From Candidatus Latescibacterota bacterium (lineage in GTDB: Bacteria > Latescibacterota > UBA2968 > UBA8231), in assembly GCA_965203175.1 (NCBI GenBank), contig OZ241867.1, positions 6,515,470 to 6,579,469 of the forward strand: a stretch of DNA of 64,000 bases. The letters run 5' to 3'. Below are positions 1 through 64,000 of the stretch, in pieces. Below the pieces are notes generated by a model. That model was not told the DNA's origin. It saw nothing but the letters and a program-made list of their open reading frames with translations, and ran no database searches. Numbering within the stretch: the first letter of the stretch is position 1; the number at the start of each line of letters is the position of its first letter. The translations under genes and the position numbers were made by a program.

Positions 1-1335
1 ATCCCGAGTAGTATTGACAAAAAAGGCGTCGGCCGTGCGACGCTGCCACTTGCCGTCTCCGGCGTGGGAGGGATACTGGCGAAATTCAAAGGTGCGGGCG
101 AACTCCGTGCGCAGAGAAAAATCCCGGCGCTGCACTTCGAGGCGCAGGCTGGCATTGGTGCGGCCCGTGTGGCGGCCGTACTCAAAGTTCACCCAGCGCC
201 GGTTGGAGCCATCGCGCACTTGGCCCTCGGCCGCGATCACCGGATAGAAAAAAGTGGCGCGTTCGCCAGTTATATCGACGTTGGTCGATGACTCGACCGC
301 AGCCGGCAGAAAAACTTCGGCCATTTCAATGCGGTAGTCATTGGCCACCATCCCGCGAAAGCGCAAGCGCTCGACCTGCCCTCGCATCTCCTGGGGTATT
401 TTGAACCAGTAGAGCAAAAACTCCGAGCCATTGGCTTCGAGAAATTCCCCTTGCTCGGCCGGCTCCACAGCCAAGTCTCCCCGGAGAAACTCGATGTACG
501 GCGGTATGGTCTTGCCCAGCGGAAAGAAGCGGTCGCGGTTGGGATAGGTTCTATCGATTTGCTCGCTATCGTGGCGGGTGACGAGTGGCTGGACGGTTCC
601 GAGCGTCCCTTCGATGTGCAGGTCGTAGATCCGGGCTCCGCCGCCATCCTTAGGCGAACCATCGTCGAACTTGACCACTATGTAGGCCGGCGGCGTGTTC
701 TTGCGCGGCACCACGCCCTTGATGCTGTTGTCGCCCCAAGAGGTCAAGCTGTTGGTGCGGTGCAAGTTGACATAGGAGAAGCTCACGTCCAGCACCCCGA
801 ACTTGCGCTGGACGTGGCCGCCGAGCAGGTAGGTAGCCCAATCCCGGGCTCCGTGCAATTCGAGATTATCCCCCGGAAAGATGGGCCAGTCGAGGCGCGA
901 CGTGACAAAGGAAAATTGGCTGCCATCGACATCGGCGTCCCAGCGGGCGCCGTTGAGCGCAACTAGGTCGAGAGTGAGGGCGGTGAACTTGGTGCGGATG
1001 CGGTCGCCGACGATCAGCCGGCTGCTCCAATTGCCATAGCTGTCTTGGGCCACCAGCAGGCGATTGAGGTACTGCTGGTAAAAGCGGCTTTTGTCGATAA
1101 AACTACCCGACTCGGGCGGATTGGTCCGCCCTTCCTCCAATTCAAAAACGCCGACCCCGTCGAGGACGAAGTTGCCCAAATCGTCGTACACATTGCGCGT
1201 GACTTGGCCAAATATCCCCGAGTTGTACGCGCGGTACCCCTGGCGGGCATAGCTTTCGTAGCGCTCCTCAGCATCGTAGAGCAGTTGCCCAAAGGCGGGC
1301 GCGGACCAAGCCAAGACGATGAGTACTAGGACCAT
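1..1335 (-). CDS. Uncharacterised secreted putative outer-membrane beta-barrel protein, paralog 1 (3' end runs off the window)
   Basis: Absent from the ORF track because there is no stop in the window; translated by hand. MVLVLIVLAWSAPAFG-Q signal, then YESYARQGYRAY, LIVGDRIRTKFTALTLD, FSYVNLH, KFDDGSPKDGGG and GQVRDGSNRRWVNFEYG, all colinear with 1407..4094 and 30235..32868. ATG 1335 preferred; in-frame GTG at 1338 and 1347. Confidence 0.85.
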   Translation of the reverse strand, partial: MVLVLIVLAWSAPAFGQLLYDAEERYESYARQGYRAYNSGIFGQVTRNVYDDLGNFVLDGVGVFELEEGRTNPPESGSFIDKSRFYQQYLNRLLVAQDSYGNWSSRLIVGDRIRTKFTALTLDLVALNGARWDADVDGSQFSFVTSRLDWPIFPGDNLELHGARDWATYLLGGHVQRKFGVLDVSFSYVNLHRTNSLTSWGDNSIKGVVPRKNTPPAYIVVKFDDGSPKDGGGARIYDLHIEGTLGTVQPLVTRHDSEQIDRTYPNRDRFFPLGKTIPPYIEFLRGDLAVEPAEQGEFLEANGSEFLLYWFKIPQEMRGQVERLRFRGMVANDYRIEMAEVFLPAAVESSTNVDITGERATFFYPVIAAEGQVRDGSNRRWVNFEYGRHTGRTNASLRLEVQRRDFSLRTEFARTFEFRQYPSHAGDGKWQRRTADAFFVNTTRD

Positions 1336-1417
1336 CACAGCACGCACCTCTCGATAAAAATCAATCGCCCCATCTGCGTTCCATCTGCGTCCATCTGCGG
1401 ATAACATCACAGCACGC
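1333..1417. repeat. Inserted repeat module: 3x CCATCTGCG(T/G) flanked by a 13-bp direct repeat
   Basis: CCATCTGCGTT, CCATCTGCGT and CCATCTGCGG at 1370-1400. CATCACAGCACGC is present at both 1333-1345 and 1405-1417. Confidence 0.8.
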
Positions 1418-4094
1418 GCGCCTGGACGAAAAATTCTTTGAAGTTGCGCACCCTGCGGCCGGGCGTGTGCACAAAGCGGGTGTGGCTGGCGCGGAAACCC
1501 AAATTGAGACTGAGATCGAAGCCCCGGTTGTGGCTGCGGTTCTCAATGGCAAAAAGGTAGTGGCGGGCCGTGAAATCTCCGGCCGGGTACTCCGGGTTGC
1601 GGAAGGTATGAGGCCAGCCCGGCAAGCCCTGAACGCCAAAGCGCAGCACCGTGGCTTGGCCCAGTGTGTAGTCCGCCTGCAGAATGGGAAAAAGTTCATA
1701 CGTGCGGAGAGGCAACAGCAGATCCTCGGGAGCGGTGCGGCGCTGAAGCCTCAGTTTGGCGCTGGGGCGGATTTTTAGGCCCTGGCGCACAAAGGTGTAA
1801 TCCGCCTTGCTGGTCCAAGTCCAGTCGATAATATGGCGTCGCTGGTCTAGCGTCTCCAGCATGCGGTTGATTTCGAGCTTGGTGGTAGCTTTGACTTGCA
1901 TCCCGGGTATAGGCGCGTATCCCGCGGTGCCGTACAGGGTGTGGAGCCAGCTATTTCGCGCCAGCAGTGGATCGGGTTTGATCTTGATCGCGGTATTGGT
2001 CGCGGTCAGCGGATCGACGACGTGCTGGTACACTGGATCGGCGATAGTATCGCGCACCCGCTTGCTCCGCATATTGAACTGTACATGCCCTCTCTGGTAT
2101 TGCGCCTCCCCGTACGCGACTTGGTTGCGGCCGGCACCAGCGCGCTGTTCAATGCGGTACTGCCCGAGGCGGAATTGCCAGGATGAGCGGGGGTGGAGAA
2201 GGGCGAATGAATGATACCCACGGCTATCGAGCGGATAGGGATAGTCCGGCAGATTGTCGTTCTCGCGCCGGTCCACTACGCCGTTGTTGTTGAAATCGTC
2301 GCCGTACACAAAATCATCTGGTTCAACGGCGTACATGAGGAACGGCTCGGCGTAGTCGGGTATCTGGTTCTGGTTCACATTGATCGCCAAAACCCCATCT
2401 CCATCTTGGTCCAGCCCGGGAAAAACCCCGTACCCAACGCCGTTGCCGAGGTTGCCGGGCAGGTAATCAATGGCGGCCTGAGTCGGCTGGCTCTCCGGGT
2501 CCACGCCAGCGGCATCCTTCAGACTGATGTAGAGTGGATCAAGCGGATCCCAGTGCTCCCAGCGGTCCTCCCAGTAGTCGCCGTCGTCGTTGTCGTCCAC
2601 CAGCGCGTAGTCCAGAACCTTGTCGGCGCGTTCCGACCACATGGGCAAAGTAGTGGCGTACGCCGCCGGCAGGCCAAACATCTCAAGGCCGACTGCGAGG
2701 CTATCCATCTGGTGCAGCCCCTTGAGGAAAAAGGCCCGGCTGGCGCGGCGCTGATGCTGGCTGGCACCAGGGAAGCGGCGGTACCCAACGTTTTCGACCA
2801 ACTCGCCCGCAAGGGTCGTCCCCTCCCATTCCCAAAGAAAGTCGCTGCCGTACTGGATTTGCGCAGTGGGAAAGCCGTATTCAAAACTCACCCAGCGCAA
2901 GTTGGACCCATCCCGGACATTGCGCGGCGCACGCGCGACATTGTGCCAGTCAGTCCAGATGCGATTGGGCACGCCGGCCCAGCCGTAGGCCGCCGCCACG
3001 TCAATACTATAGTCGCCGGCCACTTGGGCGCGAAAGCTCAGGCGCTCGGCCGTAGCTGGAATTTCCCAGCGGTAGACCAGCAGGTCGGTGCCGCCCACTT
3101 CGAGGGGAAACTCCGCTGCTGCAACGGGCAGACCCTGCTGAAAAAAGAGGCCGCGTTCCCTCCGTCGGTTGTTGAGCCGGGGATCGAAGACTCGGTCGCG
3201 CGGTACGCTCTGCGGGGCCCAGGGACCGTGGCGGCGCAGATGGGGGACGTGGTCCGGGTCGGCAAGGCGCGGGATGCGCCGAATATCCGGCTCGATTGGG
3301 AGCGGAGCACCATCGACAAAAATTTCCACGGCCAGCACTTGCACGCCGCTGTCATCCTCGGGAGAATCGTCGCTGAAAACCACGTAGTAGGCCGTAGTCT
3401 TAGCCAAATCCGTCGGAAAGGTGCCGCGCGTCGACCCCCGGCGCTGCATGCTATCGCGCAGATGCAGATTGACGTACGAACCACCGACGGTGAGCACATT
3501 GCCCAGACGGCTTTCCCAGCGGCCGCCGAACAGATAGGTGGCAAACGGGAGATTGTTGGCACCGCCGACTAGCGGCGAAGAAACCCGAGCACCCAGTACG
3601 GTAAAGCGATTCTTGTACGAAGCCCCATCCCAGCGCAGCCCCTGCAGGCGCGCCTTGTCGAGAGTTAGCGGCGTGAAGCGGGCCTCGAGGGCGTCGCCGA
3701 CCATGACCCGGGCCGACCAGTCGCGGTAGTGATCGCGCATGATGACCAAGTTGCGAAAGGTGGCCGCAATATTGCCGCTGCGGAAAATTCGGCTGCTGCG
3801 CTGGGGTGCTAGCGTGCGGTATTCCTCCACGCGCAACAACTCCACCCCGTCGAGCAAATAGGCCCCAAAGGGGTCGTAGGTCGGGTTCTCGGGACGGGCC
3901 GTGTAGTCGCGGTAACTGAGCAGGCTGTAGTTTTCGTAGCGCTCGTGCCACCAAGGGTAGTACTCGCGGTTGAGGAAGCGGGACTGGGCCTGGCTCCAAG
4001 GCAGGTACTCGGTGGTGGTAAGTTGGCCTTCCGCCCGCTCCCAAGCGATGACGCAGAGCAACGCAGCCAGCCCAATGATCGGGAGGCCCTTCAT
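1407..4094 (-). CDS. Uncharacterised 895-aa secreted putative outer-membrane beta-barrel protein with Asp-rich loops, paralog 2
   Basis: Signal peptide (..AEG-Q). Amphipathic beta-strand-like C-terminal third ending FKEFFVQARVL. Motifs SDDSPED, VDDNDDGD, FPGLDQDGDG, IPDYAEPFL and DFNNNGVVDRRENDNLPDYPY are shared with 30235..32868. Confidence 0.85.
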   Translation of the reverse strand: MKGLPIIGLAALLCVIAWERAEGQLTTTEYLPWSQAQSRFLNREYYPWWHERYENYSLLSYRDYTARPENPTYDPFGAYLLDGVELLRVEEYRTLAPQRSSRIFRSGNIAATFRNLVIMRDHYRDWSARVMVGDALEARFTPLTLDKARLQGLRWDGASYKNRFTVLGARVSSPLVGGANNLPFATYLFGGRWESRLGNVLTVGGSYVNLHLRDSMQRRGSTRGTFPTDLAKTTAYYVVFSDDSPEDDSGVQVLAVEIFVDGAPLPIEPDIRRIPRLADPDHVPHLRRHGPWAPQSVPRDRVFDPRLNNRRRERGLFFQQGLPVAAAEFPLEVGGTDLLVYRWEIPATAERLSFRAQVAGDYSIDVAAAYGWAGVPNRIWTDWHNVARAPRNVRDGSNLRWVSFEYGFPTAQIQYGSDFLWEWEGTTLAGELVENVGYRRFPGASQHQRRASRAFFLKGLHQMDSLAVGLEMFGLPAAYATTLPMWSERADKVLDYALVDDNDDGDYWEDRWEHWDPLDPLYISLKDAAGVDPESQPTQAAIDYLPGNLGNGVGYGVFPGLDQDGDGVLAINVNQNQIPDYAEPFLMYAVEPDDFVYGDDFNNNGVVDRRENDNLPDYPYPLDSRGYHSFALLHPRSSWQFRLGQYRIEQRAGAGRNQVAYGEAQYQRGHVQFNMRSKRVRDTIADPVYQHVVDPLTATNTAIKIKPDPLLARNSWLHTLYGTAGYAPIPGMQVKATTKLEINRMLETLDQRRHIIDWTWTSKADYTFVRQGLKIRPSAKLRLQRRTAPEDLLLPLRTYELFPILQADYTLGQATVLRFGVQGLPGWPHTFRNPEYPAGDFTARHYLFAIENRSHNRGFDLSLNLGFRASHTRFVHTPGRRVRNFKEFFVQARVL

Positions 4095-4125
4095 AATTCA
4101 GTATACCTATTTTAAATATTGCGCC

Positions 4126-4154
4126 GTAGGGGGCGGTTTGAAACCGCCCCCTAC
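4126..4154. repeat. GTAG-type REP-like palindrome
   Basis: GTAGGGGGCGGTTT-G-AAACCGCCCCCTAC: a perfect 14-bp inverted repeat starting with GTAG. It is intergenic and followed by TGCGTAACATCAG (4160-4172). Confidence 0.8.
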
Positions 4155-4176
4155 CCGGGTGCGTAACATCAGTTAG

Positions 4177-6237
4177 TCAGTAAACCACAGCCACGTGGCC
4201 GCTGTGGACCGCCTCCCCTGCATCGACCTCGACCTCGACCTGAAAGAGGTAGAGACCCGGGGGCACTAGGTTGCCGCGGTCATCGCGTCCATCCCAATAG
4301 CCGGGGCTTTCCCTCTCCCGGCCGGGCAAGCGCAAATAGGTTCCCGCGCTCAGGGCCGGGGGCCGGAGCCGGGCCACAGTGCGGCCGCTTAAGTCGAAGA
4401 TGCGCATGGATACTGGGCGCGCCACATCCACTCTGGAGAGAACCAATTCGATCACCGTGGCGTCGTTGACACCATCGCCGTTGGGCGAAAATACCGGCGG
4501 ATTGGCCCGCACCTGTTCGAGGACTTGGCCGGTAACCGTGGTCGTAACCAACGTCCACGAATGGGGCCTTTGAGTGCGCGGGTCTTCGTCTTGATTGGGC
4601 GCGGCATTGAGCGGATTTTCCGAATCTGGGCTAAACAGGAACGCGCGAAAACGGTGCAGATGGGCATAGGAGCGAGTGCGGAAGGGAATCTGCAACTGAG
4701 TGCTTTGCCGCAGGGGCTCGGCGAAAATCAAGGTGAGCAAGTGCTGGGTGGAAAACCACTCGGCCAGCACAGTACTCCCCAAGTCAATACCCGGGCCGAG
4801 CTGAGCCTGTCCAGGCACAGCTATTTGCAAGCTTTTGACCCCCTGATCGCCAGCGCCGATCTCCACGTCGAGGGTATAGACAAAGTTGGTATCCACGCCC
4901 ATCGGCACCCGGTTGGGCTCGACGCGACCACGGGCCGTGGACGCAGCTATATCCTCGGTGGAGTACTCGATGCTCAGATCGCGAAAAAGAGGACTTTTCT
5001 CCGGGTCCCGGCTCTCCATATTGACGCGATACTGCAAAAACCGCCCGGGTTCGGGGCCGGGAAAAAGGATTCCTCCAGCGACCAGCGGAGTGCTCCAGCC
5101 CCCCTGGGGATCGGCAAAAGCGTCCAAGGTGGCACCGCTGCGAAACTGGACCGCTAGATCCGTGCGCAGGGGAATGTCTGCATTCCAAGCGATGCGGCCG
5201 AAATTCTTGCGCTTGTCCGGTGCTCCCAGATCCAGCGGTTCGGAAAGAAAAACGCCCTCCTCGGCAAAACCCTCGCCAAAGACCTGAATCTCGGCGACCT
5301 TGGGCTGGCTCACGCCATTGACGTCGATGATGACAATGCGCACGAACCGGGTCCAAGTCGGATTGAAGACCACTTCGGTGCGCTCGAACTGGAGGATATC
5401 GTGCAAAACCCCCACCTCGGACCAGCGGATTTCATTGTCGCTGACTTGCACGGAATAGCCCTGTAGGGAATTCTGGGCGAAGTCGGGCCCCTCGGTGAGC
5501 ACCCGCACGGCCCGGATCAGTCGGCGCTGTTGCAAGTCGATGGAGGCGGCAAAATTGACCGAGGATACGGGCGGTTCCCAAGCAGTGCGCAAATCGCCAT
5601 CCACGGCTTCTATGCGATTGGAGGGCCGCCCTAAAGCCAAGTTCTCACCGCGTATTTGCTTGAGAACCACGCCACCAGCCACGCCGCCGATATCCGTGCC
5701 GCCGGGAAAACCAGCGACTAGGTCCGGGGCCGGATCGGGCAAGCCCTCGATCAGGCCGCGATTGACGCTACCGGCCTGGACCACCTGCCAACCCGGCTGC
5801 TCCGCGATCTCGGCCACTTGCCAGTCCGTGTCGGCCGGGCGAGCGGTCCAGTACCAGGTCTGGGCTTTGGGATCGGTCTCGCCGTAGCGCAGGGAATCGA
5901 CCGCGACCACAGCCAGCAGGCCATGCCCTACGCCCAAACCGCGATTGACCACCTCGACGGCCAAGGCGTTATCGCCGCCGAGCACGTCAACTGGGTAGGT
6001 GTGCACCTGGTTCCAAAACGCACTGGCCCCGATGGCAACGCCATTGAAATAGACCGCAAAACTGTCCACCGCGGCAATGTGGAGCAGCCCTGAGGCACCG
6101 CTATCGGCCGCAAAGCTAGTGCGGTAGTACAGGGTATTGCGATAGGTGTCCTGGGTCCAGACCTCGGCGCGGCTCCCACCCGAAAGCATTAGCAGGAGGC
6201 AGGCTACCAACCCGGATCTGATGTGGGCTCGGACCAT
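4177..6237 (-). CDS. Secreted discoidin (F5/8 type C)-like protein with C-terminal FlgD-Ig/CHU_C-like domain
   Basis: Signal peptide from ATG 6237 (track start 6303). ENLALGRP..AVDGDLRTAW..IDL..RFVRI..AEIQVFG is discoidin-like. C-terminus FSPNGDGVND..IFDLSGRTV..WDGRDDRGNLVPPGLY..VAVVY. Confidence 0.85.
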   Translation of the reverse strand: MVRAHIRSGLVACLLLMLSGGSRAEVWTQDTYRNTLYYRTSFAADSGASGLLHIAAVDSFAVYFNGVAIGASAFWNQVHTYPVDVLGGDNALAVEVVNRGLGVGHGLLAVVAVDSLRYGETDPKAQTWYWTARPADTDWQVAEIAEQPGWQVVQAGSVNRGLIEGLPDPAPDLVAGFPGGTDIGGVAGGVVLKQIRGENLALGRPSNRIEAVDGDLRTAWEPPVSSVNFAASIDLQQRRLIRAVRVLTEGPDFAQNSLQGYSVQVSDNEIRWSEVGVLHDILQFERTEVVFNPTWTRFVRIVIIDVNGVSQPKVAEIQVFGEGFAEEGVFLSEPLDLGAPDKRKNFGRIAWNADIPLRTDLAVQFRSGATLDAFADPQGGWSTPLVAGGILFPGPEPGRFLQYRVNMESRDPEKSPLFRDLSIEYSTEDIAASTARGRVEPNRVPMGVDTNFVYTLDVEIGAGDQGVKSLQIAVPGQAQLGPGIDLGSTVLAEWFSTQHLLTLIFAEPLRQSTQLQIPFRTRSYAHLHRFRAFLFSPDSENPLNAAPNQDEDPRTQRPHSWTLVTTTVTGQVLEQVRANPPVFSPNGDGVNDATVIELVLSRVDVARPVSMRIFDLSGRTVARLRPPALSAGTYLRLPGRERESPGYWDGRDDRGNLVPPGLYLFQVEVEVDAGEAVHSGHVAVVY

Positions 6238-6346
6238 CGCGTTGCGGATTGTTGCCAGATGGACGGAAAAGGCGGCGAAACGCAGAAAATTGACTACTCC
6301 CAATCCTAAAGGAGTTGGGATTCTTGGCAGCCATCCCCTCTGAGGT

Positions 6347-7348
6347 TCAATTAGGATCGGAATCGTCCTGCTTGACTCGCTTATGTCTCTTGATCCGTCC
6401 CCACGAAGTCTCGGCCACGGCCGTCGGCTCCCCGCCGGTATAAGACGCGATGTCCATCACGTAAATCTCATCGTTGCCGTCGCGATTGGACACGAAGGCG
6501 ATGTGCCGGCCATCCGGAGACCACGAAGGAGAGTGGTCTTCGGCCGGGTGGTCTGTCAGGCGACGAGGGTTGCTCCCATCCGAACCCATCACGTATATCT
6601 CATAGTTACCGTCGCGGTCGGAGGTGAAGGCGATGTGCCGGCCATCCGGAGACCACGAAGGAGACCCGTCATAGCCACTGGCATCGGTCAGGTTGCGCCG
6701 ATTTTCTCCATTCGCATCCATCACCATAATATCACGGGCATGGTGAGAGTGAAGGTGAAAGGCGATATGCCGACCATCCGGAGACCACGAAGGATCTAGG
6801 TCTTGGCCCCAGTCGCCGCTCAGATTCCGCAGGTTTTCCCCAGACAAATCTATCACGTAAATCTTTCTGGCGGGCGTAACGCGGTGGGAAGTGAACGCGA
6901 TAGATTGCCCATCTGGGGACCACGAAGGCATCCAGTCAGTCTGAACGTGGTCGGTCAGGCGGCGTACATTGTCTCCATTTGCATCCATCACGTAAATCTC
7001 ACTGTTGCCGCCTCCCACGCGCTCGGAGAAAAAGGTGATAGAGTGACCGTCTGGAGACCACGAAGGATCCCCGTCCGTGCTACTGTCATTGGTTAGGTTT
7101 CGCAGGTTGTCCCCATTTGCATCCATCACGTAAATCTCATAGTTGCCGTCGCGGTTGGACTCGAAGGCGATGTGCCGACCATCCGGAGACCAAGAAGGAG
7201 ACCAGTCATCGCCGCTGGCATCGGTTAGGCGGCGTATGTCTCCGGCGACCCAAGCCTCCCCATCACTGCTCGTCACCGTTTGCCCCCAGCCAGCGCCGGC
7301 CAGCCCCAGCGTTGCCAAGCAGACGATTAGTATCGACCGATAGTTCAT
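6347..7348 (-). CDS. TolB-like PD40/WD40-like beta-propeller secreted protein with TAVAETSWGRIK tail
   Basis: AGGAGG RBS, ATG 7348 and signal peptide. Six repeats of PSWSPDG(R/H/Q)xIxFxSxRDGNxEIYVMD at a ~44-aa period. Confidence 0.9.
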   Translation of the reverse strand: MNYRSILIVCLATLGLAGAGWGQTVTSSDGEAWVAGDIRRLTDASGDDWSPSWSPDGRHIAFESNRDGNYEIYVMDANGDNLRNLTNDSSTDGDPSWSPDGHSITFFSERVGGGNSEIYVMDANGDNVRRLTDHVQTDWMPSWSPDGQSIAFTSHRVTPARKIYVIDLSGENLRNLSGDWGQDLDPSWSPDGRHIAFHLHSHHARDIMVMDANGENRRNLTDASGYDGSPSWSPDGRHIAFTSDRDGNYEIYVMGSDGSNPRRLTDHPAEDHSPSWSPDGRHIAFVSNRDGNDEIYVMDIASYTGGEPTAVAETSWGRIKRHKRVKQDDSDPN

Positions 7349-7400
7349 AACGTGCCTCCTTTCGGAAGGTTGTGAAAGGAACTTATATCCTTGAGTGCCC

Positions 7401-7453
7401 AAAAAAAAGGGATCGAGTGCAATGGCGGGTTGCCCCGGCCAAAACCCGATCCC
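7401..7453 (-). terminator. Probable intrinsic terminator after the 7476..9299 gene
   Basis: On the minus strand, a GGGATCGGG...CTCGATCCC stem with an internal GCAA-loop hairpin, followed by T8. Confidence 0.65.
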
Positions 7454-7475
7454 CTAAAAAAGACAGATCTGCGAG

Positions 7476-9299
7476 CTACTTCAGCAACAGCATTTGCTTG
7501 CTATCCACAAACGAGCCAGCCCGCAGTTCGTACAGGTACACCCCACTGCCCACGGACTCGCCTTGGGCATCCCGGCCATCCCACTTGATTTCATACGACC
7601 CAGCCTGTAACTCGCCGTCCATCAGGCGGGCTACCAACTGACCGGAGATATTGTAGATGTCGAGGACGACAACTCCGGCCGCTGGAATGGCAAAGCGGAT
7701 CGCAGTTTCGGCATTGAAGGGATTGGGATAGTTGTCGCCTAAGGCATAATCAGACGGCAGGGACGCGCCAGTCAACTCCGCTATCGCAGTAGCTGCATCG
7801 CCGCCGATGACGCCAGTACTCACGTCAAAGGGGAAGTGGACCAGTTCCTGCTGGCCAGTCGGCGCGTACAGACCGTCGTAAGACCCCCCATCAGAGACCC
7901 AGTACAGGTCGGAAGCCAGCCCGGTGGGCATCTTGGGCAAATTGACGTTGAACAGACCGTGCCCATCCGGCCCGAGGACCGTGCCCCAGAAGGGCTGGTT
8001 GAAACCAGAGAAAAAGGCGATGTGGTGCCGGCCGACATTGGCGTGGGTAACGGCCATCTGGTGGTCAAGGCCATCTTCGGCAAAGCCGCGAGCCGTGGCC
8101 TCCTCGCCGAAATAGCGGTCGAGAAAGCCGTCGCCATTGCGGTTGAGCCAGATGAGGTCGCCGTCTAACGTGACATGAGCTGGAAGCGAAATCGGATTGT
8201 ACCACAAACCAGAGACGTAGATCCCGCGGTCGTCCACATCGACTCCCCAAGGACCTTGGCTGCCCGTCTCGTGGAGATAAATCTCGCTCAGATCGAGAAT
8301 ATTGGCGATCTCGCCGGTGGCGCGGTCAACCGAAACAACCGCCGGCACCAGTGGCTCTTCGACATCGCGATTGGCCAGATAGATCATGCCGTCGTCGGCG
8401 ACCCAAGAGTGATGCGAGGCCTGCGACACGGCCGAACTGGCGACGCGGGCGTTGATATGGACATAACCCCGGTCGGCTGCGGCCCAATCCTCGTCCGGCA
8501 GGATCGTGCCGTTGTCTGGGTCGAATTTGACCCGCCACACACCGCTGCCCCGCGCCACGTCAAACTGGGCGTTGTTGGTGATATAGGCGACGTTGGGGTC
8601 GGCCGGGTCGGGCTGGTAGGAACTGACGTCCCAGTACTGAATTTCCTGGCCGTGGCGCTCGTTCATCCAGGGGATCAGAAAGCTTTCATACGCCTCGGGG
8701 TTTTGGAAGTAGTCGAGACCGAGCTCGCCGCGGCGGATCTCCCACTCCGTCCCTTGGTTGGAGGTCCAGACCACGGGCGGATCGACATTGAAATCGACCC
8801 GGTTGGTCATCCAGTACGAATGCGAACTGCCCGGGCCGATCCAAGTGGGATTGGAAATATTGTCCAAGGCGAAGAGGTAGTACGTATAAGTACCGGCCCC
8901 GACCTCGTTGCCGTTGAAGTCCCGGCCGTCCCAAGTGATGGAGTTGGCCCCTTCGCTGAAAGTCTGGCCACCAGAGATGCTGATCAAGGTGTCGAGCCCG
9001 GCGGCGCGCAACATGGCATTGCCCACGCCACCTTCGCCAAAAGCCGCGCCATCGTACTGGGGATTGGCGTCCCGGGAGTACACTGCCAAGTGCACTTCGG
9101 CCGGACCCCCATTGAGCGTGAAGGGCACCTCGACCGAACCGCCGTCAAAGGCGACATCCTCGGAGTCGATAGTGAGGACATTGGGCATGCCGCTACGCCA
9201 ATCGTTGGCGCGATCGAAATTCGGATTGCCGGCCGTGCCCGACTGGGCTAGGGCAGAGCCGACAAAGACCAGAGAAAAGAGCACAGATAACATCTTCAT
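7476..9299 (-). CDS. Secreted protein with N-terminal FlgD-Ig-like domain, propeller-like core and T9SS type-A-like/FlgD C-terminal domain
   Basis: Signal peptide (ALA-Q). ITWDGRDFNGNEVGAGTYTY near the N-terminus. C-terminus NYPNPFNAET..IYNISGQLV..WDGRDAQGESVGSGVYLY..KQMLLLK. Confidence 0.85.
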   Translation of the reverse strand: MKMLSVLFSLVFVGSALAQSGTAGNPNFDRANDWRSGMPNVLTIDSEDVAFDGGSVEVPFTLNGGPAEVHLAVYSRDANPQYDGAAFGEGGVGNAMLRAAGLDTLISISGGQTFSEGANSITWDGRDFNGNEVGAGTYTYYLFALDNISNPTWIGPGSSHSYWMTNRVDFNVDPPVVWTSNQGTEWEIRRGELGLDYFQNPEAYESFLIPWMNERHGQEIQYWDVSSYQPDPADPNVAYITNNAQFDVARGSGVWRVKFDPDNGTILPDEDWAAADRGYVHINARVASSAVSQASHHSWVADDGMIYLANRDVEEPLVPAVVSVDRATGEIANILDLSEIYLHETGSQGPWGVDVDDRGIYVSGLWYNPISLPAHVTLDGDLIWLNRNGDGFLDRYFGEEATARGFAEDGLDHQMAVTHANVGRHHIAFFSGFNQPFWGTVLGPDGHGLFNVNLPKMPTGLASDLYWVSDGGSYDGLYAPTGQQELVHFPFDVSTGVIGGDAATAIAELTGASLPSDYALGDNYPNPFNAETAIRFAIPAAGVVVLDIYNISGQLVARLMDGELQAGSYEIKWDGRDAQGESVGSGVYLYELRAGSFVDSKQMLLLK

Positions 9300-9346
9300 G
9301 AAACTGCCTCCCCTAGGTGATTAGTGTCTGCGAAATGGACGAAATG

Positions 9347-9360
9347 TTGAAATTCATCAA
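9347..9360. promoter_or_regulatory. Possible FNR/CRP-family site upstream of the 9299 gene
   Basis: TTGAA-ATTC-ATCAA, one mismatch to TTGAT-N4-ATCAA, in an AT-rich intergenic region. Confidence 0.3.
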
Positions 9361-9466
9361 AATAGATAACATCAGCGCACAGCTATCCCGTCCACTATAT
9401 AGAAATTAAAGAGATATGTCAAAGTAAAAACTCAGCCCCTGAAAGATCCCTGTTGGCGCAGTTAGT

Positions 9467-11056
9467 CTATTGGATCTGCTTGGAACGGACCAATTCGAGA
9501 AAAGACCGGATGCGCGGATAATCGGGTTGCGATGCGAGTACCTGTTCAAAAGCGGCCTCGGCTTCTGGGTAGCGCTGTAGATCAATCCAGGCCAAACCGA
9601 GGCCAAAACGGGCGTGGACGTGCCCGGGGTCGGTTGCTAGGACTTGCTCAAAGAGCGGCACGGCTTGGGCAGGACGCAGCCCGCGCACGTGGAGCATGCC
9701 CAGTTCGAACTGCGCCTTAGTCCACCCGGGCTCGAGGACCAGAGCCCTCGCAAAGGCCGCGGTGGCCCGCTCGTCGCCTCCAGCTTTGGCATGGGCCTGA
9801 CCCAAGCGCAGGTGGAAGCGCGCCGAATCCGGGGCTAGGGCCACGGCCTGTTCTAGGGCGGCAATGGCTTTGTCCGTCCGCCCCTGCCGGTCATAGACCA
9901 AACCTAGATCGGCGTGAATCCCAACCATGCCCGGCTCGAGGGCCAAGGCTTTTTTGAACTCTTCAATAGCCCGATCGTACTGGCTAGCTTCGGCATAGGC
10001 CACGGCCAAGGCGCGGCGCTCTAGGGCTTTTTCGGGTTGGCGCTGGACCCGCAATTGGGCCATATAGAGCGAGTCTTGTTCGCCTTCTTCGAGGGCGACA
10101 AAGCGCTCCTGCGCGCGCTGGCTGGCGGCGGTGCGGCCCAAGAGTTGGTAGGATCTGGCCAAATTGTAGTACGCCTGTCGGTAGCGCGGTTCGAGAGCGA
10201 TGGCCCGCTCGTACGCCTCCACAGCTTTGGCGGGCGATCCCCGTCGATCCAGCACTCTCCCCAAGTTGTAGAACGCTTCGGCATCCGTGGAGTCGAGCCC
10301 GACGGCCGCCCGCAATGAGACGGCCGCGCTGTCCAAGTCGCCTTTTTCCAGATAGATGGCACCCAAGCGGCGATGCGCTGTCGCTAGACCTATGTCGAGT
10401 TCTAGGGAATGTCTGTACGCGGCTGCGGCCTGGACGGATAGATTCCGCAATTCATAGGTGCGGCCCAGGTTGTAGTGGAAATGGGCATTGGTCGGCTCGA
10501 GATTCACAGCCCTGCTCAGGGAGGCAATAGCCGTGTCGAGATCGGTGTAGCTGAGATTGATCGGTTTATCCGTGGCCGTGGGTGCGCGCCGCGCATAGGC
10601 CACCCCGAGGTGGAAGTGGGCCTCGGCGAATTCCGGAGCCAAGGCCGCGCTTTGCCGCCAGTGCTGGATGGCGTCGTTGTACTTGCCAATCCGCGCGTAC
10701 ACTTGTCCCAAGCCAAAGTGGGCGCGCACACTGGCGGGGTGCTTTCCCAAGGCGGCTTGGTAGAGCGCCACAGCGCGAGCGTATTCGTCCTGCTGGACTA
10801 GGGCTGCGGCCAGATCGCAGTACATCTCGAGATCGGCTCGACCTTCCCGTATGGCCGCCTCTATAGCACCGAGCGGCAGGGCCGACCGGGGACCAGAGCC
10901 ATAGCGAGCGCGCAACTGATCCTGGCGCGCGGATGTCGGCTCGTATTGCTCGTCGGCGCAACCGCTGAGCGAGATGATCGGTAGCGCGAGAAAGAGCCGA
11001 TAAATCCAAGGAGCAGATTGCGGCCTATCACTGCGCTGGCAGAGATCCAGCCGCAT
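9467..11056 (-). CDS. TPR-repeat lipoprotein
   Basis: Lipobox LSGC and more than 10 TPR motifs (AHFGLGQVY, AFYNLGRVL, ARFGLGLAW). Start uncertain: 11056 after GGGAG; track gives 11098. Confidence 0.85.
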   Translation of the reverse strand: MRLDLCQRSDRPQSAPWIYRLFLALPIISLSGCADEQYEPTSARQDQLRARYGSGPRSALPLGAIEAAIREGRADLEMYCDLAAALVQQDEYARAVALYQAALGKHPASVRAHFGLGQVYARIGKYNDAIQHWRQSAALAPEFAEAHFHLGVAYARRAPTATDKPINLSYTDLDTAIASLSRAVNLEPTNAHFHYNLGRTYELRNLSVQAAAAYRHSLELDIGLATAHRRLGAIYLEKGDLDSAAVSLRAAVGLDSTDAEAFYNLGRVLDRRGSPAKAVEAYERAIALEPRYRQAYYNLARSYQLLGRTAASQRAQERFVALEEGEQDSLYMAQLRVQRQPEKALERRALAVAYAEASQYDRAIEEFKKALALEPGMVGIHADLGLVYDRQGRTDKAIAALEQAVALAPDSARFHLRLGQAHAKAGGDERATAAFARALVLEPGWTKAQFELGMLHVRGLRPAQAVPLFEQVLATDPGHVHARFGLGLAWIDLQRYPEAEAAFEQVLASQPDYPRIRSFLELVRSKQIQ

Positions 11057-11516
11057 ACTCCCGATCCTCGGGGAAATCGACAAAGGGATGGGCACCAACT
11101 GAAATCAGCTTGGTCGCCGGGTTCACAGTCAACCGAGCGTATTGCCCAAAGGGACGCCAGCGTTTGGCCGGAGTGTTGTCTATTTTTTCCGGCTCGTTCT
11201 GCGGAGGGTCAAGGCCAATGATGCGAAAAGCCTCGACTTCGTCAAAGGGCTCCATGGCGGCGAAATTATACGTGACATAGACAATTTTGCCCTGCTTGAT
11301 GGCCGCGAAAAGTTTCACTCCCCCAACGTCCTCCCAGCGCATAAAACCCACGTGCTTTTCGGTTTCCTCTCTGTACTGCTTAGGTTCCCCCAAACGCGCC
11401 TGCACCGCCGAGGGAGTGCTGGCCAACAGGGCGTGGGCGTCTAGGGGTCCTTCCGGGGAGCAGGCTAGGCCGAGGAGCAGAACCGTGGCCAACGGACAAA
11501 AACCAGACCATTTCAT
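11028..11516 (-). CDS. Hypothetical lipoprotein
   Basis: Signal peptide with lipobox LGLAC. Overlaps the start of the downstream TPR gene. Confidence 0.75.
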   Translation of the reverse strand: MKWSGFCPLATVLLLGLACSPEGPLDAHALLASTPSAVQARLGEPKQYREETEKHVGFMRWEDVGGVKLFAAIKQGKIVYVTYNFAAMEPFDEVEAFRIIGLDPPQNEPEKIDNTPAKRWRPFGQYARLTVNPATKLISVGAHPFVDFPEDREYAAGSLPAQ

Positions 11517-11634
11517 AGGGGATTGTTCTCTGTGTTGCTCAATGCCTTATCGCCGAATCGGTGCAACAATAGGCGCGTTGGCAGGCTGCGTCAAGGTTGA
11601 CAAATGCAGGGGCGCACTTCAGTTTCGGCCAACT

Positions 11635-13569
11635 ATGAGCAACCAGTCAAAGGGGTTTTTCATCGCCTGCATTGGCCTACTGGCCAGCGCCAGTCTCCAC
11701 ACGGGGTGCGGCGAACTGGGGCAAAAGCCCAATGTCGTAGTATTGCTGGTTGACACCTTGCGCGCCGACCACCTCAAGTGCTACGGGTACCACCGGGACA
11801 CAGCCCCATTCCTCGAAGGACTGGCCCGCCGCGGCGCGGTCTTCACCCAGTGTTACGCTCCCTCGGACTATACTCCGGCTTCCACGGCCTCTTTGTTCAC
11901 GGGGCAGTACCCTCTAGCGCATGGGTATCTCAACTCGCACTACGTCCTCGCCGAGACCCACACCACCATAGCCGAGATATTCCAGCGGCAAGGATATACC
12001 ACCGCGGGATTTATCGCCAATGGCTTGGCCGGCGAGAAGTACCAGATGGACCAGGGCTTTGACCACTACTTTGAAAAGAACAGGGCCTCGGCCGCAGAAT
12101 TGGTTGCCGCGGCATCCGCCTTCATTGAACAACAGGCCGACAAACCCTTTTTCGCGTACCTGCATTTCCTCGATGTCCACGATCCCCACCGGATTCCCCA
12201 AGAATACCACGGCCGCTTCGCCGATCCGACGGATTTTGCCTACGATATGCAAGACACCCTCCAGCTCGACAATTTTGTCATGCAGGCCTGGTGGGAGGCG
12301 GCGCAGGGATGGCGGGATCAGACTGTAGGATCCGACCAAGTCGCAACATATTTTGCCGACTACGTCCAGCTCTACGATGCATCCATTTCCTACTGGGACG
12401 AGCAGTTGGGGGCCTTGCTCGACCTGCTCGCCGTCCAAGGGATCGATGAGCGGACGATCATCGTGGTGACCTCGGATCACGGGGAGCAGTTTCTCGAACA
12501 CGGCTATTTCGGGCACGGCAATTCAGGCTATCAGATTGGCCTACACATCCCCTTTATTATCAGCGATCCACTGCACCCCAACATCGCCGGTCTGCGAGTT
12601 GACAACCTAGTCAATGCCGTCGATATCCTGCCCACCCTGCTGGCCCGGCTCAATTGGCAAATTGCTCCAGCCGTACAGGGGCAGGAGCGCTGGTCTTTGC
12701 TCGCGTCCGACGCGCCAGACGAGTACTCTGAGAGCATTTATACAGAGGGAACCTTCATGGCCAACCGGCCTTTCAGCACCTTGATCCAAACCTATCGGGA
12801 AGGGGAGTGGAAGCTGCTGCTCGATCGCCTGCGGGATACCAAGGAACTCTACCATCTAAAAGAAGATCCGGGCGAACTTCGCGACCGTTTTGCCGAACAG
12901 CCAGAAATCGCCGCCCAACTCTACGGCAAAATCCGCCAGTACTACAACGACAACTTGCAGCTCTTTGAGCAGCAACAACAGTCGCAAATGCAGTTGACAG
13001 AGCAAAAATTGCAGGAGTTGCGAGCCTTGGGTTACATTACAGGGCGCGCCGGGTTGCAAAGGCCGGCGCAGGAATTTTTCCCCATGAAGCCGGTCCGCCT
13101 AGAAAAATTCGGCCCCTTTGGGGACGAGGAGGATCTGGGCAGGTTTTCCCATGCGATCGATTTCTTTCGCGGCCAAGTCACCTGGGGCCAAGTCATCGGT
13201 GGGTACAGCGACAGGGTGGGCCAGCGAGATTCGGCCGGGGTCTGGTTTGATCGGCGGGCGACTTTTCTCCTGCCCAGCCAGCCCGTTGGGCAACGGGTGG
13301 TCGTCGAGCTGACCATTGATCCTATGGGAGGGGCTGACAATCCGACCCAGATCGAAGTTAAATTCAATGAGCAACCTAGCGAAATCTGGGCGCTCAATGG
13401 GGTCGGGCCCTATCGGTTCGAAGCGGCGCTGCCCGCCTTTTTGCAGCAGAGTGCTTTCTTTTATCTGACCATTGAGGCCGACAGCCGCTTCGTCATCCGC
13501 AAAGCAACATCGGTGCGCAACGATATATATGGAGCCATGCGAATTCGCAGATTGTATCTGGAGAGATAA
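11635..13569 (+). CDS. Sulfatase-like (alkaline phosphatase superfamily) lipoprotein with C-terminal extension
   Basis: PNVVVLLVDTLRADHL, TPASTASLFTG, LHFLDVHDP, TSDHGE and LRALGY motifs; lipobox HTGC. Start 11635, because the track's 11287 extension overlaps the divergent gene. Confidence 0.9.
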   Translation: MSNQSKGFFIACIGLLASASLHTGCGELGQKPNVVVLLVDTLRADHLKCYGYHRDTAPFLEGLARRGAVFTQCYAPSDYTPASTASLFTGQYPLAHGYLNSHYVLAETHTTIAEIFQRQGYTTAGFIANGLAGEKYQMDQGFDHYFEKNRASAAELVAAASAFIEQQADKPFFAYLHFLDVHDPHRIPQEYHGRFADPTDFAYDMQDTLQLDNFVMQAWWEAAQGWRDQTVGSDQVATYFADYVQLYDASISYWDEQLGALLDLLAVQGIDERTIIVVTSDHGEQFLEHGYFGHGNSGYQIGLHIPFIISDPLHPNIAGLRVDNLVNAVDILPTLLARLNWQIAPAVQGQERWSLLASDAPDEYSESIYTEGTFMANRPFSTLIQTYREGEWKLLLDRLRDTKELYHLKEDPGELRDRFAEQPEIAAQLYGKIRQYYNDNLQLFEQQQQSQMQLTEQKLQELRALGYITGRAGLQRPAQEFFPMKPVRLEKFGPFGDEEDLGRFSHAIDFFRGQVTWGQVIGGYSDRVGQRDSAGVWFDRRATFLLPSQPVGQRVVVELTIDPMGGADNPTQIEVKFNEQPSEIWALNGVGPYRFEAALPAFLQQSAFFYLTIEADSRFVIRKATSVRNDIYGAMRIRRLYLER

Positions 13570-13578
13570 TTTAAATTC

Positions 13579-14271
13579 GTGGATCTCGTAAGCGAACTCT
13601 GGTACTCCATGGCCTTCACTGGCAAGGCCGTGGTGGTGATCTTGGCCGGCCTGTCCATTTATTCCTATGCGGTCATGGTGGACCGCGGCCTGACTTTGCG
13701 CTGGACCCGGCAGCGTTCGGCCGCTTTTGCCCGTGAAATTGAAGAGGGCGGCCTGATGCTGGGAGAAGTCAAAGCAGTGCAGGAATGCGCCCATCGAGCC
13801 GAGCAAGACGGACATTGCGCTCTGGCTGTGGTGACTTCAGCCGCTCTGGCGGAATACGAGCTATTGGCGGAGGAAGGACAGTCCGATGTGGTAGTGCTGG
13901 AGGCCGTGGACGATGCGCTCGGCCGCTCGCTGGACAGCGTGGTCGCCAATCTGCGGGTCCGGCTCTCCGGCATGGGCACCATTGTCGGGGTCGCGCCCTT
14001 CTTGGGGCTTTTTGGCACCGTGACTGGGTTGATTGCCGCTTTTCGCGGCATTGCCACCACAGGCGGCGGGGGCCTAGCCGAGGTATCGGGCGGGATCTCC
14101 GAAGCCCTAGTCACCACGGTCATCGGCCTGTTTGTCGCCATGCCCGCCCTGTGGGCGTACAATTTTTTTACCAACCGCATTGAGGCCATGTCTCTCGGGC
14201 TGGAAAACAACGCAGCCCGCATCGTCGGCCACGTGGTGCGCCGCGCGCTCAAGGCCAATCGCGTCCCCTAG
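13579..14271 (+). CDS. exbB: MotA/TolQ/ExbB proton channel
   Basis: APFLGLFGTVTGLI..F..GISEALVTTVIGLFVAMPA signature. Confidence 0.9.
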   Translation: MDLVSELWYSMAFTGKAVVVILAGLSIYSYAVMVDRGLTLRWTRQRSAAFAREIEEGGLMLGEVKAVQECAHRAEQDGHCALAVVTSAALAEYELLAEEGQSDVVVLEAVDDALGRSLDSVVANLRVRLSGMGTIVGVAPFLGLFGTVTGLIAAFRGIATTGGGGLAEVSGGISEALVTTVIGLFVAMPALWAYNFFTNRIEAMSLGLENNAARIVGHVVRRALKANRVP

Positions 14272-14279
14272 CAAGTATC

Positions 14280-14708
14280 ATGGCCAGACGCAGCAAGCGC
14301 CGAACTCGCCACGCCGAAGTGCGGCGCAGCCCCATGCCCGACATCACGCCCATCGTCAATGTGGCGCTGGTGCTGTTGATCGTCTTCATGGTGGTCATGC
14401 CGCTCATTCAAGAGGGCATCTTGGTAGAGACGCCCGAAGCCCGCAATGCCCAGGAGATCGTCGAGCAACTCGGCGCAGAGAGTTTGATTCTCTCCATTCA
14501 GGAAGACGGTTCCCTGTACATCAATTTGCACCAAGTGGCGCGGGCCGACCTCAAACGCGAACTGGCCAGGGCCTATCACGGCAAAGAAGGCGAGCCCATC
14601 ATCGTCAAGGGCTCCAAGAATCTACCCTATCGCGAAATACTCGACTTGATGGAAATCTGTCAGGAGATCGGGGCACCGGGGGTGGATTTAATGGTCAAAA
14701 AACCGTAA
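14280..14708 (+). CDS. exbD: ExbD/TolR family protein (conserved TM Asp replaced by Asn)
   Basis: DITPIVNVALVLLIVFMVVMP, followed by a periplasmic domain with LPYREILDLM. Confidence 0.85.
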   Translation: MARRSKRRTRHAEVRRSPMPDITPIVNVALVLLIVFMVVMPLIQEGILVETPEARNAQEIVEQLGAESLILSIQEDGSLYINLHQVARADLKRELARAYHGKEGEPIIVKGSKNLPYREILDLMEICQEIGAPGVDLMVKKP

Positions 14709-14709
14709 C

Positions 14710-15111
14710 ATGGCGCGACGGCACAGAAGGAAATTCGCCCGGGTAGAATCGTCCATGAACGCGACCCCACTGGCGGACGTATCCCTTTCTCTGCTATTGG
14801 GCTTCTTGGTGATCACCCCGATTATTCTGCAAACCTTGGCGACCCAATTGCCCCAGGCAGGCGGAGTCGCTTCGGGGCAAGTTCGCCAAGATCCGAGGGT
14901 CGTTCTCACAGCAGAGGGCGAAATCCTGATCAACGACAAAAAGGTGAGCGAGGAAGAATTGCCAGCTAGGCTAAAGGAACTCTTTCCGCCTGAAGCCGAT
15001 GTGGAGCGTCGGGTCGTGTTTACGGGATCGGGAGAAGTCCCGTACCGGGATGTGATCAACGTACTCGATCTGCTCAAGGAAAACGGCGTCGAAACCATCG
15101 GCATCCGTTGA
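14710..15111 (+). CDS. exbD: ExbD/TolR family protein
   Basis: MNATPLADVSLSLLLGFLVITP and VPYRDVINVLDLLKENGV. Confidence 0.85.
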   Translation: MARRHRRKFARVESSMNATPLADVSLSLLLGFLVITPIILQTLATQLPQAGGVASGQVRQDPRVVLTAEGEILINDKKVSEEELPARLKELFPPEADVERRVVFTGSGEVPYRDVINVLDLLKENGVETIGIR

Positions 15112-15124
15112 GCCTAACTCGCAG

Positions 15125-18100
15125 CTAGCGCAACAACACCATCCGCCGCACCAAGTCCCCACCCAACGTCGCCAAGCGCACGATATAGACTCCACTCGCC
15201 AGATCGGCTCTACCAAACCGCACTGCGTGGCTTCCGGCGTCCAGCGCTTCGTTGATCACGACATCGACCCGCTGCCCTAAGATATCAAAAACCTCCAACC
15301 GCACTGCCATGCGTTCGGGGAGCACAAAGCGGATCTGGGCCGTCGGGTTAAAGGGATTCGGATAGGGCGGATACAGGACGGGCTGACCGGGCAACGACCC
15401 TTGTGAACTCGACTCAGCCTCCACTGCGGTGGCTGAGGGACGGGACACCCCCGGTCCTTGGAAATCAATCCAATTGATGTTGAACAAGCCGTCGTCACCC
15501 GGATTGCGCAGAAAAATAAAAAACAACTCGTGGGTTCCGCCCGGGTCAGCAATAGGTGCCGCCAAGTCGGTATAGACCTGCCAAGCGCCCGTACTGCCCA
15601 CGCGCACCGCGCTAATCGGCGGCCCCTTCAGCGAATCAACGCGAACTTCGATGCGCCCTCCCAGCCCAGCCGAAGCCACCCGATAGTTGAGCGACTCAAT
15701 GCCCTCCAGATTCATGGGCGCAAAGGAAATCCAGTCGCCGTGGGCAATAAAGCCGATATTCTGCCCGCCGCCAGCCTCGTCTCCAGTCGTTTCTAACAGT
15801 ACTCCGCTCTGGCGCGTATAGTGCTCGGCTTGCTTGCGCTTGGGTTGCAGAATGTGGCCCGCCCTACCAGTCAAAGGAGCCACCGACTCCGTACCTCGGT
15901 CTGTATAGCGCGCCTCGATCGTATAAAACAAATCGTCGCCGTCGCCGCCGTGCCCTGCCTCGGTCTGGAAACTACCGCTGCAAGCGCCGTATTCCTCAAG
16001 GGGATGGCTGTGCTCGTCGTGGCCGATAAACGCTTGCAATACCACCCGAGCGCAGTCGGCGGTCCCGTCCTCCTCGTCAAAGGCCCTGACTTCAAAATCG
16101 ACGACTTCTCCCCAGCTAAAAAACCCGCCGTCCGGGGGCCGCACGATCTCCACCTCGGGGACGGTATTGCCGACCGAGATCGGCACTTGCGCCACGCCCT
16201 GGTTGCCCTCGGCGTCGGAGACCATTAGCTGGGCAATGTAGTCGCCGCTTACCTCGTAGGTGAAGACGACCTCTAACCCCGTCGCGTCAATCTCGCCATC
16301 GCCGGTAAAATCCCAAGCGTAGTCTAGCATCGACCCCGGATCGGGATCAAAGGAATTGCGGCCCGAGAAATGCACTTCCAACGGCGCAGCACCATTGGTC
16401 GGCACAGCCTCAATGCGGGGCACCGGTGCCCGCGTACCCCGCACGTAGTCAATCCGCACCACGCGGGCATCGTCGTTGTCGCCCCAAAAGCCGCTACCCC
16501 ATTCCAACACGTACAGCGAGCCATCGGGGCCAAACTGCATGGAGATGGGCCGGATGAATTCCATACTATCCAAAAAGGGATTTATCTTGAGGATGTTCCC
16601 GTCCTCGTCCAACTTGACCTCTTTAATCCAATTGCTAGCCCACTCGTACATAAAGAGCGTGCCGTCGTAGTACTCCGGCAGCTTCTTGTCGCCTGCTGCA
16701 GCATCGTAGTAATACACCGGGCCAGCCAGCGCCGTGCGACCGCTGTCAGCAATGATTTCGGGAAACGCGGACGAAGTGCCATACGGATACCAAACCCACG
16801 CCGCCTGCGCCGGGGGCAACGATTGCAGGCCCGTATTATTGGGCGACAGGTTCCTCAGTGCCCCGCAATCGAAGGGCATACCGGAGCTTTCAGTGGCAAA
16901 ATCGTAGGCCACGTAGGGCTGGTTGTCGCCAATGCAGTAGGGCCAGCCAAAATTGCCCGCCGCCCGTGCCTGATTCCACTCGTCTAGGCCGATCGGCCCC
17001 CGCTGGGGGTCGGCTTGGCGGGCGTCGGGACCCACATCGCCCCAGTAGAGCCAGCCGCTCTTGCGGTCGATCGACAACCGGAAAGGATTGCGCACGCCCA
17101 TGACGTAAATCTCGGGGCGGCCTTCCTCGGCCTCGGCGAACAAATTCCCCGGGGGAATACTGTAGCTACCATCATCTTGAGGCTTGATGCGCAGGATCTT
17201 GCCACGCAGGTCGGCACTGTTGGCCGCCGTGCGCTGAGCGTCCCAATCGCGCCGGTCCGGCCGCTCGTCCAACGGACTGAACCCGTCCGAATCAAAGGGA
17301 TTGGTATTATCGCCGACGCCGATATACAGATTCCCGTCCGGGCCAAACGCCAGTGCCCCGCCCGAGTGGCAGCACGCGCGCCGCTGGGTGGGAATTTCCA
17401 GCAATACGACTTCGGAATCCAAAACCAGTTCATCGCCATCTAATTCAAAACGGGATACATGCTGCTTGGCCTCTTCGCCGTGTGGCGAGTAAAACAAGTA
17501 GAGCCAATTATTGCGGACAAAATCCGGATCTAAGGCAATGCCCAGCAGGCCGTCCTCAAAGTCGGTCGATACCGCTAACTGTCCGGCCAAGCGGGTCAAT
17601 CCTAGATCGGGCCGATATACGTTCAACTCTCCCTTGCGCTCGATGAAGAACACGCGCCCGTCGGGAGCCACGGCCAAATCGATGGGATTTTCAGCCTCGC
17701 TGTCGAGGACGACCTTTGCAAAATTGGTATCCAACGTAACCCCGCAATCGGCCGCAGTTACTCCTGTGGCGTACTCGATCCCGCCAAGGATATGCTGCAT
17801 GAACAGAGGCTCGCCGTAGCTTTCGCGGGTGTGGCCACCGCCGGTGTACCAAGAGCGGCCACCGTCGTAGTCGTGGCACCAAGCAATGGGGTGGTCAAAA
17901 CCGTGATTGCCGCCGTCGTAACTGCCCTCGTCCAAAGTGGCCAAGATGTGGACTCGCCCACGGGGATTGCGGCGGTAATTGTACCACTCGTCGCGCCGCT
18001 CCCAGCGCGCAGACAAATGGCTAGTGGCCGGATGAACTCGGTCGGCCACGTGGATCTGGCCCTGCTGGATGGCCGGATGGCTGTCGAAGTAGGCTCCCAC

Positions 18101-18487
18101 CAAATCGCCGTACCAGGCCCAGTCGTACTCGGTATCGGCCGCAGAGTGGATACCCACAAAACCACCGCCACTGCGAATGTAGCGCTCGAAAGCTCGCTCT
18201 TGCTCAGCGGCTAGGACGTCGCCGGTCGTATTGAGAAAAATCACCGCCCGATACGGTGCCAATCCCTCGTCGGTAAAACGCCCCGCGTCCTCAGTGGCCT
18301 CGACGGCAAAACCGTTTTCCCGCCCCAAGGCCTGGACGGCGGCAATGCCGTCGGGAATGGAGTCGTGGCGGAAACCAGCGGCTTTAGTAAAAATCAAGAC
18401 GGCCACATGCTGATCATCAAAAGGTTCCGCAAGAACTTGGGAAAGTCCTACAAACAACAGTGCGACGGGCCAACGCGTAGTTTTCAA
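15125..18487 (-). CDS. Secreted multidomain protein: ThuA-like + PQQ-dependent glucose/sorbosone dehydrogenase + PKD + CBM6 + T9SS type-A-like CTD
   Basis: FTKAAGFRHDSIPDG and GGGFVGIHSAADTEYDW (ThuA); CCHSGGALAFGPDGNLYIGVGD and YVMGVRNPFR (GSDH); YAWDFTGDG (PKD); NIGFIAHGDWISF (CBM6); YPNPFNPT..RRMVLLR. Confidence 0.9.
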   Translation of the reverse strand: MKTTRWPVALLFVGLSQVLAEPFDDQHVAVLIFTKAAGFRHDSIPDGIAAVQALGRENGFAVEATEDAGRFTDEGLAPYRAVIFLNTTGDVLAAEQERAFERYIRSGGGFVGIHSAADTEYDWAWYGDLVGAYFDSHPAIQQGQIHVADRVHPATSHLSARWERRDEWYNYRRNPRGRVHILATLDEGSYDGGNHGFDHPIAWCHDYDGGRSWYTGGGHTRESYGEPLFMQHILGGIEYATGVTAADCGVTLDTNFAKVVLDSEAENPIDLAVAPDGRVFFIERKGELNVYRPDLGLTRLAGQLAVSTDFEDGLLGIALDPDFVRNNWLYLFYSPHGEEAKQHVSRFELDGDELVLDSEVVLLEIPTQRRACCHSGGALAFGPDGNLYIGVGDNTNPFDSDGFSPLDERPDRRDWDAQRTAANSADLRGKILRIKPQDDGSYSIPPGNLFAEAEEGRPEIYVMGVRNPFRLSIDRKSGWLYWGDVGPDARQADPQRGPIGLDEWNQARAAGNFGWPYCIGDNQPYVAYDFATESSGMPFDCGALRNLSPNNTGLQSLPPAQAAWVWYPYGTSSAFPEIIADSGRTALAGPVYYYDAAAGDKKLPEYYDGTLFMYEWASNWIKEVKLDEDGNILKINPFLDSMEFIRPISMQFGPDGSLYVLEWGSGFWGDNDDARVVRIDYVRGTRAPVPRIEAVPTNGAAPLEVHFSGRNSFDPDPGSMLDYAWDFTGDGEIDATGLEVVFTYEVSGDYIAQLMVSDAEGNQGVAQVPISVGNTVPEVEIVRPPDGGFFSWGEVVDFEVRAFDEEDGTADCARVVLQAFIGHDEHSHPLEEYGACSGSFQTEAGHGGDGDDLFYTIEARYTDRGTESVAPLTGRAGHILQPKRKQAEHYTRQSGVLLETTGDEAGGGQNIGFIAHGDWISFAPMNLEGIESLNYRVASAGLGGRIEVRVDSLKGPPISAVRVGSTGAWQVYTDLAAPIADPGGTHELFFIFLRNPGDDGLFNINWIDFQGPGVSRPSATAVEAESSSQGSLPGQPVLYPPYPNPFNPTAQIRFVLPERMAVRLEVFDILGQRVDVVINEALDAGSHAVRFGRADLASGVYIVRLATLGGDLVRRMVLLR

Positions 18488-20460
18488 AACATCCGAATCC
18501 TATTCCCGGTCATACCTGTAAACCCATCGACGACCATCCAGAAGCCTCCAGCGACGAACTGCCCCAATACCATGCCAAGAAAAAACCACCGCGTCGCCTT
18601 GTACCCATTCGGCCCAGTATACTTCAACACGAGAGCCTTGACCAGCCACGCGAGGAAAATGCTAAACCAGACGCTGTTGAGGATCCAGGTGCCGCTAGCC
18701 AAATAACCCAGCGGATGGAAGGGCCACCACAAAAGGTGGTGCCGCGCCCAGATCAACAGCGCCATAATCGCCGCGCCGACTCCGTTCCACAGCCAGCCAT
18801 CCCAATTGGGGCCAGTCGGATTGAGCGCAAAGTTTTGCGCCACGCGAAACGGCTCCTTGGCAAACCACGCCCACGAACCGTGGTAGTTGTTCGCGCCGTA
18901 GTGGTAGCTCAGCACGAGGATCGTGCAAACCCCGCCCACGAGGCCAATGGCCATGGCCATCCCGATCATCGCGAGGATGCGGCGTTTGTAGCGGCTCAGG
19001 CCGTGCAACATGCGAATGCCGTTGGCGCAGGGAGCCATCATAAACACCAGCAGGTCGCCAGCCCAAGCGAGCGTCATGCCCGTGGCCAGCACCCCAGCCA
19101 CCCCAAGGGACGAGGAGCCGACGCTGGAGATGAGAAAGCCGCAGCCCGACATGCCCTGGACGGCCGCGGCCAAACCAGCTTCGACGATCATCCGCGTCAG
19201 GGCCAAAAAAATGACAAACGCCCCGAACAGATAGACGAAGACCGCCCACAGCGGCAGGCCAGAACGCCATAGCCACAGCGACATAACCGCGAGGCCCAGC
19301 GCAACCCCGAGGGTCGCCGTGCGGTACGACATCAGTTCCTCGCCATCGGACCGCCCCTCCCGCCGCCAGAGGTGCTGCACAACGTGCCATATATGGACGC
19401 GCGCCGTCCACAGTCCCAAAATCACCATGACGATCATCGCGCCCATGGTCTGATGGCTCAGCAGGCCCATGGTCGGCCCCTCAAAGGTGTGGCTGAAAAT
19501 GTCTAGATTCTCGGTGCTCAAGATGCCGATGCGGGTAAAGAGTACCTCCTCGGCTTTGACCAACAAATAGAAGAACCACAAGCTAAAGGTGATGTTGGCG
19601 TTGACTAGATAGGCTAGTCCCATCCACATGCAGTCGAAGCGCAAGTAAAACCGCACCGCGTCATGGGCCAGCGGCATCGAATAAGCAAAGTTGATGCGAC
19701 CGATGAACTCGTAGTAGTGGCTCAAGGCATTGACCCCGTGCAGCACAAACGGCACGGCCAGCCCCAGCCACATCGCGGGATTCTTCAGGAAGGGTTTGAC
19801 TCGCGAGGGCGTCGCCTCATCCTCGACCATGCCCAGCGGTACCTGCGTCAGCGGGTAGAGCAGCCGCTCGTGGTCCATCCACTGCCGCCGCAAGATGACC
19901 ATCGAACACACGACGACCACGTAGAACGCAGCCATAAACAACAGCCACCACAAAAGCGGCTCCAGCCAAGCGCCCCACGGGATCGCCGCACCTTCCGGCA
20001 GGCCCTCGTAAAAACCTTGAATGGCTTGGGCATCGTAGGGAATGAGCCAAGTGGGGACGTGCGGGAGGAGCAGCTCCTCCCAGTTGTTTTCCGGGCTAGC
20101 GAAGTAGAAGATGCCGGTCAGAATCGGCACCGCAATGCTGATGAAACCCCGCGCGGCAATGGCAGTGGTAATCATCATCATCACCGCAATACTCAACAAC
20201 TCGGCGCGGCTAAAAAGCCAGTCTCGCCGCACCAAGCCGAGCAGCGGCTGCACGAGCGCCACGAGCAAAAAGAGCAAGAAAAAGGCGGCCGGCGTCGAGG
20301 AATTCAGCCCGAGCTGGGTGCCGTTGAGGACGAATTCCCCGTACGGCAGGCCCACGGCAATCGCGCCACACAGCACGGCCCCCACGAGCATGGCGCGCAC
20401 GCTGATTCCGGCGCGGTGCGCGGATTTCCTCGAATCGTCCATAGCGCGTGGTTCGCTCAA
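18484..20460 (-). CDS. Polytopic membrane protein, putative OPT-like transporter (DUF6785/DUF6784-like)
   Basis: About 16 hydrophobic segments; LRRQWMDHERLLYPL, WWPFHPLGY and FFLGMVLGQF motifs. Confidence 0.8.
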   Translation of the reverse strand: MSEPRAMDDSRKSAHRAGISVRAMLVGAVLCGAIAVGLPYGEFVLNGTQLGLNSSTPAAFFLLFLLVALVQPLLGLVRRDWLFSRAELLSIAVMMMITTAIAARGFISIAVPILTGIFYFASPENNWEELLLPHVPTWLIPYDAQAIQGFYEGLPEGAAIPWGAWLEPLLWWLLFMAAFYVVVVCSMVILRRQWMDHERLLYPLTQVPLGMVEDEATPSRVKPFLKNPAMWLGLAVPFVLHGVNALSHYYEFIGRINFAYSMPLAHDAVRFYLRFDCMWMGLAYLVNANITFSLWFFYLLVKAEEVLFTRIGILSTENLDIFSHTFEGPTMGLLSHQTMGAMIVMVILGLWTARVHIWHVVQHLWRREGRSDGEELMSYRTATLGVALGLAVMSLWLWRSGLPLWAVFVYLFGAFVIFLALTRMIVEAGLAAAVQGMSGCGFLISSVGSSSLGVAGVLATGMTLAWAGDLLVFMMAPCANGIRMLHGLSRYKRRILAMIGMAMAIGLVGGVCTILVLSYHYGANNYHGSWAWFAKEPFRVAQNFALNPTGPNWDGWLWNGVGAAIMALLIWARHHLLWWPFHPLGYLASGTWILNSVWFSIFLAWLVKALVLKYTGPNGYKATRWFFLGMVLGQFVAGGFWMVVDGFTGMTGNRIRMF

Positions 20461-21425
20461 CTTAGCGCGACCCGCCGCCCCTCTGCCGCAGCCACCTCAG
20501 CACCCAAGCCGATGCGGATGGCTTCAAGGGCCACATCCAAGTCGGCGCGCCAACCGTCCCCACCGCGCACTTCTTTTACAAACAAGCTCTCCAGCGAGTG
20601 CTCGTCGTCTCCAGGCGGAGGCAGCGATTCCGCGCCAGCCGCCGTCGAGCAGCACCAACTGTCGGCTTCGTACGCCAGCGTCCCCCCCTCCAGCACCAAG
20701 TGCTCGTACTGCTCGGCACGGTTGATGGCAATGCCCCCAGCCCAAGTCCACTGCGCCGTACCACCTCCTGCAAATCCCACCACCGCGCGGTTGACAAAGC
20801 GCTCGTACGCGCCGTCGGCATTCAGACCGTCGTAATGGGCATAGCCCTCGACCCAAGCGGCCGGGCCGAACAAATCGACTAGCGGATAGACGTGATAGAC
20901 AAAAAACAAGCTAGGCGGCCCGGAAACGCGCAGGTTAAACAACACCTCGGGCCGCGCTCCTCGCCCCGGGGTCAGGCGCGTAAACAGGGCGACCAATAAG
21001 CCGCCGAGGGAAGCCGCCGCCTCTTTGAACTGTCGGTGCTCGACCGATACCACTTCGGGATGGGCTACGCGCAGCACCTTGCCGGTCGCCCGCGCCAAGT
21101 CCACCAAGGATTCTCCTTCGTCGAGTCGGCGCGCCAAGGGGTATTCCAAGAATACGTGTTTGCCCGCTTTTAGGGCGGCTGCGGCAATGGGAGCGTGGCT
21201 GTCGTTGTTGGTGCAAATCGCCACCGCGTCTATATCGACTCGCTCGATCAGGGCCTGCCAATGGCTCAACAACTCCACCTCGTGCTGCTGGGCCAGTTCG
21301 ACCCCGGTGCGCTCGTTGCGGGCAGCTAGTGCCGTTAGCTGACAACCCTCCATGGCCGCAAAAGCAGCGGCCCGGCGTTGGGCCATGCCGCCCGACCCGA
21401 TCAAACCCAAGCGAATAGCTTTCAT
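20457..21425 (-). CDS. Gfo/Idh/MocA oxidoreductase (EYP, biliverdin-reductase-like variant)
   Basis: LGLIGSGGMA Rossmann motif; ALKAGKHVFLEYPLA. Confidence 0.9.
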   Translation of the reverse strand: MKAIRLGLIGSGGMAQRRAAAFAAMEGCQLTALAARNERTGVELAQQHEVELLSHWQALIERVDIDAVAICTNNDSHAPIAAAALKAGKHVFLEYPLARRLDEGESLVDLARATGKVLRVAHPEVVSVEHRQFKEAAASLGGLLVALFTRLTPGRGARPEVLFNLRVSGPPSLFFVYHVYPLVDLFGPAAWVEGYAHYDGLNADGAYERFVNRAVVGFAGGGTAQWTWAGGIAINRAEQYEHLVLEGGTLAYEADSWCCSTAAGAESLPPPGDDEHSLESLFVKEVRGGDGWRADLDVALEAIRIGLGAEVAAAEGRRVALS

Positions 21426-21464
21426 CTGCCAAATTTCCTTGCCAAATTTTCGGATTCTGACTGC

Positions 21465-21502
21465 CGTTTAAGTATGCCTCTTGGCCATCTCCATGTCCAC
21501 TT
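21465..21502 (-). promoter_or_regulatory. Sigma70-like promoter TGGACA-N17-CATACT (copy 1)
   Basis: Minus strand AAGTGGACA..AAGAGGCATACTTAAACG, about 40 nt upstream of ATG 21425. 32/38 identical to 37084-37121. Confidence 0.65.
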
Positions 21503-21612
21503 TGTCCCGACTTTTTGGTTTGTGTCGCATAGCTGGCGATTGTATATTTAGCCTCTTCAATAAAGCTTGCAAAGGTTGCAAGTTCGCTCAAACCACCACA
21601 AGGAGAGCAAGA

Positions 21613-22548
21613 ATGAAGTTATTGATTGCGTGCGGCTTTAGCCTAGCCTTAATCGGAGCCGCAAACGCCCAGTTCAACGATCCGCCGGCCCTCGAAAATC
21701 GCAACGGCCGGCTCGGCTTTGAGTTTTACATGCTCGAAGTCCCCGATCCCAGTTCCATGACGGCCGATGGCGACGCCAGCGACTGGGGCTGGTTCGATCC
21801 CGAGTACACCCTCACCATGGATGAGTGGCGCGACGAAGCCGATCGTCCCCTGCCCGAGCGCGATGACTACAACGTCACCACCCTCATGGGCTGGAAAGGC
21901 GGCGATGTCAACCGCTGGTACGTGCATATGGAAATTGTCGACGACGTCCTCTGCCACTGGGGCACTAACGTCGAGCAATGGCACGCCGACATGATCGAAT
22001 TTTCCCTCGACCCGACGGATCACGGTCGCGAATTCGGCACCGGTTGGGTCATGGAATACATCGCCCGCCCGGGCGACATGGTGCCGCCGCAGAACGTGCG
22101 CTATCGCTGGACTCAGGACGATAAGCCCCCAGCGTGGAAGGAAAACAACGAGGTCATCGAGTTCGCCGTCCGCGTCGATCCGCCCGAAGCTTGGGCCGCT
22201 GAAGTGTGGGACGCCGGTGGGACCACGTATTACGAGTGGAACTACGAGGTCAAGAGATTCATGGAAGACGGCGGGCCGTCGGTCAGCGAGACCTTCCAGT
22301 TGGATGCCGTTGCCGGGGAAGACGGCGCGGGCCTAGCCTTCAACCTGTGGGCTGAGGACAGCGAGCCAACAGGAGACGACGGCGACCGCGCCTCTTCAGT
22401 GGTCAACGACATGACCACGCGCGGCCCCGAAGCCTCGGCGCGGCAGTATTACGCTCATGCCCTGCTGCTCCGCATCGGCGAGTACGCCGCCGCAACGTCC
22501 GTGGAAGAGTCAACTTGGGCACAGATCAAGGATTCTTTCGGCCGCTAA
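21613..22548 (+). CDS. Secreted acidic protein (DOMON/CBM9-like fold suspected) with TSVEESTWAQIK tail
   Basis: AGGAG RBS, ATG 21613, signal peptide ANA-Q. ADGDASDW and DMIEFSLDP resemble CBM9/DOMON motifs. Confidence 0.8.
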   Translation: MKLLIACGFSLALIGAANAQFNDPPALENRNGRLGFEFYMLEVPDPSSMTADGDASDWGWFDPEYTLTMDEWRDEADRPLPERDDYNVTTLMGWKGGDVNRWYVHMEIVDDVLCHWGTNVEQWHADMIEFSLDPTDHGREFGTGWVMEYIARPGDMVPPQNVRYRWTQDDKPPAWKENNEVIEFAVRVDPPEAWAAEVWDAGGTTYYEWNYEVKRFMEDGGPSVSETFQLDAVAGEDGAGLAFNLWAEDSEPTGDDGDRASSVVNDMTTRGPEASARQYYAHALLLRIGEYAAATSVEESTWAQIKDSFGR

Positions 22549-22555
22549 ACCCCTC

Positions 22556-22656
22556 GGAGCGGCTTCGCGGCCGAATGCCGTCGTGGAGCCGCTCCACCTC
22601 ACATCGAGAATTCTCTTCAGGGCGGGTGCGCGTTATCAGGTGCCCGCCCACTTTTG
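22556..22656 (+). terminator. Two intergenic hairpins; the second is terminator-like
   Basis: GGAGCGGCTTC..GGAGCCGCTCC (22556-22595), then GGGCGGGTGC..GTGCCCGCCC followed by ACTTTTG (22620-22656). Confidence 0.55.
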
Positions 22657-22698
22657 CATCTTCACTGGCGTCGCCTTGGTAGGTAGAGAGAACGTACA

Positions 22699-23418
22699 AT
22701 GCGCGGATGCTTATGGATCGCGGTGCTCATCTTCCTCGTCAGCGGTTGTGGGCGCTATTTCCCCCAACCGCTGCGGCCCACGCCCCAACAGGCCGAGGGC
22801 ATAACCGTCAACGACGACGGCTCCGTCACCTACGCACGCGAGCGGCTGGCCATCACCCTAAGGCCAATGACCGACGCCGAACTCAACCGGCAATTTCCCC
22901 AAGCCTCGACCGGCGGTGCTGCCGCAGTCAATCCCTATACCTTTGGCGATTGGGCCCCACCCGGCGACGACTGGACGCCTTCCCGCTTTTTGGTGATGAA
23001 ACTAGGCGTCGCCAATTACCAGTTCCCCAAGGTCGTCATCGACCCTCTCAAAGCCACGATCAAAGCGGCCAACAATCAAATCTACCGCGCCTTGAGCTAC
23101 GCCGAGCTGTACGAATACTACCGATCGTACTGGCAGGCCAACTCCGGCCAAGGCCGAATCGAATTCAGGGCCCGCACCGACATTCTCAAGCAAACCATGT
23201 TCACCAATGCCTTCATCTTCAGTGGCCGCGACGAGGAAGGGTACATCGTCTTTCCCCGTTTGGACGACGAAATACAGCGCATCCAAGTGGAAATCGCCGA
23301 CATCGCCATCCGCTTCAATTTCGAGGACAAACCCGTGGAGACCATTGACCTCAGCGTTTCTTTCGAGCGCGAGGTACTCAAGGGGAACGCGCCCCACAGC
23401 GCGGTTCCATTGAACTGA
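22699..23418 (+). CDS. Hypothetical lipoprotein heading the discoidin/barrel operon
   Basis: Lipobox LVSGC; ends 5 nt before the next gene. Confidence 0.8.
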   Translation: MRGCLWIAVLIFLVSGCGRYFPQPLRPTPQQAEGITVNDDGSVTYARERLAITLRPMTDAELNRQFPQASTGGAAAVNPYTFGDWAPPGDDWTPSRFLVMKLGVANYQFPKVVIDPLKATIKAANNQIYRALSYAELYEYYRSYWQANSGQGRIEFRARTDILKQTMFTNAFIFSGRDEEGYIVFPRLDDEIQRIQVEIADIAIRFNFEDKPVETIDLSVSFEREVLKGNAPHSAVPLN

Positions 23419-23423
23419 GAATC

Positions 23424-25433
23424 ATGTGGCCCCCTTGCTCCCTTCCGCTTGGCCGTGTCGCCGCTGTCTGCATGATGATAGGGCTGGGAGCACGGCTGGG
23501 GCTGGCCGAGGTGGAAACATACCACCTAGGCCGCGGCGGCTTGTCATGGTCTTCTCAGGCGGATATCCAAAACGGAACCGTAGGGGTTGAGGGCGCGCTA
23601 CAGCCGCTGGAGTTGCGCCGCGGCCAGAACCTAATGGAGTTGCTGCGAGCCGCAGGTCAGACTTGGCTCAACGGCAGCCCCAGCGATTTTATCAAGCCCG
23701 GACAGCCGCGCACTTGGTCCAACGACGGCCCCTTCAATCAGGTAAACGGCCCCCTGCAACTCGTCGACGGCGACCCTTCCAGTTCGTCAGAAGGCGCGTT
23801 CCGAACGGCGCGCAACCAAGCGGGGGCCACGTTTTTTTGGGACCTCGGCGCTCCTTTTCCCATAGAACGCGTGCGTTTTGCGCCAGCACCCGGCGAGCTA
23901 GATTGGTTCATCAAGGCATTTGAACTGCGGGTGAGCGACGGCGAGCAGTTCGACGAGGTCCGGCGACCCGTCTATCACCTGCTGAGCCGCGTCGAGGACA
24001 ACAAGGACCCCGTGGTCGAGCTTTCCTTCAACGGAGTGCAGGGGCGCTTTCTCCGGCTCAAGGTGCTCTCGCGCAATCCCTTCAACCTCGCGGAATTCGA
24101 GGTGTACGGCGAGGGATTCGTGCCGGTGTCCAGCTATGTCTCGCAGCTCCATTCCTTTGGGCGACCCGTGAATTTCGGGCGGCTCGTAGTGCGGGCCGAG
24201 CGGTTGAACCGCGGCGCAGCAGGCGACACCGCGATCGTGCGCTTGCAGCTACGCAGCGGCATGGACGACACGCCCCTAGCCTATTTTCGCCGCGACCGCG
24301 ACACCGGCGTCCGCGAAGAAGTATCCCTGTCCGAGTACAACAATCTGCCCAGACGCGCCCTGTACCGCCGCGATCCCGACACGGGAGCTGTGCTAGGAGA
24401 AGTAACGAGGACCGAGTATCTCTCACTGCCGTTGGCCGAGGTTGGGCCAGCGCGCGACTTTGTGCAGGCCGACATCCGCGAGGATGTGGAGAATTGGAGT
24501 TCTTGGACCCCACCACTGCAACTCGATTCGTCGGCTACGGTCGTCATGCCGTTGGGTCTGCCAAGTCCGCGCGAATTCTTGCAGTTCCGCATCTTTTTCA
24601 ACGGACATGCCGCGAGCACCATGCGCCTCGATAGCTTGGTAGTGGAGTTTTCTCCCGGACTGGTCAGCACAGCCGTCGGCGAAGTCGCATTGGCCACTGA
24701 TCCCAATCCCGGCGACGGCGTCTTGGCCGTTCCGAGCGGGGTCGATACTTCCTTTGTCTGCGACATCCTCACCCAATTCGACGAAGACGATCTAGCGGGC
24801 TTTCGCGGCCTCAAGCTCACCGCTTTTCCACCGCCCGTGTTTGAGCGGCTGCAAATGGGCGATCCCCTCGTCGAGGTCGCGGACGTCGAGGTCGAGCCTA
24901 TCGCCGAGGGTTTTCACGTCTTTTTCCCGCCGGTGACGCGCCAAAACAACCAGCCCATGCGGCTGACCTTTAGGCTGCGGCTGCTGGAGTACCATACGCC
25001 ACTGAACGCTTTCTTGCTCGGCGACGGCAATGTGCCGCCGCATCCGATTGTGGCCGGCAATGCCAGTGCCGAGGTGGGAACGGGATCCATTCATATTTTT
25101 GCCGCAAGCGCCACGCCCTCGGTCGAAACCCTCCTCTCGACCGCCGTACTCACGCCCAACGGCGATGGGGTCAACGACGAGGTCGAAGTCTCCGCGGTGC
25201 TGACGCAATTTGCCGGCGAGGTGCCGCTGGCTATCGAAATCTTTGACCTTTCTGGTCTCCGGGTGCGGGAGCTGATTGCCGCGCCCCGGGCCGCGGGAGT
25301 CTATCGCGAAACCTGGGACGGCCGGGATGGGACCGGCGCAAGGGTCGCGCCCGGTCTGTACCTATGTCGGATCGGGGTAAGCTCGGATATTGCCTCGACC
25401 ACCGCGACACAACTCATAGGAGTGGCGTATTGA
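23424..25433 (+). CDS. Secreted discoidin-like protein with FlgD-Ig/CHU_C-like CTD
   Basis: WDLGAPFPIERVRF..RFLRLK..AEFEVYGEGF; NFGRL; WSSWT; LTPNGDGVND..WDGRDGTGARVAPGLY..LIGVAY. Confidence 0.85.
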   Translation: MWPPCSLPLGRVAAVCMMIGLGARLGLAEVETYHLGRGGLSWSSQADIQNGTVGVEGALQPLELRRGQNLMELLRAAGQTWLNGSPSDFIKPGQPRTWSNDGPFNQVNGPLQLVDGDPSSSSEGAFRTARNQAGATFFWDLGAPFPIERVRFAPAPGELDWFIKAFELRVSDGEQFDEVRRPVYHLLSRVEDNKDPVVELSFNGVQGRFLRLKVLSRNPFNLAEFEVYGEGFVPVSSYVSQLHSFGRPVNFGRLVVRAERLNRGAAGDTAIVRLQLRSGMDDTPLAYFRRDRDTGVREEVSLSEYNNLPRRALYRRDPDTGAVLGEVTRTEYLSLPLAEVGPARDFVQADIREDVENWSSWTPPLQLDSSATVVMPLGLPSPREFLQFRIFFNGHAASTMRLDSLVVEFSPGLVSTAVGEVALATDPNPGDGVLAVPSGVDTSFVCDILTQFDEDDLAGFRGLKLTAFPPPVFERLQMGDPLVEVADVEVEPIAEGFHVFFPPVTRQNNQPMRLTFRLRLLEYHTPLNAFLLGDGNVPPHPIVAGNASAEVGTGSIHIFAASATPSVETLLSTAVLTPNGDGVNDEVEVSAVLTQFAGEVPLAIEIFDLSGLRVRELIAAPRAAGVYRETWDGRDGTGARVAPGLYLCRIGVSSDIASTTATQLIGVAY

Positions 25434-27448
25434 CCGCTTTCTTGCTAGTGCCGCTGCTGTTGCTCGCTGGGGCGGCTTGGGGGCAGGCGTCGTCATGGGT
25501 CGTCGGCTCAAGTGGCGAACCCTGGGCCGATGTGGCCGAGCGCTGGATCGCCCTCGACGACTCTGTGCGCCTTGGAGCCGTCCAGCCTCGCTCCGTGCCC
25601 CCAGGACACAACGTGCTGCGCGGGTTGGTGCGCGCAACGGGTGTTGCCGCTCAAGTCAACATCTTCGACTACCCATGGGCCTTTACCAAAGACCCGGACC
25701 GGCTGGAGACCGAGAACCAATTTGTGGGTTGGCATCCGCGCATGTGGGGCGGCAACGGAGCGGTAATGCGCGGCCTCATAGATGGCGACGAGCTGACCGC
25801 CTCTTTCGTTCACCCGCCGCTCGTCGACGGGCGGCCCAATGCTGCGGTGTTCTATACGCTCGACTTGGGCGTGCCCATCGCCCTCGACAGCCTCGTCTTC
25901 TTCCCGCCCCAAAGCGGCTTTACCGACGACAATAGACGCCAGCGCAACGTCTTCCCCGTGGGCTACGAAGTAACGCGCACCAACACGCCCACAGACTGGC
26001 TCATTTTCGAGGATGAAGCCGTCGCGTTCGGGTCGCCCGGCTACCACCCGCTCGACGAGCTAGTCGGCAGCACCTTTTCCAACAACCAGAGCATCGTATC
26101 GTTGCGGCCGCCTCTGCGCTTTACGCGCTTTTTGCGCTTCAAGTTCGGCGGCGTCACATCGCTGGGCATTCTCGCCGAGATACAGGCCTTTGGCCGCGGC
26201 TATCCCCAAGTGGCGCGTTACTTGTCGCAAGTTAAGTCCTTTGGCGAGCCAGTGAGTCTCGGTCGGCTTACTTGGCACTTCACACGCTACCAGCAGACGA
26301 GTTCCGGCCGCATCGTCGAAGATCCCGCGGCCCCGGTCCAGCTCATCATCCAGACGCGCTCCGGCACGGACGACGATCCAATCGACCACTTTATTTTTGA
26401 CGAACTCAGTCGCCTCCTCAAAGTGGATCGCCCTACCTACCAAGACGCGCCGAGAGTCGTGCACGCCGCCTACGCGCGCGCGCCTGGATTCCAAGCGAGT
26501 CGAGGAGAGGATACGGAGAATTGGACGCCTTGGTCCATTGCCTACGTGGAGTCGGGCGACGAGGTGCGCTCGGCCGATGGCGGGGCATTCTTCCAGTTTC
26601 GCTTTGAGATCGCCACGGAGCAGCCCTTTGCCTTTGGCGTGCTGGACAGCGTGGCCTTTGAGGTGTCGCCTCTGTTGGCCGACAGCGTGCTGGCCGAGGT
26701 CTCGCTCGCCGGACCACTGCCCGACCCCAAAGTCCCACTAGGCGTGGATACTACGTTTGTCTATGACATTCGCACAGTTTTCGCCACCAGCGGCCGCGTG
26801 GGGTTTGACGCGATCGAATTAGACGTGCCTCCGGGCGCACACTTTCTCGGCTTAGAGATTGACGAAGTGCCTGCGCAGGAAGGCGCGGATTTTTCCTTCG
26901 TCGCCACACCCAACAAATTCAGCTTCACTTTTCCGCGAGTTTTTGTCGAGGACGCGTCGTTCCGCGTGCGCTACCGCAGTGCGATCTACCAAGCATCGCT
27001 CTTTTTAGAGGGGCAATTGATCAACCGAGACCCACAGGCCACCCTCCTGCCCCAGTCGATTGAAGCGGGCGATGCGCGCGCGGACGTCGCCAGCAACAGC
27101 ATCCAAGTAGTAGCCAGCGAGGAAGAGCTGAGCGTCTTGGGCGCGCTGCGGCTGTCTTCACCAGTCGTAACGCCCAACGGCGACGGAGCCAACGACATCG
27201 TCGTCGCGGCCTTTGATTTATTTGGCGTCAACGGAGCGCCGACCACCATGGAAGTGCGAGACCTCGCCGGACGCCGCGTCGCCACCCTGCTCAGCGCCAC
27301 GTCCCAAGCCGGCTCCTACGCGCCGACTTGGGACGGCACGGACACAGATGGGGAGTTGGTGCCTCCCGGCCTCTACTTGGTGCAGATAGAGGTCGAGATT
27401 GACTTGGGCGTGGAGACGCAGACGTACGCGGTCGCCGTCGCCTATTGA
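25430..27448 (+). CDS. Secreted discoidin-like protein with FlgD-Ig/CHU_C-like CTD
   Basis: TTG start overlapping the previous stop, with AGGAG RBS; signal AWG-Q. LDLGVPIALDSLVFFP..AEIQAFGRGY; VTPNGDGAND..WDGTDTDGELVPPGLY..AVAVAY. Confidence 0.85.
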   Translation: MTAFLLVPLLLLAGAAWGQASSWVVGSSGEPWADVAERWIALDDSVRLGAVQPRSVPPGHNVLRGLVRATGVAAQVNIFDYPWAFTKDPDRLETENQFVGWHPRMWGGNGAVMRGLIDGDELTASFVHPPLVDGRPNAAVFYTLDLGVPIALDSLVFFPPQSGFTDDNRRQRNVFPVGYEVTRTNTPTDWLIFEDEAVAFGSPGYHPLDELVGSTFSNNQSIVSLRPPLRFTRFLRFKFGGVTSLGILAEIQAFGRGYPQVARYLSQVKSFGEPVSLGRLTWHFTRYQQTSSGRIVEDPAAPVQLIIQTRSGTDDDPIDHFIFDELSRLLKVDRPTYQDAPRVVHAAYARAPGFQASRGEDTENWTPWSIAYVESGDEVRSADGGAFFQFRFEIATEQPFAFGVLDSVAFEVSPLLADSVLAEVSLAGPLPDPKVPLGVDTTFVYDIRTVFATSGRVGFDAIELDVPPGAHFLGLEIDEVPAQEGADFSFVATPNKFSFTFPRVFVEDASFRVRYRSAIYQASLFLEGQLINRDPQATLLPQSIEAGDARADVASNSIQVVASEEELSVLGALRLSSPVVTPNGDGANDIVVAAFDLFGVNGAPTTMEVRDLAGRRVATLLSATSQAGSYAPTWDGTDTDGELVPPGLYLVQIEVEIDLGVETQTYAVAVAY

Positions 27449-29931
27449 CCGGCGCACCCTGCGGAGAAAAGCCGATGCTTAGACTTAGACGCGATCTCAT
27501 CCATATCAATCTCGAAAGCGCGCCATCCCGACAGCAGTGGAGTGCGATCGCAGCTAAAAAACTATCCCTGCTGCTCTTGCTCGTCGTTCACTCCGCTCTA
27601 TACGCCCAAGACATCGTCTTTTCAGGGACGGACTTTGCGGCGTGGAATCATCCGGCCGGGCTCGTCCAAATCGGCTCTACGGGAATCACTGTTAAGCGTT
27701 TTGGCACGACGTTTAACGCAGTCGCCAATGCCAACGAATTTTCATCCGTTACCATTGGCGACTACGGCCGCTTGCCAGTGCGCGCGCCCTCCAATCAGGC
27801 CCAAGCCGGACTAGTGGCCGACCAAGACCACAACACCTATTGGCAGCCCGACTTAGACGATCCGCTCCAGAAGTGGTGGCTAGAGATCGATTTGGATCGC
27901 GCGGTCGTCGCCCGCAAGATCCGCGTAATCTTTCCCCAAACCGAGGACGCCCGTCCCTTTGAGTTCTTTTCGCTCCACATCAGCCCAGGCATCCAAGTCG
28001 CGGGCGCACCGGGTAAGCAAATCGCGTTCGAGCGCGTCGGTCGCCCGGTCAACAACAACACCAAGCAGGTGGTAGAGTTCGATCTCAGAACCATCAACAA
28101 GCCTCCTCTCAGTGGAACGCCCAAGGGGCAGTACTTGGCAAAGAGCGACAGCTTGGATTTTTCTATCCTCCGCTTTGTGCGCTTTGAAGCGGCCGGCCAA
28201 ACCCCCGGCGCAGCTCTCGCCGAAATCGAGGTAGATGGCATTGGCTTCAACCTCTCGACCCGGGTGTTTACCGAAGTACGCGCGGAAAAGGGCGAGAAGT
28301 CATGGGGCGGCAGAACGTGGACCTCAAGAGCACGCGATTGCGACGGCTGCGGCAAGGCCAGCGGCGCGGAATTTCTCGTGGATGCGGACTTGGGCCGACG
28401 GCTGTGGAGCATCCAAGCCTCTTCTGGGGATCGCGATTGGCGCGACGATGGCGTCTGGTCCGTGATCGACTTTGGCAACGTGTTCCGCATCGACCGGATC
28501 ATCTTCGTGCCGCTCATCGGCGGCCGCAGCCCGTGGCTCTACGGCTACCAGCAGGGCGCGGTGGGCGGCTTTCCCATGTTCGATATCCTCACATCCGACG
28601 GCAGTCCGAGCAATACGGCCGACCCGACGGCCGAAGGGCCGTTTGACTACGAGTTGCTGTCCGAAGTGCGCACCAGCTATCCCTTCAACGATTTCCAATT
28701 TCCCACCCGCGACACGCGCCTCATCCTCTGGCGCGTGATCGGCTTCTACGGGCGCGACGCCAACGCCTTGCAGCTTTTTGCCTTTCACCGCGAGGGCTAT
28801 CCCAAGCGCGTCGAGTTAGAGTCCTCCGACCTCGATTTGGGTGCGGCGCGCAGCATCCGGCGCATCGAGTGGGACGCCGACTTGCCGCCGGGCACGCGCT
28901 TAGAAGTGCAGACCCAAACGGGCAACGGCTTTACCGAAGTTACGCGCTACTTTCTCAAAAATGGCGATGAAGTCACCAAGGAAGCCTATGAAGCGGCGCG
29001 CAAGCGCTATCGCGGCGACATCGTGCAAGAAAAGGTGCGCGATGCAACTTGGAGCACTTGGAGCCAGCCACACCGCTTTTCCGGGCAGAGCTTTCAGTCG
29101 CCTTCGCCGCGGCGCTACTTGCGCACGCGCATTCGCCTGTACAGCGACGACCTCAACGCGTCGCCGGTGCTGCGCTCGCTGCAGGTTATGGCCAATGATC
29201 CGGTCATTGTTGCAGGCCTGAGCGGCTCGGTGTGGCCGCGCGAAGCCGCCCTCGATTCGCTGACTGAATTTCGCTATACCATCAAGCCGCAGGCATTCAA
29301 CAGCCGCGACCCCGGATTCGACCAAGTGCTGATCGCACTGCCTCCGGGCAGCGCGGACGCCGAATTGCTCGCAGCCTGGGTGGGAGGCCAGCAGGTAGAG
29401 GCGCACAGCTCGTTGCGCGGCGATTCGCTGTGGGTGCAGTTGCCGCCGCCGGTGGTAAAACGCGACTCCGTCAACATAGCGTTTGCAACGCGGGTTTTCG
29501 CCAGCCCGACAGTCTTTGAAACCTTTGTCTTTAACTCCAATCAAGAAGACAACGGACAGGGCGTCGTGCCGGCGGAGTTGGGAGCCGATCAAGTGTTTGT
29601 GCCCGCGGTGGTGCAGGGCGCATCCCTAATCCGCAACTTGCGCCACTCCAAACTGTTCACGCCCAATGGCGACGCAGTCAACGACCTATACGAACTGAGT
29701 TTTACCGTCGTCAAAACCGACAAGCAGCCGCACGTGCGCGTCTTTTCTCTCGATGGCCGCCTAATCGCCGAATTGAATAACGCCACTCCGCGCGGTGCCC
29801 GGGCGACGTACGCTTGGGACGGCCAGCGCAACGGCCAGATCGTGCCGGCGGGTATCTACATAGTGCATGTCGAGTTGCAAACCGATCCTAAAGACGAGAT
29901 CGTCCAGCACTACGTTCACGTCGTATATTAG
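27445..29931 (+). CDS. Secreted double-discoidin-like protein with FlgD-Ig/CHU_C-like CTD
   Basis: Two discoidin-like units (WLEIDLDRAVVARKIRV; IDFGNVFRIDRIIF). FTPNGDAVND..WDGQRNGQIVPAGIY..VHVVY. Start 27445 or 27475. Confidence 0.85.
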   Translation: MTGAPCGEKPMLRLRRDLIHINLESAPSRQQWSAIAAKKLSLLLLLVVHSALYAQDIVFSGTDFAAWNHPAGLVQIGSTGITVKRFGTTFNAVANANEFSSVTIGDYGRLPVRAPSNQAQAGLVADQDHNTYWQPDLDDPLQKWWLEIDLDRAVVARKIRVIFPQTEDARPFEFFSLHISPGIQVAGAPGKQIAFERVGRPVNNNTKQVVEFDLRTINKPPLSGTPKGQYLAKSDSLDFSILRFVRFEAAGQTPGAALAEIEVDGIGFNLSTRVFTEVRAEKGEKSWGGRTWTSRARDCDGCGKASGAEFLVDADLGRRLWSIQASSGDRDWRDDGVWSVIDFGNVFRIDRIIFVPLIGGRSPWLYGYQQGAVGGFPMFDILTSDGSPSNTADPTAEGPFDYELLSEVRTSYPFNDFQFPTRDTRLILWRVIGFYGRDANALQLFAFHREGYPKRVELESSDLDLGAARSIRRIEWDADLPPGTRLEVQTQTGNGFTEVTRYFLKNGDEVTKEAYEAARKRYRGDIVQEKVRDATWSTWSQPHRFSGQSFQSPSPRRYLRTRIRLYSDDLNASPVLRSLQVMANDPVIVAGLSGSVWPREAALDSLTEFRYTIKPQAFNSRDPGFDQVLIALPPGSADAELLAAWVGGQQVEAHSSLRGDSLWVQLPPPVVKRDSVNIAFATRVFASPTVFETFVFNSNQEDNGQGVVPAELGADQVFVPAVVQGASLIRNLRHSKLFTPNGDAVNDLYELSFTVVKTDKQPHVRVFSLDGRLIAELNNATPRGARATYAWDGQRNGQIVPAGIYIVHVELQTDPKDEIVQHYVHVVY

Positions 29932-29978
29932 ATCGTGTTAAACGCGACACATCGGAAACAACAAACGAATAGAAGAAC

Positions 29979-30197
29979 ATGAAGATCAACTACTTTGAAG
30001 ATACGGACACCGCATTTATCGAGTTCACTTCGCAACCTGTCGCCGAGACTCGCGAGTTGTGCGAAAACATCTACATAGACCTCGACAAGCAAGGGAACCT
30101 CGTCTCCATGAAAATTGAGCACGCCAAAACGAGTGCCAACATCTTAGATTTCACCTTTGAGCGTCAAGAAAAGCAACCGAGTGATGACAGTGTTTAG
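29979..30197 (+). CDS. DUF2283-like small protein (putative antitoxin-like)
   Basis: MKINYFEDTDTAFIEF..IYIDLDKQGNLVSMKIEHA pattern; AT-richer than its neighbours. Confidence 0.8.
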   Translation: MKINYFEDTDTAFIEFTSQPVAETRELCENIYIDLDKQGNLVSMKIEHAKTSANILDFTFERQEKQPSDDSV

Positions 30198-30224
30198 TGG
30201 TCAGTGGCCACTAAACACTAAACA
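30189..30224. repeat. Hairpin with heptamer repeats
   Basis: AGTGTTTAGTGG (30189-30200) and CCACTAAACACT (30208-30219) form a perfect 12-bp inverted repeat. Tandem CACTAAA x2. Confidence 0.65.
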
Positions 30225-30234
30225 GGAGGAGGAC

Positions 30235-32868
30235 GTGACACGTCTGACGATACTATTGCTGTATTGTGGTTTGCTCCTCGGGACGCCGCAGCCGTCTGCA
30301 GCCCAGCGCGCCACCGGATTTGACAATCCCTATTACACTTCAGCCACTGAAGTCGCGCCCTCAACCCTCGTCCCTTCAGTGCGCAAGTGGTACCAGCCGC
30401 AGCGCCTGTACGAACTCTACGACTGGCGACAAGACCAATACTCCAACTACGCGCGCAACCCCTACCAACGCTACAACGACGTCTTCTTGGAGGGATCGCC
30501 CTTTTACGACATCTACGGCTCTTATATCAGCCAAGGTTGGCGGGTGTACAACTGGACCGAGGACTATCCCACGGCCAGCGGCAGCAGCATCTTCAAAAGC
30601 CCGCGCTTCAGCTCGTGGTTTAGCAACGTCCTCATCTCCTCCAGCCACTCCGGACAGTTCCACTCCTCGCTGATGGTAGGCGACGGCATCCGCACGACCC
30701 TGACGCCGCTCACCTTTTCCAAGCCGCGTTTCGACGGCGTGCAGTGGGACATGATGTCGGACAAATACGTCCTAACTCTACTCACCTCGCGCATCAACAA
30801 CACCGGCGTCGTCGCCGGTGTCGCCGGCGAGGCTGGCGTGAAGTTCAGCACCTTCACCAATATGTGGGCCGCCAAAGGCCAAGTCAGCATCGGCGACTTT
30901 TCCAATGTCGGCCTAACGTTTGTCAACGCTGCCCACATGAACTCCAACATTCCCTTTGGTGACAATTCGCTCAAAGGCCAGCTCAGCGGGCCGATGAACA
31001 ACGACTTCGTGCGCTCGATCATCGTGCGCATTTCCGACGACTCGCCCGAAGACGGCGAAGGCGGTGCCCTGCTGTCGCGCTGGCGCATCTTTGCCAATGG
31101 CGTCGAGCACACCGACGATATCGCGCCCGTGGTAGAAGGTGGCTTCCGCCGCCGCGGCGTGATTGAAGCGAGTGGCACCGACGTAATAACCCTCACGTTC
31201 AACATCGAGGACTTCGCGCCCACCGTTGACGACGAAATCGACGACTTCCGCGAAATTGAGCACGTGGAGATCGGCCTAGTACTGGCCAACGACTACAAAG
31301 TGGAGGTCGCTTCCAACAAACAGACCAACCAACTCGGCGCACCTGTGTTCCTGACCGTGTTGCGCGCACCGGGCAACGTCAAGGACGGCGCCAACCAAGC
31401 CTTTCACACCTTTCGCTACGGCCTGCCCACTGGCAACCGGCTGCTCGGCTTTGACCTGTCGATCAACGATGTCGCCGGTTTTGACCTGCGGGGAGAATAC
31501 GTGCGGAATTTCCAGTACCGCCGCTTCCCCAACGAAAACTTCATCCGCGAACAAGCTCTCGCTACCAACACCGCCGAAGCCTTTTACTTGACAGCCCAGA
31601 AGCGGCATTACCCGTGGACGGTTTTCGCCGAGGCCTTTAGCATGGACGCGGAATACTCGACCCAAGCCTTTATCCCTAACTCCGAGGGCGAAGTGTACTA
31701 CGGCAACGAGCAACAAAGTGTGTACGAATTCGTCGATGACAACGACGATCAAGACGAATTACCCGACTGGACCCGGCGCTATCACGGCCCGCGCGTCAAC
31801 ACTCGCCAAGGGATCGGCCTGCTGACCGACAGCGCGGTCTTCCCCGGGATCGACGAAAACAACGACGATCTCTCGGATTTTAACCGCAACTTCAACCGCA
31901 TACCCGACTACGCCGAGCCTTTCCTGCGCTTCGAGGTCGATCCCCCCGACTTTCTCTTTGGCATGGACATGAACAACAACGGGGTCATTGACCGCTTTGA
32001 AGACGACTCCGAAGCGGACTATCCCTACAAGCGTGGGCACCGGGGATACAACACATATGTAGGCGTTGAAATCGCGCCGGACATAAACCTCATGGCCGGC
32101 CGACTCGACGAGCGCCTGCTGAAAACCGCCCGCGAAAACGCGACCACGTACCTGCTCTTGACTGCGAGCGAAAAATTCCCGCGCTACAACCTGCAATTGC
32201 GACTGATCGTCAATCCGCGCAAGGTCGCAGACGACATTCCCGAGGACGTCTTTTTGTGGGTCGATACGCCCGGCACATTCGGAGAATCGCGCTTTATCCG
32301 CGACCAACTCGTGGCGCGCGATGCGTTCGTCAACACCACGTATTTAGACGTGCGCTACGACCGCTATATCTCGTTTACCACCAAGGTCAAGCACGAACAA
32401 TACACGCAATTAGGGTCGGCTGCTGAAGAGTTGAACAACCAGCGCTTCCTCGGCGTGATCAACAAGGCCCAGTACCCGCTCCACCTGCGCTCTTGGGATT
32501 TGACCCTGAACTGGAAACAGCTATACAGCAATCGGGTACCTGCGGACAAGGGCGCGTTGCAAACGTCCGATCTAACGGAAATTTTCTCGCTGCTGGCCGG
32601 CCGCGAGATCAACCGCAACATGAGCTTTACCGCGGGCGTCGAATACGAGATCGCCAACAATCTGGGCGAGCAACCCGAGGGGTTTCTAGAAGACGGCACT
32701 ACGCTAGTGCTGGCCGGCCAGATCGCCAACCAATCGGCCTATCAGGGGTATGCGCTGACGACCAACGTCGGGCTGCGCTGGACTCGCGAAGACCTCGACT
32801 CAGCTCCTGCATCGGCCAAGCTATTCACCTTTATCAGCGTCTTCGCCGGGCTCGGCAAGGACCTGTAA
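30235..32868 (+). CDS. Uncharacterised secreted putative outer-membrane beta-barrel protein with Asp-rich loops, paralog 3
   Basis: GTG 30235 after AGGAGGAGG; signal SAA-Q. Shares MVGD..TPLT, SDDSPED, RAPGNVKDG, YRRFP, VDDNDDQD, IPDYAEPFL and DMNNNGVIDRFE with 1407..4094. Confidence 0.85.
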   Translation: MTRLTILLLYCGLLLGTPQPSAAQRATGFDNPYYTSATEVAPSTLVPSVRKWYQPQRLYELYDWRQDQYSNYARNPYQRYNDVFLEGSPFYDIYGSYISQGWRVYNWTEDYPTASGSSIFKSPRFSSWFSNVLISSSHSGQFHSSLMVGDGIRTTLTPLTFSKPRFDGVQWDMMSDKYVLTLLTSRINNTGVVAGVAGEAGVKFSTFTNMWAAKGQVSIGDFSNVGLTFVNAAHMNSNIPFGDNSLKGQLSGPMNNDFVRSIIVRISDDSPEDGEGGALLSRWRIFANGVEHTDDIAPVVEGGFRRRGVIEASGTDVITLTFNIEDFAPTVDDEIDDFREIEHVEIGLVLANDYKVEVASNKQTNQLGAPVFLTVLRAPGNVKDGANQAFHTFRYGLPTGNRLLGFDLSINDVAGFDLRGEYVRNFQYRRFPNENFIREQALATNTAEAFYLTAQKRHYPWTVFAEAFSMDAEYSTQAFIPNSEGEVYYGNEQQSVYEFVDDNDDQDELPDWTRRYHGPRVNTRQGIGLLTDSAVFPGIDENNDDLSDFNRNFNRIPDYAEPFLRFEVDPPDFLFGMDMNNNGVIDRFEDDSEADYPYKRGHRGYNTYVGVEIAPDINLMAGRLDERLLKTARENATTYLLLTASEKFPRYNLQLRLIVNPRKVADDIPEDVFLWVDTPGTFGESRFIRDQLVARDAFVNTTYLDVRYDRYISFTTKVKHEQYTQLGSAAEELNNQRFLGVINKAQYPLHLRSWDLTLNWKQLYSNRVPADKGALQTSDLTEIFSLLAGREINRNMSFTAGVEYEIANNLGEQPEGFLEDGTTLVLAGQIANQSAYQGYALTTNVGLRWTREDLDSAPASAKLFTFISVFAGLGKDL

Positions 32869-34191
32869 GCTAACTTCGGCGAGCGCTTCCGTATTTATTT
32901 CGATATCTTCGCTGTATTGTTCTCGGAGCCGCGCGATAAAGGAGTCCATGGCCTTAGTTGCCGCCTGCTGCCTCAGCAGGGTTTTGATGCTGTTATAGAC
33001 CAAAGATAGATCCGCAACTTTGCCATCACTGCGGGTAAACATCTCGACGTTGGCATCGTAGTACGCGCGAATGTCCTCTTCGGTGATGGGCTGTTGGCGC
33101 GCCACTTCCCTGCCCTCGGTGCGATAGAGCCACTCGACGATGAGCGCATCGCGCTTTTGCTCCACCGGCTCGCGCACCTCGGGGTCGCGGTCGTATTGCA
33201 GCTTGCGGCCCTCCGCCATCATAATCTGCACCCCCGCCAAGTTCTCGGCCGCCTTGTAGCGGGCAGAACTATCGAGCCGGGTGTGACTCGCTGCTAGGTT
33301 GGCCCAGTACGCGACCGTGGTCAGTTGGCCGCTGCGCCAGCTAAAGAGTACTTGCTCTTCGCCATCGGGCGTGGTCAAGGCTTTTAAACCCTCGTCGTGG
33401 GCCTCTAGCCCGTATTCGCGGCGCAGGCGATGGACGTATTGTTCCATGTCGTCGGCCCGCTTTTGCACGCGCGCTTTTTCTTGCAGCCACTCGCGCTGGG
33501 CCGCAAAATCCACATGCCGCCTTTTGTCGAGCCGGAAGACGTGATAGCCTATTTGGGTCTTCACCGGATGCGGATAAAGTTGACCCTCGTCCATGGTCCG
33601 CAGTGGTTCCATCAACTCGGGCAGCATGTGGCCCATCTTGAACCACCCCAACTGGCCAGCCGGGCCAAAGCGCCGCTGGATGGTCTCCGTTGAATAGATG
33701 GGCACCAGCGACTCAAACGGAGAGCCCTCTTGCAGCGCCGTTAGTACTTCCAGCGCCTCTTCTTCGGTGGCGCAGACGATCTGCTGGCTCAAGACCTCGA
33801 CATCGTATTCGCGCTCTTTGGCAAAAGCCCGCAGTTCCTCTTCGGTTGACGTGTAATCGCCGTGCAGGGCCTCTTCCTCGTACAGTTTGTTCATCACAGC
33901 CCTTTGCTCGGTGCGCTCAACTTCGCGGGCAATGCTCGGCTCGCGGTCGAGGCCGCGACGCAGCCCTTCGCGCACCAACAGTTCGCGGGCGATCACGCCG
34001 TTGAGTAGCGCCAGCTTGGCGTCCGCATTCACTTCCTCAATGTGCTTGTAGCCCGTTTGCATCAGCTCTTGCGCTCGCTCCTTAAAATCTTCCTTTGATA
34101 GGGAGGTTTCGCCAATGCGGGCGACGTAAGTAGGCTCAGGTTCGGTCCCACAGGCCACGAGCGCGAGCAGAACGATTGTTCTCAACTTCAT
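32821..34191 (-). CDS. PpiC/parvulin-type peptidyl-prolyl isomerase lipoprotein (SurA/PrsA-like, duplicated chaperone domain)
   Basis: Lipobox LVAC at ATG 34191. QIVCATEEEA..GQLGWF..PVKTQIGYHVF. ITEEDIRAYYDAN. Confidence 0.85.
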   Translation of the reverse strand: MKLRTIVLLALVACGTEPEPTYVARIGETSLSKEDFKERAQELMQTGYKHIEEVNADAKLALLNGVIARELLVREGLRRGLDREPSIAREVERTEQRAVMNKLYEEEALHGDYTSTEEELRAFAKEREYDVEVLSQQIVCATEEEALEVLTALQEGSPFESLVPIYSTETIQRRFGPAGQLGWFKMGHMLPELMEPLRTMDEGQLYPHPVKTQIGYHVFRLDKRRHVDFAAQREWLQEKARVQKRADDMEQYVHRLRREYGLEAHDEGLKALTTPDGEEQVLFSWRSGQLTTVAYWANLAASHTRLDSSARYKAAENLAGVQIMMAEGRKLQYDRDPEVREPVEQKRDALIVEWLYRTEGREVARQQPITEEDIRAYYDANVEMFTRSDGKVADLSLVYNSIKTLLRQQAATKAMDSFIARLREQYSEDIEINTEALAEVSLQVLAEPGEDADKGE

Positions 34192-34207
34192 ACGACGAAT
34201 TTCTCCG

Positions 34208-35839
34208 TTATTCTTCAATAGTTTCCTCAACGACAATGTGTTGATTGGCCGCCACATTTAAGAGGGTCTGTACCGCGCCGCTGGGCCAAAACACTTGTAG
34301 TGAATCTACTTGGGCATGGCGGCCCAAACCCAGCGTTAGGCGCACGTCGCTGCTGCCCATGTATCCGTAGCTGCGGCGAATTTCGCGCTTTTGCACGAGA
34401 TCGCCCGCCACGGCCCGGATTTTGGTGCCGAGCCCGTCGCGATTGCTTTGGGTACCTACGGCTTTGACTGTCAGATAGTTATGACCGCTGTGGTCGTTGC
34501 GCAACAAGGTGCAGTGGGGCGCGTCCGAATCCGACACGAAGATATCGACATCGCCGTCGTTGTCGTAATCGCCCAAAGCGGCACCATGGCTGACGCGCTC
34601 GACGAGCATCCCTGGGCCGCTAGCATTGCTCACGTCGGCAAAGGTGTCATCGCCCTGATTGCGGAATAGCTGATTTTGCTGCGGATAGGTCGTGTCCGGG
34701 TCGAACTCGCGCACGTTTTCATCGAGATGACCGTTGGTGACAAAGACGTCGAGGAAACCATCGTTGTCGCTGTCGAAAAAGACCGCGGCCATCCCCAAGT
34801 AAGGCACGCTCGGCGCGCCGAGATGAGCGGCAAACGTCAGGTCGCTGAAAAAACCCCCGCCATCGTTGTGGTATAGCGTATTGGGCAGCCACTGGAAGGT
34901 GGCTAGGATGATGTCGAGCCGGCCGTCGTTGTCGTAGTCGCCGAAGTCTGCGCCCATAGCCGACTCAGCGTATCCCTCCTCATTGTACGCCACCCCGGCG
35001 ATGATGCCATGCTCTACGAAGGTGCCGTCGCTATTATTGAGAAAGAGGAAATTGGGCTGCCGGTCGTTGGCAATGAATAGGTCCGGGTCGCCATCGTCGT
35101 CGTAATCGCCAAACACCGCGGCCAGTTGTCGCCCCTCATTACTGAACAAGCCCGCCGCGCGCGTCGCATTGACAAACGCGAGGTCGCCGTCGTTGCGATA
35201 GAGCACTCCAGACTGGCCGGGGTACGCGAGGGGGCCGCAGATGGAACGCACTGCACCCGTAAAGCACTCCTTGTTCGCGTCCAAGTCGAATTCCATGTAA
35301 TTGGCCACGTAGAGATCCAAGTCACCATCGCGGTCGTAGTCGGCAAAGGCCGCATGCGATCCCCAACCCGAGTCGCCGAGGCCGGTCCGGGCCGTCATAT
35401 CGGCAAAGGTACCGCCATGACCCTCGTTGTGATAGAAGACGTTGGAGCCGTAGTTCGTCACGTACAGGTCGGGATTGCCATCGTTATCCACGTCGCCGAC
35501 CGCAGCTCCCATACCGTACCCCGCATCGCCGGTGCGCGTCGCCTCCGTAACATCCGCGAAGGTGCCGTCGCCCTCGTTGCGGTAGTGGGCATTGCTACCA
35601 GGTGGACCGTCATAGCCCGGCAGGGCTGTGCCATTGACGATGTACAGGTCGAGGAAGCCATCGGCATCGGCGTCAAAGAACGCCGCGCCCGAGCCGATGG
35701 CCTCGGGCATGTACTTCCGGCCGCTCGCGCCGTTTACATAGCGGAAGTCAATTCCGGCGGCGCGGCTCACCTCGACGAAGTGGGGGGCGGACTGGGCGCT
35801 GACACCAACTGCCACCAATGCGATGAGTAGCAAGACCAC
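34208..35839 (-). CDS. CRTAC1-family FG-GAP repeat protein with ASPIC/UnbV domain
   Basis: Repeated GDYDNDGxxD; NRDGLGTKI..GYMGSSD..GLG..VFWPSG. Confidence 0.92.
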   Translation of the reverse strand: MVLLLIALVAVGVSAQSAPHFVEVSRAAGIDFRYVNGASGRKYMPEAIGSGAAFFDADADGFLDLYIVNGTALPGYDGPPGSNAHYRNEGDGTFADVTEATRTGDAGYGMGAAVGDVDNDGNPDLYVTNYGSNVFYHNEGHGGTFADMTARTGLGDSGWGSHAAFADYDRDGDLDLYVANYMEFDLDANKECFTGAVRSICGPLAYPGQSGVLYRNDGDLAFVNATRAAGLFSNEGRQLAAVFGDYDDDGDPDLFIANDRQPNFLFLNNSDGTFVEHGIIAGVAYNEEGYAESAMGADFGDYDNDGRLDIILATFQWLPNTLYHNDGGGFFSDLTFAAHLGAPSVPYLGMAAVFFDSDNDGFLDVFVTNGHLDENVREFDPDTTYPQQNQLFRNQGDDTFADVSNASGPGMLVERVSHGAALGDYDNDGDVDIFVSDSDAPHCTLLRNDHSGHNYLTVKAVGTQSNRDGLGTKIRAVAGDLVQKREIRRSYGYMGSSDVRLTLGLGRHAQVDSLQVFWPSGAVQTLLNVAANQHIVVEETIEE

Positions 35840-35841
35840 GG

Positions 35842-37044
35842 TTAGTCCTGCGTTTGGCTTACCGCATCGAACTTGCGGGCCAAGGCCACGGCGCGCTGTA
35901 AGCGGGCATTGTCCGGCTCAAAGTGCAAACCCCGCTCATAGCTTGCCAGCGCTTTGGCAAATGCTTCTTGCATCATCAGGGCATTGCCGAGCGAGAGATG
36001 CGCGAGCACATACGTGGAGTCGGCGCGCAGGGCTTGACGGAACAGGGACATGGCCTCGGCCACCTGACGGCGGCGCAAGTACAGGTTGCCCAAGTTGTGG
36101 TACGAGGGCGCGAAATTGGGATTGCGATCCAGGGCCTGTAAATAGTACAGACGCGCTTCTTCGTACTGTCCGCGCTGGCCGTATAGCGCGCCTATCTTGT
36201 GGTACAGCTCGGCCTTGTCGGGCGTCCGGGCCAAGGTAGTACGCAGACCGATGAGGAGTTTTTCCTGCTTTTCCAGTTCGTTGTACAGGGCCAACTGGCG
36301 GCGGCCCTCTTCCTGCTGGCCACTGCGCAACAGGGCATTGCCGAGGCTGAAGCGGGCCCGCGCAAAGAGCGAATCGAGCGCCACAGCGCGCTGCAATTCA
36401 ACGATGGCCGCGGCGTAGTCGCGGCGCTTGTACAAGGCCGTGCCGAGGCCGTGGTGGTACTTGGCCACAGTCGAATCAGCGGCTAGGGCGCGGGCGTACG
36501 CCGCTTCAGCCGCAGCGTAGTCGTTGAGCTTGAGATGGGCCTCGCCGAGGTTGTACCACGCCTCGCTGTAGTCGTCTTGCAGGGCAACGGCGCGGCCATA
36601 CGCAGCAACGGCCTGCTCGTACTGGGCTTGGCGAAAGTACAGCAGCCCGAGCGCCATCTGCGCCCAAGCGTAATCCGGGGTCGAGCGCGTGACCTCCTCT
36701 AACAGGGCGAGAGCCTCGGCGTGGCGATTGAGGCGGGTTAGCACAATGGCTAGTTCAGTCCGAGCCTTGGCGTAATCAGGTTGCAGCGCGATGGCCTGTT
36801 GGTAGGCTTCTAGGGCCTCGGTCATCTTACTGTCGCGTGCATAGGCGTCGGCTAGGTTGCGATGGGCTACCGCAGAGTTCGGATCGCGTTCTACAGCGCG
36901 TTTCGCGGCTTCTATGGCGGCCGCATAGGGGCCCTGGTGCAGGCGGCTTGCGAATGCCGCATCGGTTGGGCGCGGTTGGCGGTCGTTGGGAGGTTCCTGA
37001 CAGGCGACTAGGGCTAGAAGCGATAGGTAGCAGAGTAGGGACAT
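35842..37044 (-). CDS. TPR-repeat lipoprotein
   Basis: Lipobox LVAC and multiple TPR motifs. Confidence 0.9.
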   Translation of the reverse strand: MSLLCYLSLLALVACQEPPNDRQPRPTDAAFASRLHQGPYAAAIEAAKRAVERDPNSAVAHRNLADAYARDSKMTEALEAYQQAIALQPDYAKARTELAIVLTRLNRHAEALALLEEVTRSTPDYAWAQMALGLLYFRQAQYEQAVAAYGRAVALQDDYSEAWYNLGEAHLKLNDYAAAEAAYARALAADSTVAKYHHGLGTALYKRRDYAAAIVELQRAVALDSLFARARFSLGNALLRSGQQEEGRRQLALYNELEKQEKLLIGLRTTLARTPDKAELYHKIGALYGQRGQYEEARLYYLQALDRNPNFAPSYHNLGNLYLRRRQVAEAMSLFRQALRADSTYVLAHLSLGNALMMQEAFAKALASYERGLHFEPDNARLQRAVALARKFDAVSQTQD

Positions 37045-37083
37045 CTTGAGGGTGTAGGATTATTTAATTTCAGCTTTTAACTG

Positions 37084-37121
37084 CGTTTAAGTATGTCTCT
37101 TCGCTGTCGCCGTGTCCACTT
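37084..37121 (-). promoter_or_regulatory. Sigma70-like promoter TGGACA-N17-CATACT (copy 2)
   Basis: Near-duplicate of 21465-21502, about 40 nt upstream of ATG 37044. Confidence 0.65.
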
Positions 37122-37299
37122 CGGTGCCCAATCTGCCGATGCCGCATGGTCGGTTTCAAGTGGATCGAAGTGTCCGTTGTCTGCACTCGACTCACGTTTT
37201 GTCCTTCCGGGTCGGTCTATTTCCTAAAGGTCTCATTCATGGGTTGTATCCGATACAATCGATCCACACACGTCTCCGTCCTCCCCGCTGTGCTCCGCC

Positions 37300-37316
37300 T
37301 TGGCATGGATATTGCA
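37300..37316 (+). promoter_or_regulatory. Sigma54 (-24/-12) promoter candidate
   Basis: TTGGCATGGATATTGCA has one mismatch to YTGGCACGNNNNTTGCW. An upstream palindrome TTGTATC-C-GATACAA lies at 37244-37258. Confidence 0.6.
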
Positions 37317-37320
37317 ATCA

Positions 37321-37373
37321 TGATGTTACGCAGCCTTGTATCGTCGGCTCCTTCGACAGGTTGCGTAACGTCA
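37321..37373. repeat. MITE/REP-like inverted-repeat element
   Basis: TGATGTTACGCAGCCT ... AGGTTGCGTAACGTCA: a 16-bp IR with 2 G-T mismatches. The right end matches TGCGTAACATCAG at 4160-4172. Confidence 0.6.
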
Positions 37374-37381
37374 GTCAGGAA

Positions 37382-37410
37382 TTGACACCCCTCTATCCTA
37401 TCCAGTAGTT
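37382..37410 (+). promoter_or_regulatory. Sigma70-like promoter
   Basis: TTGACA-N17-TAGTTT upstream of 37435. Confidence 0.5.
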
Positions 37411-37434
37411 TCGTTACAACCCAAGGACAAGACT

Positions 37435-37707
37435 ATGACCAACCCACCTCTGACCCCGGAAGAGCGCCTGTCGCGGCTCGAAGGCGTCTATGAGCATCTC
37501 GCCACAAAAGCCGACATCACCCGGCTCGAAGGCGAAATCAAGGCCGAGGGCACCCGACTCAAAGCCGACATCACCCGGCTCGAAGGCGAAGTCAAGGCCG
37601 CGATGGCCGAACTCAAAACCGAATTGCACAAGGGACTGAACCGCAACCTCTACATCACCATAGGAGCCGTTGTGGCAGTGGCGGCGCTGGTCAAATACCT
37701 GCCGTGA
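37435..37707 (+). CDS. Small coiled-coil protein with C-terminal TM anchor (DUF1640/CCDC90-like)
   Basis: HLATKADITRLEGE and a duplicated KADITRLEGE unit (54-nt period); hydrophobic C-terminus. Confidence 0.8.
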   Translation: MTNPPLTPEERLSRLEGVYEHLATKADITRLEGEIKAEGTRLKADITRLEGEVKAAMAELKTELHKGLNRNLYITIGAVVAVAALVKYLP

Positions 37708-37880
37708 ACAGGCCCAACCCTCCACCAGACACCCCCGACCTAACGCTCTATCCCTACACCCGCAAAATCCTCTTGTCGATACCGGCGCAAGACTCGTCAA
37801 GGCACTCAACACTTAGACGCCGACGAGTAGGCCCGCCGTGTAACATCATCCTTGCCCTACCTACCCTTGTGGAGATTCCC

Positions 37881-38429
37881 ATGACGACCACCGATTTGAT
37901 CACCGCCGACGAGTTGTTGCAGATGAAGGACGATGGCTTCCGCTATGAACTGGTCCGAGGAGAATTGGTAAAAATGAGTCCAGCCGGCCACCAACACGGC
38001 AGAATCGCGCTCAATTTGACAGGGCCGCTTTTCCAACACGTAAAGACGCATAACCTAGGTGCCGTCTATGCGGCCGAAACCGGCTTCAAACTGGCCGAAG
38101 ATCCCGATGTAGTGCGGGCACCAGACGCGGCCTTCATCCGGCGCGAGCGGGTCGAAGAGGTAGGCCAAACCGAGGGCTTCTGGCCCGGTGCCCCCGACCT
38201 AGCGGCCGAAGTCGTCTCACCGGGCGATACCCACGCCGAGGTCCAAGACAAGATCGCCGATTGGCTCGACGCTGGCACCCGCTTGGTCGTGGTTGTCAAT
38301 CCAAGCACCCAAACGGTCACTTTGTATTACTCGCGGAGCGACATCCGCGTACTGACCACTGATGACGTACTCGACGGCGGCGAAGTAGTGCCGAACTGGA
38401 CCCTGCCGGTGCGAGATATCTTTCTTTAA
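37881..38429 (+). CDS. Uma2-family (DUF820) putative endonuclease
   Basis: GGAG RBS, ATG 37881. RYELVRGELVKMSPA, VRAPDAAF and GAPDLAAEVVSPGD motifs. Confidence 0.92.
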   Translation: MTTTDLITADELLQMKDDGFRYELVRGELVKMSPAGHQHGRIALNLTGPLFQHVKTHNLGAVYAAETGFKLAEDPDVVRAPDAAFIRRERVEEVGQTEGFWPGAPDLAAEVVSPGDTHAEVQDKIADWLDAGTRLVVVVNPSTQTVTLYYSRSDIRVLTTDDVLDGGEVVPNWTLPVRDIFL

Positions 38430-38435
38430 ATACCC

Positions 38436-39398
38436 CTACAACACCCCCTGATGCCCTCTGCGAACGGCCTCGCACAAACGCATGGTATGCACGGCGTCGT
38501 CCAAGTTCGACCACGGCGTCCGGTCCTCCAGAATGCAATCGACAAAGTGGACCACCTCATTGAAGCCGACCCCGCCCATTGCTTCGATCTCCTCGTCCTC
38601 TACGGTAAAAGGCTCCCTCTCTTCATAGCCCTCCACCTTCGGCCCTCGAGTCATATCCAGATAGATCGACAAATCCTCGCCGTGTACTTCGGCCCGCTGA
38701 ATGCGGTAACCAACGCCGTAGTGACTCATCATGGTCCCGAAGGTGCCCGTGTCAAAACGCACCACGGCATTGTGCCGGTGGCACCCAGGCCGCTCGCCGT
38801 CTTGCACCATTCCCTGCACCTCCATCGGAATGGCCGCCTCCTCGGCGCTGCGGCCAGCCAGCCAGCGCAGCAGATCGACGTGGTGAATGGCGTCGCATAT
38901 CACCGGATCGGGTGCCGCCGGTCCCAATAGAGTCACCGGCTTATTGTACGTGGCAGCGCAATGCACCGCGCCGCCAGCCGCCTGGATGCGCTGCCGCACG
39001 GCTAGCACTTGGGGAAAGTAACGCCGATTAAAAGACACCAGTGCCTTGCCCTGGCTCTGCTGAGCCGCCTGCGCCATCTGCGCGGTCTCGGCCGCGGTCA
39101 TGCCCGGTGCTTTCTCCACCGAGGTGTGCAGCCCGCGCTCCAAGCAATCGAGCACAATGGGCAGCAAGTGGCCGGGCATGGTGACCACGTGTACCACGTC
39201 CGGCTGGCAGACATCGAGCATCTCCCGATAGTCGGCAAAGGCGCGTTCCGGCCCCCATTCGGCCTCATTTTTGTGCAGCCGCTCCTCGTCCAGCTCGGCA
39301 ATGCCCACCAAGCGCAGGCGTGGCTCGTCGGCAATCATGCGGAAGTGCGACTGGGCGTGGCCACCGCAGCCGATGACTGCTACTTTCAAATCTGCCAT
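38436..39398 (-). CDS. Gfo/Idh/MocA oxidoreductase
   Basis: VAVIGCGGHA, VEKAPG and DAIHHVD motifs. Confidence 0.9.
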   Translation of the reverse strand: MADLKVAVIGCGGHAQSHFRMIADEPRLRLVGIAELDEERLHKNEAEWGPERAFADYREMLDVCQPDVVHVVTMPGHLLPIVLDCLERGLHTSVEKAPGMTAAETAQMAQAAQQSQGKALVSFNRRYFPQVLAVRQRIQAAGGAVHCAATYNKPVTLLGPAAPDPVICDAIHHVDLLRWLAGRSAEEAAIPMEVQGMVQDGERPGCHRHNAVVRFDTGTFGTMMSHYGVGYRIQRAEVHGEDLSIYLDMTRGPKVEGYEEREPFTVEDEEIEAMGGVGFNEVVHFVDCILEDRTPWSNLDDAVHTMRLCEAVRRGHQGVL

Positions 39399-39492
39399 GG
39401 GATTTCCTTTCCAAAGAGGTTGAGTCCAAAGCCAAAAACAATCGTCAATATACAGTGCTGAGTCTTCCTATGCTCGTTCTTCGTCGACAAAT

Positions 39493-39521
39493 TTGACAGG
39501 GAATTGTGGGGCCAGTATAGT
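39493..39521 (+). promoter_or_regulatory. Sigma70 promoter
   Basis: TTGACA-N17-TATAGT. Confidence 0.75.
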
Positions 39522-39553
39522 GTTTCATCTCGGTTCACGACATTCCAAAGGAT

Positions 39554-40177
39554 ATGCTCATGCGCGTCATTGCCGTCGGCTGCGAATACTCGGGCGTCAG
39601 CACCCTCATCGATCAGGTGCATCAATGGGGACAAAGTCGCGGAATTAGCCACCATCTCGACGATCATTTTACCATACCCGACGCCTATCACCTCAGCGAC
39701 GAGGAGCAGCTAGCCATGCTGGCCATGCTGCCGGCCATCAAGGAGCGCTTCCAGCGCTTCCAAATCGTCTATCACGTGCGCTTGTTGCACCGCTACCGAG
39801 ACATCTTGTTGGGCGGCTTCCACATTGAGGAAAAGGTGTACGGCCCCAAATACTACTACCCGGACATCGACATCGACATCCGCGAATACGAGCCGGACAT
39901 GCCCGACGACACCATACTCGTCCATCTGTACGCGGGGCCCGAAACAATCCGCGCCCGCATGGCCGCATCCCCACACCCACACTCATTGGTCCCTGCCGAA
40001 GACGTTCCAGAAATACTAGATCGCTTCCAGCAAGAAGTGCGGGCTTCTTGGATCAGTCGCAAGTTCGCCATCGACACCACCGACCTAACGCCGGCCCAAC
40101 TCCTCGAAACCTTCCTCAACCGCTCCATCCCCCACCTCAGCCCTGAAGACGCCGCCACGCGGCTCTTGGCCCCTTAG
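39554..40177 (+). CDS. Hypothetical P-loop nucleotide-kinase-like protein with degenerate Walker A
   Basis: RVIAVGCEYSGVSTL (Val in place of Lys), LVHLYAGPETIRARM and FAIDTT resemble the NMP-kinase fold. Confidence 0.7.
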   Translation: MLMRVIAVGCEYSGVSTLIDQVHQWGQSRGISHHLDDHFTIPDAYHLSDEEQLAMLAMLPAIKERFQRFQIVYHVRLLHRYRDILLGGFHIEEKVYGPKYYYPDIDIDIREYEPDMPDDTILVHLYAGPETIRARMAASPHPHSLVPAEDVPEILDRFQQEVRASWISRKFAIDTTDLTPAQLLETFLNRSIPHLSPEDAATRLLAP

Positions 40178-40216
40178 CTTCTACCCACGACTAATCACAA
40201 CACGCAGAGCACGAAA

Positions 40217-41503
40217 ATGGCAGATTCGAGAAGGGACTTTTTTAGAAGGGCGGGCAACCTCACGCTCGGCGCAGCCGCGGCGTCTATATGGGCCTCCGAC
40301 AGCCTGCAAAAAGTCCACGCCGCCACTGAACGCCTCGGCCAAGCCTCTCCAGAAGCCAGTGCATTGGACGAACAATTCTGGTACAGCGTGCGCGGGGCTT
40401 TCAATTTGTCGCCCCATTTTATCAACTTCGAGAACGGATATTTCAGTCCGCAACCAGAAGCCGGGGTCGATGAGGTGTGCAAAAATGCCCGCGCCATCAA
40501 CGAGATCCCCTCCTTTTACATGCGGCGCAAGCTAGTGGATGACACCCGCGAGATGCATCAATTGCTAGCGAGCTTTGCCGGGTGCTCGGACGAAGAAATC
40601 CTCCTGACGCGCAACACGACCGAATCGCTCAACATCGTCATCATGGGACTGAAGCTGCAACTCGGGGACGAGGCCCTTTGGGGAACCTATGAATACGGCA
40701 GCATGAAGGTCGCTTTTGAGCAGCGCGCCGCCCGCGAAGGCATAGTCAACAAGGTGCTCGACCTGCCCATCACCTCCATGGACAACGACGAGATCGTCGC
40801 GGCCTACAAAAAGGCCATTACACCGCGCACCAAAGTGATCCTCGTCTCCCATATCGTCTATTTAACCGGCCAAGTGCTGCCCGTGCGCGAAATCTGCGAC
40901 ATGGCCCACGAGCAGGGAGTGGAAGTTATCGTCGATGGTGCCCACGCCTTTGCCCATCTGGCCACTAAAATCCCCGACCTACACTGCGATTACTACGGAG
41001 CGAGTTTGCACAAGTGGATGTTGGCACCGCTGGGCACGGGCATACTGTATATTAAAAAGGAAAACATCGAGAAGGTGTGGCCGCTGTTCGGCGACGGTGG
41101 GTACGCCTCGGACTCGATTCACAAGTTCGCCCACATCGGCACGTATCCGGCTTACTTGCAACTGGCCTTGGCCGAGGCCATCCGCTTTAACCAAACCATC
41201 GGCTTGGAGCGCAAAGAAGCGCGCTTGCGCTACATCAAAAACTACTGGGTCGATCGCTTGATCGACGTGCCGAACATCGTCGTCCACACGCCCCGCGAGG
41301 CCCACCGCTCGTGCGCCATTTCCACCGTTGGCATCAAAGGGCAAGATCCCGCGGACGTTACCAACGCCCTGTACGACAAATACAAGATATTCACCGTGCC
41401 GCCGGGTTATCCCGGGGCGGTGCGCATTTGTCCGAACATATACACAATACCCTATGAGCTAGATTTGTTCGTCGCAGCAATGAAAGAACTAGCCGTCACC
41501 TAA
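40217..41503 (+). CDS. Tat-exported PLP-dependent aminotransferase class V (isopenicillin-N epimerase/cysteine desulfurase-like)
   Basis: SRRDFF twin-arginine signal; RNTTESLN, VDGAHAFAH and SLHKW motifs. Confidence 0.9.
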   Translation: MADSRRDFFRRAGNLTLGAAAASIWASDSLQKVHAATERLGQASPEASALDEQFWYSVRGAFNLSPHFINFENGYFSPQPEAGVDEVCKNARAINEIPSFYMRRKLVDDTREMHQLLASFAGCSDEEILLTRNTTESLNIVIMGLKLQLGDEALWGTYEYGSMKVAFEQRAAREGIVNKVLDLPITSMDNDEIVAAYKKAITPRTKVILVSHIVYLTGQVLPVREICDMAHEQGVEVIVDGAHAFAHLATKIPDLHCDYYGASLHKWMLAPLGTGILYIKKENIEKVWPLFGDGGYASDSIHKFAHIGTYPAYLQLALAEAIRFNQTIGLERKEARLRYIKNYWVDRLIDVPNIVVHTPREAHRSCAISTVGIKGQDPADVTNALYDKYKIFTVPPGYPGAVRICPNIYTIPYELDLFVAAMKELAVT

Positions 41504-41518
41504 TCCCACTACCTCGCG

Positions 41519-42721
41519 CTACGGTCCACGCGCATCGTCCGCCTCCAACCCCCGAGCGATGTCCAAATTTTCCCTAAATCCCGGATCATCCGGAGCCAAG
41601 CACACCGCGCTGGCAAACGCCGCTGCAGCGGTCGCAAAGTCCCGGCGCATCAGGTGCAGGTTGCCGAGGCTGTTGTACGCGTTGGCGTGGGTCGAATCCG
41701 CGGCGAGTGCTTGGGCAAAAAGCTGCTGGGCCGCGTCGAATCGCTCCTCGCGCAAATAGATGTTGCCCAAGTTCACATAGGCCGCGGCAAAGGTCGAGTC
41801 GAGCTCAATAGCGCGATGGTATCTCGCCGCGGCCTTGGCGAATTGGCGACGCTGGCCGTAGAGCACGCCCAAATCGTAGTGGCGGCGCGCGTCCTCGGCC
41901 TCGCTCAACAGCGTAAATTCCAAGCTCTTGATCATCTTTTCCTCTCCTTCGAGGCGCGCAAATCGCTCCAACACCTCGCGGCCTTTTTCCCGCTCGCCTA
42001 AGCGAATATAGACCTGTCCTAAATCATAGTGAGGACGCGCCCAAAACGGGCGCAGCACAACAGCTCGCAACAAAAGATCCTCGGCCTCTTCGTAGCTCCG
42101 CTCCTCCACATACAGAGCACCCAAGCCCGCGTACGCACCCGCTTGGGTCGTATCCGTGCGAATCGCCTGGGCAAACGCCGTTTTCGCTGCCGCGCGCTCG
42201 CCGCGCTTGACGTGGACTTGGCCGAGATGGTACCACAGTTCATAGTGCGTCGAATCCACCTGCAAGGCGCGCTCGTACAGGTCAGCGGCCTCTTGGTATC
42301 CTCCCTGTCGGATGTGCAGCAGGCCCAAAGCATTGTACGCGGAAATGTACCCGGGGTCGCTTTCCAATGCTTGGCGGAGAGGCGCGTAGGCCGCCTCGTA
42401 CTTTTTTTGCCGAATGTACACAGCGCCGAGCTGGTAGTACGCATCCGCATAGTCGGGCTTAAGTGCTATGGCTTTTTGGTACGCAACCTCGGCTTGGTCG
42501 AGGGCATCGGTCAAAAAATAGGCATTGGCCAGATTGTAGTGGACTTGGGGCGCGTCGGGCATCTGCGCGGCCGCTTGCTTGTACGCGGCAATGGCTGCGT
42601 GGAAACGCCCGCCTTGGGCGTGTTCAAGCCCCTGCTGGAAATACGCGCGTCCTGTCGCCGAGGGCGGCTCTGGCTCTTGGCAGCCGATGAGCAGCAGCGC
42701 TAGGCACGAGGCCTTAATCAT
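41519..42721 (-). CDS. TPR-repeat lipoprotein
   Basis: Lipobox LIGC and multiple TPRs. Same length (400 aa) and layout as 35842..37044. Confidence 0.9.
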   Translation of the reverse strand: MIKASCLALLLIGCQEPEPPSATGRAYFQQGLEHAQGGRFHAAIAAYKQAAAQMPDAPQVHYNLANAYFLTDALDQAEVAYQKAIALKPDYADAYYQLGAVYIRQKKYEAAYAPLRQALESDPGYISAYNALGLLHIRQGGYQEAADLYERALQVDSTHYELWYHLGQVHVKRGERAAAKTAFAQAIRTDTTQAGAYAGLGALYVEERSYEEAEDLLLRAVVLRPFWARPHYDLGQVYIRLGEREKGREVLERFARLEGEEKMIKSLEFTLLSEAEDARRHYDLGVLYGQRRQFAKAAARYHRAIELDSTFAAAYVNLGNIYLREERFDAAQQLFAQALAADSTHANAYNSLGNLHLMRRDFATAAAAFASAVCLAPDDPGFRENLDIARGLEADDARGP

Positions 42722-44325
42722 CGCGGCTCCTCCGCGATCAACACCTGTCCAGCTAGCACTCCCTCAAATCGCTGCACCTTACCGCTGGGCCAGCGAATCT
42801 CCACTTCGTCGGCCTGCGCGCTGGTGCCGAGACCAAAAAAGACGCGCGGGTCATGGCTCGACAGATAGCTGCCGCCGCGCCGCACCTCCCGCATTTGCAC
42901 CCGAGGTCCGGTACGCACGCGGATGCGAGCGCCGACGCCGTCGCGATTGCTCTCCACGCCTACCGTGCGGACGGCCAAGTAGTTGCGCTCGCCGCCCATG
43001 TCGTTGCGCAAAAGCGAGGGGCGCGCATTGATGTGGGACACCGCAATATCGAGGTCGCCGTCGTTGTCGCAATCGCCCAAGGCCATCCCTCGGCTCGACC
43101 GCACAGCACCAAGCCCGGCCGCGGCGCTGACCTCGGCAAATCCAGCAGCGCCGTCGTTTCTGAACAACTGATCGGGCTGTGCGTACGTGGTCTCGGCGAA
43201 AAGTTCTACATTGTCGTCAATGTGGCCATTAGCCACGAAGAGATCCTCATCGCCGTCGAGATCCCAGTCGAAGAAAGCCGTGCCCCAGGCCAGGTACGCC
43301 AGCGAGGGTTTGCCCAATTTGGCGTCCGTCGTCCGGTCGCGGAAAAACCCCTCGCCTTCGTTGTGGTACAAGGTATTGGTCTCCAAGTAGAAATTCGTCA
43401 CAAAAAAATCAAAAGCCCCGTCGTTATCCCAATCGCCCGCAGCCACGCCCATGCCGGCTTCGGATTGGCCCTGACTATTGTAGGAAACCCCGGCGATCAA
43501 ACCCACTTCCGCGAAGTGTCCACCCTCGTTTTGGTAGAGCAAATTGGGCGTGCCGTCGCCTGCGGCGAACAGGTCCAAATCGCCGTCGAGATCCCAATCG
43601 GAAAAAACCGCGCCCAGCTCCCGCGCCCGACCCACAGCAAAGCCCATTTCCGCGCCGACCTCGGCGAAGCGGCCGCCGTCGTTGCGATAGAAAGCATCCC
43701 CTTCGGGCGCATAGGTCCACGGCGCGCAATAGACCCGGATGCTATCCTGGCGAAAACAAGCGCGATCCGGGTCGGCGCGGAAGTCCAGGTAATTGGCCAC
43801 ATACAGGTCCAAGTCGCCGTCGAGATCCCAGTCGCCAAAGGCCGCGCCCGTGCCAAAGCCCTCGTCGCCCACGCTGGCTGTGGCCGTGGCATCGACAAAA
43901 CGATCATCGCCGAGGTTGCGATAGAGGATATTCGCGCCGTAACAGGTGATGTACATATCTGCGTCACCGTCGTTGTCGTAGTCAGCGGCCACCACGCCCA
44001 TGCCACACCCCGAATTCCCCACGCCAGCAGCTTGCGTCCGCTCGGCAAAACGGCCATTCCCTTCGTTGCGATAGAGCGCGGCCGGGCCCGCGACATTGAC
44101 CCAATACAGGTCGAGCCAGCCGTCGTCGTCATAGTCAAAAAAGGCCACGCCCGACCCCATCGTCTCGGGCAATTGCTTCTGCCCCTCAGCCCCATTACGG
44201 TGTTCGAATTCAATGCCAGCCGCCGCGGCCACATCCACGTACCGAGGCTGGGCAGCCGCACCCCCCGTCCACAGGCCAATCAGCAGCGCAAAAACCCAGC
44301 ACATCTGTCCATCATGTCCATCCAT
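42718..44325 (-). CDS. CRTAC1-family FG-GAP repeat protein with ASPIC/UnbV domain
   Basis: ETMGSGVAFFDYDDDGWLDLY; NRDGVGARI..GGSYLSSHDPRVFFGLG..IRWPSG. Confidence 0.92.
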   Translation of the reverse strand: MDGHDGQMCWVFALLIGLWTGGAAAQPRYVDVAAAAGIEFEHRNGAEGQKQLPETMGSGVAFFDYDDDGWLDLYWVNVAGPAALYRNEGNGRFAERTQAAGVGNSGCGMGVVAADYDNDGDADMYITCYGANILYRNLGDDRFVDATATASVGDEGFGTGAAFGDWDLDGDLDLYVANYLDFRADPDRACFRQDSIRVYCAPWTYAPEGDAFYRNDGGRFAEVGAEMGFAVGRARELGAVFSDWDLDGDLDLFAAGDGTPNLLYQNEGGHFAEVGLIAGVSYNSQGQSEAGMGVAAGDWDNDGAFDFFVTNFYLETNTLYHNEGEGFFRDRTTDAKLGKPSLAYLAWGTAFFDWDLDGDEDLFVANGHIDDNVELFAETTYAQPDQLFRNDGAAGFAEVSAAAGLGAVRSSRGMALGDCDNDGDLDIAVSHINARPSLLRNDMGGERNYLAVRTVGVESNRDGVGARIRVRTGPRVQMREVRRGGSYLSSHDPRVFFGLGTSAQADEVEIRWPSGKVQRFEGVLAGQVLIAEEPR

Positions 44326-44393
44326 GTGTTATTTTTTTGTAACCCAAGATACCGGCTCGGCAAGCGACCTACAAGGCGGCAGAAAAATCATCC

Positions 44394-44876
44394 ATGCGTC
44401 CAACAAGTCCCTATCTGTGGCTCGGCCTGTTGTGGCTGGTCGCCCTAATCGGAGTGGGGGTCTTTACCTTCCACTACGGAGAGGGCCTGTCCTATTTCAG
44501 CGCGAACCCGGACGCCTGTGCCAACTGCCACATCATGCGGCCCCAGTTAGATTCCTATCGCAAATCCAGCCACCACGCCGTGGCCACTTGCGTCGATTGC
44601 CATCTGCCGCGCAGTTTCTTGAGCAAGTATTTGGCCAAGGCCGAAAACGGCTGGAATCACTCTACGGCTTTTACATTCCAAAACTTCCCTGAGCCGATCT
44701 TTATTAACGAAAAGAACAGCCGAATCTTACAGCAAAACTGCCTCGCGTGTCACAGCGCCTTCGTCCACCAAATCGTCGATACCGAAGCCGTGCGCTGCGT
44801 CCATTGCCATCGCACAGTTGGTCACGGAGAGTGGGTGGGCTTGGGCGGCCCAGAGACCACCTATAACGACGAGTAG
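44394..44876 (+). CDS. nrfH: Cytochrome c nitrite reductase small subunit (NapC/NirT family)
   Basis: N-terminal TM and 4 heme motifs: CANCH, CVDCH, CLACH, CVHCH. Confidence 0.93.
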
Positions 44877-44879
44877 CTT

Positions 44880-46313
44880 ATGTCTCGTAAAATTCCCTAT
44901 AAAGCCATCGTCCTTTTGGCCTTAGTCGCCCTAACCAGCGCACTCGTCACCGGGCTATTAGTCAACATATACGAACGCAAGGCCGAAGCGCGGCACGGCC
45001 CGGTGCGCCTCGTCGAAGTCGGAGAGGACGATACCGACCCAGCCCATTGGGGCATCAACTGGCCGCGGCAATACGATAGCTATAAGCGCACGGCCGAGGC
45101 GACTCGCACGCGCTTCGGCGGACACGGCGGCAGCGAGGCCCTGCCCGCGCAGAAAATCGAACGCGACCCCTGGCTCCGGCGAATGTTCCTCGGGTACGCA
45201 TTCTCGCTCGACTACCGCGACCGCCGCGGCCACGCCTACATGCTCTACGACCAAGAGCAAACCGAGCGACAATCCAAGCCCCAATCCGGCTCCTGCCTGC
45301 ACTGCCACGCCTCCATCATGCCCCTCTACCGGCAGCTTGGCGATGGCGACGCCACCGCGGGCTTTGAGCGCTCCTACGCCTATTCCTATGGCGAGCTAAA
45401 CCAGATGCTGCACGACGCCGGACACGCCCATCCCGTATCGTGCGTCGATTGCCACGACCCGGCGACCATGCAGTTGCGCATCACCCGGCCCGGGTTTATC
45501 CAAGGGATCCAAATGCTGGCCGCGTCCGACGCCCCGGTCCCGCACCTGCCGTCGCTGGAACGCTGGCGGCGTGGAAACCGCGAGCGCCCCTACGACCCCA
45601 ACGCGAGCGCGAGCCGCAACGAAATGCGCTCGTTCACCTGCGGCCAGTGCCACGTCGAATACTACTGCGGCAGCGGGGCGAAACTGACTTTTCCCTGGGG
45701 CAACGGGCTTAAGGTAGAGGAAATGGAAGCGTTTTGGGACGCCATGACCCTAGACGATGGCAGCGAGTTTTACGACTACGTCCACAAAGAGACAGGCGCG
45801 AAAGTCCTCAAGGCGCAACACCCCGAATTTGAACTCTGGAGCCAAGGCATCCACGCGCGCAGCGGCGTCTCCTGTGCCGACTGCCACATGCCCTATATGC
45901 GCGACGGAGCCGCCAAAATCTCCGATCACTGGGTGCGCAGCCCTCTGCTGAACATCAACCGCGCCTGTCAGGTCTGCCACTCTTTCTCCGAGGCCGAACT
46001 AGCCGCCCGAGCCGACGCGATCCAGCAGCGCAATTTCGACCTCCTGCAACGAGCCGGTGCCGCGCTCATGGACCAACTCGATGCCATGGCCGCAGCCCGC
46101 GCGGCTGGTGCCGAAGAAGACGACCTAGCAACGGCCCTAGCCTTGCAGCGCAAAGCGCAGTGGCGGCTCGATTTCGTGGCTGCGGAAAATTCCATGGGTT
46201 TTCACGCTCCGCAGGAGGCCGCCCGCATCCTCGGCGAAGCGGCCGATTACGCCCGCCAAGGACAAATCGCTGCTATCGAGTGGTTGGTCTCTAGGCCAGA
46301 AGACAAACCCTAG
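44880..46313 (+). CDS. nrfA: Ammonia-forming pentaheme nitrite reductase, CXXCH variant
   Basis: [34 protein letters not shown] and [10 protein letters not shown] motifs; 5 CXXCH motifs. Confidence 0.95.
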
Positions 46314-46353
46314 TTGCGATAGCAACCATATTACCTGTTTCGATCTTACTGAC

Positions 46354-47958
46354 CTACGGCTCCTCCCGGTACTCAGGCACACTCTCCACCTCAAACGCCG
46401 CGACGTTACGGCTCTCCCGGCTGAACTCCACTGCAATCAAGTGAATCGGCTCGCCCCGAGCGCGGTATTTGTCGGCGTACCGCCGCTCTTTCAATTGCTC
46501 CATCGCCGCGCCTTCGGGTACCAACTCCACCACTTTGAATTCGAATAGGTACACGTTGCCATTGAATAACACCGCCATGTCCAGACGACCGTGGCTGCTG
46601 CTGTCCTCCACGACGATGTCCAATCCCACCGACTCGAAGTAGGAGCAGAACACGCTGGCGCAATAGCCTTCGTAGTTGGCTATGTCATTGTTGGTATGCC
46701 ACTGATAGGGAATGCTGGCGAAGAACGCCTTGAATAGACTCTCTAGGCCGACGAAGTCGTTGACCAGCAACAGGTCGTACAATCGGGCACGGTGCGCTGT
46801 GTGCTGGGATGGGTTGTCGGTCAGGTGGTTCAGTAGGCTCCGGTTCAGGCTCTGGCGCACCTCTTGGTTGGGGTAGGACAGCCGATAGTACAGCTCCCCA
46901 CCGCGTGGCTCGGTGCGGCTAATGGTGAGGTAGCCGGTCTGGAACAGCAGGGCCTCGGTGGCGATGTGGTCAACGTCGAAGGCTGACAGCAAGTCGTCGC
47001 TGCCCAGCATGTTGTCCAAGCTCAACGCACCGACTCCGCGCGAGATCAGCGTCTCAACCAAGAACGTCGGCGTACCCGTCTCGAACCACCACGCGCCGAA
47101 ACGACGCCTGTCGAAGAGCAGGAGAATGTCGAACGGGTTGTAAACCTTTTCCTCTCCCAGCCAGCTATAGCCGTTGTACCAGCGGCGTATCTCGTCCCGG
47201 TCCAAGCCGGGAAGTTCCGGCGCGAATACCGTGTCCAAATCCGCATCAGTGTAGCCGCAGATGGCTGAGTAGCGAGGATCTAGCGTAATGTCCTTGAGAT
47301 TATTGAGGCCGGAAAAGAGGCTCACCTTGGAAAATTTGCTCACCCCGGTGAGAAACGTGAACTTGATGTGCGCGTCGCTATCCTTGATCGTCGCGTACAG
47401 GCCGCGCAGAAAGTCGCGGTTGGCGCGTGCGACCTCCGGTACATCGAGCGCGTCCAGAATCGGCTTATCGTACTCGTCAATCAGTACCGCCACCGGCTGT
47501 CCGGCTTGGTCGTACAGTGACTCCAGCAGATGGGCGAAACGCCCCGACGCCGTCGCGGACTTGACGACCACCCCGGCCCGGCGTTCGATGGCGGCCAATT
47601 GCTCTGGAAGGTTCGCTTGCAGGTAGCCCGGCTCTTTGAAATTGCCGCTGCCAAAGCTCAAGCGCACCACTGGATGGCGAACCGACCAGTCCCAGCGGTC
47701 GTGGATGTGCAGTCCCTCAAACAGCGGTTCGTTGCCCTCGAACAGTTCTTTCAATGTGTCCAGAAACAGGCTTTTGCCAAAGCGCCGCGGACGCGACAAA
47801 AAATAATGCTTACCCTCGTCCAGCATCCGACGAATGTAAGCGGTCTTATCCACGTAGTAGTAGTTCTCCTCGCGAATCTCACGAAAGGTCTGAATGCCGA
47901 TGGGCAGCTTTCGTCTATCTGTGCGCTCCGCCAATATGTTCGGACCCGAATTGCTCAT
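46354..47958 (-). CDS. AAA-ATPase-like + PD-(D/E)XK nuclease (DUF1703-type) protein
   Basis: KLPIGIQTF, YVDKT, SRPRRFGKSL, LIDEYDKP and GRLDM..LFEFK motifs. ATG 47958 overlaps the previous stop (ATGA). Confidence 0.93.
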   Translation of the reverse strand: MSNSGPNILAERTDRRKLPIGIQTFREIREENYYYVDKTAYIRRMLDEGKHYFLSRPRRFGKSLFLDTLKELFEGNEPLFEGLHIHDRWDWSVRHPVVRLSFGSGNFKEPGYLQANLPEQLAAIERRAGVVVKSATASGRFAHLLESLYDQAGQPVAVLIDEYDKPILDALDVPEVARANRDFLRGLYATIKDSDAHIKFTFLTGVSKFSKVSLFSGLNNLKDITLDPRYSAICGYTDADLDTVFAPELPGLDRDEIRRWYNGYSWLGEEKVYNPFDILLLFDRRRFGAWWFETGTPTFLVETLISRGVGALSLDNMLGSDDLLSAFDVDHIATEALLFQTGYLTISRTEPRGGELYYRLSYPNQEVRQSLNRSLLNHLTDNPSQHTAHRARLYDLLLVNDFVGLESLFKAFFASIPYQWHTNNDIANYEGYCASVFCSYFESVGLDIVVEDSSSHGRLDMAVLFNGNVYLFEFKVVELVPEGAAMEQLKERRYADKYRARGEPIHLIAVEFSRESRNVAAFEVESVPEYREEP

Positions 47959-49043
47959 TTCCACTCGTCGAACGGGTTCGCCGTATTCGCCAGCGGCAGC
48001 TCGACCCGCGCGCCAGCCATATGCGAGGCGTGAGCCATCATCGCCATTTCCAGATAGAGCCGCGCATTCTCCAGTTCTACCAACTCCCACTCTGGCTCCT
48101 TGCCCTCGATCATGTCGATCATAGACCGCGCCATGCGGCGGTGCGCGTTGAGCCATTTGTGCTCGTCCGGCGGCGGCGACGAGGGCACGACCTCCCAGCG
48201 CGGGTCGTCAATCAGCCCGGGGTTAACTAGCGGGTGGTAGTAAATGTCCGGCAGGTTGACCATCGGCCCAGGCAGCGACAAAGTTCCTTCCGTACCGTGA
48301 ATGTCAATGCGATAGGGATTCTCCTTCCCATCCCCCCGGTACGACTCAAAATCAGCAGCCACGCCGCCCGGAAACTCGTAGTACGCCTTGATCCCGTCCC
48401 CGGCCACCAAGCCCATCCCTTCGACGCCTTCCTTTACATCCGCCGGCGTCGCGCTGCGTCCATCCTGAGTCAGATGCGCATGGCACCACAGCGGCGCGCC
48501 AAATAACTGCCAGAGAAAGTCAAAGAAATGCGGATACAAGTCCAAAAACAGTTGATCTCCACCGTGCGCGCCGCCCATCCCATAGATCCGACACAGCCGC
48601 GGCTCGCCGATCTTCCCCGCCTTAATCTCCGGAATCGCCACCCGCTGGATCGGCGGATGCCCCCGCCACGGATGCGCCACCACCACCATCACTCCAGCCT
48701 TATTGCGCGCTGCGATCATCTGGTCAACTTGGGCAACCGAAGCCGCCACCGGCTTTTCGAGGTACACGTGCGCACCGCGCTCCACACAATTGAGCACCAA
48801 CGCCAAGTGATCGCCGATCTCCCGCGACGCCACCACCGCAATATCCGGCTGCTCCTCCTCTAACATCTCCACATAATCGGCATATCCCTTAGGTGCCCCG
48901 GTCTTGGCGACAGCGGCCTGGCGTCCCTCCTCATCGGGGTCAGCCAGCGCCACAATCTCCGCGCCTTCTACCCCGACAAACGCCATGTCGAGATAGTGGC
49001 CGTAGTTGCCGCGGCCCGTGTGCCCAATTATTCCAATTTTCAC
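47955..49043 (-). CDS. Gfo/Idh/MocA oxidoreductase
   Basis: IGIIGHTGRGNYGH and HVYLEKP motifs. Confidence 0.9.
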   Translation of the reverse strand: MKIGIIGHTGRGNYGHYLDMAFVGVEGAEIVALADPDEEGRQAAVAKTGAPKGYADYVEMLEEEQPDIAVVASREIGDHLALVLNCVERGAHVYLEKPVAASVAQVDQMIAARNKAGVMVVVAHPWRGHPPIQRVAIPEIKAGKIGEPRLCRIYGMGGAHGGDQLFLDLYPHFFDFLWQLFGAPLWCHAHLTQDGRSATPADVKEGVEGMGLVAGDGIKAYYEFPGGVAADFESYRGDGKENPYRIDIHGTEGTLSLPGPMVNLPDIYYHPLVNPGLIDDPRWEVVPSSPPPDEHKWLNAHRRMARSMIDMIEGKEPEWELVELENARLYLEMAMMAHASHMAGARVELPLANTANPFDEWK

Positions 49044-49061
49044 GCGCTACCTCCTCTTCGC

Positions 49062-50072
49062 TTAGCTTTTGGACAATTCCACTGCTCGTCCAGTCTCCAT
49101 AGACTCCTTCACCGCGTCCAGTACCCGCATCTGCGCGACGCTGTGCTCCGGCGTGATCCGATGCTCCCGTCCCTCGGCCAAGCACTCGCACAGGTGCTGC
49201 AACTGAAATGCAAACTGAAAGCAAGGCGGGATTTCGGCGACCTCCACCCCACTCGGCGTGCGATGTTCTATGGTCACGGCCCGATTCTCGTTATTCCACA
49301 CCTGATCTAGCCGCAACATCCCGCGGTGTCCAGAAATTTCCGCGTACTGCGAACTAAACGTATTAAAACCCACGGAAATCTGCGCGGTGCGCCCCCCGGA
49401 AAAGACGAGCACAATCGACGCGGCATCATCGGTCTCCAAGCCCAACTGCTGTGCGGCAAACACCCGCTCCGGCTCCTCGCCAAATATGAACCGCGCGTGG
49501 TGAACGTTGTAGCAGGCCAAGTCGTAGATACTGCCGCCGCCTTTGGCCTTGTTGAAACGCCAATTCGACTCGGGCGTGCGCTCTTGGAGCGAGGCCCCTG
49601 AACTGGTGCAAAACGTGCTCCGCACGCCGACCAAGTCGCCGACCTCACCGGCATCGAGCATGGCCTTGGCCCGCAAGTGCATGGGGTGATGACGAAATTT
49701 AAACGCCTCGGCTACGAGGACGCGATTTTTCTTTCCGGCTTCAGCAAAGGCTGCTGCTTCGGCGGCGTTTTGGGTGAAGGGCTTTTCGCAGAGTACGGCT
49801 TTTACCCGCCCCGAATCGCAGATCTGAATCCCAGTCTCCGCGTGAAAAGCGCCCCAAGTGCAGATGATGGCAATGTCGAGCTCGGCCTCGTGGAGCATGG
49901 CGTCGAGCTCAGTATAGCGCGCTGCAACGCCAAACTCCTCGCCGTAGCGCGCTAGTTGCTCGGCGGACACGTCGCAGATGGCGACGAGTTCGGCTTCGGC
50001 GATCCGTTGGCAGGCCTTGCCGTGAGCGCGGGCGATGCCCCCCGTGCCCACGAGGCCGACGCGATAGGCCAC
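49062..50072 (-). CDS. Gfo/Idh/MocA oxidoreductase
   Basis: VGLVGTGGIA, LCEKPF and GGGSIYDLACY motifs. Confidence 0.92.
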   Translation of the reverse strand: MAYRVGLVGTGGIARAHGKACQRIAEAELVAICDVSAEQLARYGEEFGVAARYTELDAMLHEAELDIAIICTWGAFHAETGIQICDSGRVKAVLCEKPFTQNAAEAAAFAEAGKKNRVLVAEAFKFRHHPMHLRAKAMLDAGEVGDLVGVRSTFCTSSGASLQERTPESNWRFNKAKGGGSIYDLACYNVHHARFIFGEEPERVFAAQQLGLETDDAASIVLVFSGGRTAQISVGFNTFSSQYAEISGHRGMLRLDQVWNNENRAVTIEHRTPSGVEVAEIPPCFQFAFQLQHLCECLAEGREHRITPEHSVAQMRVLDAVKESMETGRAVELSKS

Positions 50073-50099
50073 GGTATCCTCCTCGCGGTTGGTGGTTAG

Positions 50100-50567
50100 T
50101 TATACCTGTGGACTTAGGTCTTTGGGCTCAAACAGCCGCGGCCGCAAGTAAATGGGCGCTCCGAGGCGCGTCACCAACACCATGCCGTCGCTGGGCCGGC
50201 AATCGAGCACCCACTCGCCAGCCTCGGTCTCAATGTACAAGTTGGCGTGAAAGGTGTTGTCCTTGATGCTGTGGACGACGAGGTGCTGCACCTCGCCTTG
50301 CAGCTTCTCCAGCATCGCTTCCAACAGATCGTACGCCAGCGGGCGCGGGAAATCCTCTTCCCGCATGGCCCCGACCAACGCCCGCGCCTCGCAGTGGCCG
50401 ATGATGATGGGCAACGGCGGCACATCGTCGCCTTTGAGCACGACAGCTACCCCATCAGCACCAAAGTCGCGCACATCGACAATTTTGGCGGGAATGAGGT
50501 CAGCAGGGGGTTCTCGGCCACAGGCTGCCATTGCAAGGGCCGCCAAGGCCACGAGGAGCCGTTTCAT
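50100..50567 (-). CDS. Bifunctional nuclease (DUF151) family protein carrying a lipoprotein signal
   Basis: LPIIIGHCEARAL, PRPLAYDL, TFHANL and LDCRPSDG motifs. N-terminus MKRLLVALAALAMAAC after an AGGAG RBS. Confidence 0.85.
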   Translation of the reverse strand: MKRLLVALAALAMAACGREPPADLIPAKIVDVRDFGADGVAVVLKGDDVPPLPIIIGHCEARALVGAMREEDFPRPLAYDLLEAMLEKLQGEVQHLVVHSIKDNTFHANLYIETEAGEWVLDCRPSDGMVLVTRLGAPIYLRPRLFEPKDLSPQV

Positions 50568-50608
50568 TATATTGCTCCTTTTCGGTTTGAGTCTTTTGCA
50601 CACGGCCA

Positions 50609-50637
50609 ATTATAGGGGCTGTGGCCACGGCCTGCAA
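50609..50637 (-). promoter_or_regulatory. Sigma70 promoter for the DUF151/oxidoreductase/AAA operon
   Basis: Minus strand TTGCAG-N17-TATAAT. Confidence 0.65.
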
Positions 50638-50727
50638 AAGTGAACGGGACGGCAGCGGCACAAAAAAATGAAAACGCACGGGAATGAATAGAATCAGTCG
50701 ACTGTCTAATTAAGCAATATAGCTAAC

Positions 50728-50778
50728 CAGAACTGACCAGTCAGTTCTGTTGACAAGGGCCGAAGCCTCGTCTATACT
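50728..50778 (+). promoter_or_regulatory. TetR-type operator abutting the sigma70 promoter of the RND operon
   Basis: CAGAACTGAC-CA-GTCAGTTCTG, a perfect 10-bp IR (50728-50749), is followed directly by TTGACA-N17-TATACT (50750-50778). Confidence 0.8.
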
Positions 50779-50847
50779 TGTTTGGACGACACACGCCAAA
50801 GAAAGGAATCCCGTGGACAAAGCACACACAACGAGGATCTGCTCCAG

Positions 50848-52167
50848 ATGATAGCTCGCCAATATGCACTATACATCGGCAGCGTCTTGCTCCTCGCGCT
50901 AGGCTGTGGCGAGGAGGAGGAAGCAGCACAGGGTACCCGGCGCGGCGGTTGGGGCGGACGCGAAGCGGCAGCCATTCCGGTCAAAGGCGAGAAGGTCACT
51001 CGCGGCGACATGAGTGCCTACATTGAGACGTACTCCCGCCTCGAAGCCGAGCGCCGAGTCAGCGTATTGGCGCGCACGACCGGCTTGCTTGAAGAGCTAG
51101 CAGCCGAAGAGGGAGATCAAGTGCGCCAAGGCCAAGTGATGGTCCGCCTCAACAAGGACGAACTGCGCCTAAACTTGCGCCAAGCCGAACAGAATTTTGC
51201 CGACGCCAGCACCAACTACGACCGCATCAAGACGCTGTACGAGCGCAATATGGTCAGCCAATCCGAATACGATGCGGCCCACCTCCGATTGGACAATGCC
51301 AAGATTTCCCTCGAAGAAGCCCAGCTCAATCTCGCGTACGCGGACGTTACCGCGCCGATTGCCGGCGTCGTCACCCAGCGGTTGGTCGAAGTGGGCGACC
51401 TAGTGCGCGGCAATCAAGAAGTCTTTGTCATCGCCGACCGCGACCCGCTGTTGGTGCGCATCTTCGCGCCCGAGCAGCGCATGTACCAGTTGCACCCCGG
51501 CCAAGAGGCGACCATCGCGGTCGAGGCCCTGCCCGACACGAGCTTCCGCGGCCGCATCCGCATGATTAGTCCAGAGGTCGATCCCGCCAGCGGCACCGTC
51601 AAGGTCACCCTCGAAGTCGACAGCGGCGGCATCCTCAAACCGGGGATGTTCACCACAGTGCGCATTATTACCGAGCAGCGGCCCCAGACCTTGATCGTCC
51701 CCAAGAAGGCCCTGATCCTCGAAACCGACGAGGACGACGTCTTCCTCATCGAGGACAGCAAGGTGCGCCGGGTCGCCGTCGAGTTGGGCTTTGTCGAGGA
51801 CGATCAAATCGAGATCGTCTCTGGCCTCAAAGAAGGCGACCAAGTAGTAACCGTTGGCCACGAGGGCCTGAAAGACGGTGCGGCCGTGCGGCTGGCCGGC
51901 GAGGGCCTACCGACCCCAGAAGAATTGGCCGCCTCAGAGTCCGCTGAACCCCGAGGCGGAGGCTTCGGTCCGCCCGGGGGTAGGGGCGGCTGGCAGGGAG
52001 GCGGCCTGCCCGACAGCTTGCGCCAAATCATCGCCGAGTACCGCCGCCAAGGCAAGCCTCTGCCCGACAGCTTGCGCCAAGTTCTGCGCTCAATGCGCGA
52101 ACAGGGCGGCTGGCAGGGTAGAGGCGAAGGTAGGGGTAGGGGCGAAGGTAGGGGTAGAGGCCAGTGA
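50848..52167 (+). CDS. RND membrane-fusion (periplasmic adaptor) lipoprotein with Gly/Arg-rich tail
   Basis: Lipobox LGC; EEGDQVRQGQ, TAPIAGVV, LKPGMF and SGLKEGDQVV motifs. Start 50848 preferred over 50782. Confidence 0.92.
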   Translation: MIARQYALYIGSVLLLALGCGEEEEAAQGTRRGGWGGREAAAIPVKGEKVTRGDMSAYIETYSRLEAERRVSVLARTTGLLEELAAEEGDQVRQGQVMVRLNKDELRLNLRQAEQNFADASTNYDRIKTLYERNMVSQSEYDAAHLRLDNAKISLEEAQLNLAYADVTAPIAGVVTQRLVEVGDLVRGNQEVFVIADRDPLLVRIFAPEQRMYQLHPGQEATIAVEALPDTSFRGRIRMISPEVDPASGTVKVTLEVDSGGILKPGMFTTVRIITEQRPQTLIVPKKALILETDEDDVFLIEDSKVRRVAVELGFVEDDQIEIVSGLKEGDQVVTVGHEGLKDGAAVRLAGEGLPTPEELAASESAEPRGGGFGPPGGRGGWQGGGLPDSLRQIIAEYRRQGKPLPDSLRQVLRSMREQGGWQGRGEGRGRGEGRGRGQ

Positions 52168-55100
52168 AACTCGTCGAATTTTCCACTCGCCGTCGCGTCA
52201 CAGTGGCGATGCTGATGGTGGCGATCATCGCCTTCGGCGGCGTGGGCTTTTCGCGCCTAGCCGTCAACCTCCTCCCCGACATCACCTATCCCACCATCAC
52301 CGTCCGCACCGAATACGAGGGCGTGGCCCCCCTCGAAATCGAGCGCCTGATCTCCGAGCCGGTCGAGGGCTTGGTCGGCGTGGTCAGCAACGTGGTCCGC
52401 GTCTCGTCGATTTCGCGGCCGGGCATCTCCGATGTAGTCGTCGAATTCGGCTGGGGCACCAACATGGACTTTGCCTCGCTCGACATCCGCGAAAAGCTCG
52501 ATATGGCCAACCTGCCGCGCGACGCCGACAAGCCCATCCTCTTGCGCTTCGACCCCTCACTCGACCCCATAATGCGCTTGGCTTTTTACGGCAATTTGAG
52601 CCTGATGGAGATGCGGCGCATCGCCGAAGAGCGGCTGCGCCCCGATCTCGAAAGTCTCGAAGGCGTAGCCGCCGTCCGAATCAACGGCGGCCTCGAAGAA
52701 GAAATCCAAGTCGAGGTCGAAGCCCAGCGCCTCGCCTACCTCGGCATCTCCATCAACCAAGTCACCAGCCGCCTCGCCGCAGAAAACGTCAACCTGACCG
52801 GCGGGATGCTCAAGGACGGCGAAGCCGAGTTCCTCGTCCGCACCCTCAACGAGTTCCAAGGCATCGACGAGATCGGCGAAATCGTCGTCGGTCAGATCGA
52901 GCGCGCGCCGATCAAGCTCAAGGACGTAGGTCGCGTCTTCCGCGGCCACCGCGAGCGCGACCTCGTCACTCGCATCAACGGCCGCGAGGGCGTCGAAGTC
53001 TCGGTCTTCAAGGAAGGCGACGCCAACACCGTCCAAGTCAGCGCCGCGGTCCAGGAGCGCTTGGACGAATTTCTCGCCGAGAATGCCACGCTGCTCCAAG
53101 ACAGCGGCATGGAAGTGGTCTTCAACCAAGCAATCTTTATCCAGCAGTCCGTGGACGAGGTACTCAACACCGCCATCATCGGCGGCATCCTCGCCGTCAT
53201 CGTGCTCTTCCTTTTCCTCCGCGACCTCAAAAGCACCGCCATCATCAGTCTCTCGATCCCCCTCTCAGTGGTGGCGACCTTTTTCCTGATGTTCGGCTCG
53301 GACGTAAGCCTCAATATCATGTCGCTAGGCGGGCTGGCTTTGGGAGTCGGGATGCTGGTTGACAACTCCATTGTGGTCTTGGAAAGCGTGCAGCGCTACC
53401 GCGACCAAGGGCTCAACGTCTTAGCCGCGGCCGTGCGCGGTGCCAGCGAGGTCGGCCGCGCCGTCATCGCCGCCACCACCACCACCATCTGCGTGTTTTT
53501 GCCCATCGTCTTCGTCGAGGGCGTCGCCGGCCAGCTCTTCCGCGATCAAGCCCTGACCGTCACCTATTCGCTGGTCGCCTCGCTAGTGGTCGCCTTGATG
53601 CTAATCCCCATGCTCTCGTCGTTGAGCCTCGAAAGCATGATTGCCGAGCGGGAAGAGATCGGTCCCAAACGCGGCCTCCAAGGCCCCGCGCTCCTCATTC
53701 GTCTGATCCGCACTGTAGCTCGCGGTGCCGGTCGCGTCTTCTCCACCCTGCTCTTCCCGCTGTACTGGCTCTTCGACCTCGTCTTCAACGCGCTCAACAA
53801 AGCGTATCCGCTCCTTTTGAGTTGGGCGCTGCGTCGGCGTCTGATCGTCATCGCCATCTTTATTGCGATAGGGGCCTTAGTCCTCGAACGGGCGCGCGGC
53901 CTAGGACTGGAGCTGATCCCGGAGATGAGCCAAGGCGAATTCCTCGTCGATTTGGAATGGCGCGCTGGCACTCCGCTGGAGCAGACCGCCACCCAAGTTG
54001 CCGCCATTGACCGGCAGGTGCGCGGTCTCAATGGCATCGCCTCGGTCTTTTCCCTCGTCGGCAGCAGCGCCCAAGCCGGTGGCACGGCCGCGGACAAAAA
54101 GGAGCACACCGCCCACCTCCACGTGCGGCTCGCGCCGGAGGTCAGCGAAGAGGCGGCCATCGAAGCAGTGCGCGATCTTCTCGGGAATATCCCCGAACTA
54201 AAATTCAAATTCTCGCGGCCTGCGTACTTTTCCTTCCGCACTCCGGTAGAGGTGGAAATCCGCGGCTACAGCCTGAGCACCCTCGATCTGTTGGCCGACG
54301 AAGCGGTTGAGCGCATGCACACCATTCCCGGACTGACCGATATCCGCTCGAGTACGGCCGGCGGCCAACCCGAAGTCCAGATCTTCTTCGACCGCCGGCG
54401 CGTCGCCGAGCTAGGCACCACCGTGCAGAATATCGGCGAACTGTTGCGCAACAAGCTGCAAGGCGATGTCGCCACCGAACTAGCGCGCCGCGACCGCAAG
54501 GTCGATATCCGAGTCCGCGCGCTCGACGAGGAACGCCAGACCGTCGCCGACCTCAGGCAGATGGTCGTCAGCCCGGCCTCCTATCCCGTGCCGGTCGCAC
54601 TCGAATCGGTCGCCGATGTGCGGGCCGTGGATGGCCCCGCCGAGATCCGCCGCCTCGACCAAGAGCGCGTCGCCGTTATCTCGGCCAACCTCGACGGGCG
54701 CGATCTGGGCGGCGTAGCAGAGGAGATCGAAACCACCCTCGCCGACTTGCCCCTACCCGAGGGCTTCACCGTGTCTATCGGCGGCCAGAACGAGGAAATG
54801 GTCCGCTCCTTCGACAGCATGAAATTCGCCCTGCTGTTGGCCGTATTCTTGGTCTATTTGGTGATGGCCTCGCAATTTGAATCGCTTTTGCACCCGCTGG
54901 TCATCATGTTCACCATTCCCTTGGGGCTAATCGGCAGCGCCCTCGGCCTGCTCGCGACGGGCACCACCATCAGCGTAGTGGTGCTCATTGGCCTGATCAT
55001 GCTCGCCGGCATTGTCGTCAACAATGCCATAGTCCTCGTCGATTATATCAACCGTCTGCGCCGCGATGAGGGGATGGAAAAATTCGCCGCAGTGCTGCGC

Positions 55101-55304
55101 GCTGGCGAGGTGCGCTTTCGGCCCATTTTGATGACGACCTCGACCACCGCTCTCGGGCTATTGCCCATGGCCTTGGGGCTAGGTGAAGGAGCCGAGATCC
55201 GCACGCCCATGGCCATTACCGTCATCGGCGGGCTTTTGGTATCCACCCTGCTGACTCTGGTGCTCATTCCCGTGGTTTATACCCTGATGGATCGCAGCGC
55301 TTAG
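52164..55304 (+). CDS. RND efflux permease (AcrB/MdtB-like), subunit 1
   Basis: GMLVDNSIVVLE, GIVVNNAIVLVD and RFRPILMT motifs. Confidence 0.95.
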   Translation: MKLVEFSTRRRVTVAMLMVAIIAFGGVGFSRLAVNLLPDITYPTITVRTEYEGVAPLEIERLISEPVEGLVGVVSNVVRVSSISRPGISDVVVEFGWGTNMDFASLDIREKLDMANLPRDADKPILLRFDPSLDPIMRLAFYGNLSLMEMRRIAEERLRPDLESLEGVAAVRINGGLEEEIQVEVEAQRLAYLGISINQVTSRLAAENVNLTGGMLKDGEAEFLVRTLNEFQGIDEIGEIVVGQIERAPIKLKDVGRVFRGHRERDLVTRINGREGVEVSVFKEGDANTVQVSAAVQERLDEFLAENATLLQDSGMEVVFNQAIFIQQSVDEVLNTAIIGGILAVIVLFLFLRDLKSTAIISLSIPLSVVATFFLMFGSDVSLNIMSLGGLALGVGMLVDNSIVVLESVQRYRDQGLNVLAAAVRGASEVGRAVIAATTTTICVFLPIVFVEGVAGQLFRDQALTVTYSLVASLVVALMLIPMLSSLSLESMIAEREEIGPKRGLQGPALLIRLIRTVARGAGRVFSTLLFPLYWLFDLVFNALNKAYPLLLSWALRRRLIVIAIFIAIGALVLERARGLGLELIPEMSQGEFLVDLEWRAGTPLEQTATQVAAIDRQVRGLNGIASVFSLVGSSAQAGGTAADKKEHTAHLHVRLAPEVSEEAAIEAVRDLLGNIPELKFKFSRPAYFSFRTPVEVEIRGYSLSTLDLLADEAVERMHTIPGLTDIRSSTAGGQPEVQIFFDRRRVAELGTTVQNIGELLRNKLQGDVATELARRDRKVDIRVRALDEERQTVADLRQMVVSPASYPVPVALESVADVRAVDGPAEIRRLDQERVAVISANLDGRDLGGVAEEIETTLADLPLPEGFTVSIGGQNEEMVRSFDSMKFALLLAVFLVYLVMASQFESLLHPLVIMFTIPLGLIGSALGLLATGTTISVVVLIGLIMLAGIVVNNAIVLVDYINRLRRDEGMEKFAAVLRAGEVRFRPILMTTSTTALGLLPMALGLGEGAEIRTPMAITVIGGLLVSTLLTLVLIPVVYTLMDRSA

Positions 55305-55308
55305 GAGA

Positions 55309-58300
55309 TTGGTTATGAACCTGTCGGAATTTTCGCTCAAACGGCCCGTGACCACCCTGATGCTTACCATCTGCGCCTTAGTGGTAGGTGTGGTCGCCTT
55401 AGATCGCTTGCCCATAGAGCAGATACCGCACATTTCCTCTTCCGGGATCACCGCCAGCGTCCAATACAACAACTCCTCCCCCGAAGAAATTGAGCGCCTG
55501 GTGATCCTGCCGCTGGAGCAGACGCTGGGTACGCTCAACAACATCGACCGCATTAGTTCGAGTTCGGGACGCAATCGAGGCGATGTGCGCGTTGACTTCA
55601 AATCCGGCACTGACATGGACTTGGCCAACATGGAGATGCGCGAAAAACTCGACCAAGCCCGCGCCCTCCTGCCCCCGGATGTCGATCGCGTCAGCCTGCG
55701 CCGCTGGCAGTCCGACCAGCGCGCCATTATAGACGCCAATCTGGCTTGGCGCGGCGACGGCGACCGCCTACTCGACCTAATCCAGAAAGTCATTGAGCCA
55801 CGGCTGTTGCGGCTCAACGGCGTCGTCAACGTGGTCATCGACGACTTTGAGGAAAAACAGCTCATCGTCGAGCTGGACCAAGAGCGCTTGCAGACCCACA
55901 ACATCTCGCTGGGTTCGCTCGGCTGGCAGCTCAATGAGAACAACACCAATATCTCGCTGGGCCGGGTCATGGACGGCGGCCAGCGCTACATGGCCCGCGC
56001 CATCGGCGAGTTCACCCGCGCCGAGGACATTGCCTCCATGCCGCTCATGGGCGGTCAGTTCCGCCTCAGCGACATCGGCGAGATCAACTACGGCTACCCC
56101 GAAAAGCGCCGCTACGAGCGGCTCAACGGCACCGATGCGCTGGAGCTAGAAATTTTCAAAGCCTCCACCGCCAATGTCATCGATGTCGGCGAGGCCGTCG
56201 TCGCTGAGTTGCAGGAAATTGAGGACGAATACGATGGCGAACTCGGAGTCTTCATCGACCGCAATCGCGCCGAGTCCGTGCTCAAAGAAGCCGGTACGCT
56301 TGTCAACTCAGCGCTGCTCGGCGCGTTTTTGGCGATGATTATCATCTTCGTCTTCCTGCGCAACATCCGCTCGACCATCGTCATCGCCCTTGCCATCCCC
56401 ACCTCGGCGCTGTGCGTCTTTATCGGCATGTACGTCGCCCGCGAGGTCTTTGCATCGACCATCACCCTCAACATGGTCTCGATGATGGGGCTGATGCTGG
56501 CGGTGGGGATGTTGGTCGATCCAGCGGTGGTGGTACTGGAGAGCATCTTCCGCCGCCGCCAAGAAGATGGCCTCGACGCCGACGAGGCCGCCCACGTCGG
56601 TAGCCGCGAGGTCGGCATGGCGGTGCTAGCCTCGGCACTGACGACGATCTGCGTCTTCGTGCCCTTCTTCTTCCTCTCCGATGGCCGAGCGGCCATGTGG
56701 ATGAAGGACGCCGGAATTGCGATCTGCCTCGCCGTGATGGTGTCGATGATCGTCTCGTTGTCGCTGATCCCGCTGGTGTCCTCGCGGCTTTTGCGCGCCG
56801 GAGTCGAGCGCTTCGATCGCTGGCTCAAGCTGCTGGTCGTCGCAATCGTGGTCGGCATTGCCTACTGGCAAGTCAGCGACCTTGGCTGGAGCGGCTTGCA
56901 GGCTTGGTGGGTCCGCTGGTCCGGGCTGATTGCTACCTCCATCGGCGGGATGCAGTGGCAGACCATTCTCGGCTGCGCGCTCGCTGCGCTGGCCGGGGCC
57001 GCGCTCGGCTGGTACTGCTCCCGCCACGGCCTGCGCTCCTCGTACGGTCGCTTGCTCAACTGGACGCTCGACCACCGCTGGGTCGCCCTGTTGGCCACGG
57101 CAGCACTGACCTATACCGCCTATTACCTATACGACCAGATCGAGCAGCGCGGCACCCCTTGGACCCCGGAGCGCCGGGTGGATATGTCGGTGGTCATTGA
57201 TCGCAGCTACAGCCTCGAAGAGATCCGCGAGCACTTCTATCAGATCGAAGAGATCCTGCTAGCGAAAAAGGATTCGCTCGACATGCAATCGCTCATGACG
57301 AGGTTCAGCCAGCGCCGAGGCAGCATTCGCGCCTATCTCGTCGATGCCGACGAGGGCCGGCTCTCGACCATGGAGGCTGGCAACGCAATCAAGCAGCTAC
57401 TGCCAGAAAAGGTCGGGTACACGTACAAAATGGGCCGCTCGCGCAGTTGGACCGGCAACCAACTCGGCGTCGAAGTCCAGCTCCACGGCCGCGACCCAGA
57501 AGTCCTAGCCGTGCTGATGGAGGACGTCAAAGCCGGTCTCGAACAACTACCTGGAGTCCAAGACGTCGATAGCAGCCTCGAAGACGGCGAAGATGAAGTC
57601 CGCGTCGAGATCAACCGCGCTCAGGCGCTCGGCTATGGGCTGTCGCCGCGCGAGGTCGCCCAGGGCATCTCTTCAGCCTTGGGCACCCGCCGCACCAGCG
57701 GCTTCAAAAGCGACGACCGCGAAATCGACATCGTCATGCAACTCAACGAGGGCGACCGCGCCACCCTCGAACAACTCAAAAACAGCCGCTACGAGACCCG
57801 CGACGGCAACTCGGTCCAACTCGCGTCGTTGGCCGACTTCCAGCTTGGCCGCGGCCCGCGCGATCTCAGGCGCGAGAATCGGATGCTCAACGTCACCGTC
57901 TTCGCCAACACCGAAGACCGCAACGCGGCTCGAGCGCTAATGGGACCGATCACCCAGATGATGGAAGGGATGCAGCTACCCCTTGGCTACACTTGGGATT
58001 TAGGCCGGGCGGCGCGCTGGGAGCGGGAAGAGACCAGCGACAACAACTTCACTATCATTTTTGCCATCCTGCTGATCTACCTCATCATGGCCTCGCTCTT
58101 CGAGTCCTTGATCCATCCCTTCACCATCATCTTCGCCATTCCCTTCTCCGTGATCGGCGCGGTCTTGGGGATATATGTCCTCGACGTGCCTTTTGACAGC
58201 AACGTCGCCTTGGGGCTTTTGATCCTCTTCGGCATCGTCGTCAACAACGGCATCGTGCTGATCGCCCATATAAATCATCTGCGGGCGAGCGGGCTGTCGC

Positions 58301-58611
58301 GGCGCGAGGCAATCTGCCTCGGCGGCCAGCACCGGCTCCGGCCCATCCTGATGACTGCCTTTACCACCATCCTCAACCTGATGCCGATCGTGCTGCCGAT
58401 GGTCTATGGCACGTCCGAGGGCTTTGCCCGCCGCTGGGGGCCAGTGGGGTTGGTCGTCGCCAGCGGCTTGGCCACCTCGACGGTGCTGACCCTAATGCTA
58501 GCCCCGACGCTCTATTCGCTCTTGGACGATCTGGCGCTGTGGTGCAAGCGGGTAATGCGCGCGTCGCATAGCACGGTCAACGCGACCGACGCAACTAGTG
58601 TCGCGCAATAA
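55309..58611 (+). CDS. RND efflux permease, subunit 2
   Basis: GMLVDPAVVVLE, GIVVNNGIVL and RLRPILMT motifs; extra TM insertion mid-protein. Start 55309 or 55315. Confidence 0.93.
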   Translation: MVMNLSEFSLKRPVTTLMLTICALVVGVVALDRLPIEQIPHISSSGITASVQYNNSSPEEIERLVILPLEQTLGTLNNIDRISSSSGRNRGDVRVDFKSGTDMDLANMEMREKLDQARALLPPDVDRVSLRRWQSDQRAIIDANLAWRGDGDRLLDLIQKVIEPRLLRLNGVVNVVIDDFEEKQLIVELDQERLQTHNISLGSLGWQLNENNTNISLGRVMDGGQRYMARAIGEFTRAEDIASMPLMGGQFRLSDIGEINYGYPEKRRYERLNGTDALELEIFKASTANVIDVGEAVVAELQEIEDEYDGELGVFIDRNRAESVLKEAGTLVNSALLGAFLAMIIIFVFLRNIRSTIVIALAIPTSALCVFIGMYVAREVFASTITLNMVSMMGLMLAVGMLVDPAVVVLESIFRRRQEDGLDADEAAHVGSREVGMAVLASALTTICVFVPFFFLSDGRAAMWMKDAGIAICLAVMVSMIVSLSLIPLVSSRLLRAGVERFDRWLKLLVVAIVVGIAYWQVSDLGWSGLQAWWVRWSGLIATSIGGMQWQTILGCALAALAGAALGWYCSRHGLRSSYGRLLNWTLDHRWVALLATAALTYTAYYLYDQIEQRGTPWTPERRVDMSVVIDRSYSLEEIREHFYQIEEILLAKKDSLDMQSLMTRFSQRRGSIRAYLVDADEGRLSTMEAGNAIKQLLPEKVGYTYKMGRSRSWTGNQLGVEVQLHGRDPEVLAVLMEDVKAGLEQLPGVQDVDSSLEDGEDEVRVEINRAQALGYGLSPREVAQGISSALGTRRTSGFKSDDREIDIVMQLNEGDRATLEQLKNSRYETRDGNSVQLASLADFQLGRGPRDLRRENRMLNVTVFANTEDRNAARALMGPITQMMEGMQLPLGYTWDLGRAARWEREETSDNNFTIIFAILLIYLIMASLFESLIHPFTIIFAIPFSVIGAVLGIYVLDVPFDSNVALGLLILFGIVVNNGIVLIAHINHLRASGLSRREAICLGGQHRLRPILMTAFTTILNLMPIVLPMVYGTSEGFARRWGPVGLVVASGLATSTVLTLMLAPTLYSLLDDLALWCKRVMRASHSTVNATDATSVAQ

Positions 58612-58620
58612 GGGGCAAGC

Positions 58621-60966
58621 ATGACGGAGCTTGAACGCAGCTCGGCAGAACACGCAGCGCCGCCTTTTCGCGCCACCGTGCCAGCGCAGATTCGGCGCGA
58701 ACTAGCCGAGGTAGTAGGTCCCGACGAAGAGTTCCGCCTGGCGGTAACCACGGACATTAAGCTCGACGGCCAGTACGGCGAGGCGTGGCTCATGGCCACC
58801 GACGACCTGCTGGTGGCCTTCAGCCCCGACAGCGGTGGACCGCCCGACATGGTCTGTTTGCCCTTGGCCGAGATAAGCGGGGTGGAAGTGCGCGAGGATT
58901 GGGGGACCGCGGCCCTCAAAGTCCGCACCGAGGAGCAGGGCGCGACCATGGCCGTATTTTCCAAGAGCTTGGTGCCAGCCCTGTCTGAACTGCCCAATCA
59001 AGTCGAGCGCCTAGTCCGCCAAGCCCGCTCGACAGAATCCAATGGTCAATTACTCCACGGACGGTTGGCCGGAGCGCGGGCCGGGCGCAAGCGCTGCGAC
59101 CGCTGCGGCCAGGTCATCCCGCGCCACTACGGCGTATGCCCGGCCTGTCTGGAAAAGGGCAAGCTGCTGTTCCGGCTGTTGAGCTATGCCAAGCCGCATT
59201 GGCGGCTCATTACCCTGAGCCTGTTGCTCATGGTGGCGGCCACGACCATTGGCCTAGGCCAGCCGCTGCTGATGATCGTTCTCATCGACGATGTCTTGAA
59301 TGTCGGTGCCCCTTCTTCTACGGACGTTGAGGGGCGCTTTGATCTGCTGGCTCTTTTGCCGGTGTCCAAGGACGATCCCGTCGCGGCGCTGACCTATCTG
59401 GTGGGCTTGTTGATCTTGATGAACGTAGTCGTCAGCGGCTTGTCGGGTCTGCGCAGCTATATCATGGCCCGCATTGGCCAGCGCGTCACCTACGGTCTGC
59501 GCAACGAGGTGTACACCCACCTCCACGCGCTGTCGCTTAGTTATTACACCAAAAACGAGACTGGGCGCATTATGGCCAGCGTTACCCAAGACGTGGGCCG
59601 CTTGCAGGATTTTATCAGCGACGGCCTGCAAGAAGCCATCCGCGACGTGCTCACCTTGGTCATCATTTGCATCATCCTCTTCGGGCTCAATCCCGAGCTG
59701 GCAGCCCTCGTGCTGCTGCCGACGCCTCTGTTGGTGTGGGCGACGATGCGCTTTGGTCGCAAGCTACACGCCATCTACCGGCCGCTATGGCGTCGCTGGG
59801 CGGCTCTTAGCGCCCTGCTCGCCGATACCATCCCAGGAGTGCGCGTAGTCAAGGCATTTGCCCAAGAACGGCGGGAAGTGGGCAAATTCAAGGGCCGCAG
59901 CCTAGACCTGCTGCAGGGCGAATTGCGGGTGGCGTGGATGCGCAGTCTATTCGGCCCGGTCATGGCCTTTATAACCTCCATCGGCACCATTGTCATCTGG
60001 TGGGTCGGCGGCCGCGATATTTTGGCCGGAGAGTTGACGTTGGGAGCTTTTGTCGCCTTCACCAGTTACATGTATCGCTTCTACGGACCAGTGGAGAGCC
60101 TATGCCGCCTCAACCACCGCTTCCAGCGCGCCGCCACCTCGGCCGAGCGCGTTTTTGACGTGCTCGATACGCACCCAGAGGTAATCGACCAGCCCGAGGC
60201 AATGATCATGCCGCCCATTGAGGGTCGGGTCGAATTCCGCGGCGTCCACTTCGGCTATGAGGAAGACAAACCAGTCATTGAGGATTTGAACTTCACCGTC
60301 GAGCCGGGCGAGATGATCGGCTTGGCCGGGCACAGCGGCGCGGGCAAGAGCACCTTGATCAACCTCATCTGCCGCTTCTACGAGCCCCAGGAAGGAGCCA
60401 TCCTCATCGACGGCCACGACACCCGCCAAGTGAACCTCCAATCGCTGCGCGAGCAAATCGGCGTGGTCTTGCAAGATCCCTTCCTCTTCAACGGCACAGT
60501 GGCCGACAACATTGCCTACGGCCATCCCGAATCTTCCCTCGAACAAATCGTGGCCGCGGCCAAGGCCGCCAATGCGCACGACTTCATCATGAACATGCCC
60601 GACGGGTACGACACCATGGTCGGCGAGCGCGGCATCCGCGTATCCGGGGGCGAGCGGCAGCGGCTGTCCATTGCGCGGGCCATTTTGCGCGACCCGCGCA
60701 TCCTCATCCTCGACGAAGCTACCTCCAACGTCGATACCCAAACCGAAGCGCAGATTCAGGAGGCGTTGGAGCGGCTGGTCCAAGGGCGCACTACCTTTGC
60801 CATTGCCCATCGCTTATCGACCCTCAAAAACGCCCACCGCCTGCTCATCCTCGACAAGGGCAAACTCGCCGAGATCGGCACCCACGACGAATTGATCGCG
60901 CAAGACGGCATCTACGCCAACCTGTGCCGCATGCAAACCGAAATGTCCAAACTAAGAGCTTGGTAA
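58621..60966 (+). CDS. ABC exporter (fused TMD+NBD) with N-terminal PH-like region and CxxC..CxxC knuckle
   Basis: GHSGAGKST, VSGGERQR and ILDEAT motifs; CDRC..CPAC before the TMD. Confidence 0.93.
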   Translation: MTELERSSAEHAAPPFRATVPAQIRRELAEVVGPDEEFRLAVTTDIKLDGQYGEAWLMATDDLLVAFSPDSGGPPDMVCLPLAEISGVEVREDWGTAALKVRTEEQGATMAVFSKSLVPALSELPNQVERLVRQARSTESNGQLLHGRLAGARAGRKRCDRCGQVIPRHYGVCPACLEKGKLLFRLLSYAKPHWRLITLSLLLMVAATTIGLGQPLLMIVLIDDVLNVGAPSSTDVEGRFDLLALLPVSKDDPVAALTYLVGLLILMNVVVSGLSGLRSYIMARIGQRVTYGLRNEVYTHLHALSLSYYTKNETGRIMASVTQDVGRLQDFISDGLQEAIRDVLTLVIICIILFGLNPELAALVLLPTPLLVWATMRFGRKLHAIYRPLWRRWAALSALLADTIPGVRVVKAFAQERREVGKFKGRSLDLLQGELRVAWMRSLFGPVMAFITSIGTIVIWWVGGRDILAGELTLGAFVAFTSYMYRFYGPVESLCRLNHRFQRAATSAERVFDVLDTHPEVIDQPEAMIMPPIEGRVEFRGVHFGYEEDKPVIEDLNFTVEPGEMIGLAGHSGAGKSTLINLICRFYEPQEGAILIDGHDTRQVNLQSLREQIGVVLQDPFLFNGTVADNIAYGHPESSLEQIVAAAKAANAHDFIMNMPDGYDTMVGERGIRVSGGERQRLSIARAILRDPRILILDEATSNVDTQTEAQIQEALERLVQGRTTFAIAHRLSTLKNAHRLLILDKGKLAEIGTHDELIAQDGIYANLCRMQTEMSKLRAW

Positions 60967-60970
60967 CGCC

Positions 60971-61483
60971 ATGCAGCAGCGTCATAAGTTAGCCGCTGAA
61001 GTGACCTATCTCGACCCGGATAAAGCGCGGTTTTTCATCGATGCTTTCGAGGATTTGAACCTAGAGTTGGCCGGGGATCAGACCTATTCCAGAGTCCGGG
61101 TCAAACGGGCTTTTCCCCTCACTCGCGACGACTGCTTTATCGTCGTCCAAGACCGCAAAGGCAAGGAGATCGGCTCGCTGGCCCGACTCGACGCGCTAGA
61201 TCGGGACAGCCGCCAAGCCGTGGAAGACGAATTGGAGCGGGCCTATTTTACCCCGCGCATCCAGCGCATCGCCAAGGTGACAACGGCCAACCGAGTGCCG
61301 CGCTGGGAGGTAGAGACCGATCGGGGACCCCGCGCCTTTGAAATCTATTCCAGCCGCCGCGACGTGCGCCTTTTGGGCGACGGACGGATCCTGGTGCAAG
61401 ACGCCGACGGCAACCGCTACGAGATTCCCGATTACCGGCGTCTAGATCCGGCTAGCCAAGCCTTGGTCGAGGAAATGCTGTGA
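60971..61483 (+). CDS. DUF1854-family protein
   Basis: RAFPLT..GKEIG..EL.RAYFTPRI..WEVETDRG..DADGNRYEIPD..LD..S pattern; the usual partner of the upstream ABC type. Confidence 0.85.
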   Translation: MQQRHKLAAEVTYLDPDKARFFIDAFEDLNLELAGDQTYSRVRVKRAFPLTRDDCFIVVQDRKGKEIGSLARLDALDRDSRQAVEDELERAYFTPRIQRIAKVTTANRVPRWEVETDRGPRAFEIYSSRRDVRLLGDGRILVQDADGNRYEIPDYRRLDPASQALVEEML

Positions 61484-61552
61484 GAGGCTATAGACGATAG
61501 TGAAACCGGCTCGCTAATTTAACTAACGTTAGGTACCGTCAGAGCCAGCACC

Positions 61553-61580
61553 TGTCATGCTGAGCGAAGCGAAGCATCTC
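61553..61580. repeat. REP-like element TGTCATGCTGAGCGAAGCGAAGCATCTC
   Basis: Matches the widespread GTCAT(G/T)CTGAGCGAAGCGAAG(C/A)ATCT intergenic repeat; internal ATGCT..AGCAT stem. Confidence 0.7.
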
Positions 61581-61636
61581 CTACCAAAGAAGCCCGTGCG
61601 CAACACCCGTATCACCACCCAGCGAAAGGAACCCCC

Positions 61637-62626
61637 ATGCGCCAAGGAATATTCAAGCTGTCAATGACCCTAGGCCGGAGCCCGCGCGAGCAACCCGAGC
61701 GAGTGAAGATCTGCCGGGAAATGGGCGTCACCGGCTGCGTAACATCGCCTCCCCTCGAAGAAATAGGCCGCGATCAGTACGCCGCGGCCATGCGCCAACA
61801 GCAGGAAGAATGGGCCGAGGTTGGGTTTTCGATCCCCGTGTACGAGACCATGACGCCCACCCGCTCCCAACACATCCGTCGAGGCACCCCGGGCCGCGAT
61901 GAAGAACTGTTGGACTTTATCGCCGCAGTAGAGGCCATGGGCCAAGTCGGCATTCCCGTGCTGTGCTACAACCTCGGCGCAGGCGGCTCCCGCACCGATT
62001 GGGTGCCCACGCGCGGCGGTGCCATTTCCTCGCAATTCGACTATGCAGAGTCGCACCAAGAACCCCCTTTGGCGGAGCCCCAAACCGAGGAAGAACTCTG
62101 GGACAACCTGACTTGGCTGCTCGAACGCATTATTCCCGTCGCCGAAAAGGCCAATGTCCGCATGGGCTATCACCCCAACGATCCGCCGATTTCGCCCTAT
62201 CGGAGGTCCGCCCAAATCATGGTCAGCGCCGACGCGTACCGCCGCCTGATCAACATCGCGCCGAGTCCCAGCAACGGCGTCACGTTCTGCCAGGGCAACT
62301 TCAAGGCCATGGGCGAGGATATCTACTCGGTGGCGCGGGAATTCACCGAGCAAGGCAAGGTTCACTTTATCCACTACCGCGACGTCGAAGGCACGGCGGG
62401 AACGCGGTTTACGGAAACTTTTCACGACGATGGCCCGACGGATATGGCGCGGATGCTAGAGATCTACTCCCGCGCTGGCTTCGTCGGACCCATCCGCCCC
62501 GACCACGCGCCGACGATGGGGTCTGAGGATGCGGAGACGACCCGTGGCTACGGCATGCTGGGGAAAATCTTCGCCTTCGGCTACATGATCGGCATGATGC
62601 AGGCGCAAAATCTGGCCTACGAATGA
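61637..62626 (+). CDS. uxuA: Mannonate dehydratase family
   Basis: GIPVLCYN, ELWDNL..IIPVAEKANVRMGYHPNDPP, GVTFCQG, IHYRDV, ETFHDDG and RPDHAP motifs. Confidence 0.9.
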   Translation: MRQGIFKLSMTLGRSPREQPERVKICREMGVTGCVTSPPLEEIGRDQYAAAMRQQQEEWAEVGFSIPVYETMTPTRSQHIRRGTPGRDEELLDFIAAVEAMGQVGIPVLCYNLGAGGSRTDWVPTRGGAISSQFDYAESHQEPPLAEPQTEEELWDNLTWLLERIIPVAEKANVRMGYHPNDPPISPYRRSAQIMVSADAYRRLINIAPSPSNGVTFCQGNFKAMGEDIYSVAREFTEQGKVHFIHYRDVEGTAGTRFTETFHDDGPTDMARMLEIYSRAGFVGPIRPDHAPTMGSEDAETTRGYGMLGKIFAFGYMIGMMQAQNLAYE

Positions 62627-62639
62627 GGAGAAGCCAAGG

Positions 62640-63884
62640 ATGAAAATCGACGATATCGACGTCTATTGTATCGAACCAGAAATTTTGCCAGAGGTACCCG
62701 ACTACCCACCATTCCTGTCGGCACTACACCAGCGCGTAGTTTTCAAAGTCAGCCTCGACAACGGGATCGTCGGCTACGGCGAGTACCGCTGCTACGCGCC
62801 CGACAAGTCGGCTGTCGAGCCGCTGATCGGACGCAATCCCTTTGATTTCATCAACCACGATCTCAACATCGGCCTCAGCCAGTGGTGCCTGGGACTGTCG
62901 GCAGCGCTCTACGACGCCATGGGCAAGTACCTCGAAATCCCCGCCTACAAGCTAATGGGGACGAAAGTGCGGGACCGAGTGGCAGTCGCTGCGTGGACGC
63001 GACCCTCACCCCCGGACGTGCTGAGCCGGGAGGTACGGCGCGCCGTTGACCAAGGCTACATGCTGTTCAAAATGCACACCTGCCACCACTACGATGTATT
63101 TGAGCAAAACGAGGCCGTGGAGCAAACCGCCCCCGATCGCTTTCGCATTCAGTACGACTTCAACCACAACCGCTCCCTCGGCGTGGTCCTGCCGATCCTC
63201 AAGCGGCTAGAGAAGTCGTGGGTGGTGGGCTGCGTGGAAGACCCCTTGGTCCTATCCGACATCGACGGTTGGCGGCGACTGCGGGAGAAGACGGACCTCC
63301 CGCTCTACATGCACGTGCCGCCGCTCGGCGGTATGCAGGAGATGCTGCACGGGCTCGCCGACGGTTATATCATCGGTGAGTACTGCGGCGGTTTCGGCGA
63401 CGCCCTGCATCGCGGCTTTGCCTACTCAAAGGCAAACATTCCCTCGGTCATTCAACTCACGGGCGGAACTTTGGTCACCGCCTTCGCCCTGCACTTGGGA
63501 GCAGTCCTGCCAAAGGTTGCCCATACCATCACGCTCGACGACAACTACGTCGAGGATCTGGCGGCGACTCGCATTCCCGTCATCGAAGGGTGTTCTCCGG
63601 TGCCAGAAGGGCCGGGTCTGGGCGTGGATGTGCGAGAGGAAGAGCTCGAGCGCTTGGCCAATAGGCCGCCGAGAGAAACGCCGAGAGTCCTCGGAGTCAC
63701 GACTCTGCCCGGAGGCGGCACCCTGTACTCAATAGGCTTCCCGAACCTAGAATCCCTAATGGGGTACCAAGAGGGAACGATTCGCGGCCATCGCTTCGAA
63801 CTACGCCAAGACGACGGCTCAGAAGAATTCGCTCGCCTCTACGAACGCGCACAACGCGAAGGGTCGATCCTCGAGGCTGAATGA
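62640..63884 (+). CDS. Mandelate racemase/muconate lactonising enzyme (enolase superfamily)
   Basis: GIVGYGE, ALYDAMGKYLEIPAYKLMG, YDFN, VEDP and PEGPGLGVDV motifs. Confidence 0.9.
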   Translation: MKIDDIDVYCIEPEILPEVPDYPPFLSALHQRVVFKVSLDNGIVGYGEYRCYAPDKSAVEPLIGRNPFDFINHDLNIGLSQWCLGLSAALYDAMGKYLEIPAYKLMGTKVRDRVAVAAWTRPSPPDVLSREVRRAVDQGYMLFKMHTCHHYDVFEQNEAVEQTAPDRFRIQYDFNHNRSLGVVLPILKRLEKSWVVGCVEDPLVLSDIDGWRRLREKTDLPLYMHVPPLGGMQEMLHGLADGYIIGEYCGGFGDALHRGFAYSKANIPSVIQLTGGTLVTAFALHLGAVLPKVAHTITLDDNYVEDLAATRIPVIEGCSPVPEGPGLGVDVREEELERLANRPPRETPRVLGVTTLPGGGTLYSIGFPNLESLMGYQEGTIRGHRFELRQDDGSEEFARLYERAQREGSILEAE

Positions 63885-64000
63885 GAAAAGTCTCCGCCGA
63901 GTACCCCGTGCTGAAGTCGGCGAGACTGCTGCTGCGTCCCTTTGCACTGGCTGACTGTGCCGAGGTCAACCGCTTAGTCGGCGACGAAGCGGTAGCCTCC
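63881..64000 (+). CDS. GNAT acetyltransferase, RimJ/RimL-type (partial)
   Basis: ATGA overlap with the previous stop. MRKVSAEYPVLKSARLLLRPFALAD..; runs off the window. Confidence 0.7.
   Translation, partial: MRKVSAEYPVLKSARLLLRPFALADCAEVNRLVGDEAVAS

Follow-up and report, generated by a model that had tools for sequence, protein, structure and literature searches.

In this work we have analysed a window, by which we mean the whole stretch of 64,000 nucleotides, from the genome of a sponge-associated Latescibacterota bacterium. It holds two gene sets, locus A and locus B (Table 1), in each of which genes for secreted proteins of one family (C) precede genes for proteins of about 900 residues of another (BAR). 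The genes listed for both loci in a preliminary description are all present at or near the positions it gave, and the ExbB-ExbD-ExbD genes and the PpiC-type rotamase are as it claimed. The three C genes of locus B overlap or abut (23424-29931), and the f4 and f10 genes that close the table form a pair often found next to BAR loci. Several hairpins lie between the genes; a simple terminator scan gave no excess over its shuffles.

Table 1. Features of loci A and B and of the genes around them
Feature	Position	Strand	Remarks
Third tandem BAR of locus A, 938 aa	just outside the window, after the BAR at 1..1410
BAR paralog, N-terminal 470 aa of 914 aa	1..1410	-	3' end beyond the window
BAR paralog, 895 aa, signal peptide	1407..4094	-	predicted large outer-membrane beta-barrel, uncharacterised family
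Hairpin between C gene and BAR, 13-bp, GC-rich, without U tail	4095..4176	-	-32.4 kcal/mol, z -4.0
C-family protein, 708 aa, signal peptide, beta-sandwiches including discoidin, type-B-like CTD	4177..6303	-	CTD FSPNGDGVND ... VAVVY; read as discoidin + CHU_C/FlgD_ig
PD40/TolB-like beta-propeller, 351 aa, family f12	6347..7402	-	C-terminal ...TAVAETSWGRIK tail (...SWGRIK)
Strong terminator-like hairpin with U tail	7403..7475	-	-30.3 kcal/mol, z -3.8
Secreted protein, 607 aa	7476..9299	-	type-A T9SS CTD (NYPNPFN...)
Promoter-like site near the 607-aa protein gene	9394-9422
TPR lipoprotein, 543 aa, family f10	9467..11098	-
Sulfatase, 760 aa	11287..13569	+
ExbB, ExbD, ExbD	13579..15111	+	13579-14271; 14280-14708; 14710-15111
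ThuA-GSDH-PKD-CBM6 protein, 1120 aa	15125..18487	-	type-A CTD
DUF6785+DUF6784 polytopic membrane protein, family f5	18484..20460	-	at least 10 predicted TM segments; 52 paralogs
f7, secreted CBM9-like protein	21613..22548	+	...SVEESTWAQIK tail
Two strong hairpins after f7	22549..22698	+	z -3.3
f13 lipoprotein, 239 aa	22699..23418	+
C-family protein, 669 aa	23424..25433	+	position 1 of 3
C-family protein, 694 aa	25364..27448	+	position 2 of 3
C-family protein, 828 aa	27445..29931	+	position 3, barrel-proximal subfamily; CTD motif TPNGDAVND
BAR paralog, 903 aa	30157..32868	+
f8 PpiC-type rotamase lipoprotein, 478 aa	32821..34257	-
f4 FG-GAP/UnbV_ASPIC protein and f10 TPR lipoprotein	34208..37044	-	34208-35839; 35842-37044

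What kind of protein is BAR? No Pfam or NCBIfam model matches the family; a precomputed Pfam domain is absent in 66 of 67 database relatives, and all the named ones are titled 'hypothetical protein'. The AF2 model of the 895-aa paralog (pLDDT 83.4, pTM 0.81) contains about 30 strands by DSSP, and on this model BAR is confidently predicted to be a very large outer-membrane beta-barrel, in agreement with the earlier proposal. Its fold matches are solely generic large outer-membrane barrels, the best being SlpA/SDBC (7zgx, Z 12.7, rmsd 6.8, 358 residues aligned), together with LptD (Z about 11; 7omm, Z 11.1, 328 aligned), SprA (6h3i, Z 10.1) and TonB-dependent transporters (Z about 9). Deinococcus SlpA/SDBC, LptD and MtrB resemble BAR as very large outer-membrane barrels, but identity is 5-11%, TM-scores are 0.13-0.25 and BAR is found without SLH, OstA or LptE context; these matches would indicate the barrel class only.

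Loci A and B belong to a modular gene set that the genome has in about 40 copies. The preliminary description had recognised two loci with three barrels; both loci are real, but the genome, whose genes beyond the window were called by a crude longest-ORF caller, holds 62 BAR paralogs in 40 loci. Together these 62 copies occupy 172 kb (2.6% of the genome), and the 168 paralogs of the C family make up another 5.8%. The core of the module is one to three C genes followed directly downstream by one to three BAR genes, and the usual additional members are f7, f13 and f8. A C gene directly precedes the barrel, on the same strand, in 42 of 48 BAR groups. The motif P[ND]GDG.N[DE] occurs among the final 130 residues of 121 proteins of the genome; of these, 72 lie at most three genes from a BAR, compared with 5% of all genes, and 97 at most ten genes away (15% of all genes). 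Within six genes of a BAR, where 9.6% of all genes fall, we found 35 of 38 paralogs of f8, 32 of 43 of f7 and 14 of 17 of f13. Three C genes occur together at 11 loci, and there the best cross-locus match of the BAR-proximal C protein was always another BAR-proximal C protein (11/11), which suggests fixed subunit roles.

The C proteins match F5_F8_type_C and NedA-like galactose-binding models, and in their structure model one beta-sandwich follows another and a catalytic fold is absent. They are secreted, non-catalytic, all-beta, lectin-like proteins with discoidin/galactose-binding-like domains and a type-B-like T9SS CTD. The f7 proteins were CBM9-like in an Atlas search (scores 0.94-0.97), and a WGxIK tail is carried by the CBM9-like proteins of the module. 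Both C and f7 are predicted to bind glycans.

The association of C with BAR extends to other genomes, where the C-then-BAR order is kept in 62 of 70 evaluable loci. Synteny was seen in all 15 evaluable Ignavibacteriales-type metagenome loci, the BAR of which is about 28% identical to that of the window; many syntenic loci are orthologous, so these counts overstate the independent support. The proposed linkage of the two families is thus borne out here, in other genomes and by the phyletic pattern, while the idea that the system is lineage-specific does not hold, since the family occurs in Ignavibacteriales-type contigs. Of 121 genomes of the phylum, 71 have BAR. All 71 have CHU_C matches, at least four in all but one; among the 50 BAR-less genomes, CHU_C matches are absent from 12, and the other 38 show one to five weak ones. 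SprA occurs in 116 of the 121 genomes, including 49 of the 50 that lack BAR. The presence of BAR thus goes with an abundance of type-B-like tails and not with the T9SS as such.

A check for core T9SS genes, which had been advised, found SprA, PorU and a PorV-like gene adjoining PorU, while GldK, GldL, GldM and GldN were not detected in a search that had no positive control. Could BAR then simply replace PorP/SprF, accepting neighbouring C proteins by their type-B-like CTD after T9SS export and retaining them on the surface with no transport at all? According to PMC9143113 and PMC12618676, type-B cargo genes of Bacteroidota are paired with PorP/SprF in the same order, cargo and then barrel. PorE reportedly contains TPR and a beta-propeller. 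Like SprB-SprF and PG1035-PorP-PorE, the modules have a CHU_C-type C-terminal domain on the cargo, an outer-membrane barrel gene directly 3' of it, an associated TPR protein and the SprA, PorU and PorV-like genes. No PorP/SprF match exceeded the curated cut-off in any of the 121 genomes, more than 120 type-B-like tails face just three strong small-barrel homologs in this genome, and BAR follows the tails rather than the T9SS. However, BAR, with about 900 residues against about 300, has roughly three times the length of PorP, its model has some 30 strands by DSSP, and the family shows no profile similarity to the small PorP/PorV-like barrels (hhalign probability 0.2%). Moreover, such a small barrel lies between C and BAR in phylum families f9 and f10, at one locus here and at every one of the 15 evaluable Ignavibacteriales-type loci, which argues that BAR was added to the shuttle and does not replace it. 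The suggestion that BAR is a counterpart of PorP/SprF therefore stands as to the missing PorP/SprF matches but not as to the shared operon. Also unlike PorP/SprF systems, there are 62 BAR copies per genome, with ExbBD and a TonB_C-like protein attached; tandem BAR triplets, ExbBD and the TonB_C-like partner are left unexplained by an anchor alone, and we regard a purely anchoring role as rather unlikely.

More questions are raised by the energisation genes. ExbB-ExbD(-ExbD) lies in the BAR operon in other families of the phylum, at two other loci here and in Ignavibacteriales-type loci. On the other hand, the regions up to 15 kb from a BAR make up 21% of the genome and contain just three of its six ExbB genes, and the majority of the 40 loci, among them locus B, lack their own ExbBD. 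ExbBD and PpiC, first noted as lying near the loci, are indeed there, as recurrent parts of the system and not as bystanders. It is also correct that the loci contain no canonical TonB gene, but a weak TonB_C-like domain is found in the lipoprotein right after the third BAR of locus A, just beyond the window. Long f13 members carry such a domain at 23.7 bits in hmmscan and 26.4 bits in a six-frame search (cut-off 24.6), and three relatives reach 14.8-17.2 bits in the corresponding position. The TonB_C matches lie at or below the cut-off; of the four TonB_C matches in the genome only one adjoins a BAR. ExbB, ExbD and ExbD in an operon, a TonB_C-like partner lipoprotein and CpoB-like TPR repeats recall TonB-ExbB-ExbD transport and Tol-Pal, although the loci have no canonical TonB, no Plug domain and no Pal that we could see. 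A Tol-Pal-like machine that tethers or remodels the outer membrane could be drawn from these parts, with ExbB/ExbD in place of TolQ/TolR, the TonB_C-like lipoprotein as TolA, the TPR protein as CpoB, PD40/TolB-like proteins present and BAR as the outer-membrane partner. The TPR proteins reach 188-228 bits on the YbgF/CpoB model, but this is a repeat model and the matches sum over about 1000 residues of TPR; against the TolB model the PD40 protein of locus A obtains 335 bits, where the cut-off is 343. Housekeeping genes flank the ancestral-type operon described below, as would suit such a machine, but the loci showed no Pal/OmpA_C gene, and a 40-fold expansion beside lectin-like and carbohydrate genes is hard to square with envelope integrity. 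We consider this explanation very improbable.

Many loci lie in a carbohydrate setting, which we sampled through 96 proteins, taken from the window and from 16 of the 40 loci, with the first 13 supplying most of them and with no control count. The flanking genes encode sugar ABC binding proteins and permeases, polysaccharide-breakdown proteins (sulfatases, FGE, PL4 lyase, GH5) and proteins of sugar catabolism (MR_MLE, DHDPS, ThuA/GSDH/CBM6). Might BAR instead export something, as a translocon or usher-like pore for the adjacent C proteins or for a polysaccharide? The TPR protein would be the periplasmic scaffold, the PpiC lipoprotein a chaperone and the T9SS-like tail a docking domain. Synthase-dependent polysaccharide exporters combine a TPR protein with an outer-membrane barrel (AlgK/AlgE, PgaA, BcsC), a layout that the modules share, and BcsC, PgaA-like and PelBC barrels are among the fold matches of BAR (Z about 10-11), but such matches are common to all barrels. 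Each locus has one dedicated PpiC paralog, 6 of the 48 BAR groups have GT-C-like PMT_2+TPR proteins (f14) after the barrel and Wzz/GNVR adjoins one Ignavibacteriales-type locus. No synthase or polymerase gene was found in the loci scanned, however, the flanking genes are catabolic, and the C tails match T9SS models in a genome with SprA and PorU. Export or assembly thus appears improbable.

We tentatively infer that the module serves energised glycan capture and uptake, a function to which we give slightly less than an even chance. In Bacteroidota, SusC/SusD loci encode large outer-membrane barrels of a multi-copy family, each accompanied in a fixed order by surface glycan binders that are not catalytic; genes for carbohydrate-active enzymes, sulfatases and importers of sugars surround them, and they have a link to ExbBD-type energisation. 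The BAR modules resemble them in the many barrel copies, the fixed placing of a binder beside each barrel, the carbohydrate-gene setting and the ExbBD link. Unlike SusC, BAR has neither a Plug domain nor a TonB_dep_Rec match; the binders bear T9SS-type tails and not lipid anchors, no SusD-like match was present among the Pfam families of the sampled neighbours, and the module includes PpiC lipoproteins and CBM9-like WGxIK-tailed proteins. The genome also has 31 Plug-domain receptors of the ordinary type, so that the need for another uptake family is not evident. According to the uptake model, the T9SS (SprA, PorU, PorV-like) would place the C proteins on the cell surface, where each would stay beside the BAR with which it is paired and, along with the CBM9-like protein, bind glycans. 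BAR would be the outer-membrane conduit, perhaps energised via ExbBD and the TonB_C-like lipoprotein, and the ABC sugar importers, DUF6785 membrane proteins and carbohydrate-active enzymes flanking many loci would carry out the periplasmic and inner-membrane steps. The module is possibly expressed: contigs from RNA libraries of three studies, from relatives 92-97% identical, span f7-f13, C genes, BAR and f8, although they could include DNA carry-over.

In other Latescibacterota families and Ignavibacteriales-type contigs the cargo, the small PorP/PorV-like barrel and BAR lie together in one operon with a TPR protein of about 1050 residues, ExbB, ExbD, DUF4159 and the f13-type lipoprotein family. 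The modules may derive from a single-copy envelope operon of this kind, conserved across distant FCB lineages, with the ancestral order C, small barrel, BAR, TPR protein, ExbB, ExbD, DUF4159, f13. The ancestral-type single-copy operon is flanked by housekeeping genes and not by carbohydrate genes, and its original role may have been structural or secretory. The loci of the window would then be derived copies that arose by expansion, in a setting of carbohydrate use. About 8% of the genome of this sponge-associated bacterium consists of such repeated sets of BAR genes and genes for predicted sugar-binding surface proteins, and their logic would, by analogy, be that of a polysaccharide-utilisation locus made from different parts.

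The window lies at one end of a single-contig genome of 6.58 Mb, and the gene order that the preliminary description had given for its two loci, A at the left edge and B further in, was borne out by ORF listing together with Pfam and NCBIfam scans. Both loci combine BAR, a predicted outer-membrane barrel of about 900 residues, with C, secreted discoidin proteins which carry a C-terminal domain (CTD) like that of type-B cargo of a type IX secretion system (T9SS). A consensus terminator scan did not rise above shuffled sequences (16 versus 10.8 +/- 3.6 and 11 versus 14.7 +/- 4.4), and the hairpins were therefore folded directly. Elsewhere in the window we observed two pairs of FG-GAP/UnbV_ASPIC and TPR lipoprotein genes (56 and 34 paralogs genome-wide), a gene for a NapC/NirT-type tetrahaem cytochrome adjoining that of an NrfA-like cytochrome c552 (402 bits), which are likely a nitrite-ammonifying pair, and a series of efflux and export genes.

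Features of loci A and B and of the surrounding window
Feature	Position	Strand
Locus A: TPR lipoprotein	9467-11098	minus
Locus A: 607-aa protein, type-A T9SS tail	7476-9299	minus
Locus A: terminator-like hairpin 3' of the 607-aa protein gene (direct folding)		minus
Locus A: PD40/TolB-like propeller, C-terminal end ...SWGRIK	6347-7402	minus
Locus A: 708-aa discoidin protein (C), CHU_C/FlgD_ig tail	4177-6303	minus
Locus A: 895-aa BAR	1407-4094	minus
Locus A: start of second, similar BAR protein	1-1410	minus
Between loci: sulfatase		
Between loci: ExbB-ExbD-ExbD		
Between loci: type-A-tailed ThuA-GSDH-CBM6 protein		
Between loci: DUF6785/DUF6784 membrane protein	18484-20460	
Between loci: oxidoreductase		
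Locus B: 311-aa secreted protein, C-terminal end ...TWAQIK	21613-22548	plus
Locus B: two hairpins after the gene of the TWAQIK-tailed protein		plus
Locus B: lipoprotein	22699-23418	plus
Locus B: three discoidin/CTD proteins (C)	23424-29931	plus
Locus B: 903-aa BAR	30157-32868	plus
PpiC-type rotamase, convergent with locus B		
FG-GAP/UnbV_ASPIC and TPR lipoprotein pair	34208-37044	
FG-GAP/UnbV_ASPIC and TPR lipoprotein pair	41519-44325	
NapC/NirT-type tetrahaem cytochrome and cytochrome c552	44394-46313	
HlyD-type adaptor, two AcrB-type RND pumps, ABC exporter	50782-60966	

What kind of protein is BAR? The preliminary description could not match the system to a named one, and indeed none of the three window BARs matched a Pfam or NCBIfam model (Pfam E < 0.01). 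Among 1.84 billion proteins phmmer found 440 representative clusters related to BAR at E <= 0.001, and a search of another database gave 67 relatives, 66 of them without a precomputed Pfam domain, the named ones all being called 'hypothetical protein'. The AlphaFold2 model, built from 50 sequences (pLDDT 83.4, pTM 0.81), contains about 30 long strands as assigned by DSSP. Foldseek returned 25 PDB matches at E <= 0.001, every listed one an outer-membrane barrel; together with an independent all-against-all aligner, the comparison yielded Deinococcus SlpA/SDBC (Z 12.7), LptD (Z about 11), SprA (Z 10.1) and TonB-dependent receptors (Z about 9), at identities of 5-14% and with low TM-scores. For the predicted structure, these matches settle the class of BAR, that of the outer-membrane barrels, and not its family. 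When a BAR profile was compared with PDB sequences, only two chance-level matches were obtained (E 0.059 and 0.71). Signal peptides are present on BAR, and its consensus has a nearly invariant phenylalanine (F889) 5-6 residues from the C-terminal end; with their endings ...RVL and ...GKDL, the window proteins strictly lack the terminal aromatic residue of outer-membrane barrels. The conserved Asp-rich motifs DDNDDxD, NNNGxxD and PDYPY lie in a non-strand insert between strands (residues ~498-623); a further insert spans residues 235-345.

BAR was compared with named barrel systems. PorP/SprF and PorV/PorQ are barrels of about 300 aa, whereas BAR measures 861-1049 aa and the window members match none of the models TIGR03519, PF11751 and NF033709; hhalign found no relation (probability 0.2%) between BAR and the small barrels, PorP/PorV-like proteins of ~320 aa, which occur in some BAR operons. 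Unlike SusC and other TonB-dependent transporters, BAR has neither an N-terminal Plug (PF07715) nor a TonB_dep_Rec domain (PF00593) at Pfam E < 0.01, and the 31 Plug matches over cut-off in the window's genome are all at places other than BARs. Among the fold matches of the BAR model, these 22-strand barrels with an internal plug appear at Z about 9-10 (rmsd 11-12 A), no better than unrelated barrels. The nearest named Atlas cluster, the 'TonB-dependent receptor-like' DUF6029 (0.89, 164 shared features), was below the trusted level and was rejected. We conclude that BAR is a new family of predicted outer-membrane barrels.

The window's genome encodes 62 full-length BAR paralogs of this length range (phmmer over our own ORF set, genes outside the window being called by a crude longest-ORF rule), distributed over 40 loci and 48 tandem groups, of which 36 are single, 10 double and 2 triple. 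BAR genes occupy 2.6% and C genes 5.8% of the genome, together 8.4%. Neighbour families were defined by BLAST clustering and proximity as a distance of up to 6 genes from a BAR, a zone holding 9.6% of all genes. Within it are 119 of the 168 C paralogs, 35 of 38 PpiC rotamase lipoproteins (f8), 32 of 43 CBM9-like secreted proteins (f7), 14 of 17 f13 lipoproteins, 26 of 56 FG-GAP + UnbV_ASPIC proteins (f4), 21 of 34 and 9 of 15 members of the TPR families f10 and f14, and 20 of 52 DUF6785/6784 proteins (f5). The usual module order is f7, in some cases f13, one to three C, one to three BAR and f8. Members of f14, in which TPRs accompany weak matches to a PMT_2 GT-C-like glycosyltransferase, directly follow BAR in 6 of the 48 groups (for example L103:6924-8891 and L109:6350-8569 of the same genome) and may glycosylate periplasmic or surface proteins.

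C is the immediate upstream neighbour on the same strand in 42 of the 48 BAR groups. A type-B motif within the last 130 residues was found in 121 proteins, 72 of which are encoded no more than 3 genes from a BAR (5% expected) and 97 no more than 10 (15% expected). The preliminary proposal that the two families travel together also held in other genomes, where C lies at most 2 genes upstream of BAR in 62 of 70 loci (many of the loci are orthologous, and ORF-calling artefacts account for part of the 8 misses); these 70 were left from 80 fetched loci after one without a called barrel and nine with less than 2.5 kb of upstream DNA were set aside. Where three C genes occur together (11 loci), the best match of the BAR-proximal C was always another BAR-proximal C (11/11), and positions 1 and 2 mostly kept their place (8/11 and 6/11). 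Such position-matched sequence similarity suggests fixed subunit roles for the C proteins and not a loose cargo array. The tight genetic coupling of BAR to T9SS-type-B-like lectin proteins is firm.

A type-B CTD is a domain at the extreme C-terminus with a PNGDGxND-type motif near its start. The preliminary assignment of this motif to the window C proteins proved correct: it reads SPNGDGVND, TPNGDGVND and TPNGDGAND in three of them and TPNGDAVND in the fourth, and in all four is situated 85-100 residues from the C-terminal end. Against PF13585 (CHU_C, cut-off 27 bits), two of the four are over (27.9 and 32.7) and two under (22.3 and 18.9), and many C paralogs outside the window pass; none of the four exceeds the 35 bits of TIGR04131 (best 33.7). 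C proteins match F5_F8_type_C and NedA-like galactose-binding models, with CHU_C/FlgD_ig at the C-terminus. The 708-aa C protein was predicted (pLDDT 87) to consist of beta-sandwiches in series; the model resembles complement MG arrays, the galactose oxidase lectin domain, N-terminal domains of GH78 and the carbohydrate-binding module of AftD, and no catalytic fold was seen in it. The f7 proteins are CBM9-like in the Atlas search (scores 0.94-0.97, with CBM9_1 in 13-94% of cluster members), and a related protein with the same tail matches CBM9_1 directly. C and f7 proteins have signal peptides, and f13, f8 and TPR proteins have lipoboxes. A tail motif of the form ~TAVExx[ST]WGx[IV]K plus 3-15 residues was seen within the final 45 residues of 89 proteins, against a single protein that has it elsewhere; the carriers include 37 of 43 f7 proteins and 18 PD40 propellers (f12), and in the window the two proteins of the table with such an ending. 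The WGx[IV]K tail contains no TM segment, matches no NCBIfam model and has the appearance of a so far undescribed signal for sorting or attachment.

The flanks of BAR loci were sampled through 96 proteins, drawn from 16 of the 40 loci and mainly from the first 13. Taken together with the window, they include sugar ABC binding proteins and permeases for transport, sulfatases, FGE, a PL4 lyase and GH5 for polysaccharide breakdown, and MR_MLE, DHDPS and HpcH aldolases, PhyH, Gfo/Idh/MocA and ThuA/GSDH/CBM6 for sugar catabolism. The DUF6785+DUF6784 proteins, which measure ~658 aa and have 10 or more predicted TM segments, are a candidate inner-membrane transporter family of BAR loci; a full-text literature search found no paper mentioning DUF6785. 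That the BAR gene set has been expanded roughly 40-fold in a carbohydrate-use setting is firm. Could the displayed C and CBM9 proteins capture glycans, with BAR as an energised conduit, in analogy to a PUL? We hold this to be a tentative reading, with a chance a little under even. BAR could also be an anchor only, which is possible and on the whole unlikely; a complex prediction that paired BAR (55-895) with the neighbouring C protein's CTD (596-708), each on its own alignment, scored 0.00, was made without controls and counts neither for nor against binding.

Of 121 sampled genomes of the phylum, 71 contain BAR, among them all 40 from the window's family; none of those sampled from four other families does (0/29, 0/13, 0/2 and 0/5). 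CHU_C matches occur in 71/71 BAR-positive genomes, at least four in all but one (best E-values between about 6e-6 and 9e-15). The 50 BAR-negative genomes comprise 12 with no match and 38 whose 1-5 matches are weak (best 4e-7). SprA was found in 116 of the 121, including 49 of the 50 BAR-negative ones. Since CHU_C tracks BAR while SprA is near-universal, BAR goes with type-B-like tails and not with T9SS as such, which is a pattern rather than a statistical test because the sampled genomes are kin and not independent. The closest public loci are 91-97% identical to the window and come from MAGs labelled Latescibacterota or Latescibacteria. Public labels are inconsistent for this group: at least three loci from MAGs labelled Gemmatimonadota/Gemmatimonadaceae, L062, L078 and L024 among them, match genomes of the window's own GTDB family at the same contig positions.

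In the window's genome SprA (618 bits) and PorU (632 bits) are over cut-off, and a PorV-like gene after PorU scores 147.5 bits, under the cut-off of 250. PorP/SprF was over cut-off in none of the 121 genomes, with one 21-bit match in the window's genome. GldL, GldM and GldN gave no match with Bacteroidota models, which matched no control genome either, so that absence is not established. GldK gave only partial matches to ORFs of ~235-440 aa that look FGE-sulfatase-like, and among the controls its model produced only sub-threshold partial matches in three non-T9SS genomes, with no positive control. A passage of one paper states that T9SS may occur in other FCB phyla (PMC11285876), and two others report that type-B cargo binds to cognate PorP/SprF-like barrels and depends on them (PMC9143113, PMC12618676).

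Is BAR, then, a replacement for such a shuttle, as the preliminary description implied in proposing it as the counterpart of PorP/SprF? Neither window locus has a PorP/SprF-like gene beside the cargo gene. A cognate barrel of this type does lie beside cargo in two separate lineages of the phylum (its families f9 and f10, not the protein families) and in Ignavibacteriales-type loci. Weak PorP matches in another family of the phylum adjoin BAR genes, in the order C, ~320-aa barrel, one or two BARs, ~1100-aa TPR protein, DUF5683, small protein, ExbB, ExbD(-ExbD); the small barrel scores 73-86 bits against NF033709 PorV/PorQ (cut-off 90) and, at one locus, 26.3 bits against PF11751 PorP_SprF (cut-off 22.3). 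Named BAR relatives of about 28% identity come from Ignavibacteriales and Handelsmanbacteria MAGs. Around one relative of this type we collected 17 metagenome loci (GC 35-45% in 16), and all 15 with upstream DNA have C (discoidin + CHU_C), small barrel and BAR, followed in most by TPR (~1050 aa), ExbB, ExbD, DUF4159, f13 and f13+DUF4159, with housekeeping genes around. The window's genome has only three strong small-barrel homologs. One of these stands upstream of a BAR, 39 nt away, in the single locus of about 40 that has such a barrel; the order there is C, small barrel, BAR, TPR(1090), ExbB, ExbD, ExbD, PpiC. A second locus of this genome reads C, BAR x3, TPR(1080), DUF5683, fn3, DUF4159, f13, x, ExbB, ExbD, ExbD. 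The replacement idea is not supported as it stood, since both barrels stand in one operon elsewhere in the phylum and in Ignavibacteriales-type loci; judged by gene order, BAR is a conserved addition to a larger envelope operon and not a substitute for a PorP-like shuttle. That BAR is a dedicated exporter or assembly pore seems to us quite improbable. The conserved operon with small PorP/PorV-like barrel, TPR, ExbBD, DUF4159 and f13 is firm, and we infer that the window loci are derived, multiplied versions of an ancestral operon which have lost the small barrel.

How might such an operon be energised? In the window, 5 kb separate locus A from an ExbBD triad. Of six ExbB genes, three are within 15 kb of a BAR, a zone making up 21% of the genome; these are too few for significance alone, and the ExbB argument therefore rests on operon membership. 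The gene that follows the third BAR of locus A, some 4 kb beyond the window, encodes a 375-aa lipoprotein. Over its first 240 residues it shares 33% identity with the lipoprotein of locus B, and its C-terminus matches TonB_C (26.4 bits in six-frame translation and 23.7 with hmmscan, cut-off 24.6). In other genomes, three of four long relatives of this lipoprotein match TonB_C at the same place with 14.8-17.2 bits. By sequence, this TonB_C-like lipoprotein could be an energisation partner, which is a lead and not a proof. A cluster at 3053056-3060000 of the same genome encodes an f7-like protein, a small PorV-like barrel, TPR(1081), ExbB and ExbD and has no BAR, so that these barrel, TPR and ExbBD genes may constitute a separate unit. 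The BAR operon could also be imagined as a Tol-Pal-like envelope machine, which we find very improbable. A further reading, in our judgement doubtful, is that the operon is an undescribed pmf-driven, envelope-spanning machine of non-Bacteroidota FCB bacteria, either a stand-in for GldKLMN or a new class of energised outer-membrane transporter, expanded about 40-fold in Latescibacterota. Its putative order would be type-B-tailed lectin, PorP/PorV-like barrel, BAR, ~1050-aa TPR protein, ExbB, ExbD, DUF4159 and f13/TonB_C-like lipoprotein. The operon may replace the motor and ring of PorK/L/M/N (GldKLMN), coupling energy to T9SS and surface cargo, and in its ancestral form may be the T9SS energy-coupling partner in FCB lineages where GldKLMN is not detected.

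DNA near-identical to the window is present in sponge metagenome runs. RNA-library contigs from three studies, 92-97% identical to the window and possibly due to DNA carry-over, cover, in the locus-B module, f7 to f13 on one contig (21582-23416), the first to the second C gene (23442-26724), and the third C gene, BAR and f8. In two runs, the contig over f7, the two hairpins and f13 had a depth of about 155 versus 8-13 on C genes; depths and cover gaps of such contigs cannot rank genes or give an expression level. As a lead, the roughly ten-fold contrast fits a strongly expressed first gene followed by the hairpins as attenuators.

Our full-text searches on Latescibacteria with the T9SS or the outer membrane found no paper on this system; in the 2015 genome paper on Latescibacteria, unspecific porins are assumed to serve uptake across the outer membrane (PMC4454575). 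What is understood of outer-membrane polysaccharide capture comes almost wholly from TonB-dependent receptors and SusC/D systems. An equally expanded repertoire seems to have been built in this uncultured, sponge-associated phylum, from a barrel family that databases do not name and from T9SS-type surface proteins. The finding also bears on how T9SS and type-B cargo work in groups other than Bacteroidota, in which searches with PorP and GldKLMN models detect little. If the reading of the operon as a pmf-driven machine is true, a PUL-like repertoire would have been built on a barrel family without known relatives. The operon is also found in Ignavibacteriales-type bacteria, and this may open an experimental route if a cultivable carrier exists.
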